Shown: in pieces, positions 1 through 64,000 of the stretch
Position numbering within the stretch: the first letter of the stretch is position 1
Layout of the letters: the number at the start of each line of letters is the position of its first letter
Source: Ginglymostoma cirratum
Taxonomy: Eukaryota
Assembly: GCA_024137785.1 (NCBI GenBank)
Contig: JAHRHZ010000028.1
Location: 27,569,847 to 27,633,846, forward strand
Direction of reading: 5' to 3'
Length of the DNA: 64,000 nucleotides
Notes under the pieces: generated by a model
What the model was told of the DNA's origin: nothing
Database searches by the model: none
What the model saw: only the letters and a program-made list of their open reading frames with translations
Made by a program: the position numbers and the translations under genes

Positions 1-206
1 TTTGGTCACTAATCAATTGACTGGGTAGTCAAAAAATTTTACTTAGTCTGCAGGTTTTAGTGTAGCAACTTTCCCAAAAGGAGTACAATAATAGGTAAAA
101 TTATCAGCGTTCAAATGGAAGAGGCAGAACTTTGATAACAATGATAACTATTGACGGAATCGTCAAGATAACTGTTCACATAACATTTTTCCCTTTTTTT
201 TTAAAG

Positions 207-269
207 GTATTAGATGGCGCAGAACCAAAACGATCTGAAGAAGGACCAAGTTGTCTGAAACCTCAATAG
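207..269 (+). CDS. Probable terminal coding exon of an unidentified upstream gene, followed by AT-rich 3' UTR
   Basis: Strong acceptor (ttttcccttttttttttaaag, AG at 205-206). Phase 0 reads VLDGAEPKRSEEGPSCLKPQ* (TAG 267-269); phase 1 reads IRWRRTKTI*. U-rich UTR-like sequence follows, with AATAAA at 765-770. Frame and identity unresolved. Confidence 0.45.
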   Translation, partial: VLDGAEPKRSEEGPSCLKPQ

Positions 270-2084
270 AAGAATGTACAGTAGGAGCCGGCCTAGCTGT
301 TTAAATGCTCAACAAACTTATTCAAAGAGCATTTCTGCAATCCTAGGCTGCTTATTCTTTTAAGCCTGGTGTTTTTTTTTTTTTGCTGGCTTTTTCTTTT
401 CTATACTCCTTTAATTATAAATGAGTGTTTTGATTTTCTAACTTACTGCCGGGGGATGTAACTGTCATGTTATGTTGTGATAGCACAGTCTCCATAAAAT
501 CACTTGAGCCTGTATATGATTGATGTGGAAACAAGTAGTACTGTAATAATTTAAAAAAAAATCTTTTTGTCTGCTTTGTCTTTCCTATTTTGTTTTAGTT
601 TAGAACCTGGGCTTTAAGCTCAATTCAAAATGTTCCAAAGGATTCCCTGGTTTTAACTTTTTATTTTTAAAGAAATCTTTTCATGGAGGCAATCAAAACC
701 AATTTGGTATTTGCCATTATAGTTGTACGATACTCATGTCTTTTCAGGAACCAGCGCTGACTGTAATAAATGATGAGTATCAACTTTTAAACAAACCTGA
801 TTCAATACTAAACCATTGTAAATATCACTGTAGCCAAAAAAATGTGAATGGTTTTGTTCATGCAGAATTTGAGTTCACCTCTCTCATGCAATGCTAGCCT
901 TACTTATGCATTTTAATATGTTGACACCACTAGATGTTACATTTCAGGGCACAAATTATTATCAATCAGGCAAAGAAAATTAAAGCTTACATCTGCTGAT
1001 TTAACAGGGAACATAATTTAAGGTGTCAGTGTTCTAATTCTAGATGGGTATATTTTGACAGAATCATATTAGAGCAAGTTTGTCATAAGATTGTGCCAAA
1101 TGGAGTTTGTGGTGACAAGCATGAATCTCTGCTTGAGTCTTGATAGCTTCATATTCCACAAACACTTGCTGTAAAACAAACAAAAAAGCATTTCTGCAAT
1201 TATGTACTTTTGTGATAAGGCTTTTTCTTTTTTGCAAATGCTTTTCTTGGACCATGAACAAGCACTGGATTCTGCTGGTGACCTCTCTTAATACTTGTGG
1301 GTTTTATGCCAATGAGCCTGTCTAAGGCTATATACCTAACAGTGGGACCAGAAAATACTTTCACTCCAGTTACGTGAAAAAGATATATTTTAAAAAAAAT
1401 AAAGAATTTAAAAATATTGTAGAAACATGACCAATTTTTCAATCAAAAATTGCTTCTGTGTTGTCTTATGGGGATTCACCTGGGTGAGAATGATTCTGAT
1501 TTTGAGAATGTTGAATCTCCTGATATTGAACCATAAATGGGAAGCATTTGAACTCTGGTGAAATGTGCTTCCTGCTTTGTGTTCTTGTGTTAGATTATTA
1601 TATAGGAAAGGAGAAGGGAATAAATTTCCCTTACAATATTTTTATGACTACCATTCTTTCAGTTTGGAGTGACGTATCTGGTTCGTGAAGCAGATTTCAA
1701 AGCATGATCACACTAGTGTGATCAAACTGCATATGGAGGGCTCATTCAGATCATCACTTTCTGGGAAGAGTTATTCAATTAGGCCCTCTGCACTCCTGTT
1801 TCTCCATCGCCTACAAATTTTTCTATGTTCCCCATTTAAAAACAACTGAGTTTTTTATTAAGCCTTTTGTCTGTCCCCACCAATCCAGTATTTTAATTTG
1901 GTTCCCTTGCTGAATGTACATGCCTTTTCTGATGGGTCTGACCCAGCCTTTCCTAAAAATGTTCTGACCATGCTTTATTCTTGTGGTTTTCTTTTCATGT
2001 TGTGTACCCCACGGATTTTCTTTTGGCACCACCACAATAATTCTTGGGTTTTTGGATACTACTCTTTAATTGCAAGGACGCACA

Positions 2085-2212
2085 TTGAAAGATGAGGAAA
2101 GTAGAGTTCTGAGGAAGGGACACTCGACCCCTGAAACATTAACTCCACTGATTTCTCTCTCCACAGATGCTGCCAGACCTGCTGAGCTTTTCCAGCAATT
2201 TCTGTTTTTGTC
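2085..2212 (+). mobile_element. Penelope-like pLTR-derived short element with degenerate hammerhead motif (2106-2143)
   Basis: gtt-CTGAGGA-agggacactcgacccct-GAAAC-att-aac, then the shared tail cacagatgctgccagacctgctgagcttttccagcaatttctg. Confidence 0.65.
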
Positions 2213-3699
2213 AATATATAATATGGATTGACTTGGTCCCTTTTTAAACAATGGGGTACTGATCTTGCATCTGTCCTTGTTGAGAAGGTGTTTGTTTGTT
2301 TGATCTTGATTGATGAGTACATACGTTTTGAAAGCTTTGTCTCATGTGGGTAGAAATCTACAAGCAGCAGTCTTACCAATAGTGCATCATCTTACTGCCA
2401 ATGATGAGAGGTCAGTTGTTGAGAAGTCTGATGTACAGAGTCCTGGGAATTAAAGTAGGATGTAAAGGCATGGTGGTGAACATTAGTAGACTAGTCTTGC
2501 TTTTAAATTAGGAATTCTTGACCATAGTAAAATGGGCTGTGAGATGACATTGTACCTCCAACTCTGATTAATAATAAATGTAGCTGTTTTTCCCCCCTCT
2601 GTCATACATGCTGTGTTACTGGACAATTTTAAGAACTCATTGCAACTTCAGACATATAATTCTTAATGTTATCTTGTTTGTTGGTAATTAAACTTTGTCC
2701 AGCGTGTATTGAGTTTTAACATTTGATGAAGGCTGATGGATTAAAGGTACAACACTGAAAGCTTTCAGTGTGAATTTAAAAATAGTAATTTGTTAGTGGA
2801 GTTGATAAGTGTGCTTGTTTTGACTGTGATGTTTTTTTTTTCTCCAAAATTGTTGAGATACCTTCTGGAGGAAGTAAGAGGAGGAGGAGAGAGAACTGTT
2901 TGGTGGATTAGGCATTTTGTCTTTATCAAAAGTTGCCACCACTGCCCATCTGGAAATGGAAGTGATAGCTTTTTAAATGGAGGCATGCCAGAGCAATTAC
3001 CACCATTTTTAACAGGCGTGAATTTTACTATTTAACAGTTTAACTGCATTTATGTTTGCAGCATTGGTGGTGAAAATAAGCTGCTGTGTTACGCAGTGCT
3101 GTAGAATTTGAGTTATGTCTTAAATGTGAAAATTAATGTTTATTTTCACAAACTTAGACCTCAAATTAGAATTTGTTTGCGAAGTGAGGAATTGTCATCT
3201 CGGTGGTTTTAAACACTGCAAATGTTAATCCACAATTAAAACAGAAAATGCAGGAAACATCGGAGTTAAGCCCTTTCTTGATGACTTATTGTCAGAACGG
3301 GAAATTTTTAGATGAAAAATACGTCTCCAGTCGATTTATGCAGGGAAGATATGTAGGTGAGAACACTGATAGGATAGAGGACAGGAGTGAATAAATGACA
3401 AAAGTAATGAATAAGGAAAACTAAAATTTAGTGACAAACAGATTAAAGACAGACCAAAAGAGGATCTAAATAGCTACCGTAGAGGAGCAAGAGGCAGTAT
3501 TGAAAATCTGGCAAAGGAAGGAGGCCTCTGACCTAGGAATGTGGTATCAGGAAGGTAGGCAAGCCCCAGGGCTTCGGACCATCCCTAAGTGACTGATTTG
3601 TAGATGTTGAGAACCAGGTATTTTCATTGAATGCCCTCTCTGCATGCTAAGATGCATTATTCTTGCCCAAATATCAGCCTTTGCTAATAAAAGGATAAG

Positions 3700-5690
3700 T
3701 ATTGTGGCTTCAATATGACTATAAAAGATGAAGTTGCATTGGAGGCAGTTCAGAGGTGATTCATTAATTCCAGAGGTGATTCATTAATTCCAGAGGTGAT
3801 TCATTAATTCCAGAGGTGAGGGTTTTGTCTTTTGAGATGGATTGAGTGGTTCAGGCGTATTCTGTCTGGATTTTAGAAAAAAGTGAGGAGATCTAATTGA
3901 GGTATATGAGATGCTGAAGGGGATTGATGAAGTAGACATGGAGAAGATGTTTCCTTGCGGGGCAACCGAGAAAGGCCATATTCCTACGGTCAAGAATTCC
4001 AATCGAGAAGACTGTGCAACTTCCTCCGATAAATTGGTGCTGCTTCCCTCTCTTGCCCAGAATTCAAAAGGTTTATCTGTTTCGCTTCCAATGTCTACCC
4101 TGCTGTCACCTTCACCTGATCCATCTCTGACTCTTCCCTTCCCTCCCTTGACATCTGTCCCATTTCTGGGGATAGACTGGCCACTAATATCCATGACAAA
4201 CTCCCCACCTCCCACAGTTATCTTGACTACATGCCCTCGTACCCTGCTTCCTGTAAAAACTCTATTCTATTCTCCTAGTTCCTCCATCTCTCACATATGT
4301 TCTGAGGATGCCAACTGCGACAAGGGATTCTGAAATGAATCCTCAAAAGAGGATTCTTAAACATTGTAGTTGACAGGGCCCTCAGTCAGGTCCAACCTAT
4401 TTCCTACACCTCGACTCTTGCCCCCTCTCTTCCCTCCCAAACAACATTAGGGCCCCGCTTGTCTTCACCTACCATCCCACCAGCATCCGCATTCATAGGA
4501 TCATTTAAACTGTCATTAGTGCCACCACTAAACACAATTTCCCCTCCTTTCCCTTGTCAGCTTTCTGCATGGATTGTTTCCTCTGGGGCTCCCTGGTCCA
4601 CTCCTCCTTCACTTCCAATGCCTTTCCATGACCCCATGGCACTTACCCATACAATCGCAGAAGATCTCCCTTCACACTATCCGAGACCCCAGACACACCT
4701 TCCAGGTGAAGCATTGCTTTACCTCACTTTACTCAATCTAGTCTACTGTAGTTGTTGCTCACAGTGTGGTCTCCTGTACATTGGGGAAATGAAGTGCAGA
4801 CTGGGTAACCACTTCACCGGATACCTGTGTGTGTCTACAAAAAAGACCCTAAGCTTCTAGTTGCCTGTCACTTAAAAGTATTGGTGTTCCCTGGTCGACA
4901 TCTCTGTCTTGGGCTTGCTGCAGTGCTCCAGCAAAGCTCTGAGCAAGCTGGTAGAACAGAATCTCATTTTCTACTTGGGAACTCTGCAGCCTTCTGGATT
5001 TAACATCGAATTCAACAATTTTAGGTCTTGAGGCACCTTCTTCCGTGTTCTCATCCCCAACCCTCTCACACCAGGTCTTGTCATCACGTGGGCTGCAACC
5101 GCACAATACCCATTGTCAGCTATTAGTAGTCCCCATTAGCAGCTATTCATTCCCCTACATGGACCTTTACCCACTCTGTCCAACTGTTTATCTCTCTGTT
5201 TGGCCCCTATCTCCACCTAATCATTTACTCTCCCCCTTCTGCCTCACCCCATCTTCTGCATAAATATCCACCAGTTCTTAGCATCACTCCTGAAGAAGGG
5301 GCATGGGACCTGAAATGTTAACTCTGATTTCTCTGCATGGATGCTTCCAGACCTGCCATTCACGTTCCAAACAGCAATTTGTTTTTTTTTTTTGTTTCTG
5401 GAACAGGAGACTGTAGTTTTAGGATAAGGGGTAGCCAATTTAAAACAGATGAGGATAAATTAATTCGCTCAGGATTGTGAATCTATGGAATTCACTACCC
5501 CAGAGTGTGATGGATGCCAGGTCCTTGAGTAAATTTAAAAAGGAGATAGACGACTTTAATTAGTACCGGATTGAAGGGTTATTGGGAGCCAGCGGGAAAG
5601 TGGAGTTGAGGCTGAGATGAGATCCGCCATGATTTTATTGAATGGTGGAGCAAGCTCGTGGGGATGAATTCCTGCTCCTAGTTCTTCGGC
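3700..5690 (+). mobile_element. CR1 LINE 3' fragment (about 3700-3960 and 5400-5690) interrupted by a degraded Penelope-like element (about 3960-5395)
   Basis: CR1 C-terminal motifs (GDLIEVYEMLKGIDEVDMEKMFP) resume after 5400. The insert encodes decayed RT and GIY-YIG remnants (NLVYCSCCSQCGLLYIGEMKCRLGNHF) and ends in a hammerhead-like motif at 5290-5322. Confidence 0.8.
3751..3819 (+). repeat. 20-bp tandem repeat x3.4
   Basis: cagaggtgattcattaattc occurs three times exactly plus a partial copy, within the CR1 fragment. Confidence 0.95.
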
Positions 5691-8600
5691 TGTCTAAACT
5701 TTTTTTAGAAAAACTGACCAAAAGGAAGCACAATAGATGTACTAACTAAACTCACCCATATGCTTCAGCCAGTTTCTGTTCTTGTAGATTATTTTGAAGG
5801 CTGTAGAAAGGATCAACTGGCCTCTATAGTACTGTTAACATCTTTCAACCTAATCAGTTCCTTTCTTGGTATGTCTGTGGGAGATTATTTCTTGGAGCAT
5901 GAAGATATTCTAATAGAAATAGGAGTTCGTTTTCTTGTGTTGAAGTGATTTTTCTTTTGATTCAGCTTAATGATGGGGCAGTCTTGTATCTGATTTGTAC
6001 ATGAGACCAATTTCTTTTAAGTAGGATTTTTGAGCTCCTTGTATACATGTGATGTGTATAAAAGTAATTATCCCAATGAAAAACAATGATAACTAATCCA
6101 GTAATGGCGTTACAACAAGCTTACAGAGCTGGAGAAATTGATTATTTCATACTGGGTACTGTTGCTTCTTGCACAGTTGAGGGAGGGAGGTCAATAAAGC
6201 ATGGCCCACGATGATAAACATTTTGTGCCTCCATGAGCCTGTACTGAATAAAAGAAAGATAACTCCAAATGTATTTGCAAATAACTAATTTGGTCTTTGC
6301 CTGTTGAGGTCCTCAAAGATCCATTTTAGCCGTACCAAAGGATTCAATACATATAACAGGATAGTCCTCCACAGCGGCTCATTTAAGTGACGCAGGTTTC
6401 CTTCTGGTGGCCTTCGCTGGCGATGTTGGCAGATACTTGGGAAAATTTTTTCATCCGCCTCTGTCTTCTCCTCCTGTTCTTCCGCCCCTCCCATCCACCC
6501 TCAGCAACGCCCCTCCCATCCACCCTCAGCAACGCCCCAGCAACCCACCCTCAGCTTGAATCCCCAAGGCTAAAAGCTCACTAACTAAACATGATGACAG
6601 CTCAGTGGACACTGAGGATATCCCTCCTTTCTACGATTCTCCCCGTAGACATCCTGAGATATGAGCAGGAGTAGACCAAACCACTTCAAGCCACCTTCAG
6701 CATCCACTCCACCTTTCTACTTTTTTTTTTAAAGAGTCTTAATGATCTGGGCCTTGATTTATAACTCATTGACTGAACACCCACAACCCTCTGGTATAGA
6801 TAATTCAAAAGCAGAATTGTGTCCAGAACTTGGTAAACTAGTTCTGTGATTAAAAGTTAAAGATTTTGAGAAAAATTAACACTGAGAATGGGAAAGCTTC
6901 TCCACATGAAGTATGTTTGCGGTGGTGTATACAAGGTCATGGGATGTATGAGGTAGTTGATTCTCTACAGTGTTTTTGATAGGAAAAATCAACAATGCTG
7001 ACCGCAACCAATTCAATAATACACTCGTGATTCATTGAGTGTTGAGATTTTCTCTAATGAAAGATAGGCAAGAATTGGGAGAAACTGGTTTTGGAATTTA
7101 GTGTGCACTTCCCAATGACTGCCATTAATATACACCTGAAAAATGTGGTCATAAGGCAGCAGGTATAATATAACTGGGAGGCGGAATTGGTTTTGCTGTG
7201 GCTGTTGTCGCTGGTTCTTTTCAAATCTTAATTGGAGGTCTGTTAATTGCTGTAAGATTCTTAAAAAAAAAGGATGGAGAAATCCCATTGCCTTATATCC
7301 TACAGCATTTTGATGAAATTAAATAACTAATGCTTGCTTTGTAAAACATCGATTACAGCTCCTTTTTGCGTCACCAACACTTGCGTCACAGTAGTGACGA
7401 AATATTGAAACAAAAACAGAAATTACTAGAGAAACTCAGTAGGCCTGGCAGCATCTGTGCAGAGAAAATATAGTCCAGTCACCTCTGGAGAAAGCTCACT
7501 TGACTTTAAACTGAAACTCTGCTTTCTCTCCACAAATGTGGCCAGATCTCCTGAGTTTCCCCAGCAATTTGTTTCAGATCTTCAGCATCCTCTCAGCCCT
7601 CTATTTTGTCACTAATATAAAACAATACTGGACTTGTAAGAATATTATTGCACCCTCATGCCATATACTTTACTGCAGGTGTGTGTTAACTAAAGCATTC
7701 AGAATTCTTTAAACATTTTCTTTCCATAAAACCCTGCTCAATATTCTGTTTTTGTTTGGTCTCCTGGTACTAAAGCGTTGCCTTTGTGAAAGGGTAAAAT
7801 AGACACAGTTGAGGAAAATCTGAAAATATACCAAATAATATTCACAACACAAAATCTGTGCTATTCATTGAAGTATTATCATAAACTTTTTGCAATAATG
7901 AAACCTTGTCCTTTATAATTTAAACTTTAATTGATGTATAATAAATGAGAAAACTAGCTCACTACCTTGCTGGTGCTGGTCAATTTATGTGGACTAATTT
8001 CATTTGTGATGGAAGATTTATAATTCATTGCCACGTGTAATGTGTGCAAGCAATGCATTCATCATGGCTTGAAAAAGAAAGCTATTTATACTAGAACTAG
8101 TGCAATATCCTGTTAGTTAACTTCAGTACCTGCAGAATTGTAACTGTGAATTTGGTGAGCCAACCCTCTCTGAAAGTTTGGACTTTATATGCCAGTGTAT
8201 GCTGTCTTTTGGATGAATATGAAACAGCCAGTGAAGACAGTAGAAATGTGTAGATAGGGAAGGACATTGCCATGGGTAGATGATCTTTGTGGCTTTCTGT
8301 ATACACTATCAATTTAAGATAGTGAAAGACTGTCTGTCTTTGTCTCTGTAGTATGGTATTACCTCTGTGCAAATGCAAAGTCATTGCTGTCATCTCAGCT
8401 GGATATTTGGTTAGTGGATAATTTTAAAATGGGTGGTGCAGTTTCCTCACTAGTACTACTCGTTATTTTCAGCCTGATTTCTCAAAGGACAAGGCGTTTG
8501 CTTGAAAAATCTAAAAGGCCATTGGTTGAGATCGAAAGGAAGCTTACTCCACTTCACCTATTTAAGTAATACTTGATATGTTGAAAGAAGAGAAAACATT

Positions 8601-10261
8601 AGTCTAAATATTATTTGATCATTTCTATTGCATACAACCTTCTTCATTGCTGTACTGTGAAGAGAAGTAGATGGAAAATTGTCATTTAACCTTAATAAAG
8701 GTCTCCTGAACAACTTATGTTTTATGCATTTTATCTTTTCTGAAAGATGTAAAGATTTTAAAAACATGTTTCTTGTGCATTGTATGACAGTGCTGAGAAA
8801 CTGAATGCTGCATGATTTTCAAAGTGGAAGCACTGTGATCAAAGTTTGAGATAGCCTGCTAACCCAAATCTTTATTGGTGATAGAGCCATTATCAAAGTC
8901 CGCCATCAACCATGAAGGTCAGATGCATTTTTGTGCTCCAATATATTTTATGATGGCACTCGATTTTCCTGTTGCTCATGTTTAGTGCTCACCCACTGCA
9001 GCAGAAATGTGTTGCTGGTTTTGCCCGTTCATGTGTGTTGTGTGGCTTCAATAATTAACGTAGGGTTAGGAAGTATAAACCTTATTGATTTTGAAAGCTA
9101 CAGGTTTAACATTTATGCTATTTATTTACATATAAACAATTGTAATTCCCTTCAGGAAACTCACTGGTCATAGTAGGGGACAACAAGCATGGGGCTGGAT
9201 GAACACAGCAGGTCAAGCAGCATCATAGGAGCAGGAAATGTTTTGGGATATTTTGAGAGGCATAAATCACTGTAAAAATGCACATACACTCACTGCCACA
9301 TCTCTTCCAGGCTATTTAACTCACTAAAAATACAAATTGTTTTTATTATCTTAATATTACTAAATGCTTAAGAAGCAAGTAACAGTCTTAGTTCCGTCCC
9401 AAGTCATCTTGTCAGTTTGTTTTCACTTCAGTTACCTTTGCTCTTTACCTCTGGGGAATTTGCAATATTTATTCTTCTCTCTTTGAAGCTATCTAATGTT
9501 ATATGTATGGATGTTTTTTAAAAAATTTGCAATTTAGTACTTGAACCATATCCGGATTTTTAAAGGGCATAATTATTGTTTTAATTATTATACCCTTAAA
9601 TGTTTTTACAATTTCTGCCTGGACATGTGATCTATGTCAACTTGTGTGGCGAGGTTCTGTGACTGCATACTTCCCCATCCATCATCTCAGCATAAACATT
9701 TAAAGTTTTTTTTTTAGGTTCAAAATCTTCATCAGCTTTGTTCCACCCTCAAGCAATGAGATACAAAGCAAACTTCTTATTTATCATTTGTCCAATATTG
9801 ACTAATCTGGTCACTAGACTCAGTTGGCCGTTGACTACTGCAGTCCTTCCAGTTTTTCCTTGTGTGAAAAGCCACAGTACCGTAAGAAATTGGGTATGAA
9901 GCGATGTCATTCCTGCTGTACTGTGACACAAACTCTGAGCAATGAATCATTCTGGTATCAAGTCTGTGCCAATAGGAAGGAATGATTTCGCCACAAGAAG
10001 CCCAGCTTCATTTTGGATCTTGTTTTCTCAGTAGTAAAATCTCTCTAGTTCAGATACTTGGGTGCTTCTTGAACAAACTGCATAAAAACTGAAAATGCTT
10101 TTCAGACTGGGAAGGAAAAGCCAAAAAAAAAATTAGATATCACTGTAGTAAATAGATTCTGAAGGACTAATTATCATTTCATGAGACAGAAAAGTAAACA
10201 ATACCTCCATCTGTTCCTCGTTTCCTATTCGCCAAGATCAGATGATGAGGGGTTGATGTCG

Positions 10262-10585
10262 TGAGCTTATCACTGGACTAGTAATCCAGACACCGGGTTA
10301 ATGTTCTGGAGACGTGAGTTCAAATCTCACCAGGGGATGTTTTTTTAAAAAAAAAAAAAAAAAATTGATACCAGCCTTATGGCAGCTACTGTCAATTTTT
10401 GTAAAAATCCATTTGGTTCACTAATGTGCTTGAGGAAAGTCCAGTAATTTACCACCTTACTTGGTCTAACCCATATGTGACTCCAGACACGCAGCAATAT
10501 GGCTGATTCTTAACAGCCTTCTGGGTAATTAAGGATGGGCAATAAATACTGGCCTTGCTAGCAACACTCACGTCCAATGAATGAT
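10262..10585 (+). mobile_element. tRNA-derived SINE with L2-like 3' tail
   Basis: B-box-like gagttcaaatc near 10316. The tail ggatgggcaataaatactggccttgctagcaacactcacgtccaatgaatga is shared with L2-type fragments at about 17000 and 18960. Confidence 0.55.
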
Positions 10586-12139
10586 TTGTAGAGAAAAGGT
10601 CATATTCCTTGAATTCCTAAGTAGATTCTACAAAAGCTGGCCCGTCCTTGTGACTTATTTAGTTGGCCAAGTGTTTGCAGTTATCTCAGCTGTTGTAGAG
10701 ACTATCACTGAACTATTCTCCGCCAGTTTCGCTGTGACAGAAACAGGGCTTAGCCAGATTTGGAAAGGCTTCCAACATCCTTGACTGATTAGAGAAACCA
10801 CTCTGCACCACACTGGTTGAGATGACTCGAGGAATTCCTGCTGTGCATAAATTTAACTGAAAACAAAATGACGCACACAGTTTATTTAAAAATATTTTCC
10901 CAAGGTATAATATATCAGAATAATGGACTGTGCAATTAAGATAATTTTCATAGGCAGAACAATTTTCGAAAATGTTTTTGTATGGAGTTCTATCTGGTTA
11001 ACAAATGAAATTGCATGTTACATTTAACAGAAGTAAAAGTGAAGATACTGGAAATCAATGAAATATGCAGGAAATACTTGGCAAAAATTGCTGCCTAGTA
11101 CAAAGAATCCGTTGTTTATTAAATGCTGTTCTTGTTAAGGCATTCTTACATTTTAAAATCACTTTATGCTATACACCATATAGCCTCAAGGCATTAGTAA
11201 TGCTTCAAAATAGCACACTCAAAGTTAGAAAGCAATTTGACACAATATTTGAGATGGAATTGCAGTTTGTGGTGGCACAAATGAATATTTCATTCTCTAC
11301 ACTAGCATTGTGGATGTTAAAGCTGTAATTCTCCACACACTGATCTCAATTTATCATGTTTTTGCACATGAAACAATAGTAGACTGTTCCTCTGCATTTT
11401 CAAATGCAGGACATTAAACTATTGGGACATTAGCCTGCCCTCTTGGAAGATAGAGTGCAAAGGAAAATCAAGTGAGGATTTCAAAGTATATTCAGAGGCA
11501 GCTGAAAACCAGGTTTTGATAGATCTGTCATACATTTTATATTTACTGTTTAAGAAGTGATTTTGGAATGTCTGAAAAATTTATGTTTAGAGTGGCGATG
11601 AGCAAATATAGGGCAGTGCTGCAGCAGTTGGAGAGACGGGTAGTTAATGTTTCAGGTCAATCACCTTCTATCAAAACTCTGACCTGAAATCTTGGGTGAA
11701 ATTTAATTTAGATGTTATGGTCACAACTCACCATCTTAAACGTTGGGTGAGCCCTCTTTTAGATTGTCCTGAAGTGATTTCATGGCTGGCGCTGGAGATC
11801 AGCTCGGAGTAAGATTTCTTCTCTGTCACAGGAGGAAGTTCTGCATTTTGAGACCTGTTGGCCAATCGGATGGTTGGCAGTTCTTTAGCCCAAGCTGGCT
11901 TACTAGAGGTAGCAGAAACTGCTGGGACTGCAGGCAGTTCCTAACCCTGTGGAGCTAAGGGTCAGCATGAAGAAGCGAGTGAGGGTTTTGACTGGACTAG
12001 CACTGTACAGGAGGACATGGAGGCACTGGGGGAGGAAAGTGATGGGGGGAGTAGTTCTTTGTTGAGAATAAGCTGTTGGTAAAGGAGGGGTGCTCACCAC
12101 CTCCAGTGCACGGCCTGCAGGATTTACCATAGAAGAATA

Positions 12140-12740
12140 ATTGAAGGAATGGGCAGATGCATTAGACCGTCATCAAGGCATAGAATACCAGAGCAGGGAT
12201 GTTATTTTGGAACTGTGTACAATGTTGATAAGGCCATAACTGGAGTAGTATGTGCAGTTTTGGGTCACCACTGTATTGGAAGGATGTGATGATGCTCGAC
12301 AAGGTGTAGGTGGGTGGAGTGGGGGGGTGCGCATGGAGGAGCGGGGGGATCACTACAATATCACCTGGGCTGGAGCTATGGAGAAAGACTAAATAGGCTG
12401 GGGTTGTTTTCCTTTGAGCAGAAATGGCTGATTGTAGAAAATTGAGGAGCATAGATAAAAAGAAGAGGGGTCAATAACCAGGGGGCATAGGTCTGTGATA
12501 AGGAGCAGGAGATTTAAATGGGTCTAAAAGAAAACAGTTTTTACTCGGTGGTGGGTATCTGGAAATTCACAGCCTGAAAGGATGATAGAGGTGAGAGCTG
12601 TCGCACAATTTCAAATATATTTAAATGATCATTTTACACCACTGCATATAAGGCCATGAGTCAAGTACTCAATTTTTGGGCTAGATACATGTTTGAATGA
12701 TGTGGATGCAATGCAGAGTTTCCGTGCTGCAAACTCTGAC
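12140..12740 (+). mobile_element. Degraded CR1 LINE 3' fragment
   Basis: CR1 RT C-terminal signature (L(E/Q)YC/VQFWSP-type: ctggagtagtatgtgcagttttgggtcacca; ggtgggtatctggaa). Confidence 0.7.
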
Positions 12741-12976
12741 TATTGGCCCTTATTTGGCTCAAGACTGATACCACCCATTGCTTGTAAAATACTAATGGTG
12801 ATCGGTTTGACCCCAGACTTTATAATAGTCCCCGCTGCTGATCTGCTCCCAGAGAATGTAAGGTTTCTCTTTGTGGTGCTGTCTAATTTGCTGACTATTC
12901 CTATTGCTGACTGCTTTTTAAATAAAGATTTTAAGGCATACATAGAGCATCATCTTTAATCCAGGAGGTAATTACT

Positions 12977-13156
12977 CTAGGATTTGAATTGCAGCGCTGC
13001 ATATTCCACTGATTCTGAAGAATTGATCTTGATGTTTTCTTTTTGCTGTTTCAAATCCTTTAAGTTAGCATAAGTTACAGAATCTTCCTTTGTTTGAGCA
13101 GATGGTTGAAGGGTCATAGTGGAATGAATGACAGTGTCTTCCCTTTCCCTGTCAGA
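12977..13156 (-). CDS. Gene B (CD300/pIgR-like, 2 IgV) exon 7: terminal cytoplasmic exon with ITIMs
   Basis: Acceptor tctttattttag, phase 0. SDREREDTVIHSTMTLQPSAQTKEDSVTYANLKDLKQQKENIKINSSESVEYAALQFKS*. ITIM-type VTYANL (13061-13078) and VEYAAL (12992-13009). Aligns to the gene A last exon. Confidence 0.9.
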   Translation of the reverse strand, partial: SDREREDTVIHSTMTLQPSAQTKEDSVTYANLKDLKQQKENIKINSSESVEYAALQFKS

Positions 13157-14812
13157 CTAAAATAAAGACCTCATTCACACTTGGACCAGTAACAAAGACG
13201 TGGTGATAAAGTATGAAAATTGACATTGAATGACATTACCATCACTGAAACTCCCACCATCAATATTTGGGAGTTACTATTGTCAAGGAACTGAACTGAA
13301 TCAACCCTAGATCTATTGCAGCTATAAGTAAAAGCAAATCACCGTAGTTGCAGAGGACCAGACTGCTGCTTGTTTATTAGAAAGTTTTAACCTGAGGCTC
13401 ACGATGACTTGGGAGGGGGAGGGGGGGTGGGGGGAGGAGGTTGAAGTTGGTGACCTCATCCGGTATGAAAATTAAACCGACACTAGCTGTTGCTTTGCAG
13501 CTAGCTGGTCCAGCCACCTGAACTAACTGACCTCGATGATGGAGTTTGGGGATGCAAAAATGCACTTACTCAAAACAGAGTTGTCAAACTCTGGCTGATT
13601 GCCTGTCAGCCTACAAGGCATAAGTTAGGAGTGTGATCACATCAGAATACTACTCCACTCCCGCCCCCCCTACCTCCAGTCCCTAGTTTGTTGATTGCAG
13701 CTTCAACAGTATTTAAGAAATGTGGTACTGTCCAGGACAAAACACCCACATGTTTGGCACTCTATCAAACACCCTCAATATTCAAATACGGGGGAATACT
13801 GCGGTGCTGGAGATCTGAAATAAAAACACAATGCTGGAGAAGCTCAGTAGATCAATTTTTGCTATCTCTATCGCTGGTGCTATCCTGCTGACCTTCTCCA
13901 GCATTTTCTGTTTTTGTTACCTTCAGCATATATTTGCTGCATCACTGATGCGCAGAGCCATTAATGTGTACCATCTATAAAATTCACTGCAGCAACTCGC
14001 TAAGAAACATTTCTTCTCATTTTTCTTGCCATTGCTCTTCAGTACGTTGAACAGTATGCACAAAATGCCCCAGTGACTGTGTCTACGCAACTTGGAGAGA
14101 GCATTGTCAGTAAAGCTCCTTCAATGGCTGCTTCCAAATCAGCAGCCTACCACCTAGAAATTAAACGGCATCAGATACATGGATTCAGTGCACTGTGCAG
14201 GTTCCCCTCCAAGGTTCACACCATCCTGTTTTGGAACATATCCCTTCACTGGCACTGGGTCAAATACTGGAATTCCTTCCCTAACAGAATTAAGGGTGAA
14301 CCAATGCCAGACAGACTGTAGAGATTCAAGTCAGAGGCCGATCAGCTTCTCTGAGCAGAACCTCTTGCAGCAACGCTTGCCTTTATGTCTGTGAGGATGA
14401 GTAATTCCACATTTACCTCAATTTTTCCACTAATCCCATGACGTTGAACTTAATAAAAGTCTATCATTGGAGTATCTTGTCAAAATTCAATTTGTATTCC
14501 TTCACCGGATGCTTAGACCAGCATTTATTGCCTGTCTTTTATTGCTCTTGAGAATATAATGGTGAGTGAATTGATTTGAATCTCTGCAGTCTTTCAGATG
14601 TGGGTACGTCCACAGTGCAGTCGGGAAGTGAGTTTCTATGTTTAATCCAGTAACAGTGAATAAGCAGCAATATAGTTCCACATCAGGATGGTGTATGGTT
14701 TGGAGGGGAATTGGAGATGGTGGTTTTCAACGCCAATAAATATAATGCTTCACAGAGTAATTGCAAGATAAGTGGAACAATAGCCATAGTCTTAGATGCC
14801 TTCTCTTCTTAC

Positions 14813-14853
14813 CTTTCTAGTCATGTCTGGGATTTCTGGATTTTCATTTTTAG
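14813..14853 (-). CDS. Gene B exon 6: short cytoplasmic exon
   Basis: attttgcag| AKNENPEIPDMTRK |gtaagaag. 41 nt, phase 1->0, exactly bridging the TM exon to the ITIM exon. Confidence 0.8.
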
Positions 14854-16450
14854 CTGCAAAATAAAATACAAACGATTCACTTCCAACAGGGTTACTTTCA
14901 TTCGTTCTCACCACAGTAGTTTTGTTCTATTCTAGTTTGAAATATAAACCACTGCAAAAACCTCAATCTCTCACTCTGTTTCACACTTACACTCAGCCAC
15001 CCACATCAAGCCAACCACGTCTTCTAACCTACTCTAGGAAGCTCCAATTACTTGCTATTTCCGAGCTGTATGATGGTAAACCACTTCCTTCAAGATGTTA
15101 AGGAAAATTTTTGGTTTGCGGTGTCTTTCAACTTGATAATTTGAACTCCGATAATTTCATCTGCTAATGGTGGTAACCTGTTTCTGAAAACATTGTGTGA
15201 CAACTCTGAGGCATGCAAGCTCTTCACTGCTTCCAATGCAATGCATATCTTACAAGATAGAAATTTAAATTATATTGTAAATTATGGAGGTATGCTAGAG
15301 TTTAATCTGAATCAGCAAGACCAAATCACGGCCTTCAATCAATTGAATAACTTCAGATGTTCTTCTAAAGTGTGTGTATGATCATCAGTTTACTCTAGAT
15401 GTTTTGATTTTACTCATTTCATTCTTTATAAAATATTTAATAAAGAATAGTGGAAGATGGATTTTGAAATAATTTTCAGATAATATATTGTAAAAACATT
15501 TGAAGCTTTAAATGTTCACTCCCATCTTTTCCAGCAAACTGTGTATCAGCTATAAGTTGCACTGATAAACTTTGCCACAGCACCTTCCAAATCCACAACC
15601 GCTACCATTCAGAAGGACAAAGGTGGCCTTGCACCAGAATAGTACCACCTTCAAGTTACCCTCCAACCTACACAGCATCCTGATTTGGCACCACCTCACT
15701 GTTGTCTGAAAATATTTGTTCATGGGATGTGAGGCCAACATTCCATGAACATCCCTGTGTGCCTGGAGGAAGTGTCTTCTTGAATTACTGCAACTCATTT
15801 AGAGTATGTACACCACAGAGCTGAAAGGAAGGGAGTTCCAGAATTTTGATCCACTGACGATGAAAGATGTTAGTATGCATCTTTGAACCCAAGCCTCCTG
15901 GCCATGAATTTGGACACATTATGCACAAGAAGCCTAATAAATGATCGCAGTAGGTCAGACTTTGGAGAAGTAATTTCCCCATTTAATTGTCGTTGTAAGT
16001 GAATAGCACAAACTGAGTTCAAACATCCCAATGGCTTAAATGACTGTAGGTATCGATTGCCCTCAGCATTAGCTCCAGGAGGTGTTCTTCAGTTACCTGT
16101 TGGTCTTGGACCTAAGTGGGGCTCACCAGATTGTCACCTTGATAGACCTAATTGAGTATAAGTCACCTATGTGATGATAGCCTCTGTCACATTAACCCCA
16201 CTTTGAACAAGAGTACTCTGAGGCAGGTAGGATTCTGGTAGCCAAACCTACACACTACTTTGTACCTTTGCTCCTGGTCCTATTTCCCAAATCACTTGTG
16301 TAGAACAGTGAAAATTTTGCCCTATTTGTTTATGATTGGGTGGTAATTATTTTCAATATTATATCAACATTTTACTATTGTCTGTTCAGGAATCAGTTTC
16401 TGATTTTCCATGCTGATTTATTGCAGAAAAATATTTCCTTGGCTACATAC

Positions 16451-16569
16451 CCTCATTTCCTGCTCTTTTTGTCACTTTTCTTTTCCACATAAACAGAATC
16501 AGCAGCGATAAGATTAACAGTCCCAACAAAACAGCGAGGATGATGTACCATATTTGCGGGGTGATATTG
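16451..16569 (-). CDS. Gene B exon 5: transmembrane exon
   Basis: ttttcttttag| (S)NITPQIWYIILAVLLGLLILSLLILFMWKRKVTKRAGNE |gtatgt. 119 nt, phase 2->1. Uncharged TM with basic stop-transfer. Confidence 0.9.
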
Positions 16570-16719
16570 CTAAAAGAAAATGAAGCAGAGCTGATTAAAT
16601 TGAAGCTTTGTGGACTCAATAGAACAATGCAAAAATATATAAACACTTATTGGATGTAAACTAGATAGAGGAATTGGTTTTAAACCCAATTATCTCTGAA
16701 TTGGAAGATGTGTTATGTT

Positions 16720-17055
16720 CCTGTGCCTCTACGCCTACCTTGAAGATGCATTGCAGCAACCTGTTAAAGCTTCTTCAGTAGTACCTTCCAAACGCATAAT
16801 GTCTACCCCTTTAAAAGGTAAAGGCAGCACCACCATCTGCGTGTTCCCTTCCAGGACACGCACCATCTTGACTTTGAACTATATTCCTTCAAAATCCTGG
16901 AGCTCCCTTCCATAATAAAATTGTGGGAAGTACTGACATCATGTGGGCTGCAACAGCTCAAGAGGGTAGCTCACTGCTACCTTCTCAAGGTCAGTGAAGG
17001 CTGGGAAATGAATGCTGGCCTTGTCCATGATGCCCACAGCTTGTGAATGAATAAC
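16720..17055 (+). mobile_element. L2-type LINE 3' fragment
   Basis: caccaccatctgcgtgttcccttcc...aaaatcctggagctcccttcc...gctggccttgtccatgatgcccacagcttgtgaatgaat. Related fragments at about 14130-14350, 15530-15670 and 18830-19000. Confidence 0.55.
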
Positions 17056-17378
17056 GCACTGGGTTGAAGTGCAGCTTTCTCACGGTGAACAGAAATGAGA
17101 AACAAGTAGGAACGCAGAGCTTATTGTCAATTGAATGATTGCTGTCAGGACCTATATACATTTTGCTACCTGCCTTTGACAGTGGTATTAATTGAGGAAA
17201 AACAGTTAGGAGCAGAATTATGAGGAAAGCTATGGCACCAAAAAGGGTATGAGCCCTCTGCTAGTTTTTTTTTTATCACCTAACGTTGCTGTGTATGGTG
17301 AAGAGACCAGAACTATCCATCAACTTCAATCAGAATGACCCAAAAATGATTATTCTAAGAAAACTATTAAAATGTTAC

Positions 17379-17412
17379 CTTGGGGTGTCGATGGAAACTG
17401 CTGGAATCCCCA
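17379..17412 (-). CDS. Gene B exon 4: short stalk
   Basis: tttctttgcaacag| VGIPAVSIDTP(S) |gtaaca. 34 nt, phase 1->2, as required to join IgV2 (phase 1) to the TM exon (phase 2). Confidence 0.75.
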
Positions 17413-19365
17413 CTGTTGCAAAGAAACATGAATAAATAACTGAATGAATAACAGAAAACCATCAACAATACAAGCATAACTTTGCTCCTTAGCACACCAC
17501 AAAAGAAGTACGATAGCAGTTGATTGGGTGGGGGTGAATGGGAGGGGGATGTTCAGCGGTTGTGTGGCAAGGGGGAGGGGTATATTTGGTTTTGGGGGCG
17601 AAGCAGAGGAGGGTAGTGACTGGTGGAGGTGAATGGAAAGGTTCTGTTTTGGAGGGATACAGGAGGAGAGGAAGGGGAATGATGACTGGTGAGGGTGGAG
17701 AGAGGTGGGTATGTTGAGTGGTGTGAGTGGTTAACTGGTGGAGGGGGAATACGTTCAGTAATTCTGAACATTAGCAGTTTAAGATTCCTTAAGGCAATTG
17801 CTCAAATCAGGATGGTAAAGAAAAATTGGTTGAATGAATGTCTTTGCCTTTATAGGGTCATGAAATCTTGTGAAAGGGAAATGATGGAGAGTTAGATTCA
17901 AGGGAGACCCAGTGGGAGGAAAGGCAGGGGGTAATGTCAGGGCATCGTGAAATGGAGGGGTTCCTAGCAGCCCTTGGGGGGATTTAAAAATAATAGAAGT
18001 CTACATTTGTCAGGGCCCTCAGTGTGGAGGGGAATTAGTGCTGCAAATGCGGCTCTTATCTCCATTTGTTTCCATGAATTAGGGATTGGGTAGAGACCGT
18101 CATAGCCTCAAGGCCTGTCATTTGGAGATGCACATAGTTGCTGGACCTGTACCTCACTGGTGCATGGAGAATGGAATGGTCCAGCACCAAGAAAAATGCC
18201 ACTGGCTTTTGAAAATATCTGCTCTGTCAACTCCTAGTTGGCTTCATTATTATTCCATCTCCACGGAGTAGGTAGATGATTCCTATGGGGTCCTGCCCAG
18301 GGAAATTCACCCAGAGGGTGGGACAGCAGTCAGAGGTGACTTGAACCAAAGCTGTCTGCATGCCCCTCCCCTACCACCACAATCACCACCACTGCAGAGC
18401 AGAGAAGATCCTGCCCAGAGTGATGAAACCACCTGGCCATGACCACATTCTCTGCAAACTTAGCCTCTTGCGCACAGAAATGCTACAGTATACCTCACTG
18501 TCCATGTGGCACTTGAGGATCCATTCAAAAATGTGGGTGAATTTACCACAAAGCTGCCTCAATATCTTTTTCCTCCTTCTTCCATGACTGGACTGAGATA
18601 CAGCACTGGGCCAGTAACTGGAAGAAAGAGTAATTATCCAGGGACATAGATTGCTCATCCTGAACTGGTATTATTTGAAAGTAATTACAATGTCTGTTTT
18701 ATATCTAATTTCAGATACTGATTCATTTGCTGTGTGTTATATATTACAGCAAATAATAATTTAACTGAAGTCTAAGGTATGTGAATGTTTAGCATCCTAT
18801 CAAGGTTTAGGATTACATCCTTTACTGTCGCTGATTAAGATCCAAGAACTCTGTCCCTAACAACTCCACCCTTTGAGGAGGTGTTCCTACATCATGTGAC
18901 ACGTCATGTGACAGCAGTGGTCAAGAAGGCAGCAACATCACCTTCTCAAAAGTAATTTGGGATGGACAATAAAACCTGGCCTTGCCCATGTCCCTATGAA
19001 TGAGAAAAGCAGGGATGTCCGCATTTACAGTGGAGGCAAAATCTAAATGTCTTTAATCTAAAATAGTTACTAAATATTCAATAAGAATTTCAGGCAGAAT
19101 ATTCTTTACCTGGAGAATTGTCAGAATGTGGAAGTTGCTTAATACTGAACTTATTCACACAGGAAGTCCTTGAGGCAAGAACGGGCAGTGAAGGAAACAC
19201 ATTGAGATGTCGTGGAGTAAGAGAAGGATGTGTTGTAAGGGTGAAATGACATAGGGCTGGAGAAGGTGCTTGTGAAGCATGAACACTGGCATTGACCAAT
19301 TGTGTCTATTCTGCTAAGTGCTATGGATAACCAACTGAATTATATAATTTCAAGTTGATTCTTAC

Positions 19366-19695
19366 CACCAACAATTGTCAGGTTTTTAACCTGTGTGATC
19401 TTTACGTCATTTATTTTTACTGATGCACACCAATACAGTCCTTCATCTGCTTTACTGGTATTACTCATAATAATTGTAAAATTTTGAGACTTGTTTGTCA
19501 TGATTGAAACTCTCCCTTTATACTTATTTCCTATATTTTTGTTCGAATCGGCGATAACAGTGCACTTATTTACAGAGGTTACTTTACAAAATAATTTCTT
19601 ATAGTCTATCTCCTCCTGTTGTGTGTACAGACATGATACAGTCGTGGTATTTTCCATTACATTATTGATCTCTGTTGGGATGGATTCCTCTGAAT
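19366..19695 (-). CDS. Gene B exon 3: IgV domain 2 (CD300/pIgR type)
   Basis: ccaacag|...|gtaag, 330 nt, phase 1->1. DSEESIPTEINNVMENTTTVSCLYTQQEEIDYKKLFCKVTSVNKCTVIADSNKNIGNKYKGRVSIMTNKSQNFTIIMSNTSKADEGLYWCASVKINDVKITQVKNLTIVG. Contains CxY, FCx7C, GRVS and DxGxYWC. Confidence 0.92.
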
Positions 19696-20397
19696 CTGTT
19701 GGTAAATGTGAAAAAGAAAGTCATTAAAACTAAAGAATGAAGAAAAGCTGAATAATCTTAATTACAAAAAAATCTAAAATAAATGAGGTAAATGTTGAGA
19801 ATGTTAAAAATGTTTTCTGTTTTTAAATACAAACAGAATTTTAGAGTCTTAGAGCCCACTGTGAGCATTGAAAGCTCTTGTGTTCATTGTTCATGTTACA
19901 TTTTAAATTGTGTATATTTTCCACTATACGTGGGAGATATGTTTGTCCAAGTTTGGTAATTCCTTCTTGTTCTCCATAACTCCAATAAAAATGCTTAAAG
20001 GACTGTTTCTGGGAGGAGCAGACCAGTTTTTGTTTTAAGTTACTACACCAGATATAGAGTTGATCATTTATTTTAAATTGTGTTTCAGTAGCAGTAAAGA
20101 GTGCTTACTCTCAAGTTGAGGCTAATTTCTCACAGGAGACCATCGTGTATCATAGATGCAATGTAACTAGCTATTAAGCAATATGTAGTAAACCTATTTA
20201 TTGTTCATCAAAATTGAACATATCTTTGACCAAAACCTTTCTTGTGGGGATCCTATGGTGGCAGTATCTTATGCCAGTATCAGTGAGATGTTCACCTACT
20301 CAAAGCTGCTTAGTCACACAATTTTACAGAAGCATTTGGATACAGGGACCTGTGTTGATCTTTTCATAAACTGGACTCATATTCTGTAGCACACCAG

Positions 20398-21370
20398 TGT
20401 TGTGAAGTTGGGTAAAGTACTTGTGGATTGGGAGGCAGGTAGTTAGAATTTGGTGTTTGTAAAATGCTAGGTGGGGTGTGGGGGTTGGAAGCATTGCATG
20501 GTCTCTTTACAAGATCTTGTGTTTTTTCTGTACTTAGAAGTTTAAATAGATGTCTGTGTGCAGCAGCTTGAAAGTTTGCAAGTATACAGAGAACATCTGA
20601 ATTGAAACATTTATATTAATAGACCATACAGTTAGCAGGCCAAGTAGCAGTTTTTGCCAAGACAACAAGCTTTTGAATTTAGCCAATCAATTTGAACCAT
20701 GTACTTAGATACCAAAGTCCAATCAAATTTAAATCTGATGGTTTTGACAACATAGGACCAACCTTATTGTAAGAAATATTGATATGTCATCAAGGGTATA
20801 AAAAGAAGGGGACAGTGGACCAAGACAGCTGAGCTAGCTGCCATCTGCCAGAGCTAACAGCCCTCAACTCCGAAGAAAGAATTGCTGGCCCTCACAGCCT
20901 CTTCTATGTCTTGGAGAAAGCACCATCTAAATAACAATGGTACCAATGGCACAACTAGTTAATATTCCTGACAGAAGAATCGATGGAGAAGACACAGAAC
21001 ATTCCGGAAGACCCGTAACCTGGCTGCAATTTTGAGAGACTAAATTCTTTTTTTTTCATATAAGTAGGAATTGGATTTATTGGAACAGCATACCATTAGA
21101 ATCCCATTTTATTCAGGAATAGTTAGTAGTTAGAAGGGATTTATTCAATTTGTTAATAGTTTAGTTAATTTGTTTGCTGTTAGAGTTGGTAAATAAATTG
21201 CTACTTGTTGATTTTAAAGTGAGTGTCTGGGATTTATTTTGTTTAACCACTGGAAGTTGCTAAAAGGCGGTTACACCTCACACTCCCTTGTACAGATTAT
21301 AGGGCAAGGTGCTCTTCTTTGGGTCTTTTGGTTTTAGTTCTCAGAGGGGATCAACCTTCACTTTATAGCA
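20398..21370 (+). mobile_element. Probable solo LTR in gene B intron 2, antisense to the gene
   Basis: Begins TGTTGTG and ends ...TAGCA. CCAAT boxes near 20684 and 20719, TATAAAA near 20796, AATAAA near 21192. Flanks ccag/ccac form an imperfect 4-bp TSD. Confidence 0.5.
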
Positions 21371-21450
21371 CCACCCTGAAGATTGGTAGGCCTGGTGTTA
21401 CTGCACCCAGATGACATTATCAGCCTTATTATCTTCTGAAATACTCTTAC

Positions 21451-21774
21451 CTGTAAAAACCTTCAATAATGTAACATCTGAAACAATGATGGAACCTTGA
21501 TCTTCTGCTCCCCACCAGTACGTTCCTGTATCTTTCTTCTGAAGAGATTGCATGGTAACAGAAATTGACCCATGTGCTTCAGAGATGGATGTTGTACTTT
21601 GAACATTTTTGTTCATACCTTTTTTAAGGTGTACTATAACATGGCATTCAGCTTCCGAATATGTTTTACACCAGATTGCAACGTGTCTTCCATTCCATTT
21701 CCATGGAAATTTGACAGTGATATTTTTCCTTGCTGCAGCTTTCAACACTGTCCATGTATTTTCTGTCCATGAAG
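21451..21774 (-). CDS. Gene B exon 2: atypical IgV domain 1 lacking the canonical B-F disulfide
   Basis: cacaatag|...|gtaag, 324 nt, phase 1->1, open. TSWTENTWTVLKAAARKNITVKFPWKWNGRHVAIWCKTYSEAECHVIVHLKKGMNKNVQSTTSISEAHGSISVTMQSLQKKDTGTYWWGAEDQGSIIVSDVTLLKVFT. Retains WCx7C and L-x3-D-T-G-x-Y-W. Confidence 0.88.
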
Positions 21775-21899
21775 CTATTGTGTGAAATGTTACAAATAAC
21801 CGGGAATTAAATTACAATAATCAATTTTAGACAATTGTTTTGAAACGTCACAAACAACAATAGCAAATGTTTCACCAAGGGGAAGAAGAAAAGGTGCTG

Positions 21900-23120
21900 G
21901 AAGAGAATGGAATCTTCAAATCTTAGAGCAAAGCAGGAGTCATTTGGCCTTTTGTGTGTGTGCCAACTCTTTAAAGAGCTGGTCAAATTAATCCCACACC
22001 TAGATTCCTCCATAACCCTCATCTTCAAATAGGTATCCAAATGCCTTTTGAAAATTTCTGTGGAATCTGACTTCCTTACTTCTTCAGGAAATGCAATCCA
22101 GATCCTAACAATCTTCTCTATGAAATAATTTCTCTTTATTTCTCCACTAATGTTTATACTGATAATTTTAAATCACTGGTTACAAATCTACTTGCCAAAT
22201 GACATTTTTCCCTACTTGCTGCATCAAAATCCTTTCTAGTTTTCACTACCTGGATTAGTTTCCCCCTACCTGCACTAAAGAACAACAATCTTGAGTTTAA
22301 GAACGTAAGAACTTGGAGCAGGAATAGACTATTCTATTGAGCCTGAAACGCCATTGAATATGATCATGGCTGATCTCATCTTGGCCTCAGATCCACTTTC
22401 TGGCTTGCTGTCCATGATGCTTCAACTCATTACTAATTAAAACTCTGTCATTCTCCTCCTTAAATTTATTCAATGTTCGGGGATCCACTTGCTTTGGCCA
22501 CAGATTCACAACCATTTGAGAGGAGTAATTTTTCCTCACTTCTGTTTTAAATTTGCTACTCTCTATCTCAAACCAATGACCTCTCATTCTAGATTGCCCA
22601 AATGAAAAATCCTTTCTCTGTCTACTTTTGTAACTAGATCTCCTCTCATTCTTCTAAACTCCAGACAGGACAAATTGCTCCTAAATTGCTCAATCTCTCT
22701 ACAGAAGACAATCTTCTCTAATCTCTTCACATAAACAACCACCATCATCCCTGATATCAACCTGGTGAATGTCTGTGCCTTGGTCTGCTCCTCGACGTTC
22801 CTAAAGTGTGGTCCCATAATTTAACACAGTTCTTCAGCTGAAGCATATCATCTGCTTAGTAAAAGTTTAGCATGATTTTGTCTTTTTCTATTCAGTGTGA
22901 CTATTTACACATCCAAGAATCCCATAACTGCCTTGTCAACTTGCTCTGCTACCTGAATGAATGGGCACCCCCCCAGGACCCTCAGGTCGTGCACACCCCC
23001 ATCCCCCTCAGTCGTTCCATTTAGGCTATTGTGTTCCTCCACATTGTTCTTCTCTCGAAGTGCATTAATTCGCACTTACCTACAGTATATTGCATCTGCC
23101 GTGTGTCTATCCCTTTCACC
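21900..23120 (-). mobile_element. Degraded CR1 LINE 3' fragments
   Basis: Minus-strand ORF remnants LEFRRMRGDL and RGHWFEI...FKTEVRKNYSSQMVVNLW; CR1 3' tail near 22300-22390. Confidence 0.7.
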
Positions 23121-24104
23121 TAATAACAAAGAAATGTCCATTTGTCCTCTGTTTTTGTTCTTTGGACATTGGGAACCCAAAAGTCAGCTCTACTGAGCAA
23201 CGTCACTAATGTGGCTTGAGGAATGAGACATGGAACCCATCTGAGATGGATCTAGCAAGGATCAGAAGCCAGTCAATAAGAGCTTTGTGGAATTTAGTGC
23301 ATCATTCCAAATCCATAGAAGTACTGCCTATAAATATTTATGAGATTGATCTATAGAGCTATGATGATGACTTTAAGTGATGAAGGAAGCTACTGCTTGG
23401 TTTTAACATTGACTGTTCTGGTTACTACAATTATTCAAATGGTTCTTCCTCTGGGAGGCAGGAGAGGGTACGTGTTTTGTTTGGTGGTCCTTTTGATTAT
23501 ACAGCAGAATAACAGAATTATTCAGCTCACTGTACTTGAACTAACTCTTCAAATAAGAATCACTACCTCGTGCCAAATCTCCTGTTTTTCTCCATATTTT
23601 TGCGCACAACTTTTATCCAAATAATCATCCAGTGCCTTCTTCAATGCCTCAATTGTACTTCCCTCTGTTACAGTTCTGGGTAGTACATTCCTTTATAGCT
23701 TGTACCGATCTCCTTAAATTCCTGTAATGTCCTATAATACAACACCATTCCCTTCCCTGAGGGAATTCTACTTCTCCGAATCTAGCTTCATCCGCTCCCA
23801 CTGCGCCACTAATAGTAGGTCTGTTTTCAATGAGGTCCAACTTTCTGGAACTCCACAGTTAAAACCCTTGCCCTCACCAACTCCTTCTCTGATTCGCAAC
23901 CTATTTCCACACTGCAGGGAGGGATTCTATTTAAAGCCGTCTCTTCAACAAAGCTAGTAATCCGAACACCCAATTTCCCCTTCTCTCGCGCAGAAAAAAA
24001 TGTTTCTCTTCCTTCTCTGTTAAGAAGTTTGAGCCAGTTTTCTAAGATGAAGACACTACATAAGTGCGAGCAGTGATTCCAAATATAGAAGAAAAAAATC
24101 TTAC

Positions 24105-24144
24105 TTGATATCAGACTGAGGACCAGCAGTGCAGTGAACTTCAT
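24105..24144 (-). CDS. Gene B exon 1: signal peptide
   Basis: ggaaccATG MKFTALLVLSLIS+A |gtaaga. 40-nt phase-1 leader with good Kozak context. Confidence 0.88.
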
Positions 24145-24197
24145 GGTTCCAGTGAAGTTATCCACAGTTTTCAGTGCAATACATGTATCTCTGTGTC

Positions 24198-24246
24198 TAT
24201 TTAAGGATCTATGCTGAATCATTTACTTCCTTATAGAATTGCAAAT
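24198..24246 (-). promoter_or_regulatory. Putative gene B core promoter: Ets site, AP-1-like site, TATA-like box
   Basis: Minus strand: AGGAAGT (24225-24231), TGATTCA (24215-24221), TTAAATA (24198-24204), 54-87 nt upstream of the ATG. Further GAGGAAGT at 24322-24329. Confidence 0.45.
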
Positions 24247-24574
24247 ATCTTCCTTGTATGCGCAGGCTAAGAGTTGATAAAACAGACTGTTTCCCAATTT
24301 TGATGTAAACAGTTCCAGTTTGAGGAAGTTGTTTTTTAAATTCCAACCTCTGGTAGCTTCTTTCCTCTGTCATGTGCAAAAAATAAATAAATGTAGGAAA
24401 GCAATTCAGATGGAATTTTTTTTATCATGAACACTAATTCAATTTGAGGGATGGGATCAGTGGCAGTTGCTTTTGAGAGAGTGTTGGAGGGGCACTCTCA
24501 CTTAGCTGTTTGCATAGCATTTCAAACTGAGGTGTTTTAGGTTTGTTGGATCCAGTGTCTTAAGTTGATCAGAT

Positions 24575-26230
24575 TTCAAGTCTTTTATTTCCTCCCTTGC
24601 CTCCCACAGTATCCTGGAATAGATCCTATCTGGCCCTGGGGTCTTGTCCACTTTAGCATATTTCAAGAAACCCAACACTTCCTCCTTCGTTATGTTGACC
24701 TGCCTGAGAGTATTCATGCCAATTCCTCTAACGCCAATATCCCTCACGTCCCTCTTTTCAGCGAATACACAAGTAAAGTGCTCATTAAGGATCTCAGCCA
24801 TTTCCTCTGGCTCCACATATAAATTCCCTCCTTTATCTTTGAGTGGACCTATTCTATCCCTAGCTACCCTCTTGTTCCTAATAGATGTATAAAATGCCTT
24901 TGGATTTTCCTTAACCCTGCTGGCCAAGGACATTTCGTAGCCCCTTTTAGCCCTTCTAACTCCCCATTTTAGCTCCTTCATACTTCCTCTGTATTCTTCA
25001 AAGACTTCTGTTTTTGGTTGCCTAGACCTTAGAAATGCTTTCTTTTCTTTTTGACTAAGCTGATAATTTCCCCTATCATCCAAGGTTCCTGAATCCTGTC
25101 ATTCCCATCCTTCATTTTTGCAGGAATAAGCCTGCCCTGCACTCTAGTCAACTGGTCCTTAAAAGACTTCAAAGCTTCAAAATCTCCCCTCCTCCTACCG
25201 CATCCCAAAACCAGCTCAGCTCGTCCTGCCTCCCTAACCTGTCCTTCCTCCCACCTATCCCCTCCTCCCACCTCAAGCCCCACCCCCATCTCCTGCCTAC
25301 TAACCTCATCCCGCCCCCTTGACCTGTCCGTCCTCCCTGGACTGACCTATCTCCTCCCTACCTCCCCACCTACAATCACCTTTACTGGCTCCATCCCCGC
25401 CTCTTTGACCTGTCTGTCTCCTCTCCACCTATCCTCTCCTCTATCCATCTTCTATCCGCCTCCCCCCTCTCCCTGTTTATTTCAGAACTCCCTTCCCCTC
25501 CCCCATTTCTGAAGCAGGGTCTCGGCCCAAAATGTCAGCCTTCCTGCTCCTATGATTCTGCTTGGCCTGCTGTGTTCATCCAGCTCTACACCTTGTTATC
25601 TCTTAAAAGACTCCCATACGTCAGATGAGGATTTACCCTCAAACAGCCACTCCCATTCTCCAGTTCTTGAGTATTAGTTCATAGTTAGCCTTCCCCTATT
25701 CAACACCATCAACCGAGGTCCACTCTTGTCCTTATACATAAGTATTTGAGAACTTTTATGGAATTATTGTCACTATTCCCACAATGCTCCCCCATTGAAA
25801 CTTTGATCACCTGGCCCAGCTAATTTTCCAGTACCAGGTCCAGTAGCTACTATCCGCATAATGTTTCAGAAGACTCTCCTGGATACACATAGCAAATTGT
25901 TCCTCTTCCAAACCCGCAGTACTAAGGGAGTCCCTATAAATATGGGGGAAGTTAAAATCACCCATCACAACAGCCTTGTTATTTTCATATCTTTCCAGAA
26001 CCTGACTACATATCTCTTCCTCTATCTCCTGTTGGCAGCTGGGAAATCTGTAATACAATCCCAGCATTGTGATTGCACCCTTCCTATTCCTGAGCTCTAA
26101 CCATAGTGCCTTGCTGCAAGATCGTTCCAAGGTGTCCTCCCTCTATGTAGCAGTGGTATGCTCCCTAATCTAGTGTAACATCTTCACCTCATTTGCTTCC
26201 TCCTCTGTCTTGTCGAAAGCATCGATATCC
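24575..26230 (-). mobile_element. CR1 LINE ORF2 fragment (APE endonuclease to linker), split by a PLE insertion
   Basis: ORFs EALWLELRNRKG...GLYYR...VVMGDFNFPHI (APE) and KENPKAFY...RIGPLKD...KTPGPDRIYSRIL. Confidence 0.88.
25169..25601 (+). mobile_element. Penelope-like element 3' end/pLTR inserted in CR1, 11-bp TSD
   Basis: Closely matches the 52440-52870 PLE end. TSD cttaaaagact at 25158-25168 and 25602-25612. Decayed hammerhead motif at 25509-25536. Confidence 0.85.
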
Positions 26231-27489
26231 CAGCCATGGGAATTTTAATCCACACGAAGACTGGAGAAATCAGAAGGTTTATGAGACTAATCCTGGCACA
26301 GATGGGTTGTCTAATGAGGCAAGGTTAGAGTGGCTAGGCTTGGTTTTGCTGGAGTATAGAAAAGTAAGAGGTGACTTGATAGAACCTTACAAGATCCAGA
26401 GAGGGTTGGCGAGGAAAGGATGTTTCCTCTTGTAGGAGAATCTACAACTGTTTGAGTATATTGATGATTTGTCTAAATGTTGACTTTCAGTTCAGTCCAC
26501 AGGTGCCGCTTTTTCTGGTGCTATATTAGATGGGCAACATTTTACATATTTTTAAATGACCTGCTCAGAGATGTAGTTAAACATTTCAGGTGCAGATGGG
26601 GCTTGAACCTGGGCCTCCTGGCTCAGAGGTAGGTACACTACCACTACACTGCAAGACCCTCCACCGATTAACTTTTTATTGAAATCAGTAAACCATGTTG
26701 TTCATTTATTACATATAGATCTACGGTTTATCATGATGGAGAGGGCATTCTAGGTGGAACTTGAACTAATTTTTAATCGGTTCAATTCCTCTGTTGCTCC
26801 AAGTGAGAAGATGCTTTGTTAAATTTTATCGGTGCATGTTCATAAGCATCAGGCAAGTTATTATTATAATGAAGTGCACTTTCCAAAACTGCTACAGCCT
26901 GAAGGAAAACAACTGTGTTGGAGTGATCTGGTCATAGAACTTAGAAGAGTATAGCACAGAAACAGGCCCTTTGCGCCACGATATTGTGCCAAACATGATA
27001 CCAAATGAAACTAATCCTTTCTGCCTGCCATTGGTCCGTATCCCTCCATTCATGTGCTTATCTAAAAGTCCCTTAAGCACCCCATTGTGTCTGCCTCCAC
27101 CACCATCCCCTGGCAGCACGTTCCAAACTCCTACCACTCTCTGTGTAAAAAAAAATTGCCCCCATGTCTCATTTGAACTTTCCCCTCACACCCTAAATGC
27201 ATGCCCCCCCACTATTAGACGTTTTCAGCTCTGGGAAAAAGATTCCGATCATCAACCATGTCTATGTATCTCATAATTTTATAAACTTCTATAGAGTCTC
27301 CTCTCAGCCTCTGCCACTCAAGAGAAAACATTGTGAGTTTTTCTAGCCTCTCCTTATAGCTCATACCCTTTAATCCAGGCAACATCCTGATAAGAGATAA
27401 AAGGTACTGCAGATGCTGGAGAATCCGAGATAACAAGCATGGGGCTGGATGAACACAGCAGGTCAAGCAGCATCATAGGAGCAGGAAAA

Positions 27490-27523
27490 ATTGATGTTTC
27501 GGGCCTAAACCCTTCATCAGAAA
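27490..27523 (-). ncRNA. Minimal type-I hammerhead ribozyme motif (G16.2->A)
   Basis: ttt-CTGATGA-a-GGGT-ttag-GCCC-GAAAC-ATC-aat on the minus strand. Confidence 0.65.
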
Positions 27524-27775
27524 TGGGGGAGGGCTCTCACCCCAAGCCGCACCCCCATCTCCTATCTACTAACATCATCCCGCCCCCTTGACCTGTCCGT
27601 CCTCCCTGGACTGACCTATCTCCTCCCCACCCCCCTACCTACACTCACCTTTACCGGCTCCATCCCCGCCTCTTCGACTTGTCTGCCTCCTCTCCACCTA
27701 TTCTATCCTCTATCCATCCTCTATCCGCCTCCCCCTCTCTCCCTATTTATTTCAGAACCCTCTTCCCCTCCCCCA

Positions 27776-27809
27776 TTTCTGATGAAGGGTTTAGGCCCGA
27801 AACGTCAAG
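27776..27809 (+). ncRNA. Minimal type-I hammerhead ribozyme motif, intact core with GUC cleavage triplet
   Basis: TTT-CTGATGA-a-GGGT-ttag-GCCC-GAAAC-GTC-AAG. Full CUGANGA/GAAA/UH core, 4-bp stem II, palindromic ACGT stem III, 3-bp stem I. Confidence 0.8.
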
Positions 27810-28879
27810 TTTTCCTGCTCCTATGATGCTGCTTGACCTGCTGTGTTCATCCAGCCCCATGCTTGTTATCTAACATCCTGATAAACCTCTTCTGCACCTT
27901 CTCCAAAACCTCCACATCCTTCCTGTAATGTGGCGATCAGAATTGAACGTAATACTTTAGGTGTGGCCTAACCAAAGTTTTATAAAGCAGCAACATTACA
28001 TCCCGACTCTTGTCCTCAATTCCCTGACCAATAAATGCAAGCATGCCATGCGCCTTCTTTACCACCCTATCTACTTGCGTGGCTACTTTCAGGGAGCTAT
28101 GGACTCGTACCCTAATGAGTTAATGTAACGCTGGGAAATCAGCTCCTGATGGCCTTCTGCAGTTAGCAAGCTTCGATCTTGGAAAATTAATCCTACAAAA
28201 ACATTAATAGAACTAAAGTGCTTAACTGACTGAGTAAGGTTCAGGTTTCTTACCCATTGAGCTGGTAAGTGCCTGGTAGATGAAGGGAGACCTATCCATC
28301 TTTGGCCATCCTCTCCCCTTTAGAGGTCAGTTCAGGTGGGACACAAAGTAGAGATGGAGGAAGTGTGAGCCCGAATCATTGTTATTAAAAAATAAGGTAA
28401 TATTTTTCAGAGACCTGTTCAGCAATTAAATGCTTTTATCTTTCCAACTCAGAAACTTGCACGTTAAAGTTGTCAAAGCATTCAAGGTATGCTTTTTGGA
28501 CAGTTCCTCGATTAATCACTAGATGGTGCAATAGACCACAAAGAAATGTTCTATTGCTGGAAACTGTTATGGTGACCGTCTCACGGAGAATGGGATTAGG
28601 CCACAGTCATAAGAATATTGTATCTGGATATCCAATTCCACAAAGGAATAGAAATACGAAAATAACTATTGGTATGGTATGCATATACCCATCAGAAGCT
28701 GGGCAGAGATTATCAATTAGCTGCTCCTACCCCCTTGTTAAACACCTCTGGGCATTGTTTTCATAGTGTGATTGGCACTCTGAGTGCGCAGTTCATTATC
28801 TTTACCCAAGGAATGATGTGCTATATATAAGATGTTAGGAAAGTTATAAAGAAATACTTTATTGAAAAAGTGGGACTGT

Positions 28880-29630
28880 TTTCATTAGGAGCAGAGTAAA
28901 ACACACCAGCTGGAACTCCTCTGCCTGCCAATTCCTTTTCCTTTCCTTCTTTTCTCGTTTTCTGCAGTTTTTCTCCTAGCCCTCCCCCAACAACTTTTAA
29001 CTTCTTAAACGACCTTACCTGGAGGGAATGGAGAGTGGAAGCGAGTCCAAGTCCAGCCCAGAGTGGGAGATGAGTCAGAGACCAGGCCAGCATGGGCAGT
29101 GAGTCACAGCCAGGGCCCGAAGTGGGAGCAGACCAAGCCTGGGCGGACCAGGGAGGCGAGTCCTGGAAGCACGTCATGGCCGGAGCCTGGAACGGGAGCA
29201 AGGCGAGCACGGGCTGAGCTGGGATCCGAGTTGGGGATTGGGGCCCGGAGCGGGAGCAGGGCGAGCGCGGGCTGAGCTGGGATCCGAGTTGGGGATTGGG
29301 GCCTGGAGCGGGAGCAGATTGAGCCCAGGCCGGCCGGGGGGACGAGTCTGGGAGGAAGGACAGCACATGGAGGCAGCGAGGCTTCGAGTTCTGAAGCCTG
29401 GTGGGAACGGACTCAGTGAAAAGGAGGATAAATTGAGTACTTTAAAGATACCTTTTATTCTCATTCTGGACTTTTTAAACTTTGTATTCCAATTGTAGTC
29501 TTTTTTTCACTCTTTCAGCTCTGTAACATTAAACTATCTGTACTTAGGTACGCTGTATGTAAGATATCACCAAATAGGCGACATTACAAACATTTCACTG
29601 CATTCACTCGAGTGCATGTGACAATAAAGG
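28880..29630 (+). mobile_element. GC-rich non-autonomous element with Rex1/Babar-like 3' tail and internal tandem repeat
   Basis: The tail (tgtacttaggta ... tttcactgcattcactcgagtgcatgtgacaataaa) resembles the 3' end of the Rex1/Babar fragment at 36100-36180. CpG-rich body. Confidence 0.5.
29182..29318 (+). repeat. ~58-bp GC-rich tandem repeat x2.3
   Basis: Unit like gggcc(c/t)gga(a/g)cgggagca(a/g)ggcgagc(a/g)cgggctgagctgggatccgagttggggattg, repeated. Confidence 0.85.
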
Positions 29631-30546
29631 CTATTGGGTGAGTTTCTTATCTAATATTGTAGAAGACCCAACAGTAAAGTGGACTTGTGGTGACTCCCCT
29701 TCGATAGCTCATCTGTTGGAGCTGAGATCTGTAGTATGAAGGTTCTTGTAGCAAAATAGTAATGCCCATACCTTTGAACCAGGAGGTTCAGGTTCAAGTC
29801 ATATCTGTTCCAGAGGTATATAATAACATGTTTGAAGAGGTTAATGGGAAATACCTCCCATATGATGTGCGCAGAAGTAGACAATTATTTTTGTGTCAAT
29901 ACTTTATATCTGGTTTCACATTTGTGGTCAGTAATTGGTGTTTATTTGTAATTGTATAGATAGCTTATTTACACATCTATGAAGCAAAACAGATGTGGTC
30001 AAATAATTTCCACCAAAGTTACAACTTATAAAAGAATAAAACTATATGTCTCATGTCTTTAAATGTTTCTGTTTGCTAGCTGCCACACTTCAAGCATCAA
30101 ACTTAACAAAAGTGAAAGGAAATGAGAGCACTTTTAGAATAGACAGGGAAACTCTTCAGTAACAGAAGAAAACAGTGTCAGAATATCTACAGCCTCTTAA
30201 CTGACACGGCCAATCATACTTCAAACAAAGCCTCAAGTCAGGCTGACTCTATGCAAGAGAATGTTTGTGTTTTATGGCTGCAAGATGTATTTGTTTTAGA
30301 CGATAATGGCATATTTTAAAAGCAAGGGAAATAATGAAGTCAAGTCTGTGTTGAGGGCCAATGCTGTAATCTTTCAACAGAATGACTCAATAGATCTATC
30401 AAAAAATTGCTTTAAAACAACGCTAAGTTCATTTGCATGAATTTGTTGAGAACTTGTATAGTGGGGCTCCTTTGAAATCAAAGTAGCCGCATATTGTTGG
30501 AATTGCCTGGAGAAAGCACATGTGGCTCCTCTTTTGGATTATTTCA

Positions 30547-30705
30547 TTATGATCTGAAGACAATTGTGGAATATTCTACAGAGTCCGAAGAACTTTGGTC
30601 TTTAGCTGTTCCTTGACGTTGAAGATCCTGTAGGTTAACGTAAGTACTTTCCAAGTTAGCTTTGGGTACCTGTTTCACAGTGGAATACATCACAGTTGCA
30701 TCCTC
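30547..30705 (-). CDS. Gene A (CD300/CMRF35-like, 1 IgV) terminal exon with three ITIM-type motifs
   Basis: ttttgtcttggtttcctcag|, phase 0. EDATVMYSTVKQVPKANLESTYVNLQDLQRQGTAKDQSSSDSVEYSTIVFRS*. Motifs VMYSTV (30676-30693), STYVNL (30631-30648), VEYSTI (30562-30579). Confidence 0.92.
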   Translation of the reverse strand, partial: EDATVMYSTVKQVPKANLESTYVNLQDLQRQGTAKDQSSSDSVEYSTIVFRS

Positions 30706-31005
30706 CTGAGGAAACCAAGACAAAAGGAAAACTGTTAATGCAATAATGGCACAATGTTAATCAGATCCTAGGTGGGTATTTAAATGTGGAGACAGGGGTC
30801 TTGCCCAAAGGCTAATTTGCAAGCTAGGCCACCCCCTATTTAATGTGTGTTTCTAATCAAGCTGCTCAGAGATGTTATTGCACAACTCTGGGGCAGGTTG
30901 GGGACTTGACTTAGTCCTTTGTTCTAGGGGTAGGGGCATTACCACTGCACCACAAGAGGGCCCTCCCCACCTGTCTTTTAGGCAAAGCCAGCTGCATTAA
31001 GTACC

Positions 31006-31138
31006 GAGATAGTAGGAACTGCCGATGCTGGAGAATCTGAGATAACACGGTATAGAGCTCGATGAACACAGCAGGCCAAGCAGCATCAGAGGAGCAGGAA
31101 AGCTGATGTTTCGGGTCGAGACCCTTCTTCAGAAAAAT
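31006..31138 (-). mobile_element. 133-bp hammerhead-bearing PLE-derived mini-element, 11-bp TSD
   Basis: TSD cattaagtacc at 30995-31005 and 31139-31149. Minus strand CTGAAGA-a-GGGT-ctcg-ACCC-GAAAC-ATC at 31105-31132. Confidence 0.85.
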
Positions 31139-31149
31139 CATTAAGTACC

Positions 31150-32070
31150 ACTCAGGTACTTATTTGGAGAGTCATCGTGGACTGGCAGCTCCTGTGAACA
31201 GCAGCGTCACCTGGGAGGTGATGGCCGCTGCTAGTATGACACACCAGGTCCAGTAGGGTCATTGCACCCAGGCAACAAGAGAGCGAAGGTTCATGGAGAA
31301 CAGGGCTTGGAGCTATGGTGAGGAACGGGCGCAGTGCAGAGTGTGGGTGTGCAGTGGGTCTCAGCTGCCCTTCCCCCACTGCCCAGTACCAGGTCCTCAA
31401 AAAGACACTGATTGTCTTTAACTGAGGGTCCTCTCTGGGGGCCTGAAAGAACCACGCGTGGCCCATTGTTGGTGTAAACCCTGAGAGCGGCCTCACGTGG
31501 TGATGGGGTCAACCTTGGGCCTGACTACCATGGATTTCATCAAGGAGGGGAGGCAGGAAGATGGCAGAGTCCCCACCTCCCTCTCTCCTTCATGGTTAAG
31601 TGCCCTCCGCACCATCAAATTCACCACAGAACAGGGATAAATTCCACTCACAGATTTTATTGTAATCTGACGCATGCACCCCCAACTCCGTCCCCTCCCT
31701 GGACTCAGTCTCCTGCACCAAATCAATGATGGTTTTCACTTCTTACAACCCTGGTTCAAGCATCCATTTCTCATGGCACCTGTATCTTTCACTGTATCAA
31801 TCACATGGTAGGCTTTGAACTACTAATGTCCTTGTTCAACAGGTTCAGGAGAAGATGAGGCCCTGGACAGTCAGTCAATCTCCACCATCGGGGCCTCAGA
31901 AGAAACCCTGCATGCGCTTGTGGACAGAAAAATCAACAAGGCTGTACCTTTTTGAGGGTACAATCTACAGACTAAGCGACAGACTAATCACCTTAAACTC
32001 AGCAAATAAGGAGGCCATTTATTGGCTCCCAGGAATGTGCATTCACTATATATACTGGATATATATTTGA
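31150..32070 (-). mobile_element. Highly degraded non-LTR (Tx1/L1-like) fragment
   Basis: Weak remnants such as LMVRRAL, resembling Tx1-type ORF2 C-terminus. No intact ORF. Confidence 0.3.
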
Positions 32071-32489
32071 AAGTGATGAATTTAGAGGGCTGCAGAGATA
32101 TGGCTGGAAAATGGGACTAGCTGGTACAGACACAATGGGCCCAATGGCCTCCGTCTGTATTGCAAAATTCTAAGATTCCAAATAAATAAACTCAGAAGTC
32201 AATGGCTCCTTCATGATGGCTAATTGCTCACACCCACTCCTGGGTGTCTGTGGGAGTGCAGATGGCTGGGGGATGCGCAGATACTGCTGTGCTCTAGCTG
32301 CTCCATGCTGCATTTATGGAACCTCTTGAATGAACCTGATACCTTGGCAAATCCTGTGAGGATTGTGCTGACCCTCTTTTCCCATATGCAATCTCTCTGC
32401 TCACTTCAGGTGAATTTGAGCTGTTGGTTTTGATATGTGAGGCCTAACTAAAGGTCAGTTCCGACTGATGTGTACAGTTCAGACTTGAT

Positions 32490-33175
32490 ACCTTGACAAG
32501 GAAGCACAAAAACTGAACCAAGTTCCAAGAAAACTACAGCAATTTAGTAGAAAGGCTAATCAAATGTTAGCCTTTATTGCAAGAGGATTTGAGCACAGGA
32601 GTGGTGAAGTCTTAATTCAATTGTATAGGAACTTGGTTGAAGTACACCCAGAGTACTGTGTGCCATTTTCCTCTCCTTAACTCTATAAAGGGAGTGCCGT
32701 GACAGTTCACTGGATTTGTTTCTGGGATGGCAGGAATGTCCTATGAGGAGAGATTGGGCATACTGTGTCCATATTCCCAAAAGTTTCAAAGAATGAGATA
32801 TGATCTCTTTGAAACTGATAAAATACTTAAATGGGTAGATTGAGTAGATGCAGGTAAAATGTTTCCCCTGGCCTGGCAGTCCAAAACCAGAGGAAACAAA
32901 TTAAAAATAATGAGAAATCCATTTAGGTCCAAAATGAGGAGAAATGATTTTACTCAGCGGGTTTTTACCCTTTGGAATCCTCTACAACATGGGGCTGTGG
33001 AAGCTCAATATTTGACAATGTTTACGGTAGAGATTGATAGATTTTTGATTACCAACAACATGTAGGGTTATACAGACAAGACATTGAAACGTTTGATCAG
33101 CCATGATTGTATTAAGTGGTAAGAGAAACCTGATGGGCTGAATAGGCTACTCCTGTTCCAGTGTTCCTATGTTTC
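32490..33175 (+). mobile_element. CR1 LINE 3' fragment
   Basis: MFPLAWQSKTRGNKLKI...FRSKMRRNDFTQRVFTLWNPL, followed by a CR1 tail. Confidence 0.85.
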
Positions 33176-33403
33176 TGTGGGACAGAGCATGTCTGTTAAA
33201 AGTGGGAGCCTGATTGCATCTTTTTCAACAACAGAAATCCATCTGTGGTTTCAGGGTGAATATTAGTGGGTTGAAGGATTATGACGAGTCATAGCCAAGA
33301 TACTATGGTGTCACACCTATTAATACCAATTATTTTAAGACTATCAATGATTATTCTATGGCTTTCCCTTACAAGGGGAACCTGAATGTTACTAGCATTA
33401 ACT

Positions 33404-33606
33404 GAGAACAGAAAAAATGCTGGAGATCACTTTTTCTGAAGAAGGGTCTAAGCCCAAAACGTCAGCCTTCCTGCTCCTCTGATGCTGCTTGGCCTGCTGT
33501 GTTCATCCCTCTCTGCACCTTGTTATCGGAGATCACAGTGAGCCAGGCAGCATCCATGGAGAGAAAGCAAGCTAAGTTTCGAGTCCAGATGACTCTTCAT
33601 CAGAAC
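33404..33606. mobile_element. Nested hammerhead mini-elements: a 97-bp plus-strand copy (33431-33527) inside a minus-strand copy of another subfamily
   Basis: TSD ggagatcac at 33422-33430 and 33528-33536. Inner CTGAAGA..CAAAACGTC at 33436. Outer minus-strand gtt-CTGATGA-a-GAGTC-atctg-GACTC-GAAAC-tt-agc at 33571-33606. Confidence 0.8.
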
Positions 33607-33983
33607 ATCAGTATGAGTTACCAACACTTCTGCAATGATCCGCTTCTAGCTAATGTTGAAACAACAGGTCCTCCCACTTGGATTCCCCTCCACAAATTGC
33701 TTCTTCATCTTTGACCCCTATGTTTCCATGCCCTTATCACCAGTACACTTGTGACCTTTTAGTTCTCTCTGTGAGACAGTGGCTCATCCAGGAGCAACTC
33801 CAGGTGACCTGACCTTTATGAAGTAAATGCACTAATGTTTGCAATTAAACATGATGTGATCAGTGGTCACGTGCGTGAGTGTCATACAGTCAGATTGGAT
33901 ACAGCACGGCATGACAATCAGAGTTATCAACTGTCTCCTTGGACCTTTTGTCACCATGTGAGCTTGACATAGAATCTTCTTAC

Positions 33984-34036
33984 CGTGACGGAGGAAGCAA
34001 GACTACCAAAGCCAGGAGCATTCTGTTCAACTGTGA
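33984..34036 (-). CDS. Gene A short cytoplasmic exon
   Basis: attttatttttcag| VTVEQNAPGFGSLASSVT |gtaagaag. 53 nt, phase 1->0. Positional equivalent of gene B exon 6, with the same donor gtaagaaga. Confidence 0.82.
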
Positions 34037-34627
34037 CTGAAAAATAAAATTATAATAGGAACATTTTACATTTTTTTTTCCTCACCGGACATGGGTGTTG
34101 TTGACAATGCATTGAACTGTCACTGTACCTGGCCACTCTGGAGGACACATATAGGCCAGACCCAAAGGACATCAGTGACTAGATACGTTTTTACAACAAT
34201 CCAAGTTTCAATTCCAGTTTGTTAATTAACTGAATTTATGTTTCACCAGCTACCATGCTGTGTAGAGATTTTATTCCTCTGAAAGGTAGCTTAAGGAATT
34301 ATAGTTTCTAATTAGGAGGTTGTGTTCAGTTAGAGAATTCATTGGTTTCAAATGTATTGTAATTGATTCATTAATTAGTCACTTGTGAGACATTAGTAAT
34401 ATTCGTGCAAAATCTCATTGTCCATCTCCCTCTCTCCCTGCTTCTCCGTCAGCTTTGATAGTTTGCACTGCCCTTAAAGCTCCTTGTATGGGCCTATAGT
34501 ATTTAGTTGTTATTTCGGTGAAGCCATCAACATTGCTGTGTGAAAATGCAGCCTCTATTATCTGTACATATATGTTCAACGTGGAAATTTATAAAGTTGT
34601 TCGTAATGATAATCATAGATCGTAGAA

Positions 34628-34935
34628 GATCATAGAATCCCTGCAGTGTGGAAACAGGCCATTCAGCCCAACAAATCCACACCGTCCCTCTGAAGAGCAT
34701 CCCACCCAGGCCCATTCCCCTAATTTCCCATGTCTAACCCAAACATCCCTGGGCACTATGGACAAAAATTTAGCCTGGCCAATCCACCTACCCTGCATAT
34801 TTTTGGACTGTGGGAGGAAACCAGAGCAGCCAGAGAAAACCCTTGCAGACACAGGGAGAATGTGCAAACTCCACACAGACAGTTGCCTGAGGGTGGAATC
34901 AAACCCCGGTCCCTGGTGCTGTGAGGCACCGTGCC
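34628..34935 (-). mobile_element. HE1/V-SINE-type SINE
   Basis: V-domain (tgtgtggagtttgcacattctccctgtgtctgc...cctcccacagtccaaa), B box ggtttgattcc, and CR1/HER1-like tail. Confidence 0.85.
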
Positions 34936-35380
34936 GCTTATAATCTGTTCTTCTTCAGGATGCGCTATTGAGGTCCTGATAAATGGAAATCAATTAGACC
35001 ACACTGATTGATGCCAGTTTTCATATCTCGTACAATTAATCACGAAAAATATCATGAAAAATTATGCCTTTATGAAAGAGGAATTTTTAACAGCACATTA
35101 AGTAACTATTGTTGATCAATCTCTCTGGTCCTGAATGAACAATTTTATATTTATGGGATGTCAACTTTCTGCATTCTATTTTAAAGAGTCCATAGATTTT
35201 TAAAATACTACTTTTTATCAACTTTCAGGTTCTGACTTAATCACATGCACATGTACAAGTTTTTTTTTTCTATAAAATTATAGAAAGTAAATGATAAAAA
35301 TACATTTTTTGCCATCTGTGAGAAACCTTCAAATTTTTTAGGCTGCGTGACAGAATCATGGATACCAGATACTGGATTAC

Positions 35381-35476
35381 CTGAAGAGTTGGTATCAGAA
35401 TGAAATTGGCAATGGGACAATGAAATCTGGGCAGCTTTTTTGAATGTCAGCAGTGATGTCATCACTTCATTACTGT
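35381..35476 (-). CDS. Candidate optional cytoplasmic cassette exon of gene A
   Basis: ttttatag| DSNEVMTSLLTFKKAAQISLSHCQFHSDTNSS |gtaatc. 96 nt, symmetric phase 1->1, open frame, but weak pyrimidine tract. Confidence 0.35.
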
Positions 35477-35769
35477 CTATAAAATCCGGATCATCTTTTG
35501 AATTAAAACAATGTAAAACAAATGTTGTTATGGTTTCCTTGCTGGTAACAGTCAAGGGTAAAATGTTGTTGGAAGTAGCCCAACTATTTTTATTTGTGAA
35601 TAGTTGATTTTCCTTCTCCTGGTAGGCAGACATTCTCATTTGTTAATTTGCTCGCCTGTTTCCTTTGTCTTCTGTCGATTGTTGACTATTGCTGACATGC
35701 CACATCTCTTTTCCCAGCTGCCTTCAATGTCTGGCTCAAATACTCAGTTTCTGGCACTGAATGTACAGT

Positions 35770-36183
35770 TAGCCGACTTCCCTTCCATGGACTCCATTTA
35801 CACTTCTTGTTGTTGTGGAAAGGCGGCCAACATCATCAAAGACCCATCCCATCCCGGTAATGCTCTCTTGCAATCTCTTCTGTCAGGCAGAAGATACAAA
35901 AGCTTGAACACACGTACCAACAAGTTCAAGAACAGCTTCGTCCCTGTTGTTATTAGACTGCTGAATGGACTTCTCCAACTTCAAATAATAGTCATTCTTG
36001 CTAATGTTGATCTTGCTTTGTGCACCTCCTATGCAGCCATAACCTTGTATGCCTCTCTCTGTATAAGCACCCTATGCTCTGTATGTCCTTGTTTGCTATG
36101 ATCTGCCTATACTTCTCGCAAAACAAAGCTTTTCACTGTACTTAGGTATATGTTACTACAATAATTCAAAACAATCAAATCAA
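35770..36183 (+). mobile_element. Rex1/Babar LINE 3' fragment
   Basis: KAANIIKDPSHPGNALLQSLLSGRRYKSLNTRTNKFKNSFVPVVIRLLN, a typical Rex1/Babar C-terminus, with a caaat-type tail. Confidence 0.8.
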
Positions 36184-36280
36184 GTAATTCAGTTGTTGAA
36201 GGCATCAGAGTAAGGCCCAAAAACAAAGTTGCTGGAAAAGCTCAGCAGGTCTGGCAGCATCTGTGAAGTAAAAAAACAGT

Positions 36281-36315
36281 GTTAACGTTTCAGGTCTGGT
36301 GACCTTCCTCAGAAC
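36281..36315 (-). ncRNA. Minimal type-I hammerhead ribozyme motif, fully paired, sense to gene A (in a PLE mini-element about 36218-36315)
   Basis: GTT-CTGAGGA-AGGTC-acca-GACCT-GAAAC-GTT-AAC. 3-bp stem I, 5-bp stem II, palindromic AACGTT stem III, GUU triplet. Confidence 0.78.
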
Positions 36316-36464
36316 CGAAGGCCCAATCCTGTCCTCTGCTACTATGCCAATGTATGCTTTCCTTGTAATATCCTTGAACCACTGAGATCAATTTGCTGCT
36401 CCAGACAAGAAGACCTATATTAGCCGAGATTACAGTGATAGGACATTTGATTTCCCCGCTTTAA

Positions 36465-36880
36465 GACCATAAGACCATAAGACGTAGGAGCAGAAATTAG
36501 GCTATTCTGCTCATCGAGTCTGCTCCGCCATTCAGTCATGGCTGATAAATTCCTCAACCCCATTCTCCTGCTTTCTCCCCATAACCCGTGATCCACTTGA
36601 TAATCAAGAGCCTATCTATCTATTTCAGTCTTCAATGTACTCAAGGACCTGGCCTCCACAGCCTTCTGTGGCAGTAAATTCCATAGATTCACCACTCTCT
36701 AGCTGAAGTGCTTTCTCCTTATCTCTGTTCTAAAAGGTCTTCCCTTTATTCTAAGGCTGTGCCCTCGGGCCCTAGACTCTCCTACCGGTGGAAGCATCTT
36801 CCCAACATCCACTTTGCCCAGGCCATTCAGTATTCTGAACGTTTCAATTCGATCCCCCCTCATCCGTCTAAACTCCAAAC
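36465..36880 (-). mobile_element. CR1 LINE 3' end
   Basis: (taagacca)n tail and CR1 3' UTR; gtggtgaatctatggaattt motif on the minus strand. Confidence 0.85.
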
Positions 36881-37180
36881 TTCACAAACTTTACGAATAA
36901 TTTTGGGGTACCAATTCTGGCTTCTATTTGTGAAACAGGCATTTTGCTAATAATGTTAATTGCCTATGTTGCCTAACCTTTGAGTTTCATTCCCTTGTGT
37001 TTACACAGTACTGCAACATCCCAGTTTAAATGGTGATGCAGGGAATGGCACAGGTCCATCAGGAAGCAGCAATCTCTGGCCTCAAAATGTAACTTTGCTG
37101 TTTTTAAATAAAGAAATGCAAATTCATTTGCATGGATGTTTTAAACAAAATTTTTAGATTTTCTGCTGGACTGAACGTAC

Positions 37181-37311
37181 CACTTTTCTTCTGCTGTTTT
37201 AATTTTACGTAAAGAATAACAGCAGCAGCGAGCAGAACGATGATGATCAGTACCACTATGACTAGAATAATTTGCCATGAGACCATAAGATTCAATGGGA
37301 AATTTTCTTCA
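37181..37311 (-). CDS. Gene A transmembrane exon
   Basis: gtattttgcag| (S)EENFPLNLMVSWQIILVIVVLIIIVLLAAAVILYVKLKQQKKS |gtacgt. 131 nt, phase 2->1, uncharged TM. Confidence 0.9.
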
Positions 37312-37824
37312 CTGCAAAATACAATCAAGACACATGGAGCATAATGAGAAACACATTTTAACATTACCATATCTGCAGCACTAAATAGAATAAGGAGTAA
37401 GCATCCATTCGTTATTATCAACATTTAAGGAAATTCTATGACATTTATTATATGGTGCAAGAATGATTACATGAGCAGTTAGCATGTTCCCACTAAATAT
37501 CTTTTCCTGTTTGTTAACAAATGTTTTGAAAAGCAAATGCATGCTTTTGTTAAAATAGGAATTTCGTACAAACAGGTTAAATGTTTGTTAACCAGCTGAC
37601 ACAGTGGATTCAGGAAATTAGATCTTGGGATGACCACAGTCCAAGTGAATGTCCTGGTATAGTTGATAATATCTTCGAGGTGGCAGCTTGTAAATTCAAG
37701 CCTCATTGTAGATCGAGTGCTGTGACCTCCCAGAAGTCCTAAGAGTGATACCCACTGACAATAATGACTCAATGATCTCATAGCATTAAAAAAAAAGCAG
37801 TCTGTTCAACTCATCGCTTCCAGC

Positions 37825-38110
37825 CTTGGGTGACTATCTGTGTGGAGTTTGCATGTTTACACCGTGTCCCTGTTGGTTTCTGCTGGGTTTACTCCCACAG
37901 TCCAAAAATGTGCAGGTTAGGTGGATTGATCATGCTAAGTTGTTCATGGCGTTTAGGGATGTGCAGGCTGGGTGGACTAGCCATGGCAAATGTGCAGTTA
38001 TGGGGATAAGGTTGGGGGCTGGGTTTGGGTGGGATGCTCTCTGGAAGGTTGTTTGCAAACTCGATGGGCTGATTGGCCTCTTTCTGCAGTGTAGGGATTC
38101 TATAATTCTA
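37825..38110 (+). mobile_element. HE1/V-SINE-type SINE (5' truncated)
   Basis: V-domain and CR1-like tail, as at 34628 and 57177. Confidence 0.8.
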
Positions 38111-38423
38111 TGAGGAAGCAGTTGTAGTAAGGCTTGAAATCGTATTCACATGTTTCCTGTCTGCAGGGTTTGACTTTGAGAATTTGAGAGACAAAGTTTT
38201 GGATTAGGCTAATTGCGTGTTGAGTAATTCTCAAGTAAAACAGGAAGTTAAAACATTTGCAAATGGTGTTAACTTTATTTTTCAGTTTTAACTTAAAAAC
38301 AAGCTTTCTATACTGTGAGAAACTCAAATTATTCCAAAAACTAACAGATGAGCTGAAGCTTAGCTGACATAGCCTGTAGGAACATAGAAGATAGGTGCAG
38401 GAGTAGGTCTTTCAAATCCTTGA

Positions 38424-40796
38424 TAGACAAACAGGTGGCTGGAAGAACACAGCAGGCCAGGCAGTCAATGTTTCAGGTATTACCCATCTTCAGGACTGGA
38501 TGTGGGGGTAAAGAGGGGGAAAAGGTGGAGGTGGAATGGTGGTGATAGGTGGACACTGGTGGTAGGTACGGCCTGGTTGGTCGATAGGAGGCATGAATCC
38601 AGTTGGTGGCTGGAAAGGAGGGTCAATAAGTGGAATGGAAAGGAGGAGGTGGGGCTGGAAGGGGAGGCAGGAGATGAGTGGGAAGTTTATTTGAAATTGG
38701 AGAATTCAATGTTGAGTCCTTCAAGCTGTAGGGTACCCAGGCAGAAGATAAAGTGTTGTTCTTCAAATTTGCGTTGAGTCACTGCGACACTAGAGGAGGC
38801 TGAGGATGGAAATGTCAGATGGGGAGTCGGACGGGGAGCTCGAACTGGGTGGTGACCGGGAGGTTAGGTCAGCTTTTGTGGGCCAGGCAGAGATGCTCGG
38901 TGAAACGATCACCTACTGTACATTTGATCCCACCAATGTAGAGAAGACCACATCAGGAGCACCGGATGCAATAGACTAGGGTTGGAGGAGATGCAGGTGA
39001 AGCTCTGACTCACCTGGAAGGACTGTTTAGGGCCTTGAATGGAGGTGAGGGAGGTGGTCTGTGGGCAGGTGTTGCAGCTTTTACGGTTACAGAGGAAGAT
39101 ACCGGGTGGATTGGAGTGTCGTGCGAACAGAGGAGTGGTGAAGGGAATGGTCCTTGCGGTAGGCAGAGAGGGGTGGAGAGTGGAAGATGTTCCAGGTGGT
39201 GGGGTCTAATTGGAGTTGGTGGAAGTGTTTGAGGATGATACGTTGGATGTAGAGGCTGGTGGGGTGGAAAGTGAAGACAAGGTGGGGGAGCTGTGGTTAA
39301 GAGCTGTGGAGTGGGGAATGGAGGTGGTGTGGTGGAGGACTGTCTGGATTGCAGATGGGGGTAAAGAGCATTGTTTGAAAAAGGGGGACATCTGGGATGC
39401 TTGAGAGTGGAATGTCTCCTCGTCAGAGCAGATGCGATAGAAACGGAGGAATTGGGAAAACGGGATGGAGTATTTGAAGGATACAGGGTGGGAGGAGGTG
39501 TGGTCTAGGTAGCTATGGGTGTCTGTGGGTTTATAGTAAATGTTGGTACGCAAGCTGTTGCTAGAAATGGAAACGAAGAGGTCAAGAAAGGGGAGGGACG
39601 TGTCTGAGATAGACCAAGTGAATTTGAGGGCATGGGGGGAAGTTGTTAGTGAAGTCGATGAACTGCTCCAGCTCAGTCTGGGTGCAGGATGCAGCACCGA
39701 TGCAGTCATCGATGTAACGGTGGTAGACCTGTGGAACAGTACCGGTGTACGTACTGAAGAGGGACTGTTCTACATAACCGACAAACAGGCAGGCTTAGCT
39801 GGGGCCCGTGCAAGTGCCCACGGGCAACCTTAATAAAGGTTAATAAAGATAGGGACCCCTTGTCTTCACTTTCCTCCCCACCAGCCTCTGCATCCAACTT
39901 ATCATCCTCAAACACTTTTGCCAACTCTAATTAGACCCCACCACCTGGAACACCTTCCACTTCCCACCTCTCTCTGCCTTCTGCAAGGTCCATTCCCTTC
40001 ACCACTCCTTAGTTCGCGCCACATTCCCCACCAACCACTCCATCCCGCCCGGTACCTTCCCCTGTAACAGTAAAAGATACAACACCTGATCACAGACCAC
40101 CTCAATTCAAGGCTGTAAACAGTCCTTCCTGGTCAGACAGAGCTTCATCTGCATCTCCTCCAACCTAGTCTATTACATCCGGTGCTCCCGATGTGATCTT
40201 CTTTACGTCTGTGAGACCAAATATGGACTAGGTGATTGTTTCACCGAGCATCTCTGCCAGGCTTGTGATGGCCAACTTAACCTCCCGGTCGCTGTCCATT
40301 TCAACTCCCCTCCCCACTCCCCCTCCGACACGTCAATCCTTGGCTTCCTCCAGTGTCGCAGTGAGTTGGAACGCAAATTTGAAGAACAACACCTTATCTT
40401 CTGCCTGGGCCCCCTACAGCCTGGAGGACTCAACATTGAGTTCTTCAATTTCAAATAACCTTTCCACCCATCCTCTGCCTCCCCTTGCAGCCTCACCTCC
40501 TCCCGTCCATTCCACCTTCTGACCCTCCCTTCCAGCCACCAACTGGATTCATCTCTCCCATCGACCAACCAGGCCGTACCTACCACCAGTGTCCACTTAT
40601 CACCACCATTCCACCTCCACCCTTTCACACCCCCACCTCTTTATCTGCAGCTCCCCCTACCCTCACATCCAGTCCGGAAGAAGGGTAATACGTGAAATGT
40701 TGACTGTTCCTTTCCTCCAGATGCTGCCTGGCCTGCTGTGTTCTTCCAGCCTCCTGTTTGTCTACCTTGGATTCCAGCATCTGCAGTTTTTTTGTC
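38424..40796. mobile_element. Inverted Penelope-like element: minus arm 38424-39830, plus arm 39855-40796, ~16-bp TSD
   Basis: RT remnants (LKFTWSISDTSLPFLDL...YYKPTDTHSYL...SIPFSQFLR) and GIY-YIG remnants on both arms. TSD tctttcaaatccttga (38408-38423) / tctttcaaccccttga (40797-40812) in a CR1 host. Confidence 0.88.
38463..38497 (-). ncRNA. Hammerhead ribozyme motif in a PLE pLTR, sense to gene A
   Basis: AGTC-CTGAAGA-t-GGGT-aat-ACCT-GAAAC-ATT-GACT, with 4-bp stem I AGTC/GACT. Confidence 0.6.
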
Positions 40797-41480
40797 TCTT
40801 TCAACCCCTTGAACCTGCTCCACCATTTGATCTGATCATGGCTGATCTTCAAGCTCATTACCCTTATCCCACCTTTAGTGATAAGAGCTCTATCTATCTC
40901 CTTCGTGAAAACACAAAGGTTTGGCCTCAACCACTTTCATTGGTAATGAATCCCATAGGCTCAACCCTTTGTGGATGAAGAAAGTTCTCTACATCTCGGT
41001 TTGAAAAGGTTTACCCCTTATCCTTAAACTATAATCCTTGGCTCTGGACTCCCCCACCATTGGGAACATCCTTTCTGTATCTAACTGACTAGTCCTGTTA
41101 GAAATTTACAGACTTCCACGAGATCCACTCCCTATTTCTTCTGAACTTCAGTGAACACAATCTAACTGATTTTATTTCTCATCATACGTCAGTACTGCCA
41201 TCCCTGGAATCGATTTGCTAAATCATACCTGAACTCCGTCTGTAGAAGAACATCCTTCCTCAGATAAGGAGACCAAAACTGCATACAATATTCCAGGTGT
41301 GGCCTCACCAATGCCCTGTATAATTGTAGCAAGACATCCTTGTTCCTGTTCTAGAATCCTTTCACTATGAAGGCCATCATACTGTTTGCATTCTCTATTG
41401 CCTGCTGCACCTGTGTGTTTACTTTCAGTGACTGGTGCACGAGGACAATTGGGTCTCATTGAACATTCCCCTCTTTCAAT
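40797..41480 (-). mobile_element. CR1 LINE 3' fragment (host of the inverted PLE; remainder at 38380-38423)
   Basis: [16 protein letters not shown] on the minus strand at 41265-41312; CR1 tail. Confidence 0.85.
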
Positions 41481-41780
41481 TTACAAACGTCCAGTTCGAA
41501 CTCAGAACCTTGTCATATGCATTAATTGTTTCTGAAGTTGGTTTTACAAAAAATACTGGAAACATTTTTAAGAAAATTGGAATGTTTAAATAAGTCAAAG
41601 AAAGGCTAATAAGAATTGAAGGAAACAGCTTGAACATACAGGGAGATTTCAAGACTTCCTTTAAACAAAGTGGACATAATTATGAGATGACCTCTCATGG
41701 TGACGTTGGCCCTTCCTCCTTCAGAGACAGAGAAATAACTGTTTCTGCTGTCAACTTTCCTTTCAATTTCACCACATATG

Positions 41781-41947
41781 ACAGTGTGGAACTGGAAGAA
41801 CACAGCAGGCCAGGTAACATCAGAGGAGCAGGAAAGCTGATGTTTCAAGTTGGGTCCCGATCCGAAACGTTAACTTTACTGCTCCTCTGATGCTTCCTGG
41901 CCTGCTGTGTTATCTCTGACTCCAGCATCTGCAGTTCTTACTACCTC
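41781..41947. mobile_element. Fold-back PLE-derived mini-element
   Basis: cacagcaggccagg..catcagaggagcagga and its reverse complement around a decayed hammerhead. Approximate TSD tttcaatttca..acatatg. Confidence 0.7.
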
Positions 41948-42359
41948 TTTCAATTTCAACATATGCCTTCAATATTGCTATACCTGTGGCTGTAGAAATT
42001 TACAGGCATTAAATTTGGATTAAAGGCTTTGCCTTTCAGAGGCCTGGTGTTGAACAGGCAGACCATTTGACGGCGATCAGAGACTTGTGTCTCTGATATT
42101 AAAAACACCCTTTCAATCCACCAAGTCTGGGAATAATTGTTTCTAAATTTAGGACTGATAAAGTTACTGAAACTTGATATCTACCTTGATACAATTACTA
42201 TTTCAAATATTCAATGGGAAATTTACATGAAGTTTAAGAGACAGTACAGTAACTCAATATATGGGTGATCTGTTGGTCGTTAAAAAACACTAGGGCTTTA
42301 TTATATGGCCCTGAGCAGCTGAACTGAGCTGGAGTTAAAGCCAGTCCCTTAAAGCTCAG

Positions 42360-44070
42360 CCAGGGAAGACATTTGAATAAGTAAATGAATAGGAAAGGTT
42401 TGCAGGGATATATGCCAAGAACAGGCAGGTGGGACTAGTTTAGTTTGGGATTAGGGTCGGACTGGACAGGTTGGACTGAAGGGTCTGTTTCTCTATGACT
42501 TCACAGGCTAAATGTGTATTGGTAACAAGATATCGTCGAGCCATAGAGTCATACAGCGTGGAAACAGTCACTTCAGTTCAACCTGTCCGTGCCGACCATA
42601 ATCCAAACTGAACTAGCCCCACCTGCCTGCTTCTGGCCCATATCCCTCCAAACACTTCTTATTCATGCACTTATCAAGAGGTCTTTTAAACTTTGTAACT
42701 GTACCCGCATCCATCGCTTCCTCTGGAAACTTACTCCACACACAAACCACACTCTGCGTAAAAAAGTTGCCCCTTGTGTCTTTTTTAAATCTTTCTTCTC
42801 ACCTTAAAAATATGCCCCCGGTCTTGAAATACCCTGCCTTAGGGAAAGGACACCTGCTATTCACTTTCTCTGTACCCCTCATGATTTTATAAACCTCTAT
42901 AAGGTCACCCCTCAACCTCCTATGCTCCAGTGAAAACATCCCAGTCTATCCAGCCTCTCCTTACAACTCAAATCTTCCATTCCCAGTAATAATCTGGCAA
43001 ATCTCTTCTGAACCCTCTCCAGCTTAATAATGTCCTTCCTATAACAGAGAGGTCAGAACTGGATATAAAACACCAGAAAATGCCTCACCAACGTCCTGTG
43101 AAGCATCAACATAACATTCTAAGTCTTATATTCAAAGATCTGAGCAAAGAAGGCAAGCATACTAAATACTTAAGTACCCTACCTATATGTGATGCAAACT
43201 TCGAAGAATTATGCGCCTGAATCCCTTGGTCTCTCTGTTCTACAACACTACCCAAGGCCTTACTTTTAATTGTATAAGCACCACCCTTATTTGTTTTACT
43301 AAATGCAATATCTTGCATTTATCTGAATTAAAATCCATTTGTCACTCTTCAGCCCATTGACCCAATTGATCAAGATCTCTTAGTAATCTTTGATTACCTT
43401 CTTCACTGTCCACCATGCCACTAATCTTGGTGTCAACCACAAACTTACTAACCATGCCTCCTATATTCTCATCTAAATCATTTATATAAATGACAAATAA
43501 AAGAGGTTCCAGCACTGATCCTTTTGGAACACCGCTGGTCACAGTCCTCCAGTCCGAAAAACAACCCTCCACCATCACTCTGTCTCCTGTTGTTAAGCCA
43601 ATTTTGTACCCAATTGGCAAGTTCACCTTGAATCCCATATGATCTAACTTTACTCATTAGTCTACCGTGTGGAACCTTGTCAAAGGCTTTATTAAAGTCC
43701 AAGTAAACAATGTCTACTGCTCTATCCTTCAGTCTTCTTTGGTATATACTCAAAAATCTCAATCAAGTTTTTCAGACACCTTTTTCCTTGCAAAAAAACC
43801 GTGTTGATTATCCCCAATCATTCCTTGGCTCCCCAAATGCATACAAATGCTATCTTTCAGAATCGCTTCCAACAACTTAGCCGCCACCAAAGTCAGGCTC
43901 ATAGATCTGTGGTTCCCAGGTCGATCCTTACATCCCTTCTTAAACAAAGGCACAAGATTAGCTACTCTCCAGTCGTCAGGCATCTCACTCAGTTATAGAT
44001 AATGCAAGTATGACTGCAAGGGGCCCTGCAATTTTTTTCCCTAATTTTCCACAAATTCCTGGGTTGAATC
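42360..44070 (-). mobile_element. CR1 LINE RT fragment (minus, 42545-44070) with a short opposing CR1 3' end (42360-42505)
   Basis: PDDWRVANLVPLFKKG, VDIVYLDFNKAFDKVPH, VTSGVPKGSVLEPLLFVIYINDLD, SKFVVDTKI. Confidence 0.92.
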
Positions 44071-44356
44071 AAAAAAATGTGATACCTCATCAAGTGGCCC
44101 AGCAGGTGGCTTTCAATCTTCTTCTGACAGCAGGATAATAAGGATACTTATGTCAACTCATCTGTCTTCCAGCTCAATCACTAACCACTGGCTTTTCCGT
44201 GTTTTTGATTTTGCAGCCCCACCTTATTCCACTGTGCGCTTGATGACCTGAGCTTTACTGTAGATTGTATTGGCCTCTCCCTGAGCATTTTAAAGATGAT
44301 GTGTTCATATCATGGTAAAGATGTACTGCATAGATTTCAATGTTTCAGAGACAAAC

Positions 44357-44465
44357 CTGGGTGAGCTGATGGTGGCAGAGGATGTGGTCAGATCCGTTGT
44401 AAAATGAGACTGAGTAGTTCCTGCGACGCTGCTGGTTGGTTCCAGTGTCGAGCTCCATGTAGGCA
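44357..44465 (-). CDS. Gene A Ser/Thr-rich mucin-like stalk exon
   Basis: gctcctttatag| VPTWSSTLEPTSSVAGTTQSHFTTDLTTSSATISSP(S) |gtttgt. 109 nt, phase 1->2, matching the IgV and TM exons; about half S/T. Confidence 0.85.
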
Positions 44466-44823
44466 CTATAAAGGAGCAACTTGTTGAGTATGGTTGAAAT
44501 TATGTTCCCCAGTGAGTTCACTCCCCTCAATGGAATCACTTAAAAATCATAGTTAATCATTCCTTCAACATTATATTTCCACATTATATTGCTTTTGTTG
44601 CAAATGACTAGATCATTCTGGGGTTAAAGGAAATGATTGCATTACCAGCATTAGACTATTATACAATTGGATAAATTCAGAGGCAATTGCAACAAAATAC
44701 ACACAAACTGAGTGTGAGCTGAGAGATTACAACACTAGTTGCACCAATGTATCCGGTTTTAGCCATTCCTGTGCGAGTGAGTTGACAATTTGCTCACAAA
44801 GTATTTGACTGACAATGGGGCAG

Positions 44824-45640
44824 TGTTATGATCCCAGTTCATGTTTTTACAGGACAGGTCAGATCCCAGACAGAAATCTGGCTTCATGGATCATATTTTT
44901 TTCCGTTTGAGTGTAGTGATGTATTCACTAACTGAAACAGATACACACAATACAGCAGATCTTGTTTTAACTATAAAGTAGAATGTTATTAACAAACTAA
45001 AAGAAGATTAGGTAGAATAAAGAAAACTATCGGCTTTTAATACAAAGATGTTAAAGTGTGCAGCAAAAGTTTAATGGCATGAATTCCAAGAATTTCCTGT
45101 TTAAATTGAAAATGGAAAGAACAGCTTTTGTACAATACTGAAAACACATCTGCACATAATGGTGCAGAATTGGTTGAAACTATAAAGTAGAATTTTATTA
45201 ACAAACTAAATGAAGGCAAAATAGAATAAACCAAACTATCAGCTTACAAAACAAATTGAAACATATTACAGCACACAGTAACAGTATAACCCCGTTCGTT
45301 TCAAATTGAAAAGGAAAGTAACAGCCTTCTTTCAGTATAAAAGCACATCTTGTGCAGTCATCGGAACACCACATAGACAGTACTCCTGCTAGAGTCACTA
45401 TCTCTATGCAGATAAATTCTTCCTGGAGCTATTAGATACGGGAGTACAAAAGTATTCAGCCTTACATAACCTCTTGAGGGTTTTAGTCCAATGCTACTGG
45501 TCTGGGACAAACATCAACTCCTTACTCTAAGATAATCTAGTTTCACAACATCCTTCCCTTCTCAGGAGCATTGGTCTGCAGAACCAACTTCCTGGAAGAA
45601 CTTCACAGGACCGCCCAAAAGTCAAAGTAAAAAGCAAAAC
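44824..45640. mobile_element. LTR-like remnant with an internal diverged duplication
   Basis: Starts tgttatga. aactataaagtagaat.ttattaacaaactaaa...tagaataaa..aaactatc.gctt is duplicated at about 44969-45037 and 45178-45246. Confidence 0.35.
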
Positions 45641-46704
45641 TCAAACTTAAAATGAATGATATGAAAAGAAAAATTATGTATATACCTGACATTTGCATGG
45701 CAGGAAGTAGCACAGTTTGATGTTACCAGTCTCCTGGAGTTGTGCTGGGAGGTGGAGAGTTTGGAAAATCACAGGCAAGGTGAGGGTACGGAAGACCAAT
45801 AATTTCCCATTGCTGAGGGATATTACCAGCAGCAGGATCCTGAGCAGCCAATAGATAATTAAACCAATAACTCGTCCAGATTTGGGATATCACAATCCAT
45901 ATGAAATCAAATGACATCAGGAGGGTGAACTGTTGAGTTGGGAACCCATCAAGATAAACACCTGAGCCTTCAGTGGACACTCCATCACAGTCAGTCCGAG
46001 ACACATGGCACTCCTGCAGCCCCCACCACATTTCATCAGCAATGGTTGACCTTGCTATTGAGGATGCTTCAGGCTTGGATTGTATATTCCGACCGTCCTT
46101 GTAGCGTCACCAATAGCCATCTCTATGCATGGTACTATCCTTCTCAATTAGACAATGACCCTAATGACAGGCAAAATGCCACCCAAGGTCCTGCCGTGTG
46201 CCGAACTGTTACGAGGGTAATATCTGAGCCAGTCTCCACATTGGGACCATGGGGATCCGGGAGAAATGGGAGGAAAGGCTGGCGAGCTACAGGGGTTAAG
46301 GGCTGTGTAGCACATAGTCTGACTGTCTCCTAGTGCCCATCCCCTTGGTGAGGTCTCCAGCTGATTGCCTTGGGGTATGGTCCTGCTTCAGTCCTGGCAG
46401 CTGGTCCAAACTTGAAGTGAGAACATTTTGGCCATGAACAGAACAGCTGCCTGCTTAAGCTTCCCATTTGGGAAAGGTTTTCCCAATCTGTTTCCCCTCT
46501 CTCTTTCCTAATGGAGTGGAAGGATCTTGCTCTGGGAATTCAGTATTCCCAGGATTTGGACACTTGAGTATATGAGTGTCCACCCCTGTGGGGAGCTCAG
46601 GATTTGTCACAGGGTCACTATCAGAGCAGAGCTGAGGGTATCTCTGATTTCAAATGTTTCATTTTGGGCAAAGCAGACAAAGTAGAAATACACAATCATC
46701 TTAC

Positions 46705-47022
46705 CTTCAAAAACTTCTAATTTGAACGAAACCCTCTCATTTAGCAAAAATGTTTCTATAACACACCAGTATCGTCCTTCATCACTCTTCATCAGTTTGT
46801 CTACGGTTACTGAGAATATGCTGTGTTTTTTGTCATCAGTCATTGATACTCTTCCACTTTGTGGGTTATTAGTCGAAACAATAACAGAGCAATGGATGTA
46901 ATGATAACCTTTACACCAGTATTTCTCCTTTTCCTTGTAGCTCTGATCATATTTGCACTCGGCAGTGAGTGATCCTCCTACTTCTCCATGAATGTCCCCG
47001 GGCCCAGTTAATTGACGTGAAC
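46705..47022 (-). CDS. Gene A IgV exon (canonical CD300/CMRF35/pIgR-type V domain)
   Basis: cacaatag|...|gtaaga, 318 nt, phase 1->1. SSRQLTGPGDIHGEVGGSLTAECKYDQSYKEKEKYWCKGYHYIHCSVIVSTNNPQSGRVSMTDDKKHSIFSVTVDKLMKSDEGRYWCVIETFLLNERVSFKLEVFE. Contains GGS-x4-CxY, KYWCx7C, GRVS, FSV and DxGxYWC. Confidence 0.95.
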
Positions 47023-47160
47023 CTATTGTGATATAACAATGAATGATTATTAATATCTATGCAAGAGATAAGAAACATAATATTTAATGAAATAAGAACT
47101 CCTGTTTCATTATTGTAGCAACCTCCCTTATATTTAGATGTCAAACTAGATTATCAACAC

Positions 47161-47312
47161 AGAGATAGTAAGAACTGCCGATGCTGGAGTCAGAGATAAC
47201 AGAGTGTGGAGCTGGATGAACACAGCAGGCCAGGCAGCGTCAGAGGAACAGGAAAGCTGACGTTTGGTGTCGGGACCTTTCATCTTTACTTCTGAAGAAA
47301 TGTCAGCTTTTC
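47161..47312 (-). mobile_element. PLE-derived mini-element with decayed hammerhead
   Basis: Same family as 31006-31138 (gagatagtaagaactgccgatgctggag...gaacacagcaggcc). Confidence 0.75.
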
Positions 47313-47939
47313 AATACTGAGTTTTCCTCATACTGAGTGACATTCACCGAAGCTGTCACACGTATTATTGTGTAAATCCAGGTTTTACTCCAACAGTGTT
47401 GAAAAGCGAGCGAGTGATTACCTTTTGGGCAAGTGCTTTATGGGAAGATTGTTGATGATATGATTGATTTATCTTCTCCATTTACACTGATCCTTGGAAT
47501 TGAGAAGATGAACGAAGCTCACTCGAGGTGAATTCCTCCATTCCTTCTCACTCGTTTCTCAGTCTGCCCATTTCTAAGTGCACAGAAAATTGTGGGTGTT
47601 GGGGTAGGCCTGGCAAATGGAAGCTTCTGGCCACACGTGCTTTCTGTTTGCTGAATCGACCGAGCACTCGCTCAAGGTGCCAATGGAAAACACAGCCCCT
47701 GGCTTGTCAATGGCTTTCCCAAAAATATTGACTTGTTTAATTGTTCCTCCAATCAATTATTCCTTGTGAAAGAAGACAGGCAGTTGACCTTGTTGGAGCC
47801 TGTTGTCACTTTTCATCAGCGAGTGAGACTGTGGATTGATGGGCCATACGCTGGTATTCTATCCTTACTAACATTAAGTAGTTTGTTTACATGGAGGTAA
47901 TCAGTGACTTGGATTGAAGTTGCTTTATAGTTTCATCGA

Positions 47940-49240
47940 GTCATAGCATCATGCAGCATGCGACAGACCCTTCATTCCAACTCTTCCACACCGACCATGT
48001 ACCCAAACTAAATTAATGCCAGTTGCCTGTATTTAGCTCATATTCCTCCAAACCTTTCCTATTCATGTGCTCATCCAAATGTCTTTTACGTGTCATAACT
48101 GACCCTGCATACACCACTTTTTCTCTGGTGAATCATTGCACACACGGACCAAACCCTGTGTAAAAAATTTACCCCTCATGTCCTTTTTAAATCTTTCGCC
48201 TCTCAACTTAAAAATATGGCCCCCCTAGTTTTGAATGCCCCCACCCGAGGGAAATGACCATTGTTATTCATCTTATCTATGCCTTTCATGATTTTATAAA
48301 CCTTGATAAGGTCACCCATCAACCTCTTATGTTCCAGTGGAAAAGTGTCCCAGCACATCCAGTTTATATCCATGACTCAAACCTTCTATTTCCGGCAACA
48401 TCCTGTGAATTTTTTCTGAACCCTCTCCATTTTCATAATATCCTTCCTCTAACAGGGTGACCCAAACTGCACAAAGTATTCCAGAAGAGGCCTCACCAAC
48501 ATCCTATGTACCTGAACATGACATCCCAACTGTTGTATTCCAAAGTCTGAGCAATGAAGTCAAACTTGCTAACCATCTTCTTAACCACCCTGTCTACCTA
48601 TGATGCAAATTTCAAAGAATTATGTTCTGGAACCCCTCAGTCTTTCTGTTCCACAACACTACCCAAGGCTGTACCATTAATTGTATAAGTCCAGCCCTTG
48701 TTTGCTTTCCCAAAATGCAATACCTTACATTTATCCAAATCAAACTCCATTTGCCACTGCTCAGCTGAGCGACCCAATTGATCAAGATTGTATTCTGAGT
48801 TAGCCTTTTTCACTGACCACTATACTACCAATCTCGGTGTCATCGGTGAGCTTACTAACCATGCTCCAATATGTTAATCCAAATTGTTTGTATAAATGAC
48901 AAACAAAAGTGTCCCCAGTACCGATCCCTGTGGAATCCCATCGTTCACAGGCCTTCAGTCTGAAAAACAGCCTTTTACCACCACACTCTGTTTCTTACAA
49001 TAAAACCAATTCCGTGTCAAATTGGCAATCTCACCGTGAATTTCTTGTGGTCCAACTTTGCTAATCAGCCAACTGTGCAAATCTTTGTCAAAAGCTTTGC
49101 TGAAGTCCATATAAACAATGTCTATTACTCTGCCCTCAGTCTTTTTTGTAACTTCCACAAAAAAACTCAATCAAGTTCATGAGACACAATTTCCCACCAC
49201 AAAACTATGCTGCTTATTTCAAATCAATCCTTGTCTCTCA
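47940..49240 (-). mobile_element. CR1 LINE RT 3' fragment
   Basis: IDIVYMDFSKAFDK; CR1 tail; similar to 42545-44070. Confidence 0.88.
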
Positions 49241-49676
49241 GAACGCAGTTAGGTATCGAGTGATGGTGCATAATTTTGAAGGAGGCATGATATTGGATCG
49301 AATGGATCCTGTGCCTAATTTTACAATTTGAAATATTATTTCATAAATTCTTTCCAAGAATGCAGCCCCCACTGACACCCATGTTGCTCCTCTGTAATTA
49401 TCCCTGAGCTGAGTACATTGAGAATTTCTAAAGCAATTGTGCATCAACCAGATTGCTGTAGGTCTGGAATCACACATCGGCTGGCAGATTTCCTTCCCTA
49501 AAGGGTCTGATAGATGTTCAGATTTGTAAAGTTCGAATGTCTCCATCCACCATTGAGTGATTTGAGCCTAAGCCTTTGGATGACACATTGATGAACAACA
49601 CGGTTGTACTATTCCCCTCCCTTCCCTGAAGCACTTTGGGTGGTTTTAGGTGCTACTTCAAAGAAAAGCTTGCAGT

Positions 49677-49933
49677 TGAAGGTAGACAAAGAGGAGGCTG
49701 GAAGAACACAGCAGGACAGACAGCACCTGGGTGAAAGGGGCAGTCAACATTTTGGGATTAACCCGCCTTCCAAATTGTTTATATAAGTGAAAAACACAGT
49801 TGAATCCTCCTGAAGGGTAATATCTGAAACATTTATTGCTCCTTTCCTCCAGATGCTACCTGGCCTGCTGTGTTCTTCCAGCCTCCTCTTTGTCTACCTT
49901 GGATTCCAGCACCTGGAGCTTTTTTGTCTCGAA
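49677..49933. mobile_element. Fold-back PLE-derived mini-element, 13-bp TSD
   Basis: Inverted arms ggtagacaaagaggaggctggaagaacacagcagg / cctgctgtgttcttccagcctcctctttgtctacc. TSD aaaagcttgcagt at 49664-49676 and 49934-49946. Confidence 0.8.
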
Positions 49934-50993
49934 AAAAGCTTGCAGTGTGTTTTACTGTGTTTTCACTGACAAGGAACTCTCCTTTCAGACAGGACAAAAA
50001 CATGCGGGTGCAATGGAGTCCCACAGAAAGAAGCAAACCAGGCAAAACCAGGCTGGCGATGCTGGAGAAGCAGACTGATGTCAACCACAGTAACAGCTTT
50101 CTAAAGAAAGTGTCAGTGACTTTGCATGAACTCATCTCAACAATCCTCCCCGACACCTCATTTTTACTCCAGAAGTCCAGTCCCTGTACACCTGTATTCC
50201 CCATGCAGATGGACCAAAGGCCCTCCGCATCTTCCTGTCCTGCAGAACTGACCAATCCCCCTCCACTGACACCCTCATCCGCTTAGCCGAACTCGTCCTC
50301 ACCCTCTGCAACTTCTCTTTCAATTCCTCCCACTTCCTACAGACAAAGGGAATGGCCATGGGTACCCGCATGGGCCCAAGCTATGCCTGCCTCTTTGTAG
50401 GTTACGTGGAACAATCCCTCTTCCGTACCTACACTGCCCCTAAACCCCACCTCTTCCTCCGTTACATTGATGACTGTATCGGCGCCGCCTCGTGCTCCCA
50501 CGAGGAGCTCGAACAGTTGATCCACTTCACCAACAGCTTCCACCCCAACCTGAAGTTCAGCTGGACCTTCTCCAACACTTCTCTCTCCTTCCTGGACCTC
50601 TCTGTCTCCATCTCGGGTAACCACCTAGAAACCGATGTCCATTTCAAGCCCACTGACTCCCACAGCTACCTGGAATACACCTCCTCCCACCCACCTTCCT
50701 GCAAAAATGCCATCCCCTATTCCCAATTCCTTTGCCTCCGCCGCATCTGCTCCCAGGATGAGGCATTCCACTCCCGCACATCTCAGATGTCCTCATTCTT
50801 CAAGGACCGCAACTTCCCCCCTGCAGTGGTCGAGAACGCCCTTGACCGTGTCTCCCGCACTTCCCCGCAACTCATCCCTCACACCCCGTCCCCGGAATAA
50901 TAACCAAAAAAGAATCCCCCTCGTCCTCACGTTCCACCCCACCAACCTCCGGATCCAACGCATCATCCTCCGACACTTCCGCCATCTGCAATC

Positions 50994-51393
50994 NNNNNNN
51001 NNNNNNNNNNNNNNNNNNNNNNNNNNNNNNNNNNNNNNNNNNNNNNNNNNNNNNNNNNNNNNNNNNNNNNNNNNNNNNNNNNNNNNNNNNNNNNNNNNNN
51101 NNNNNNNNNNNNNNNNNNNNNNNNNNNNNNNNNNNNNNNNNNNNNNNNNNNNNNNNNNNNNNNNNNNNNNNNNNNNNNNNNNNNNNNNNNNNNNNNNNNN
51201 NNNNNNNNNNNNNNNNNNNNNNNNNNNNNNNNNNNNNNNNNNNNNNNNNNNNNNNNNNNNNNNNNNNNNNNNNNNNNNNNNNNNNNNNNNNNNNNNNNNN
51301 NNNNNNNNNNNNNNNNNNNNNNNNNNNNNNNNNNNNNNNNNNNNNNNNNNNNNNNNNNNNNNNNNNNNNNNNNNNNNNNNNNNNNNNNNNNNN
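50994..51393. other. Assembly gap (400 N)
   Basis: Run of N. Confidence 1.
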
Positions 51394-51719
51394 ACATCTC
51401 AAATGTCCTCATTCTTCAAGGACCGCAACTTCCCCCCAACAGTGGTCGAGAACGCCCTCGACCGTGTCTCCCGCATTTCCCGGAACACATCCCTCACGCC
51501 CCGTCCCCGCAACAATAACCAAAAAAGAATCCCCCTCGTCCTCACATACCACCCCACCAACCTCCGGATCCAACGCATCATCCTCCGACACTTCCGCCAT
51601 CTGCAATCAGACCCCACCACCAAAGACATTTTTCCCTCCCCACCCTTGTCTGCCTTCCGGAGGGACCACTCCCTCCGCGACTCCCTTGTCCGCTCCACAC
51701 TCCCCTCCAGCCCCACCAC

Positions 51720-51819
51720 NNNNNNNNNNNNNNNNNNNNNNNNNNNNNNNNNNNNNNNNNNNNNNNNNNNNNNNNNNNNNNNNNNNNNNNNNNNNNNNNN
51801 NNNNNNNNNNNNNNNNNNN
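51720..51819. other. Assembly gap (100 N)
   Basis: Run of N. Confidence 1.
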
Positions 51820-52774
51820 ACAATAATAACCAAAAAAGAATCCCCCTCGTCCTCACGTACCACCCCACCAACCTCCGGATCCAACGCATCATCCTCCGAC
51901 ACTTCCGCCATCTGCAATCTGACCCCACCACCAAAGACATTTTTCCCTCCCCACCCTTATCTGCTTTCCGGAGGGACCACTCTCTCCGTGACTCCCTTGT
52001 CCGCTCCACACTCCCCTCCAGCCCCACCACACCCGGCACTTTTCCCTGCAACCGCAGGAAGTGCTACACCTGCCCCCACACCTCCTCCCTCACCCCAATC
52101 CCAGGCCCCAAGAAGACTTTCCACATCAGGCAGATGTTCACCTGCACATCTGCCAATGTGGTATACTGCATCCGCTGTACCCGTTGTGGCTTCCTCTACA
52201 TCGGGGAAACCAAGCGGAGGCTTGGGGACCGCTTTGCAGAACACCTGCGCTCAGTTCGCAACAAACAACTACACCTCCCAGTCGCGAACCATTTCAACTC
52301 CCCCTCCCATTCCTCAGATGACATGTCCATCCTGGGCCTCCTGCAATGCCACAGTGATGCCACCCGAAGGCTGCAGGAACAGCAAATCATATTCAGCCTG
52401 GGAACCCTGCAGCCCAATGATATCAATGTGGATTTCACAAGCTTCAAAATCTCCCCTCCCCCAACCGCATCCCAAAACCAGCCCAGCTCGTCTCCGCCTC
52501 CCTAACCTGTTCTTCCTCTCACCTATCCCCTCCTCCCACCTCAAGCCCCACCCCCATCTCCTATCTACTAACCTCATCCCGCCCCCTTGACCTGTCCGTC
52601 CTCCCTGGACTGACCTATCTCCTCCCTACCCGCCCACCTACACTCACCTTTACTGGCTCCATCCCCGCCTCTTTGACTTGTCTGCCTCCTCTCCACCTAT
52701 CCTCTCCTCTATCCATCCTCTATCTGTCTCCCCCTCTCTCCCTATTTATTTCAGAACCCTCTTCCACTCCCCCA

Positions 52775-52808
52775 TTTCTGATGAAGGGTCTAGACCCGAA
52801 ACATCAAG
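52775..52808 (+). ncRNA. Hammerhead ribozyme motif in the pLTR of the RT/GIY-YIG-coding PLE
   Basis: TTT-CTGATGA-a-GGGT-ctag-ACCC-GAAAC-ATC-AAG. Confidence 0.7.
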
Positions 52809-52979
52809 CTTTCCTGCTCCTATGATGCTGCTTGGCCTGCTGTGTTCATCCAGCCCCACACCTTGTTATCAACAATCCGACTGATGTCTGTGTCAGGAAA
52901 CATTTCTGGCCTTTCTCAGCTCTTATTACCAAAGTACATTTTATTCATATTAAAGATTCTGGTCTTAAAGAAAACTTAC

Positions 52980-53019
52980 TTGATACAGAGATCAGAATGA
53001 AAAACACAATTGCTTCCAT
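52980..53019 (-). CDS. Gene A exon 1: signal peptide
   Basis: gaagcaATGG (strong Kozak) MEAIVFFILISVS+A |gtaagt. 40-nt phase-1 exon with the same length and 3' end (TATCAA|gtaag) as the gene B leader. Confidence 0.88.
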
Positions 53020-53086
53020 TGCTTCGGATGTTCCTGTTGGTGTAAATTTTCATTGTTCCGATATTGTCTGTCAGGAGGGGTGTGTT

Positions 53087-53124
53087 TGAATCAGTTGACA
53101 CCCATTTATAACTGTCACTTCCTG
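53087..53124 (-). promoter_or_regulatory. Putative gene A core promoter: Ets site, TATA box, AP-1-like site
   Basis: Minus strand: CAGGAAGT (53117-53124), TATAAA (53105-53110), TGATTCA (53087-53093), 68-105 nt upstream of the ATG. Confidence 0.55.
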
Positions 53125-53224
53125 CTTCAAATTGACGTTCACCAGTTCCTCTTTGACCATCTGGAAGGATTCTTTGGTCCACTACAGTGTTCCTCTTAAG
53201 ACAGCAAATCACATATCGAATTAA

Positions 53225-53405
53225 TGATAACACAGTGTGGAGCAGGGTGAACACAGCAAGCCAGGCTGCATCAGAGGAGCAGGAAAGTTGACATTTCGGG
53301 TCGGGACTGTCCATCAAAAATCTGATGCTGCCTGGCCTGCTGTGTTCATCCAGCTCCACATTGTGTTATCTCTGACCCCAGCATCGGCTGTTCTTACACT
53401 CTCCA
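53225..53405. mobile_element. Fold-back PLE-derived mini-element
   Basis: gataacacagtgtggagc...gaacacagca / tgctgtgttcatccagctccacattgtgttatc inverted arms. Confidence 0.75.
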
Positions 53406-53629
53406 TCTGCAGGAAGTGTGTTCAATTGCAGCTCCTGTCATATCACATTTGTTGGTTGAAGTGGCAGTTAGATTCAGTGAGGAGAATTAAGTCGGCGGAA
53501 AGCATTGTGTGTTTTGAAAAGCATTCGGGTAGACAATTTTGCAGGATCTGATGGGATCTGTTCCAGAATACTGAGGGAGATAAGTGAGGAAATTGCTGGA
53601 GCGTTGTACAAAATTTTGGATCCTCTTTC

Positions 53630-54970
53630 ATCACAAGAGAGGTCTAAGAGAGAGTAGACAATGTTGTTCTTTTGTTTAAGAAGAGAAACAGGGATAATAC
53701 AGGAAAGTACAGGCTGGTGAGCCTTACATCACTGGCAAGGAATTATTGGGGCAGATTCTTTGGGCCAAGAGTTATAAACATTGGGGAAAATATGATTTTC
53801 CAATGATTGGAAACATGGCTTTATGTGGAGGTTGTTTGTGTCTGACAAACATAAGCTGTTTGAGCAAGTGACAAAGAGGTTTGATGAGGGTAGGACGGTG
53901 GATGTTGTCTACAGGGTCTGATGACGGGTCTAGGCCCGAAACGTCAAGCTTTCCTGCTCCTATGATGCTGCTTGACCTGCTGTGTTCATCCAGCCCCATG
54001 CTTGTTATCACAGAATTGGTTCAGTCATGGAAGACAGAGAGTACCGATGGAAGAGTGTTTTTCTGACTGGAGATCTGTGACCAGTGGTGTACTGCAGGGT
54101 TCGATTTTGCTTGTAGATTGTGTATAAGTGATTGGTGGAGAATGCAGAGGGTCTGATGACGATGTTTGCAGATGACACAAAGATTACAAAGTGGCAGATA
54201 GTGAGGAAGATTGTCAGAGGATGTACGTAGGCTGGAGACTTGGTTGGAGAAATAGCTTTTGGATGTCAATCTGGAAAAACATGCTGTGATGCATTTTGGA
54301 AGGTTTAATGCAATGGGAAAGAATACAGTAAATGGCAGAACGCTTAGAAGCATTAACATACAGAGGTATCTCGGCATATAGGTCCAGAGTTCCTTAAAAA
54401 TGACAATGCCAATGGATCAGGTGGTCAAGAATGCATATGACATGCTTGTCTTTATTGGTTGGAGCATAAAGTCTAAAAATTGGGAAGTCATGTTGCAGCT
54501 GTATAAAACTTTAGTGAAAGCACATTTGGAATATTGTGTACAGTTCTGCACACTATGCGGTTAGAATGACGTGGAGTCTTTGGAGAAGGTACAGAAAAAA
54601 GGTTACCACGATGTTGCCTAGTTTTATGGGTATTAGCTATGAGGAGAGATTGAACAAACATGGTTTGTTTTCACTTGAACATTGGAGGCTGAATGGCAAA
54701 TTGATAGAAGTTTACAAAATCCCAGGGTCGAAATGTCAAGTACAACGGGACTTAGGTTTAAGGTAAAAGGGGGAAAGTTTAAAGGAGATATGAGAGGCAA
54801 ATATTTTACACAAATGCATGGAATGCACTGCCAGAGGAGCAGTAGAAACTGACAGACAGCAATGGTTAAGAGGAAACTTGACAGATGCACAAAGAGGCAA
54901 AAGGTTTGGAGTTTAGAAAAGCATCGTATGTCGGTGCAGTAGGGCCTGTTCCTATTCTGTACTGTTCTTT
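53630..54970 (+). mobile_element. Degraded CR1 LINE RT fragment with PLE mini-insert at 53918-54010
   Basis: PGKYRLVSLTS-type and FADDTK-type motifs; LYKTLVKAHLEYCVQF; CR1 tail. Confidence 0.85.
53918..53948 (+). ncRNA. Minimal hammerhead motif with intact core and GUC triplet (5' stem I strand replaced by host sequence)
   Basis: CTGATGA-c-GGGT-ctag-GCCC-GAAAC-GTC-AAG. Confidence 0.7.
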
Positions 54971-55236
54971 GATTTTTGTTTCTTCTTTTTGTTCTTTGAA
55001 CCAGGGAAATATTTTTTCAAAAACAGGAATATAACCGTCCAATCAAAATTCACCCAAATCATTGTACATCACTGCCCTAGCTCCCAGGCTGTAATTCCTT
55101 ATGATCTGTGATGATGATTCTTTTCCAGTTTCTGATTATGAGGACGATTTATGTCAGCCAAGATTGAACGATCCACACGCCTGGGGTTGGCAATGTGTCC
55201 TTCTTCCTGAAGTCTTTGCAGAATTGTTTATAACTA

Positions 55237-55559
55237 TTAAACAGGAGCTGAAAGCCTTTTAATTGACCTGAAAGCAAGGTTATTTTCAAATAAACAGATA
55301 TGGTAGTGGGGACTGAGGGGATAAACTAGAAGAACAGTTCCATAGTTTTTATCCTGGGTTTTGTCATCGAGATGATGTTTATGACGCTTCTGCTGGCCAG
55401 CATATTGCTTCAATTCTCCTGTTGCCTCCACGGATTGATAAGAGACACAAGGTGGTCTGTTCATTCTTGAAATATCTCTATCAGATAAAAGTGACAGCTT
55501 GCGCCAATGGCTGCCAAAAAAAATGAGCTGATTTTCTTCTGGTTTACAGTAAAATTTGA
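55237..55559 (-). CDS. Candidate second exon of an orphan secreted-protein gene (unverified)
   Basis: Good acceptor tctccctgttctctgcag. The phase-1 frame is open for 106 codons to TAA and is compatible with the 57841-57898 leader. No recognisable domain. Confidence 0.2.
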
Positions 55560-55728
55560 CTGCAGAGAACAGGGAGACCCATCTCAAGCTGGGGAAGAAT
55601 TGACCACTTCTGTTTCTCTCTGTAACTTGTTCACAGCCTCAAGCTATTGAGTTACCTGAAATCCAATCTGACAACTGTTGGCAGGTCAAAACAATCTGTG
55701 TTACTGGCAACTGGTCACTAGTCCATAA

Positions 55729-56918
55729 TGTTATGGGCCAGCTCAGACCTCCTGAAAATATTTTTGGTACACTTATCTTTACTGGTCAGCACATTGAATA
55801 TAGGAGTTGGAAGGACATGATTCAGCCATTTTTGGAATATTGCATGCATTTCTGGTCCCCCAGCTCCCAGAAGAATGTTGTGAAACTAGAAAGGGTTCCG
55901 AAAAGGTTTACAAGGCTGTTGCCAGGGTTGGAGGGTTTGAGTTATAGGGAGAGGCTGAATAGGCTGGGGCTATATTCCTTGGAGCATCAGAGGCTGAGGG
56001 GTGACCTTATAGACGTTTATAAATTCATAAGGGGTGTGGTTAAGGTAAATAGACAAGGGCTTTTCCCCAGGGTGGGGGAGTCCAAAACAATAGAGCATAG
56101 GTTTATGCTCAGAGAGGAAATATATAAAATGGATCTAAGGGTCAAGTTTTTCATGCAGAGGGTGGTTTGTGTATGGAATGAGCTGCCAGAGGAATTGGGG
56201 TGGCTGGCACAATTACAACATTTAAAAGGCATCTGGATGGGTACATAAATAGGAAGGGTTAAGAGGGATATGGGCCAAATGCTAGCAAGTGGGACTAGAT
56301 TTATGTAACATATCTGGTCGGCGTGGGCGAGCTGGACCGAAGGGTCAGTTTCCGTGTTGTATATCTCCGTGACTCTGTGACTCTAAGAAGATAGTCCAGA
56401 CACTAACTTTTTTTATTTTCAAAGGTAGATGTGAAGTAGCTGCTCCAGGTGTGATGCAACTGGTCAAAATACTCAGCTTTAAGCAAAACAGAATTTATGT
56501 AAACACGACAGTTGAAATATGAGCAAAATAAAACAGAATTTAGAATAGCGTAACTATTGCAAAACTTAACCAAATACTTAAATAATTAACTTTTCCAATA
56601 TAGTAACATCCCATTAACACACCCCTTGACAAAGTAGTAAATTCAAACACAGATTCTTACAGGCAGGAAGGAACAACATCCAGAGAGATTTCAGAGAAAG
56701 TCAGTTAGGAATCCTTTACTGAAGCTTGCAACCCTGTGGTACTTAAACATCTTGTGATTGCTATAGCCAAAAAAAAACTAGGAAGCTTGAACTGGGAGAA
56801 CTGGCTATTCCCTTCCATTTTACAACTTCCTAACTGCTTTGACACCTCTGCCTTTACAACTTCTCTTCAAAAACACCCAGGACAAAATAACCTTTTCAAA
56901 GTGACAGCATCGTCACAG
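55729..56918. mobile_element. LTR-like remnant (TGTTA...TCACA) interrupted by a plus-strand CR1 3' fragment (about 55765-56385)
   Basis: CR1 ORF 55733-56248 (LEYCMHFWSP...RFTRLLPGLEGLSYRERLNRLGL...QRVVCVWNELP) is clear. The LTR call rests on the termini only. Confidence 0.6.
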
Positions 56919-57176
56919 TAGACCAATCAACTTCTTGTTGCCAACAAAAGCTGAATCAGTACACAACCTGAGCTCTCAATCATCTGCAACCTGAACATCA
57001 ATCACTGCCTGTTCAAACAATTCTTTTCATGATGCTTGGTATGTTTCTATAATCACAGAATCCAACTGAATCCAGTCAAAGCATCTGGAGTTCCACTGTA
57101 CTCTTAGTACCTAATGCTGATTGTTCAACAGATTTATATCATATAGAAAGGTCAATGCAGTATTGAAGGCACAGTT

Positions 57177-57495
57177 GGGGTGGCATGGTGGCTCAGTGTC
57201 TAGCACTGCTACCTCACAGTGCCAGGGACCTGGGTTCAATTCCACCCTCAGGTGACTGTCTGTATGGAGCTGGCAAGTTCTCCCTGTGTCTGTGTGGGTT
57301 TCCTTCAGGTGCTCTGGTTTCGTCCCACAGTCCAAATATGTGTAGGCTAGGTGGATTGGCCATACTAAATTGCCCATGGTGTTCATGGATGTGTAGCTTA
57401 GGTGGGTTATAGGAGATGGGTCTGGTTGGGATGCTCCAAGGGTCGGTGTGGGGCTGTTGGGCCGAAGGGCCTGTTTCCACACTGTAGGGATTCTA
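57177..57495 (+). mobile_element. Full-length HE1/V-SINE-type tRNA-derived SINE
   Basis: A box tggctcagtg, B box ggttcaattcc, V-domain, and CR1/HER1-like tail gggcctgtttccacactgtagggattct. Confidence 0.9.
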
Positions 57496-57840
57496 AAAAA
57501 ACAGTTCCACTCAATTCCTCACTTGGCAGATAGTATTGATAGGGTTGACAAAAACAGATTTGTTAAAGTGATACCAGTAAATATGTTTAACAGCCAGCAT
57601 TAAACAATATTAGCTTTTATCACACTAGATGGTCTTTTCCAATGCTGATTGACGTTGTTCTGTCTAAAAAATTCTTCAGCAACTTTCTAGAGAATGATGA
57701 ACCAGGCGGTATCCAGGTAGTGTACCATGATACTTGGGAGGACTACTTGTAACAACTGGAAATGTTGTTTAGGAGACTACATTCAGTTGATTTGGTGGTT
57801 ACTGCCATAATGTGAATATGCAAAAGTTTGAGTAACGTAC

Positions 57841-57898
57841 CTCGGGTATGCAGCAGGACAAGGCAAAGCACTGCGAAAAACAGCAAAGATACAAGCAT
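57841..57898 (-). CDS. Orphan signal-peptide-like exon (alternative leader of gene A or first coding exon of a separate gene)
   Basis: MLVSLLFFAVLCLVLLHTR+G |gtacgt, phase 1. In-frame TGA immediately before the ATG; acceptor ttggttttcag at 57916-57917. Confidence 0.4.
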
Positions 57899-58950
57899 TC
57901 ATGAAGTTCTCCATGCTGAAAACCAAATGGGCTAGTTTTAAGCCCTATGATCATACAGGGAGTAGGCTGTTTAAAAGGTGTTGGTAATCATCTGTTATGC
58001 ACTGAGACCCTCTGTGATATGCAGTGCTATAAACAGTAGTTTATTACCTGGCCATGACTTCTGTTCCATTGTCGAAGGTTTCCCAGCCTGTTAAGTTCAC
58101 CGAAGATGCTTTGTGCACATACCTCGGTGAGGGCCGCAGCCTCCACACAATCTAGGAAATAGGTCAGCCGGTGCTTAAAAGCTGAATCATTGATTGGAAC
58201 AAAATTTAATTGTCAAGATGAAAATTTAAATGACTCATGAGACAGCTGCGTGACAGTTTCCAGTTCACAGGCAATCAGTCCAGGTGACAGTTGGTGGTAG
58301 GCAGAACGTGGCTGTGATTTGGAATTTCCATGATGGAACTTTCCACATGCACCCAAACCCGCCTCCACATATCTATGGGAATTAAACCAATTACTATATT
58401 ATATTTCAAAAGCATAATGAAACATATTTTTATAGTAGTTATTGCTGGTTAATGCAAACTAGGATTGAGTTATTTTCTTGAATGGTGTAATTTGTGACAA
58501 TTGCAAAGAATACAACTTGCTCCTGAATATACAAGTAAAAGCTAATGACCTTTTGTTACAGAAATAATTCATGCAATTTTTGGAAACATCACAAATATTT
58601 TCAAATTGTATTAAGGAATGAAATGTCACCTTATTGTTATGAAGATGCTTTATATATAAGTTTATTCAGATGTTCGAAATTTTCGAATGTTGTGAAAATG
58701 AAACTTATTTTAAGTTTTGTGGTCTCACCTGAAAGTGGTTTCTGGAAAATAGGACATGGATAGCACACTTGACATTAGAGATTTCTTTCAATAAGGCTCC
58801 CAAGTAATAACAAGACTGGTGACAATGGTGTGTGTTGCTGTATACCCTGCTGGGCTGTTTTGATCAGTGACTGACTTGGAGAGGTGCTTATTTTATCTGG
58901 CTTAATTGGAGGGAAGCCTGCAAAAAACAAATTGACATGATGGGAAGCTT

Positions 58951-59043
58951 AGATAACAAGGTATAGAGCTGGATGAACACAGCAGGCCAAGCAGCATCAG
59001 AGGACCAGGAAGGCTGATGTTTCGGGCCTAGACCCTTCTTCAG
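58951..59043 (-). mobile_element. ~92-bp hammerhead-bearing PLE mini-element, 8-bp TSD
   Basis: TSD ggaagctt at 58943-58950 and 59043-59050. Minus strand CTGAAGA-a-GGGT-ctag-GCCC-GAAAC-ATC. Confidence 0.82.
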
Positions 59044-59124
59044 GAAGCTTGATGAGAACAAGCTAGTTTGGAGGAAAGCTTACAAAGATAAAGCTGCTCA
59101 GCTGATCTCCCCACCTTCATTGCT

Positions 59125-59740
59125 CAGACCTTTGAGTATAGAATTTGGGACATAATGTTGCGGTTGGACAGGACATTGGTGAGGCCTCGTCTGGAGAATA
59201 TTGCGTGCAGTTCTGGTCAGCCTGTTATGGGAAGGATATTATTAACCTGGAGGTGGTTCAGAAGAGATTTAACATGATGTTGCTGGGAATGGAGGGTTTG
59301 AGTTATAAAAATAGGCTGGATAGGCTGGGACTTTTTTCACTGGAGCGTAGGAGGTTGAGGGGTGACCTGAAAAAGATTTATGAAATCATGAGGGGCATCG
59401 ATAAGGTGAATAGCAAGCATCTATTGGTGGTGAGGTGGTGAGGTCAAGACTCTGTGGTGTATTTTTCAGGTGAGAGGAGGAAGAGTTAAAAAGGACATGA
59501 GGGGCAAATGTTTTACACAGAGAGTGGTTAGAGTGTGGAATTAACTGCCAGAGGAAGTGCTGGATGCTGCTGTAGTTACAACATTTAAAAGAAGCTTGGA
59601 AAAATAAATGAATAGGAAAGGTTTGGAGGGATATGGACCAAATGCAGGCATGTGGGTCGAGCTTAGTTTTGGAACATGGTTGACACGGACTTGTTGGACT
59701 GAAGAGTCTTGTTCCATGCGGTAAGACTCGATGACTCTAA
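59125..59740 (+). mobile_element. CR1 LINE 3' fragment
   Basis: EYCVQFWS...RLDRLGLFSLERRRLRGDL; CR1 tail. Confidence 0.88.
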
Positions 59741-60849
59741 TTTCTGAACAGCAAATCTCTATATCAGTTCATGATGTAGCATGACTGTACTTTTGAAAGA
59801 ATGATTTTTAAAAAATCACCTGAACGTTGTATTTCTTGAGCATGGAGTTGCTGCAAGGATCCTGAGACAACCATATATGATTAATGACATGATCACACTT
59901 GCCAGTGTACCGGAACAACGGACTCTGAAACATCCTGAGCTTTTCCCTTCGAATAATCCTTTGGCCAAAGTGTTTAATTTTCAGTGAATCAATCCCTCGC
60001 AGAGAAATCTGTTTTATTTTCTATTTTCCAGAGTGTGAGTGTATCTGTTTGTGTGTGATTATGTTGTGTCTGTAGTTAGGGGATATTTAGAGAGTTAAGC
60101 ATATATACTTCTGTCGTACTGACTGTGAATGTTAACCAATTATTGCATCATTGTTGCATAAGTTTCATTTCACAAAAGATCAACAATTGTGTTTATTAAG
60201 AAACTTGATTGATCTTTGACTGATATAGATGATTAGGTGTCATGGGAACTGGAAAATATATTTTTATTTTGTGCTGTGAGTTGGGCAGTATTAGGACTAG
60301 AGTGACTGCGCCCTCTCCAACCTCAGTAGTAAAAATATCCAGAAGTAACTCTAATGGAGAGTTTACAAAGCCTTTCAGATTGTATTAAAATGTGAAATAG
60401 TAAAACATTGCAAAATATTTTGGACTTTCTTGCATGATTTAATGAATCTTCTGACCCATCTTCATGTGGAATTCGGTTTCATTTCCATTCTGTGTCCAAT
60501 GTTTCCAGTCGATCTTTCTCTTGTTTGGCTGGAGAACAGATTTAGAAATGAATCTAAAGCACTCGAACTGATGAAGATGAATGAATTGAGCCTCATTCAA
60601 AGGTGAGGCACTCCAAGAGATACTTGTCAAAAACCCATAGCTGTGCGGGTGGGTGGAGTTAGCCTGGTTTAAATGGTGAGATTTTGGCTCCTCTCAATTT
60701 GTTTAACATTCCTAGATTCAGGGGAGATTCAATTTCACGCGTGTACATCCAAGTCAACATGTCTTATGTTCCAGATTGTACAATGCAACGCACTTTGGCT
60801 AAGTTCAGAGACTTTTAGGTGCCACCTCCCACACCTCAGATCAATGTCA

Positions 60850-61990
60850 CATTAGTAATCAGAAGAGAAGTACGGCACGGGAACAGGCCCTTCGGCCCCC
60901 AAGCCTGTGCCGATCATCATGCCCTGACTAAACTAAAAAACTATCCTTCTGTGCTTGTTTGGTCTGTACCTCTCTATTCCCTCCCTATTCATGTAACCAT
61001 CCAGACGCCTCTTAAATGTCGCCAACGTGCCTGCTTCCACCACCTCCTCTGGCAGTGCATTCCAGATTCCTACCACTCTCTGCGTGACAAACTTCCCTTG
61101 CACATCTGCCTTAAACTTTTGCCCTCTCACTTTCAACCTGTGCCCCCTTGTCATTGAAACTTCAACCCTAGGAAGAAGGCTCTGACTATCCACCCCATCT
61201 ATGCCTCTCATAATTTTGTAGATCTCTATCAGGTCTCCTCTCAGCCGCCATCTTTCCGGTGAAAACAATCCTAGTCTTTTTAACCTTTCCTCAATGCCAA
61301 TGCCCTTGAGACCAGGCAACATCCTGGTGAACCTTCTCTGCATGCCTCCAAAGCTTCCACATCCTTTTGGTAAAGTGGCAACCAAAACTGCACGCAGTAC
61401 TCCAAATGCCGCCTAACAAGGGTTTTATATAGCTGTAACATGGTTTGCCAACTCTTATACTCCATGCCCTGGCCAATGAAGGTAAGCAAGCCATATGCCT
61501 TCTCAATCACCTTGGCCACCTGTGTTGCCAATTTTAAGGATGTTGGCCTATACACCCAGATCCGTCTGTTTGTTAATGTTCCTAAGGGTTCTGCCATTAA
61601 CAGTATAATGCACATCTAAAGTTGATCCTCCAAGGTGCATCACCTCGCATTTGTCTGGATTAAACTCCATCTCTCATTTCTGTACCCAAGTCGCCAATCT
61701 ATCTCTATCCGGTTATATCCTTTCACAATTGTTAGCACTATCAGTAACTCCACCAATCTTCAGGTTATCTGAAAACTTACTAATTAGGCCACTCACATTT
61801 TCCTCCAGATCATTTATATATACTACAAACAACAGAGGCCCTAAGTCTTATCCCTGAGGAACAACACTAGTTACCGGTCTCCATTCTGAAAAACACCCTT
61901 CCACTGCTACCCTCTGTCTTCTGTGACCAAGCCAGTTTTTTTTATCCATCTAGTCAGCCCGCCCCGAATCCCATGTGAATTTAGTTGTGG
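60850..61990 (-). mobile_element. CR1 LINE 3' fragment
   Basis: LYKTLVRRHLEYCVQFW; RRFTRMLPGL...TRGHRLKVRG...QRVVGIWNALP. Confidence 0.9.
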
Positions 61991-64000
61991 ATAAGGTTAT
62001 AAAATAACTATTAAATGAAAATAAATATTTTGTATCAACTGTGTGTTTGATTCATCCAATCGTAGATTTCCAATTTAAACCAAATATCTTCATACCAACC
62101 AACCATTCTGTTGACAAGTATAAAGTGAAACCCAAAAGCCAATGTTCTCACACTGGAATGGTGCCAGTAACAGTTTATGCGTAAATCATTTCATTTTGGG
62201 GTGGGTTAGTTGCTGCTTTTCTGGGCAACTTGCAAAGTCCTTGAGCTTTTGGACTGAAGTGAAATATTTGTAAGCATATGAAAGAAAGGTTTAAATGATT
62301 GGACCTAAAACTGAGTGTAGCACGTGATTGATACAGAGCCAGCCAGAGCAGCAAAGGGCAGCCAACTGATTATAGCCCATTCCCTCGTTAGAACATCTCT
62401 GATTAAACAAGGAACTATAATTAATACAGTACCAAATTATTTATACTTGAAGCTAATAAATAAATTTAAATTATAGTCATACTTGACTTAATGAACTCTA
62501 CTCCTCTCCAAAAAAATCATCCAACAAAGTATTGAATTCATGTGAGTTGTATGAGCATAGTGTGATTGTTTACTGTGTGGTCACATCGAGAGTTATTGAG
62601 CTTTGAATACACAATAGAACATGGGATAACCACACTTCCCCATGTCAGGTATCAGTCGAGTGAGATTTCTCTGAACTGCTTGTCGCACATTTGTATCCTT
62701 TACTAAATAAAGAGACAAAAACCGAACAAAATAATGCAGATGTGGTCTCAGCAATACCCTTTACAACTAAGGCAAACCAAACCTGCCTTGATATTCCACT
62801 TCCCTTTGAAAAAGTCAAAACGTTCAATTCATAATCACTTGCTGGATCCATATTCCAACCTTTTCTCATTCATATTCCAGGACATCCCCAATCCCTCTGT
62901 ACCTTAGAGTCTTGTGAGCTCTCTCCATTGGAATATGATGCTGCTTTTCTATTGTTCCTTGCAAAGTGAATATGTACGCATTATTCCACATGATAGTCCA
63001 CTTGTCAAACATTTTCCCGCTCACTGAACTGATCCCTGTCTCTCTCTCCATACTCCTTATGTCCTCTTAGCAATTACCTTCCTACAAATCTTTATGTCAT
63101 TAGTAAATTTAGCAAGCATACAGTCAGTCCCTTCAGACAAGTCATTTATATCAATGGTAAGTGATCATCACAGTTATTGTTGTATCTTCTTCACCGGAAC
63201 CTATTATGTTTATCCTGTATACTCCATCCTGGAGCATGGTTACAGTTAGGGGCCTATAAACTATTGTCCAAAAGTAACATCTTATCTTTATTCAGAAATC
63301 ACATAACAGCAGGTTTTAGTCCAATAGGTTTATTGAAAATCACAATCAGTTGGAGCGCTACTCCTTTATCATGTGAAATTCCTTATATTTACTATTTCTC
63401 ATCTCTGTCAAAACTGATTCTACATCCTGATCTCCAGACCTTAAGGCCATGTACTTATTCCACAAAAATCACCCTTAATTAACTGATCTACTCCTCCACT
63501 ATTCCTAGCTTTCTGTCCTTCCTGAGTGTCATTTGCTTTGACTAACACTTTCAATCATCAAGTCCCACATTCTGATATTCTCAGGGCTCCCTGTGCAGTC
63601 ATCCTCAGGAGAGTACAGTTTACTGCTTCATACATTTCTCTCTGTGTGGATATCTCATCTCCATACCTGAACACCTCAAATATCCTACAAACTTATGCAC
63701 TCATGCTTCACTGTGATTCTCTGCCAGTTTCTCTCCTATTCACACACAGTATTCCTAGCCCTCATTTATCTCTAATTTTGCAGGAGAAGGGAAGTCACAA
63801 GATCAGGGACAGTTAGAGAACTGAGTGAGGCGGTGGCTGGGGAGTGCTTTTCCTTCAGTGAGATCCATTTTAACAGCCCATCTGGCCCACTGTGAAGAAG
63901 GGATTGTTGCAGACGGCTGCGAATGACAGCAATGACATGCTGAGATAAGCTGAACTTCCTGAGGCATTAGTGCTAGACACATTGAGACAATGATCCTCTG

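Follow-up and report, generated by a model that had tools for sequence, protein, structure and literature searches.

Two adjacent CD300/pIgR-like and probably inhibitory receptor genes in a shark, beside a likely decayed activating twin

Does the minus strand of this stretch of Ginglymostoma cirratum DNA (64,000 nucleotides, hereafter the window) encode intact immune receptors, and of what kind? The original prediction placed two complete multi-exon genes there, here called A and B, and described them as inhibitory receptors of the CD300/pIgR type. From sequence comparison, we consider it probable that A and B are intact, adjacent members of a CD300/pIgR-like cluster encoding type I, likely inhibitory leukocyte receptors, and that an activating twin of A, likely decayed, lies next to them. 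The ATG of gene A at 53019 and the stop codon of gene B at 12977 mark the outer limits of the locus described.

Models joined from the exon coordinates bear out two complete genes. Gene A has six predicted exons encoding 269 amino acids, with intron phases 1,1,2,1,0; gene B has seven, encoding 355 amino acids, with intron phases 1,1,1,2,1,0. Neither contains an internal stop, and a check of the sequence found all 11 predicted GT-AG junctions present and phase-consistent. The predicted features of gene A are as follows.

52980..53019, minus strand: exon 1, signal peptide, 40 nt; 11 of 14 residues identical to zebra-shark P0002
46705..47022, minus strand: exon 2, V-set domain with four cysteines (the B-F pair and the Cx7C pair); Pfam V-set, 1e-11
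44357..44465, minus strand: exon 3, Ser/Thr-rich stalk (20 of 37 residues); matches P0002, P0193 and P0199
37181..37311, minus strand: exon 4, uncharged transmembrane segment; joined model and P0002 alignment
33984..34036, minus strand: exon 5, short cytoplasmic exon, phase 1 to 0; matches P0001, P0002 and P0193
30547..30705, minus strand: exon 6, tail and stop, with Tyr224 (VMYSTV), Tyr239 (STYVNL) and Tyr262 (VEYSTI)

Those of gene B are listed in the same way.

24105..24144, minus strand: exon 1, signal peptide, 40 nt; 14 of 14 residues identical to P0002
21451..21774, minus strand: exon 2, V-set domain 1, with Phe and Trp replacing the B-F cysteines and Cx7C retained; Pfam V-set, alignment and fold model
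19366..19695, minus strand: exon 3, V-set domain 2, four cysteines; Pfam V-set, 102 of 110 residues identical to P0002
17379..17412, minus strand: exon 4, short stalk, phase 1 to 2; 11 of 12 residues identical to P0002
16451..16569, minus strand: exon 5, uncharged transmembrane segment; joined model and P0002 alignment
14813..14853, minus strand: exon 6, short cytoplasmic exon, phase 1 to 0; joined model
12977..13156, minus strand: exon 7, tail and stop, with Tyr325 (VTYANL) and Tyr348 (VEYAAL)

The finer anatomy is also as foreseen: both leaders are 40 nt long, Cx7C occurs in all three Ig exons, neither transmembrane core carries a charged residue, and a one-domain A with a mucin-like stalk stands next to a two-domain B, with ITIM-type tails on both. 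The final two ITIM-consensus tyrosines are spaced 23 residues apart in both proteins. All eight A-type tails compared have three tyrosines. The tail of B has two where its relatives have three; the first is replaced by His here and is lost in two species, the present one and zebra shark. Domain 2 of B and its relatives share a Phe at the C-strand Trp position. The first reading of the locus overlooked the two-tyrosine tail of B, the cysteine loss in B domain 1 and the exons of a third gene at 62.4-60.4 kb, the last two of which are taken up below.

All three Ig exons reach the Pfam V-set cut-off, and the top PDB sequence matches of the A and B domains are pIgR and CD300 proteins; exon 2 of A matches CLM-1/CD300f at 1.2e-18 and is identical to zebra-shark P0002 at 87 of 105 residues. 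Judged by these matches, and by fold matches of the same kind, A and B belong to the CD300/TREM/pIgR V-set receptor superfamily, as had been proposed.

Full-length, gap-free alignment with the zebra-shark RefSeq model P0002, an orthologue of A and B fused into one protein, gives 230 of 269 identical residues for A (86%) and 319 of 355 for B (90%). This closeness bears out the proposed shark origin and points to a likely carpet shark. In epaulette shark, P0193 is a stand-alone orthologue of A, also 269 amino acids long, with 180 of 269 residues identical. Because P0002 aligns in full without gaps and P0193 stands alone, the two models are not a product of chance. Orthologues of both genes, annotated as CMRF35-like or pIgR-like, occur across sharks and rays, and that of B also in a chimaera. 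The tree-supported, gap-free or nearly gap-free set comprises P0193, P0192, P0202, P0194 and P0195 for A (45-86% identical) and P0003, P0016, P0020, P0005 and P0034 for B (34-90% identical), with P0002 counted for both genes. Pseudogene status for either gene as a whole is rejected.

Conservation is uneven along the proteins. Domain 2 of B, the transmembrane exons and the tails are 88-95% identical to zebra shark. As a rough neutral yardstick we used three non-coding stretches that are translated in fused RefSeq models, which show 73-86% identity. Conservation of the A V domain (83%) and of B domain 1 (80%) does not exceed this, a result that positive selection and relaxed constraint fit equally well.

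The original prediction found no activating partner in the window, a view that does not hold. Upstream of A lie two exons of a third gene, whose transmembrane exon marks it as an activating-type twin of A, though seemingly a decayed one.

62305..62398, minus strand: transmembrane exon of the activating-type paralogue; 72% identical to bamboo-shark P0199
60384..60549, minus strand (approximate limits): likely terminal exon of the same paralogue; matches the C-termini of P0227 and P0238

The transmembrane exon aligns with P0199 at a local score of 102, against at most 43 for shuffled sequences (n = 30), and the terminal exon matches bamboo-shark P0227 with an E-value of 6e-5 and smooth-hound P0238 with one of 0.15. 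An exon at 58.9 kb, considered as the last exon of this gene, was dropped, since the protein matches put that exon at about 60.5 kb. In white-shark P0186, the ITIM-type A gene likewise has an Arg-type gene as its immediate upstream neighbor. Compared with genes A and B, the region from 53.1 to 64 kb gives matches only at many-copy, repeat-like sites. Searches of the window showed no Ig exon beyond the three known; of 81 extra matches in one of them, the 45 listed are mostly low-complexity or repeat sequence. A candidate exon of 20 codons at the window's left end has no PDB match.

All 12 best matches to the orphan transmembrane exon have Arg-Trp where the window has Ser-Trp. The exon further carries a Pro in the helix, lacks one codon and runs into a stop directly after the transmembrane segment, and the donor beyond that stop is poor. 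The twin has thus likely decayed, a status read from one exon because those upstream of it fall outside the window. The gene might instead be alive as a tail-less, uncharged decoy that competes with A for ligand: the acceptor at 62.4 kb is intact, the stop at the end of the transmembrane segment removes only the short tail, and the terminal exon is still recognizable. We think this unlikely, with four lesions in about 31 codons and a poor donor against it, together with the weak observation that word-index protein searches returned nothing of the Arg type from zebra or whale shark.

The position of A and B within the superfamily is less uniform than their shared architecture suggests. A phylogeny of the IgV domains, as had been proposed, recovers the A group (eight rows) with support of 100/99 and the B-domain groups with 97/93 (six rows) and 100/94 (five rows). 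The A group shares an open 26-row fork (94/86) with the CD300f group, while B falls outside it, on the side of tetrapod pIgR and the pIgR-like domains of turtle, bird and coelacanth; deep nodes of this tree are open or involve long branches. Only A has the strict CD300 architecture of a single V domain and a mucin-like stalk. The idea that an old tandem duplication produced A and B survives insofar as they are adjacent paralogues. Yet this is no simple pair restricted to sharks: their Ig domains are 26-29% identical, an AU test rejects a single clade of A and B domains (p-AU 0.023), and their tail module also occurs in coelacanth and paddlefish receptors. At the DNA level, blastn returned no match between the two genes. 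We conclude that A and B are new members of a family already known from sharks and rays, with B domain 1 a structural oddity.

The placement of B raises the alternative that it encodes an inhibitory Fc receptor for IgM, IgW or IgNAR, a shark branch of the lineage that gave rise to pIgR and the Fc-alpha/mu receptor. Besides their position in the tree, both B domains have pIgR as their top PDB sequence match, B has two V domains as does teleost pIgR, and the chimaera orthologue P0034 is named "polymeric immunoglobulin receptor" in RefSeq, albeit automatically. Nevertheless, multi-domain pIgR leads the match lists by summed score with no single domain near B; pIgR orthology is rejected. The deep nodes of the tree are open or long-branched, and teleost pIgR domains fall on the A side. 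In domain 1 of human pIgR, the Ig-binding segment is taken to be the residues immediately ahead of the C-strand Trp-Cys, and the 20 B domain-1 rows do not conserve it. Tails with ITIMs and twins of the Arg type are in keeping with paired leukocyte receptors, and we regard the Fc receptor reading as improbable. Two reviews, in the text available, list neither an Fc receptor nor pIgR in cartilaginous fish (PMC7916673, PMC4016189), and B is therefore an inexpensive, if low-odds, candidate for IgM binding.

The most unusual structural feature of the locus is domain 1 of B, whose B- and F-strand cysteines are Phe and Trp, so that only the Cx7C pair remains. Both canonical cysteines are present in 17 of 20 aligned B domain-1 rows; epaulette shark has one, and zebra shark and the present species have none. 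Given the 17 rows that keep both, their absence is a derived loss. Across the family, 10 of 485 domains lack both cysteines. A fold computed from a 12-row alignment is V-set, with NKp44, TREM2 and CD300c as best fold matches and a pLDDT of 88.6 that leans on relatives retaining the cysteines; folded from its single sequence, the domain reaches a pLDDT of 50. The model thus predicts that B domain 1 keeps its fold with a presumed C-C' bond alone.

These losses could also be signs of decay in gene B as a whole or in domain 1 alone, the cysteines and a tail tyrosine having been lost under relaxed selection and domain 1 being misfolded or skipped. Domain 1 is less conserved than domain 2 (86 of 107 vs 102 of 110 residues identical to zebra shark; Fisher p=0.009), the neighboring activating gene also appears decayed, and the epaulette-shark isoform P0003 omits most of B domain 2, which points to loose splicing. 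Yet three species preserve the frame and splice sites of B, all 20 domain-1 rows retain the Cx7C pair, the tail is identical to zebra shark at 69 of 73 positions, and frog family member P0014 has the identical Phe/Trp pair. Under a substitution-only simulation of drift (400 runs each), B domain 1 remained free of stops in 18% of runs when identity was set to 80%, and in 6% when it was set to 67%. We give the decay of B little credence. A still bolder proposal would make B an IgM-binding inhibitory receptor, and so the Fc-type receptor that cartilaginous fish have seemed to lack, from a lineage that predates the shark-bony fish split and is related to the source of pIgR; carpet sharks would have remodeled its ligand-facing domain in two steps to a V domain with the C-C' bond only, and the neighboring activating twin would have been lost. 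We hold this to be very improbable.

The zebra-shark model presents A and B as one read-through polyprotein that has an internal signal peptide and two transmembrane segments. That this is their true form is hardly credible and is rejected. Fused models do recur: zebra shark has A+B (P0002) and E+C (P0050), white shark has Arg-type+A (P0186), and C+A is found in the whale (P0001), sevengill (P0065) and basking (P0177) sharks. But the fused pairs vary between species, A ends in two stops in the window, the 5' region translated as read-through in the whale-shark model is off frame by one base here, and P0193, P0192, P0202, P0194, P0016 and P0020 are stand-alone models of A or B.

Two separate, likely inhibitory receptors remain the preferred reading, and A and B terminate a cluster of about five genes. 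By analogy with CD300a and CD300f, the V domain would bind a ligand on a surface, for which microbial lipids or the aminophospholipids of dying cells are the likeliest candidates; Src-family kinases would phosphorylate the tail, and SHP-1 or SHP-2 docked there would dampen activation. Shark and ray matches include both ITIM and transmembrane-Arg forms, with one to several V domains, and in other sharks and rays nearly identical ectodomains stand on a short tail with a transmembrane arginine. Charged-transmembrane, short-tail receptors of such pairs signal via an ITAM adaptor, and the Arg forms would couple in this way. The present lineage thus appears to have retained the brake and dropped the accelerator, a parallel to what has been reported for primate CD300A and CD300C.

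These results supply separate models for two shark inhibitory-type receptors, which are fused by automated annotation in their closest relatives. They indicate that sharks, like primates, have a CD300-like cluster of paired activating and inhibitory receptors in which the activating member turns over. The successive cysteine losses (both, one, none) offer a natural series for the role of the second disulfide in V-domain stability.

Among known systems, the closest are the RefSeq genes of sharks, rays and chimaera, which share the domain order and tail of A and B; the automated models often fuse neighbors, and the double cysteine loss in domain 1 is confined to the present species and zebra shark. 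Literature searches, with subscription papers mostly outside their coverage, found no publication on these shark loci. The family had been called poorly characterized, which holds for its function, but annotated members occur in many genomes of sharks and rays, and it has been published from clearnose skate as MDIR, an activating/inhibitory multigene family resembling CD300, TREM and pIgR in the text available (PMC3031540). Skate relatives of A (P0190, P0237) and of B (P0021) were found; no protein named MDIR occurs among the named database matches.

According to accessible parts of the literature, pIgR and teleost pIgR-like proteins have tandem V domains and a cysteine pair spaced seven residues (PMC9321927), both shared with B, and a PIGR homologue is reported absent from shark genomes (PMC4016189). 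A and B differ from pIgR in their ITIM tails and in the unconserved domain-1 segment. Mammalian CD300a and CD300f share with A the V domain with a C-C' disulfide, a Ser/Thr/Pro-rich stalk, an uncharged transmembrane segment and several ITIMs. The available text of PMC12447643, which defines the ITIM consensus and the short-tail, charged-transmembrane partner, describes such twins of CD300a and CD300f and the repeated loss of the activating one. The shark locus shares this kind of short-tailed, charged twin with mammalian CD300, but the charge is Arg in sharks and rays rather than Glu, B carries two V domains, and there is no one-to-one orthology.

A six-frame scan of the window revealed three V-set exons, all of them encoded on the minus strand. 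Coordinate-based exon joining from the DNA gave models of two receptor genes, A with one Ig domain and B with two:

53019 to 30547, minus strand: gene A, 6 exons, 269 amino acids, open frame
24144 to 12977, minus strand: gene B, 7 exons, 355 amino acids, open frame

All 11 introns of the joined models are GT-AG, with phases 1,1,2,1,0 in A and 1,1,1,2,1,0 in B. The leader exon is 40 nt in both genes, every Ig domain contains Cx7C, the transmembrane (TM) segments are uncharged, and a short phase 1-to-0 exon precedes a last exon that is homologous between A and B. With open frames and consistent junctions, the original prediction of two hidden genes with these leaders, phases, Cx7C domains, TM segments and ITIM exons is accurate, and A and B are, by their sequence, real and well-read genes. 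An in-frame upstream ATG (24145–24222, minus strand) would place 26 extra residues ahead of the B signal peptide; its start context is weaker than that of 24144, and the horn-shark P0005 and zebra-shark P0002 models have a comparable N-terminal extension. Intron 1 of A contains retroelement-like open frames (50130–52590) and assembly gaps (50994–51393 and 51720–51819), and similar repeat fragments fill most introns. On the plus strand, 207–269 is a candidate last coding exon of a convergent neighbor (20 codons, pyrimidine-rich acceptor), with a long AT-rich stretch 3′ of it; this neighbor would serve as an anchor for synteny.

The first homologue search returned two proteins from 31 candidates, whale-shark P0001 and zebra-shark P0002. 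P0002 joins A and B end to end in one model and aligns gap-free with both (230/269 identical for A, 319/355 for B), and epaulette-shark P0193 is a stand-alone A, also of 269 residues (180/269 identical). As automated models, these homologues back the exon choice, though they are not read data. The identities point to a source within the carpet sharks, close to the zebra and whale sharks yet distinct from both. Relatives from many sharks and rays, and from the elephant shark, carry CMRF35-like or pIgR-like names (names were obtained for 30 of 150 nameless matches). A and B thus add to an established family whose members in related species already have annotations; a search of mainly open literature found no paper on these shark loci.

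The predicted CD300/TREM/pIgR-type assignment is borne out by these names and by PDB sequences, among which the A domain matches CLM-1/CD300f (1.2e-18) and, by summed domains, pIgR chains; the top matches of both B domains are in the same families. The domain type, the second cysteine pair and the topology of A and B place them in this superfamily, the one departure being the canonical cysteines missing from B domain 1; as pIgR in the strict sense they fall short in the domain-1 segment. An IQ-TREE domain tree (54 rows hand-picked from 659 domains, without a TREM outgroup) recovers starred clades for A (8 rows, 100/99), for domain 1 of B, including chimaera (6 rows, 97/93), and for domain 2 of B (5 rows, 100/94). 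Alpaca CD300f, teleost pIgR and CMRF35-like domains of the sturgeon line join A in an open fork. The B domains are not part of it and sit among pIgR or pIgR-like domains of coelacanth, turtle, bird, caecilian and rabbit, several of them on long branches. A single grouping of all A and B domains is rejected (p-AU 0.023), a result of moderate weight as the tree was already known, and the tail module is also matched in coelacanth P0038 and paddlefish P0143. The A–B split therefore likely predates sharks and is unlikely to be a tandem copy specific to them.

The canonical B- and F-strand cysteines of B domain 1 are replaced by Phe and Trp, respectively, each reachable by one base change. Both cysteines are present in 17 of 20 aligned domain-1 rows (several being isoforms or paralogues), the epaulette shark has only that of the F strand, and the zebra shark and Ginglymostoma cirratum have neither; Cx7C is retained in all 20. 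This series of both, one and none indicates a two-step loss within carpet sharks. The first tail tyrosine of B is also gone in the latter two species. AlphaFold2 predicts a V-set fold from a 12-row alignment (pLDDT 88.6; best fold matches NKp44, TREM2 and CD300c); the single sequence on its own gave a poor fold. Domain 1 evolves faster than domain 2 (86/107 vs 102/110 identical, p=0.009), diverging about as much as non-coding stretches (73–86% identical) with its frame still open; under substitution-only drift, 18% of runs remain free of stops when identity is 80%, and 6% when it is 67%. Across the family sequences, such loss is rare, though not unique: both cysteines are missing from 10 of 485 domains, including one in a frog protein. 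That protein, Discoglossus pictus P0014, has the same Phe/Trp pair in domain 1, likely by convergence, and an Arg-Trp TM.

Many relatives end in an Arg-Trp TM segment and a short tail; the TM arginine of such receptors would couple to an ITAM adaptor. The window contains candidate remains of an activating twin of A:

62398–62305, minus strand: homologue of the Arg-Trp TM exon
about 60.5 kb, minus strand: likely terminal exon of the twin

The TM exon is 72% identical across 32 positions to P0199, a bamboo-shark protein with an A-type ectodomain. Its local score of 102 falls to 46 with the exon removed and is at most 43 across 30 shuffles. All 12 best matches, from 10 species, have Arg-Trp where the window exon reads Ser-Trp; the exon also places a Pro within the helix, is one codon shorter and runs into a stop directly after the TM. 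The twin has thus probably decayed, and the earlier statement that the window has no activating partner was wrong on presence and probably right on function. Sturgeon, coelacanth, caecilian and chimaera members (P0120, P0031, P0133, P0034) also have the Arg-Trp TM, which therefore seems an ancient module of the family.

RefSeq fuses neighboring cluster genes in five shark species and four pairings, from which we inferred gene order along the transcribed strand: a one-domain ITIM gene precedes the two-domain gene C (P0050), C precedes A (P0001, P0065, P0177), an Arg-type twin precedes A (P0186), and A precedes B (P0002). By this order the cluster numbers about five genes, and the window holds its last part. 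Transcription may often read through from one gene to the next. In the window, A closes with two stops, and the frame in which the whale-shark model reads through is off by one base, so the fusions are most simply taken as annotation chimeras or non-conserved read-through. Between C and A, P0001 uses two small exons (58846–58917 and 57841–57870 in the window, minus strand; translated identity 87% and 90%). Both have clear acceptors and GT donors and are probably either read-through exons or part of the 5′ untranslated region of A.

A has three ITIM-consensus tyrosines and B two, the last two spaced 23 residues apart in both, and relatives occur as paired forms. By analogy with CD300a/CD300f, as described in PMC12447643, A and B would bind ligand, likeliest aminophospholipids or microbial lipids, via the V domain; phosphorylated tail tyrosines would recruit SHP-1/SHP-2 and dampen leukocyte activation. 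As to the putative ITAM adaptor, PMC4016189 reports that the FcR gamma chain was not found in shark data of 2014. We consider this reading as a whole, with A and B inhibitory in the manner of CD300a/CD300f, quite probable.

The additions worth keeping are a B domain 1 without its canonical disulfide and a probably decayed activating twin. Retention of A beside a probably lost twin would follow the same pattern as in primates, where CD300A is retained and CD300C was lost repeatedly (PMC12447643). Such cartilaginous-fish receptors have been published as MDIR (PMC3031540); PMC9321927, PMC7916673 and PMC10801876 offer further comparison. Overall, the A/B system would work like CD300a/f with a CD300c-like twin.

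Follow-up and report, generated by a model that had tools for sequence, protein, structure and literature searches.

The window, a stretch of 64,000 nucleotides from contig C28 (JAHRHZ010000028.1) of Ginglymostoma cirratum, carries a gene, here called gene B, that encodes a two-domain pIgR/CD300/TREM-like receptor with a signal peptide, two Ig domains (D1 and D2), a stalk, a transmembrane segment (TM) and two tail exons. Its exons, and the sites in D1 that matter for what follows, are these.

24105–24220, reverse strand: signal-peptide exon, start codon at 24144–24142 (MKFTALL...), located by tblastn with the zebra shark protein and by the joint to 21774
21451–21774, reverse strand: D1 exon, a membrane-distal V-set domain without the B–F cysteines (Pfam, PDB sequence matches, AlphaFold model, transcript contigs)
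21707–21709, reverse strand: Phe22 (TTT) at the B-strand Cys position (sequence, alignment, species states)
21695–21709, reverse strand: FPWKW, a Trp-rich stretch that closes strand B and opens the BC loop, common to five of five carpet-shark D1s
21644–21673, reverse strand: W34-C35-x7-C43, the C-strand Trp and the retained C–C′ cysteine pair (sequence, cross-species rows)
21512–21514, reverse strand: Trp87 (TGG) at the F-strand Cys position (sequence, alignment, species states)
19366–19695, reverse strand: D2 exon, encoding a V-set domain in which the four cysteines are all present; splicing from an internal donor at 19632 shortens the exon, in frame, to 63 nt
17379–17412, reverse strand: stalk exon, 34 nt (tblastn, transcript joints, frame check)
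16451–16569, reverse strand: transmembrane exon, a hydrophobic span without a charged residue (tblastn, transcript joints)
14813–14853, reverse strand: first cytoplasmic exon (tblastn, transcript joints, frame check)
12977–13156, reverse strand: last coding exon, with two ITIM-consensus motifs, VTYANL (Tyr 13072) and VEYAAL (Tyr 13003)

Four transcript runs (X1, X3, X22, and X23) were aligned to positions 12700–24500, and 15 of 56 joints were listed. X1 and X3 come from two studies, with the kind of run unrecorded, and are spliced at GT–AG; X22 consists of raw poly(A) reads, and X23 contributed one read only. Contigs from X1 and X3 span the entire D1 exon with no differing letter, and in both runs it is spliced to the signal exon on one side and to D2 on the other. 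The joint between the signal exon and 21774 is also carried by four poly(A) reads of X22 (depth about 1.5 over the D1 bin), and its frame was checked.

Two splice forms differ in D2. The joint from 19633 to 17412, which uses the internal donor and leads directly to the stalk, occurs in X1, in X3 and in a single read of X22, and thus in three of three runs covering gene B; the joint of full-length D2 (19366 to 17412) occurs in X1 only, among the joints listed. Contig depth does not rank the two isoforms. Their open frames encode 355 amino acids with six cysteines (full form) and 266 amino acids with two cysteines (short form), the latter dropping most of D2 in frame and leaving D1 as the sole Ig domain. 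The internal donor falls inside the codon of the D2 B-strand Cys (window 19633–19695 / 17412, reverse strand). An epaulette-shark database isoform (P0003) is also without most of D2, cut at the D2 C-strand Cys; a corresponding in-phase GT is present here at 19587, and its use was not seen in the listed joints. A bamboo-shark database isoform (P0160) skips D1, and some transcripts of gene B may do so too, as 15 of its 56 joints were listed.

In the tail, the first motif of gene B has His for Tyr (13126), as does that of zebra shark, and keeps Tyr in all eight other cartilaginous-fish tails examined. The second motif is now a consensus ITIM, reading VTYANL here and in zebra shark versus GTYANL in bamboo and epaulette sharks (hemiscylliids) (window 13126–13001, reverse strand). 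With His at the first motif and the second turned consensus, two consensus ITIMs are kept.

The zebra-shark database protein P0001 is 80% identical over D1 and corresponds to two tandem genes in the window, gene B and a second one, gene A (window 30530–53019, reverse strand), which has a single canonical V domain (47020–46706), a stalk, a TM and a tail with Tyr motifs. The merging of genes A and B in P0001 runs across the gene A stop codons and is likely an annotation error. No second genomic copy of the D1/D2 pair was found among at least 31 and at least 38 scored candidates. More related V exons lie upstream of gene B on the same contig, including four pIgR-like V exons with all four cysteines (L004, L005, L009, and L011; C28, 27.65–27.73 Mb). 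Contig C27 carries the pIgR-like V exons L007, L008, and L010, of which L008 and L010 keep the B–F pair and are without the C-strand Cys. An exon at window 62308–62400 (reverse strand) resembles the WxxxRW-type TM exon that is used by catshark, houndshark, chimaera, coelacanth and amphibian members of the gene B lineage, but the Arg is absent; it may be part of an upstream gene or a remnant of a paired partner. At window 50130–52500, there are tandem retroelement-like pieces with runs of N (500 N in the whole window), which we take, from translated motifs, to be of GIY-YIG/Penelope type.

In tetrapods, pIgR lies beside the IL10 cluster and C1orf116, CD300 is linked to NHERF1, and the TREM/NKp44 cluster adjoins NFYA. 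On C28, a SARG-family match lies at 21.40 Mb, an IL10-family match at 22.12 Mb, gene B at 27.59 Mb, and an NFYA-family match at 30.55 Mb, about 3 Mb from gene B. Matches to the NHERF family (EBP50_C) lie on contigs C78 and C23 and not on C28, although contigs may be less than whole chromosomes. Judged by these tetrapod gene orders, gene B occupies the position of neither pIgR nor CD300, being outside the IL10–C1orf116 interval and off the contigs with NHERF-family matches.

Cysteine sites and predicted fold of D1

The D1 exon is 324 nt long and open, codes for a domain of 107 residues and is flanked by AG at 21775–21776 and GT at 21449–21450, with both boundaries in phase 1. The domain matches Pfam V-set with E = 1e-5 (26.1 bits, against a cut-off of 26), and among PDB sequences it is most similar to pIgR, CD300a, CD300f and CD300c. 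The sequence-only reading had described this domain as one in which both canonical cysteines are replaced by aromatic residues whereas the C–C′ pair is kept, and this description stands in residues and register: Phe22 and Trp87 fall on the canonical B and F Cys columns, in predicted strands E18–25 and E83–91, and each codon is one transversion away from TGT or TGC. The WCx7C pair, the reading frame and the splice sites are likewise intact, as that reading had stated. Its account of a remodeled Trp-rich segment is correct in so far as FPWKW is present, but the proposed ancestry from a CxY...KYWC segment is wrong, as other elasmobranch D1s read C-P/S-Q/H and x-W/L-C at these places.

In an alignment of 492 family domains from homologues, Cys occupies the Phe22 column in 467 and the Trp87 column in 469, and both canonical cysteines are present in 453. 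The B or F cysteine is thus lost in 39 of 492 domains by alignment column, a count that includes some misaligned rows. An E-strand Phe at position 70 is found in 316 of the 492 domains and in no D1 row of the gene B lineage; its absence could free core space and so enable the loss, a correlation drawn from a single lineage.

The AlphaFold2 model of D1 (pLDDT 88.5, pTM 0.81) has nine strands, comprising all V-set strands including C′ and C″, with Phe22 in strand B, Trp34 and Cys35 in C, Cys43 in C′ and Trp87 in F. An intact V-set fold is therefore predicted. Since 12 of the 13 other rows in the 14-row input alignment carry both cysteines, the confidence of the model may be borrowed from them. 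The closest folds are NKp44, TREM2, FcmuR-D1 and CD300lf (Z 13.8–14.4, rmsd 2.1–2.4). We infer the packing of Phe22 and Trp87 from their register rather than from side-chain distances. D1 of the Xenopus laevis protein P0196 was also modeled as a V-set domain, its Phe48 lying in strand B and its Trp118 in strand F.

Gene B thus resembles the pIgR/FcmuR/CD300/TREM/NKp44 group in its best sequence and fold matches, its V-set fold, its Cx7C pair and its type I membrane topology with Tyr-based ITIM motifs; the canonical B–F pair of this group is absent in D1 and present in D2. It departs from true pIgR in position and in its D1 motifs, which read AIWC and DTGTYWW instead of KYWC and DxGxYxC, and from CD300 orthologues, in which one V domain carries two disulfides, in having two Ig exons, a single cysteine pair in D1 and EBP50_C matches located off C28.

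Stepwise cysteine loss in sharks and amphibians

Among 19 cartilaginous-fish D1 domains, 14 are Cys/Cys at the B and F sites, three are Phe/Cys and two are Phe/Trp. The Cys/Cys rows come from 12 species, all outside the carpet sharks; Phe/Cys is found in Hemiscyllium and two Chiloscyllium species, and Phe/Trp among sharks only in zebra shark and G. cirratum. The C–C′ pair is retained in 18 of the 19. The D1 of Scyliorhinus canicula (P0008) shows the reverse loss, keeping the B–F pair and having Phe at the C′ cysteine. No third shark protein with Phe/Trp, from whale shark or another species, appeared in homologue searches that were partly limited to proteins of at least 189 amino acids. Orthologues therefore bear out a conserved Phe/Trp pair for zebra shark, but not for the three hemiscylliids (Phe/Cys) or the rest (Cys/Cys). 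Because D2 and 14 of the 19 cartilaginous-fish D1 rows have the B–F pair, Phe/Trp is a derived loss within the lineage.

A tree was built from D1 and D2 together (35 rows including seven outgroup rows, 234 columns after removal of the two trait columns, LG+G4); it includes 10 of the 16 amphibian proteins and omits one catshark paralogue. The five carpet-shark rows group at 100/100, and the two Phe/Trp rows pair at 100/97. W7, F22, W24, and W26 appear jointly on the carpet-shark stem, which is the longest inner elasmobranch branch (0.41). The position of the three Phe/Cys carpet sharks beside the Phe/Trp pair means that the loss was stepwise; the paired loss of both cysteines suggested by the sequence-only reading is thus replaced by sequential changes, and a simultaneous event is ruled out by the hemiscylliids, whose living species tolerate a lone F-strand Cys. 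FPWKW also occurs in these bamboo and epaulette sharks that still bear the F-strand Cys, which indicates that the Trp-rich loop came with the first step of loss and not with the second.

An amphibian family was gathered after a frog match showed the same Phe/Trp pair. It comprises 16 proteins, of which 14 have a complete D1; Leptobrachium, in which only a D2-type domain was detected, and Xenopus tropicalis, whose model starts after strand C′, were left out of the count. Four of the 14 D1s are Cys/Trp (two caecilians, Ascaphus, Pelodytes), eight are Phe/Trp (Discoglossus, X. laevis, two Bufo, Engystomops, Dendropsophus, Hyla, Leptodactylus), and two are Leu/Trp (two dendrobatids), and all 14 keep the C–C′ pair. 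The F site is also Trp in the partial D1 of X. tropicalis, and so in 15 of 15 amphibian rows in which it is visible. The coelacanth D1 is Cys/Cys. In neobatrachians, D2 is the mirror of its own D1, with C–C′ lost and B–F kept in eight of eight proteins (P0197–P0201, P0203–P0205).

In the D1+D2 tree, the genes of cartilaginous fish, coelacanth and amphibians split from the seven outgroup rows at 100/99. The chimaera stands beside the elasmobranchs, the coelacanth beside the amphibians (91/84) and the caecilians beside the frogs, in agreement with the species tree. In this tree, with its small outgroup, the shark, coelacanth and amphibian genes appear to form a single gene lineage; a preliminary tree of 76 domains had left the deep grouping unresolved. 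A forced clade of the Phe/Trp sharks with the amphibians gives p-AU of 1e-6, and one of all five carpet sharks with the amphibians p-AU of 3e-4. With D1 alone, the values are 0.012 and 0.08, respectively, the latter not a rejection. Common ancestry of the shark and frog Phe/Trp pairs is thus rejected on D1+D2, whereas on D1 alone one of the two tests is not significant, and the frogs likely reached the pair independently of the sharks. The recurrence of the same pair in many frogs by a likely independent route suggests that it forms a workable core without a B–F bond. Losses of both cysteines with C–C′ kept are also found in unrelated bonytongue-fish domains (Ser/Ile and Asp/Ser), which indicates that such loss recurs in this family.

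Explanations of the Phe/Trp core

Gene B is real and transcribed, and it is most likely functional. The reading that we regard as probable is that its D1 is a normally folding outer domain of a likely ITIM-inhibitory receptor, in which a Phe/Trp core replaces the B–F disulfide. Phe22 and Trp87 likely pack on the C-strand Trp34 in place of that bond, and a C35–C43 bond, the formation of which is predicted, likely pins the C–C′ hairpin. From the species states and the tree, the ancestor of carpet sharks would have acquired Phe in place of the B-strand Cys, along with the FPWKW loop; the F-strand Cys, left without a partner, would have been kept in bamboo and epaulette sharks and changed to Trp in the branch of zebra shark and G. 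cirratum. In amphibians, the F strand would have gained Trp first, and the B strand would then have acquired Phe or Leu in most frogs. The likely driver is the second disulfide, which would make the B–F bond dispensable in this D1 lineage; hydrophobic filling and the loss of a free thiol may then have been favored among the available one-base changes. CD300 and TREM proteins bind lipids, and ITIMs recruit SHP. By analogy with CD300/TREM, D1 would be the part that senses ligand, a role in recognizing lipids or cell-surface molecules being likelier than one in transporting Ig, and SHP-1/2 would be recruited by the tail.

The genetic code itself partly accounts for aromatic replacement. Of the six amino acids that lie one base from Cys, three are aromatic, and two unfiltered single-base changes give two aromatics about 18–21% of the time. 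The exact combination of Phe at B and Trp at F has a chance of 0.6–2% without filtering, or 3–11% if only aromatics survive (the ranges reflect transition bias), so that the match between sharks and frogs is suggestive of a site preference and not extraordinary.

Divergence from zebra shark amounts to 21 of 107 residues in D1 and six of 107 in D2 (p = 0.003); the intact V domain of gene A differs at 17 of 103, a rate no different from that of D1 (p = 0.59). Hemiscylliids have no such gap between D1 and D2 (10–12 of 116 versus 10 of 110). Core positions of D1 differ at three of 26 and non-core positions at 18 of 81 (p = 0.27), with no significant protection of the core. The divergence of D1 is in keeping with an ordinary fast-evolving outer domain, and it agrees equally with relaxed constraint and with positive selection.

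Relaxed constraint would make D1 a folded but nearly dispensable spacer, from which the cysteines drifted away and in which hydrophobic neighbors were tolerated, with no new function. The faster change of D1 than D2 in the Phe/Trp branch, the lack of significant core protection, the bamboo-shark isoform that skips D1, the ease with which aromatics are reached from Cys codons and the B or F losses elsewhere in the family (some of them misalignments) are all in keeping with this. It nevertheless appears unlikely: the short form retains D1 as the only Ig domain in all three covering runs, as does the epaulette-shark isoform, Trp is fixed at every visible amphibian F site, and D1 evolves at the rate of the intact neighboring V domain.

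Still less probable is adaptive remodeling, in which positive selection acted jointly on the Phe/Trp core and the FPWKW loop to build a new binding surface for a lipid, an Ig or a pathogen, in line with the selected core and new binding surface suggested by the sequence-only reading. Such selection would account for the joint appearance of W7, F22, W24, and W26 on the long carpet-shark stem, for D1 outpacing D2 after the second loss, and for two transversions that are mutationally less likely than changes to Tyr or Arg; however, both cysteine positions belong to the core and not the surface, frogs arrive at the same core without FPWKW, and the loop is older than the second loss. An assembly error or a pseudogene exon, for which only the low read depth in X22 speaks, is highly improbable: the exact spliced contigs from two studies, the canonical joints, the open frames and the same Phe/Trp residues in zebra shark lead us to reject both.

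Between decay and a maintained, folded domain, the evidence sides with the latter, as had been proposed: D1 is transcribed and spliced in, its Phe/Trp pair is common to zebra shark, a V-set fold is predicted, and the pair is widespread in frog D1s.

Related systems and implications

Among the known systems closest to gene B are amphibian proteins named "pIgR-like" or "CMRF35-like molecule 5" (P0196 of X. laevis, P0197 of Bufo bufo, P0136 of Microcaecilia), which the tree places in the same gene lineage and of which eight of 14 combine Phe/Trp with C–C′ in D1. They differ from gene B in the opposite order of loss, the absence of FPWKW, a WDxLRW-type TM and a short tail instead of an ITIM tail.

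Functional Ig domains without a B–F disulfide are found in the N domains of CD2 and CEACAM, which have no compensating C–C′ pair and belong to families different from that of gene B. Nothing is therefore overturned by D1, as Ig domains without the B–F bond were already known. The available passages of a study on CD4/LAG-3 describe functional domains with species-specific, lineage-restricted losses of the B–F pair (PMC10768021), again in a different family.

In the passages available of earlier work, two cysteine pairs are typical of CD300 and pIgR V domains (PMC3031540, PMC9321927), whereas D1 of gene B has the inner pair only, and the motifs KYWC and DxGxYxC mark pIgR D1 (PMC9321927). Skate MDIRs, teleost NILT and PIGRL, as far as described in such passages, are likewise multigene families of activating and inhibitory V-domain receptors related to CD300/TREM/pIgR; NILT domains share the Cx7C pair but, according to the portion available, also have C23/C104 in addition to the inner pair (bioRxiv 2022.04.21.489081). 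A passage on shark data of 2014 reports no pIgR homologue (PMC4016189). Gene B is absent from the passages available of PMC3031540, PMC9321927, PMC10768021, PMC4016189, PMC13262535, PMC7916673 and bioRxiv 2022.04.21.489081, and a literature search over titles and abstract openings, with few subscription papers, returned none on gene B or on B–F loss in pIgR/CD300-like domains.

On balance, though with less assurance than for the probable reading given above, we favor the view that an undescribed receptor lineage of sharks, chimaeras, coelacanth and amphibians twice converted its D1 to Phe/Trp by opposite two-step paths, each with living intermediates, and that carpet sharks have a splice form with D1 as the sole Ig domain, held by the C–C′ bond only. 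The gene also points to a lineage of jawed-vertebrate receptors for which databases have no label but "pIgR-like".

No feature of Ig domains is more conserved than the B–F disulfide, and a set of four cysteines is taken to mark pIgR/CD300/TREM domains. Every state of loss (Cys/Cys, Phe/Cys, Cys/Trp, and Phe/Trp) is alive today, in two lineages of apparently one gene lineage, so that natural proteins make it possible to measure how much stability each step costs and how the C–C′ bond acts as a substitute. If the proposed history is true, it would constitute a natural, replicated experiment on how a V domain can lose the bond that is conserved above all others, and would provide a template for Ig scaffolds without a B–F disulfide.
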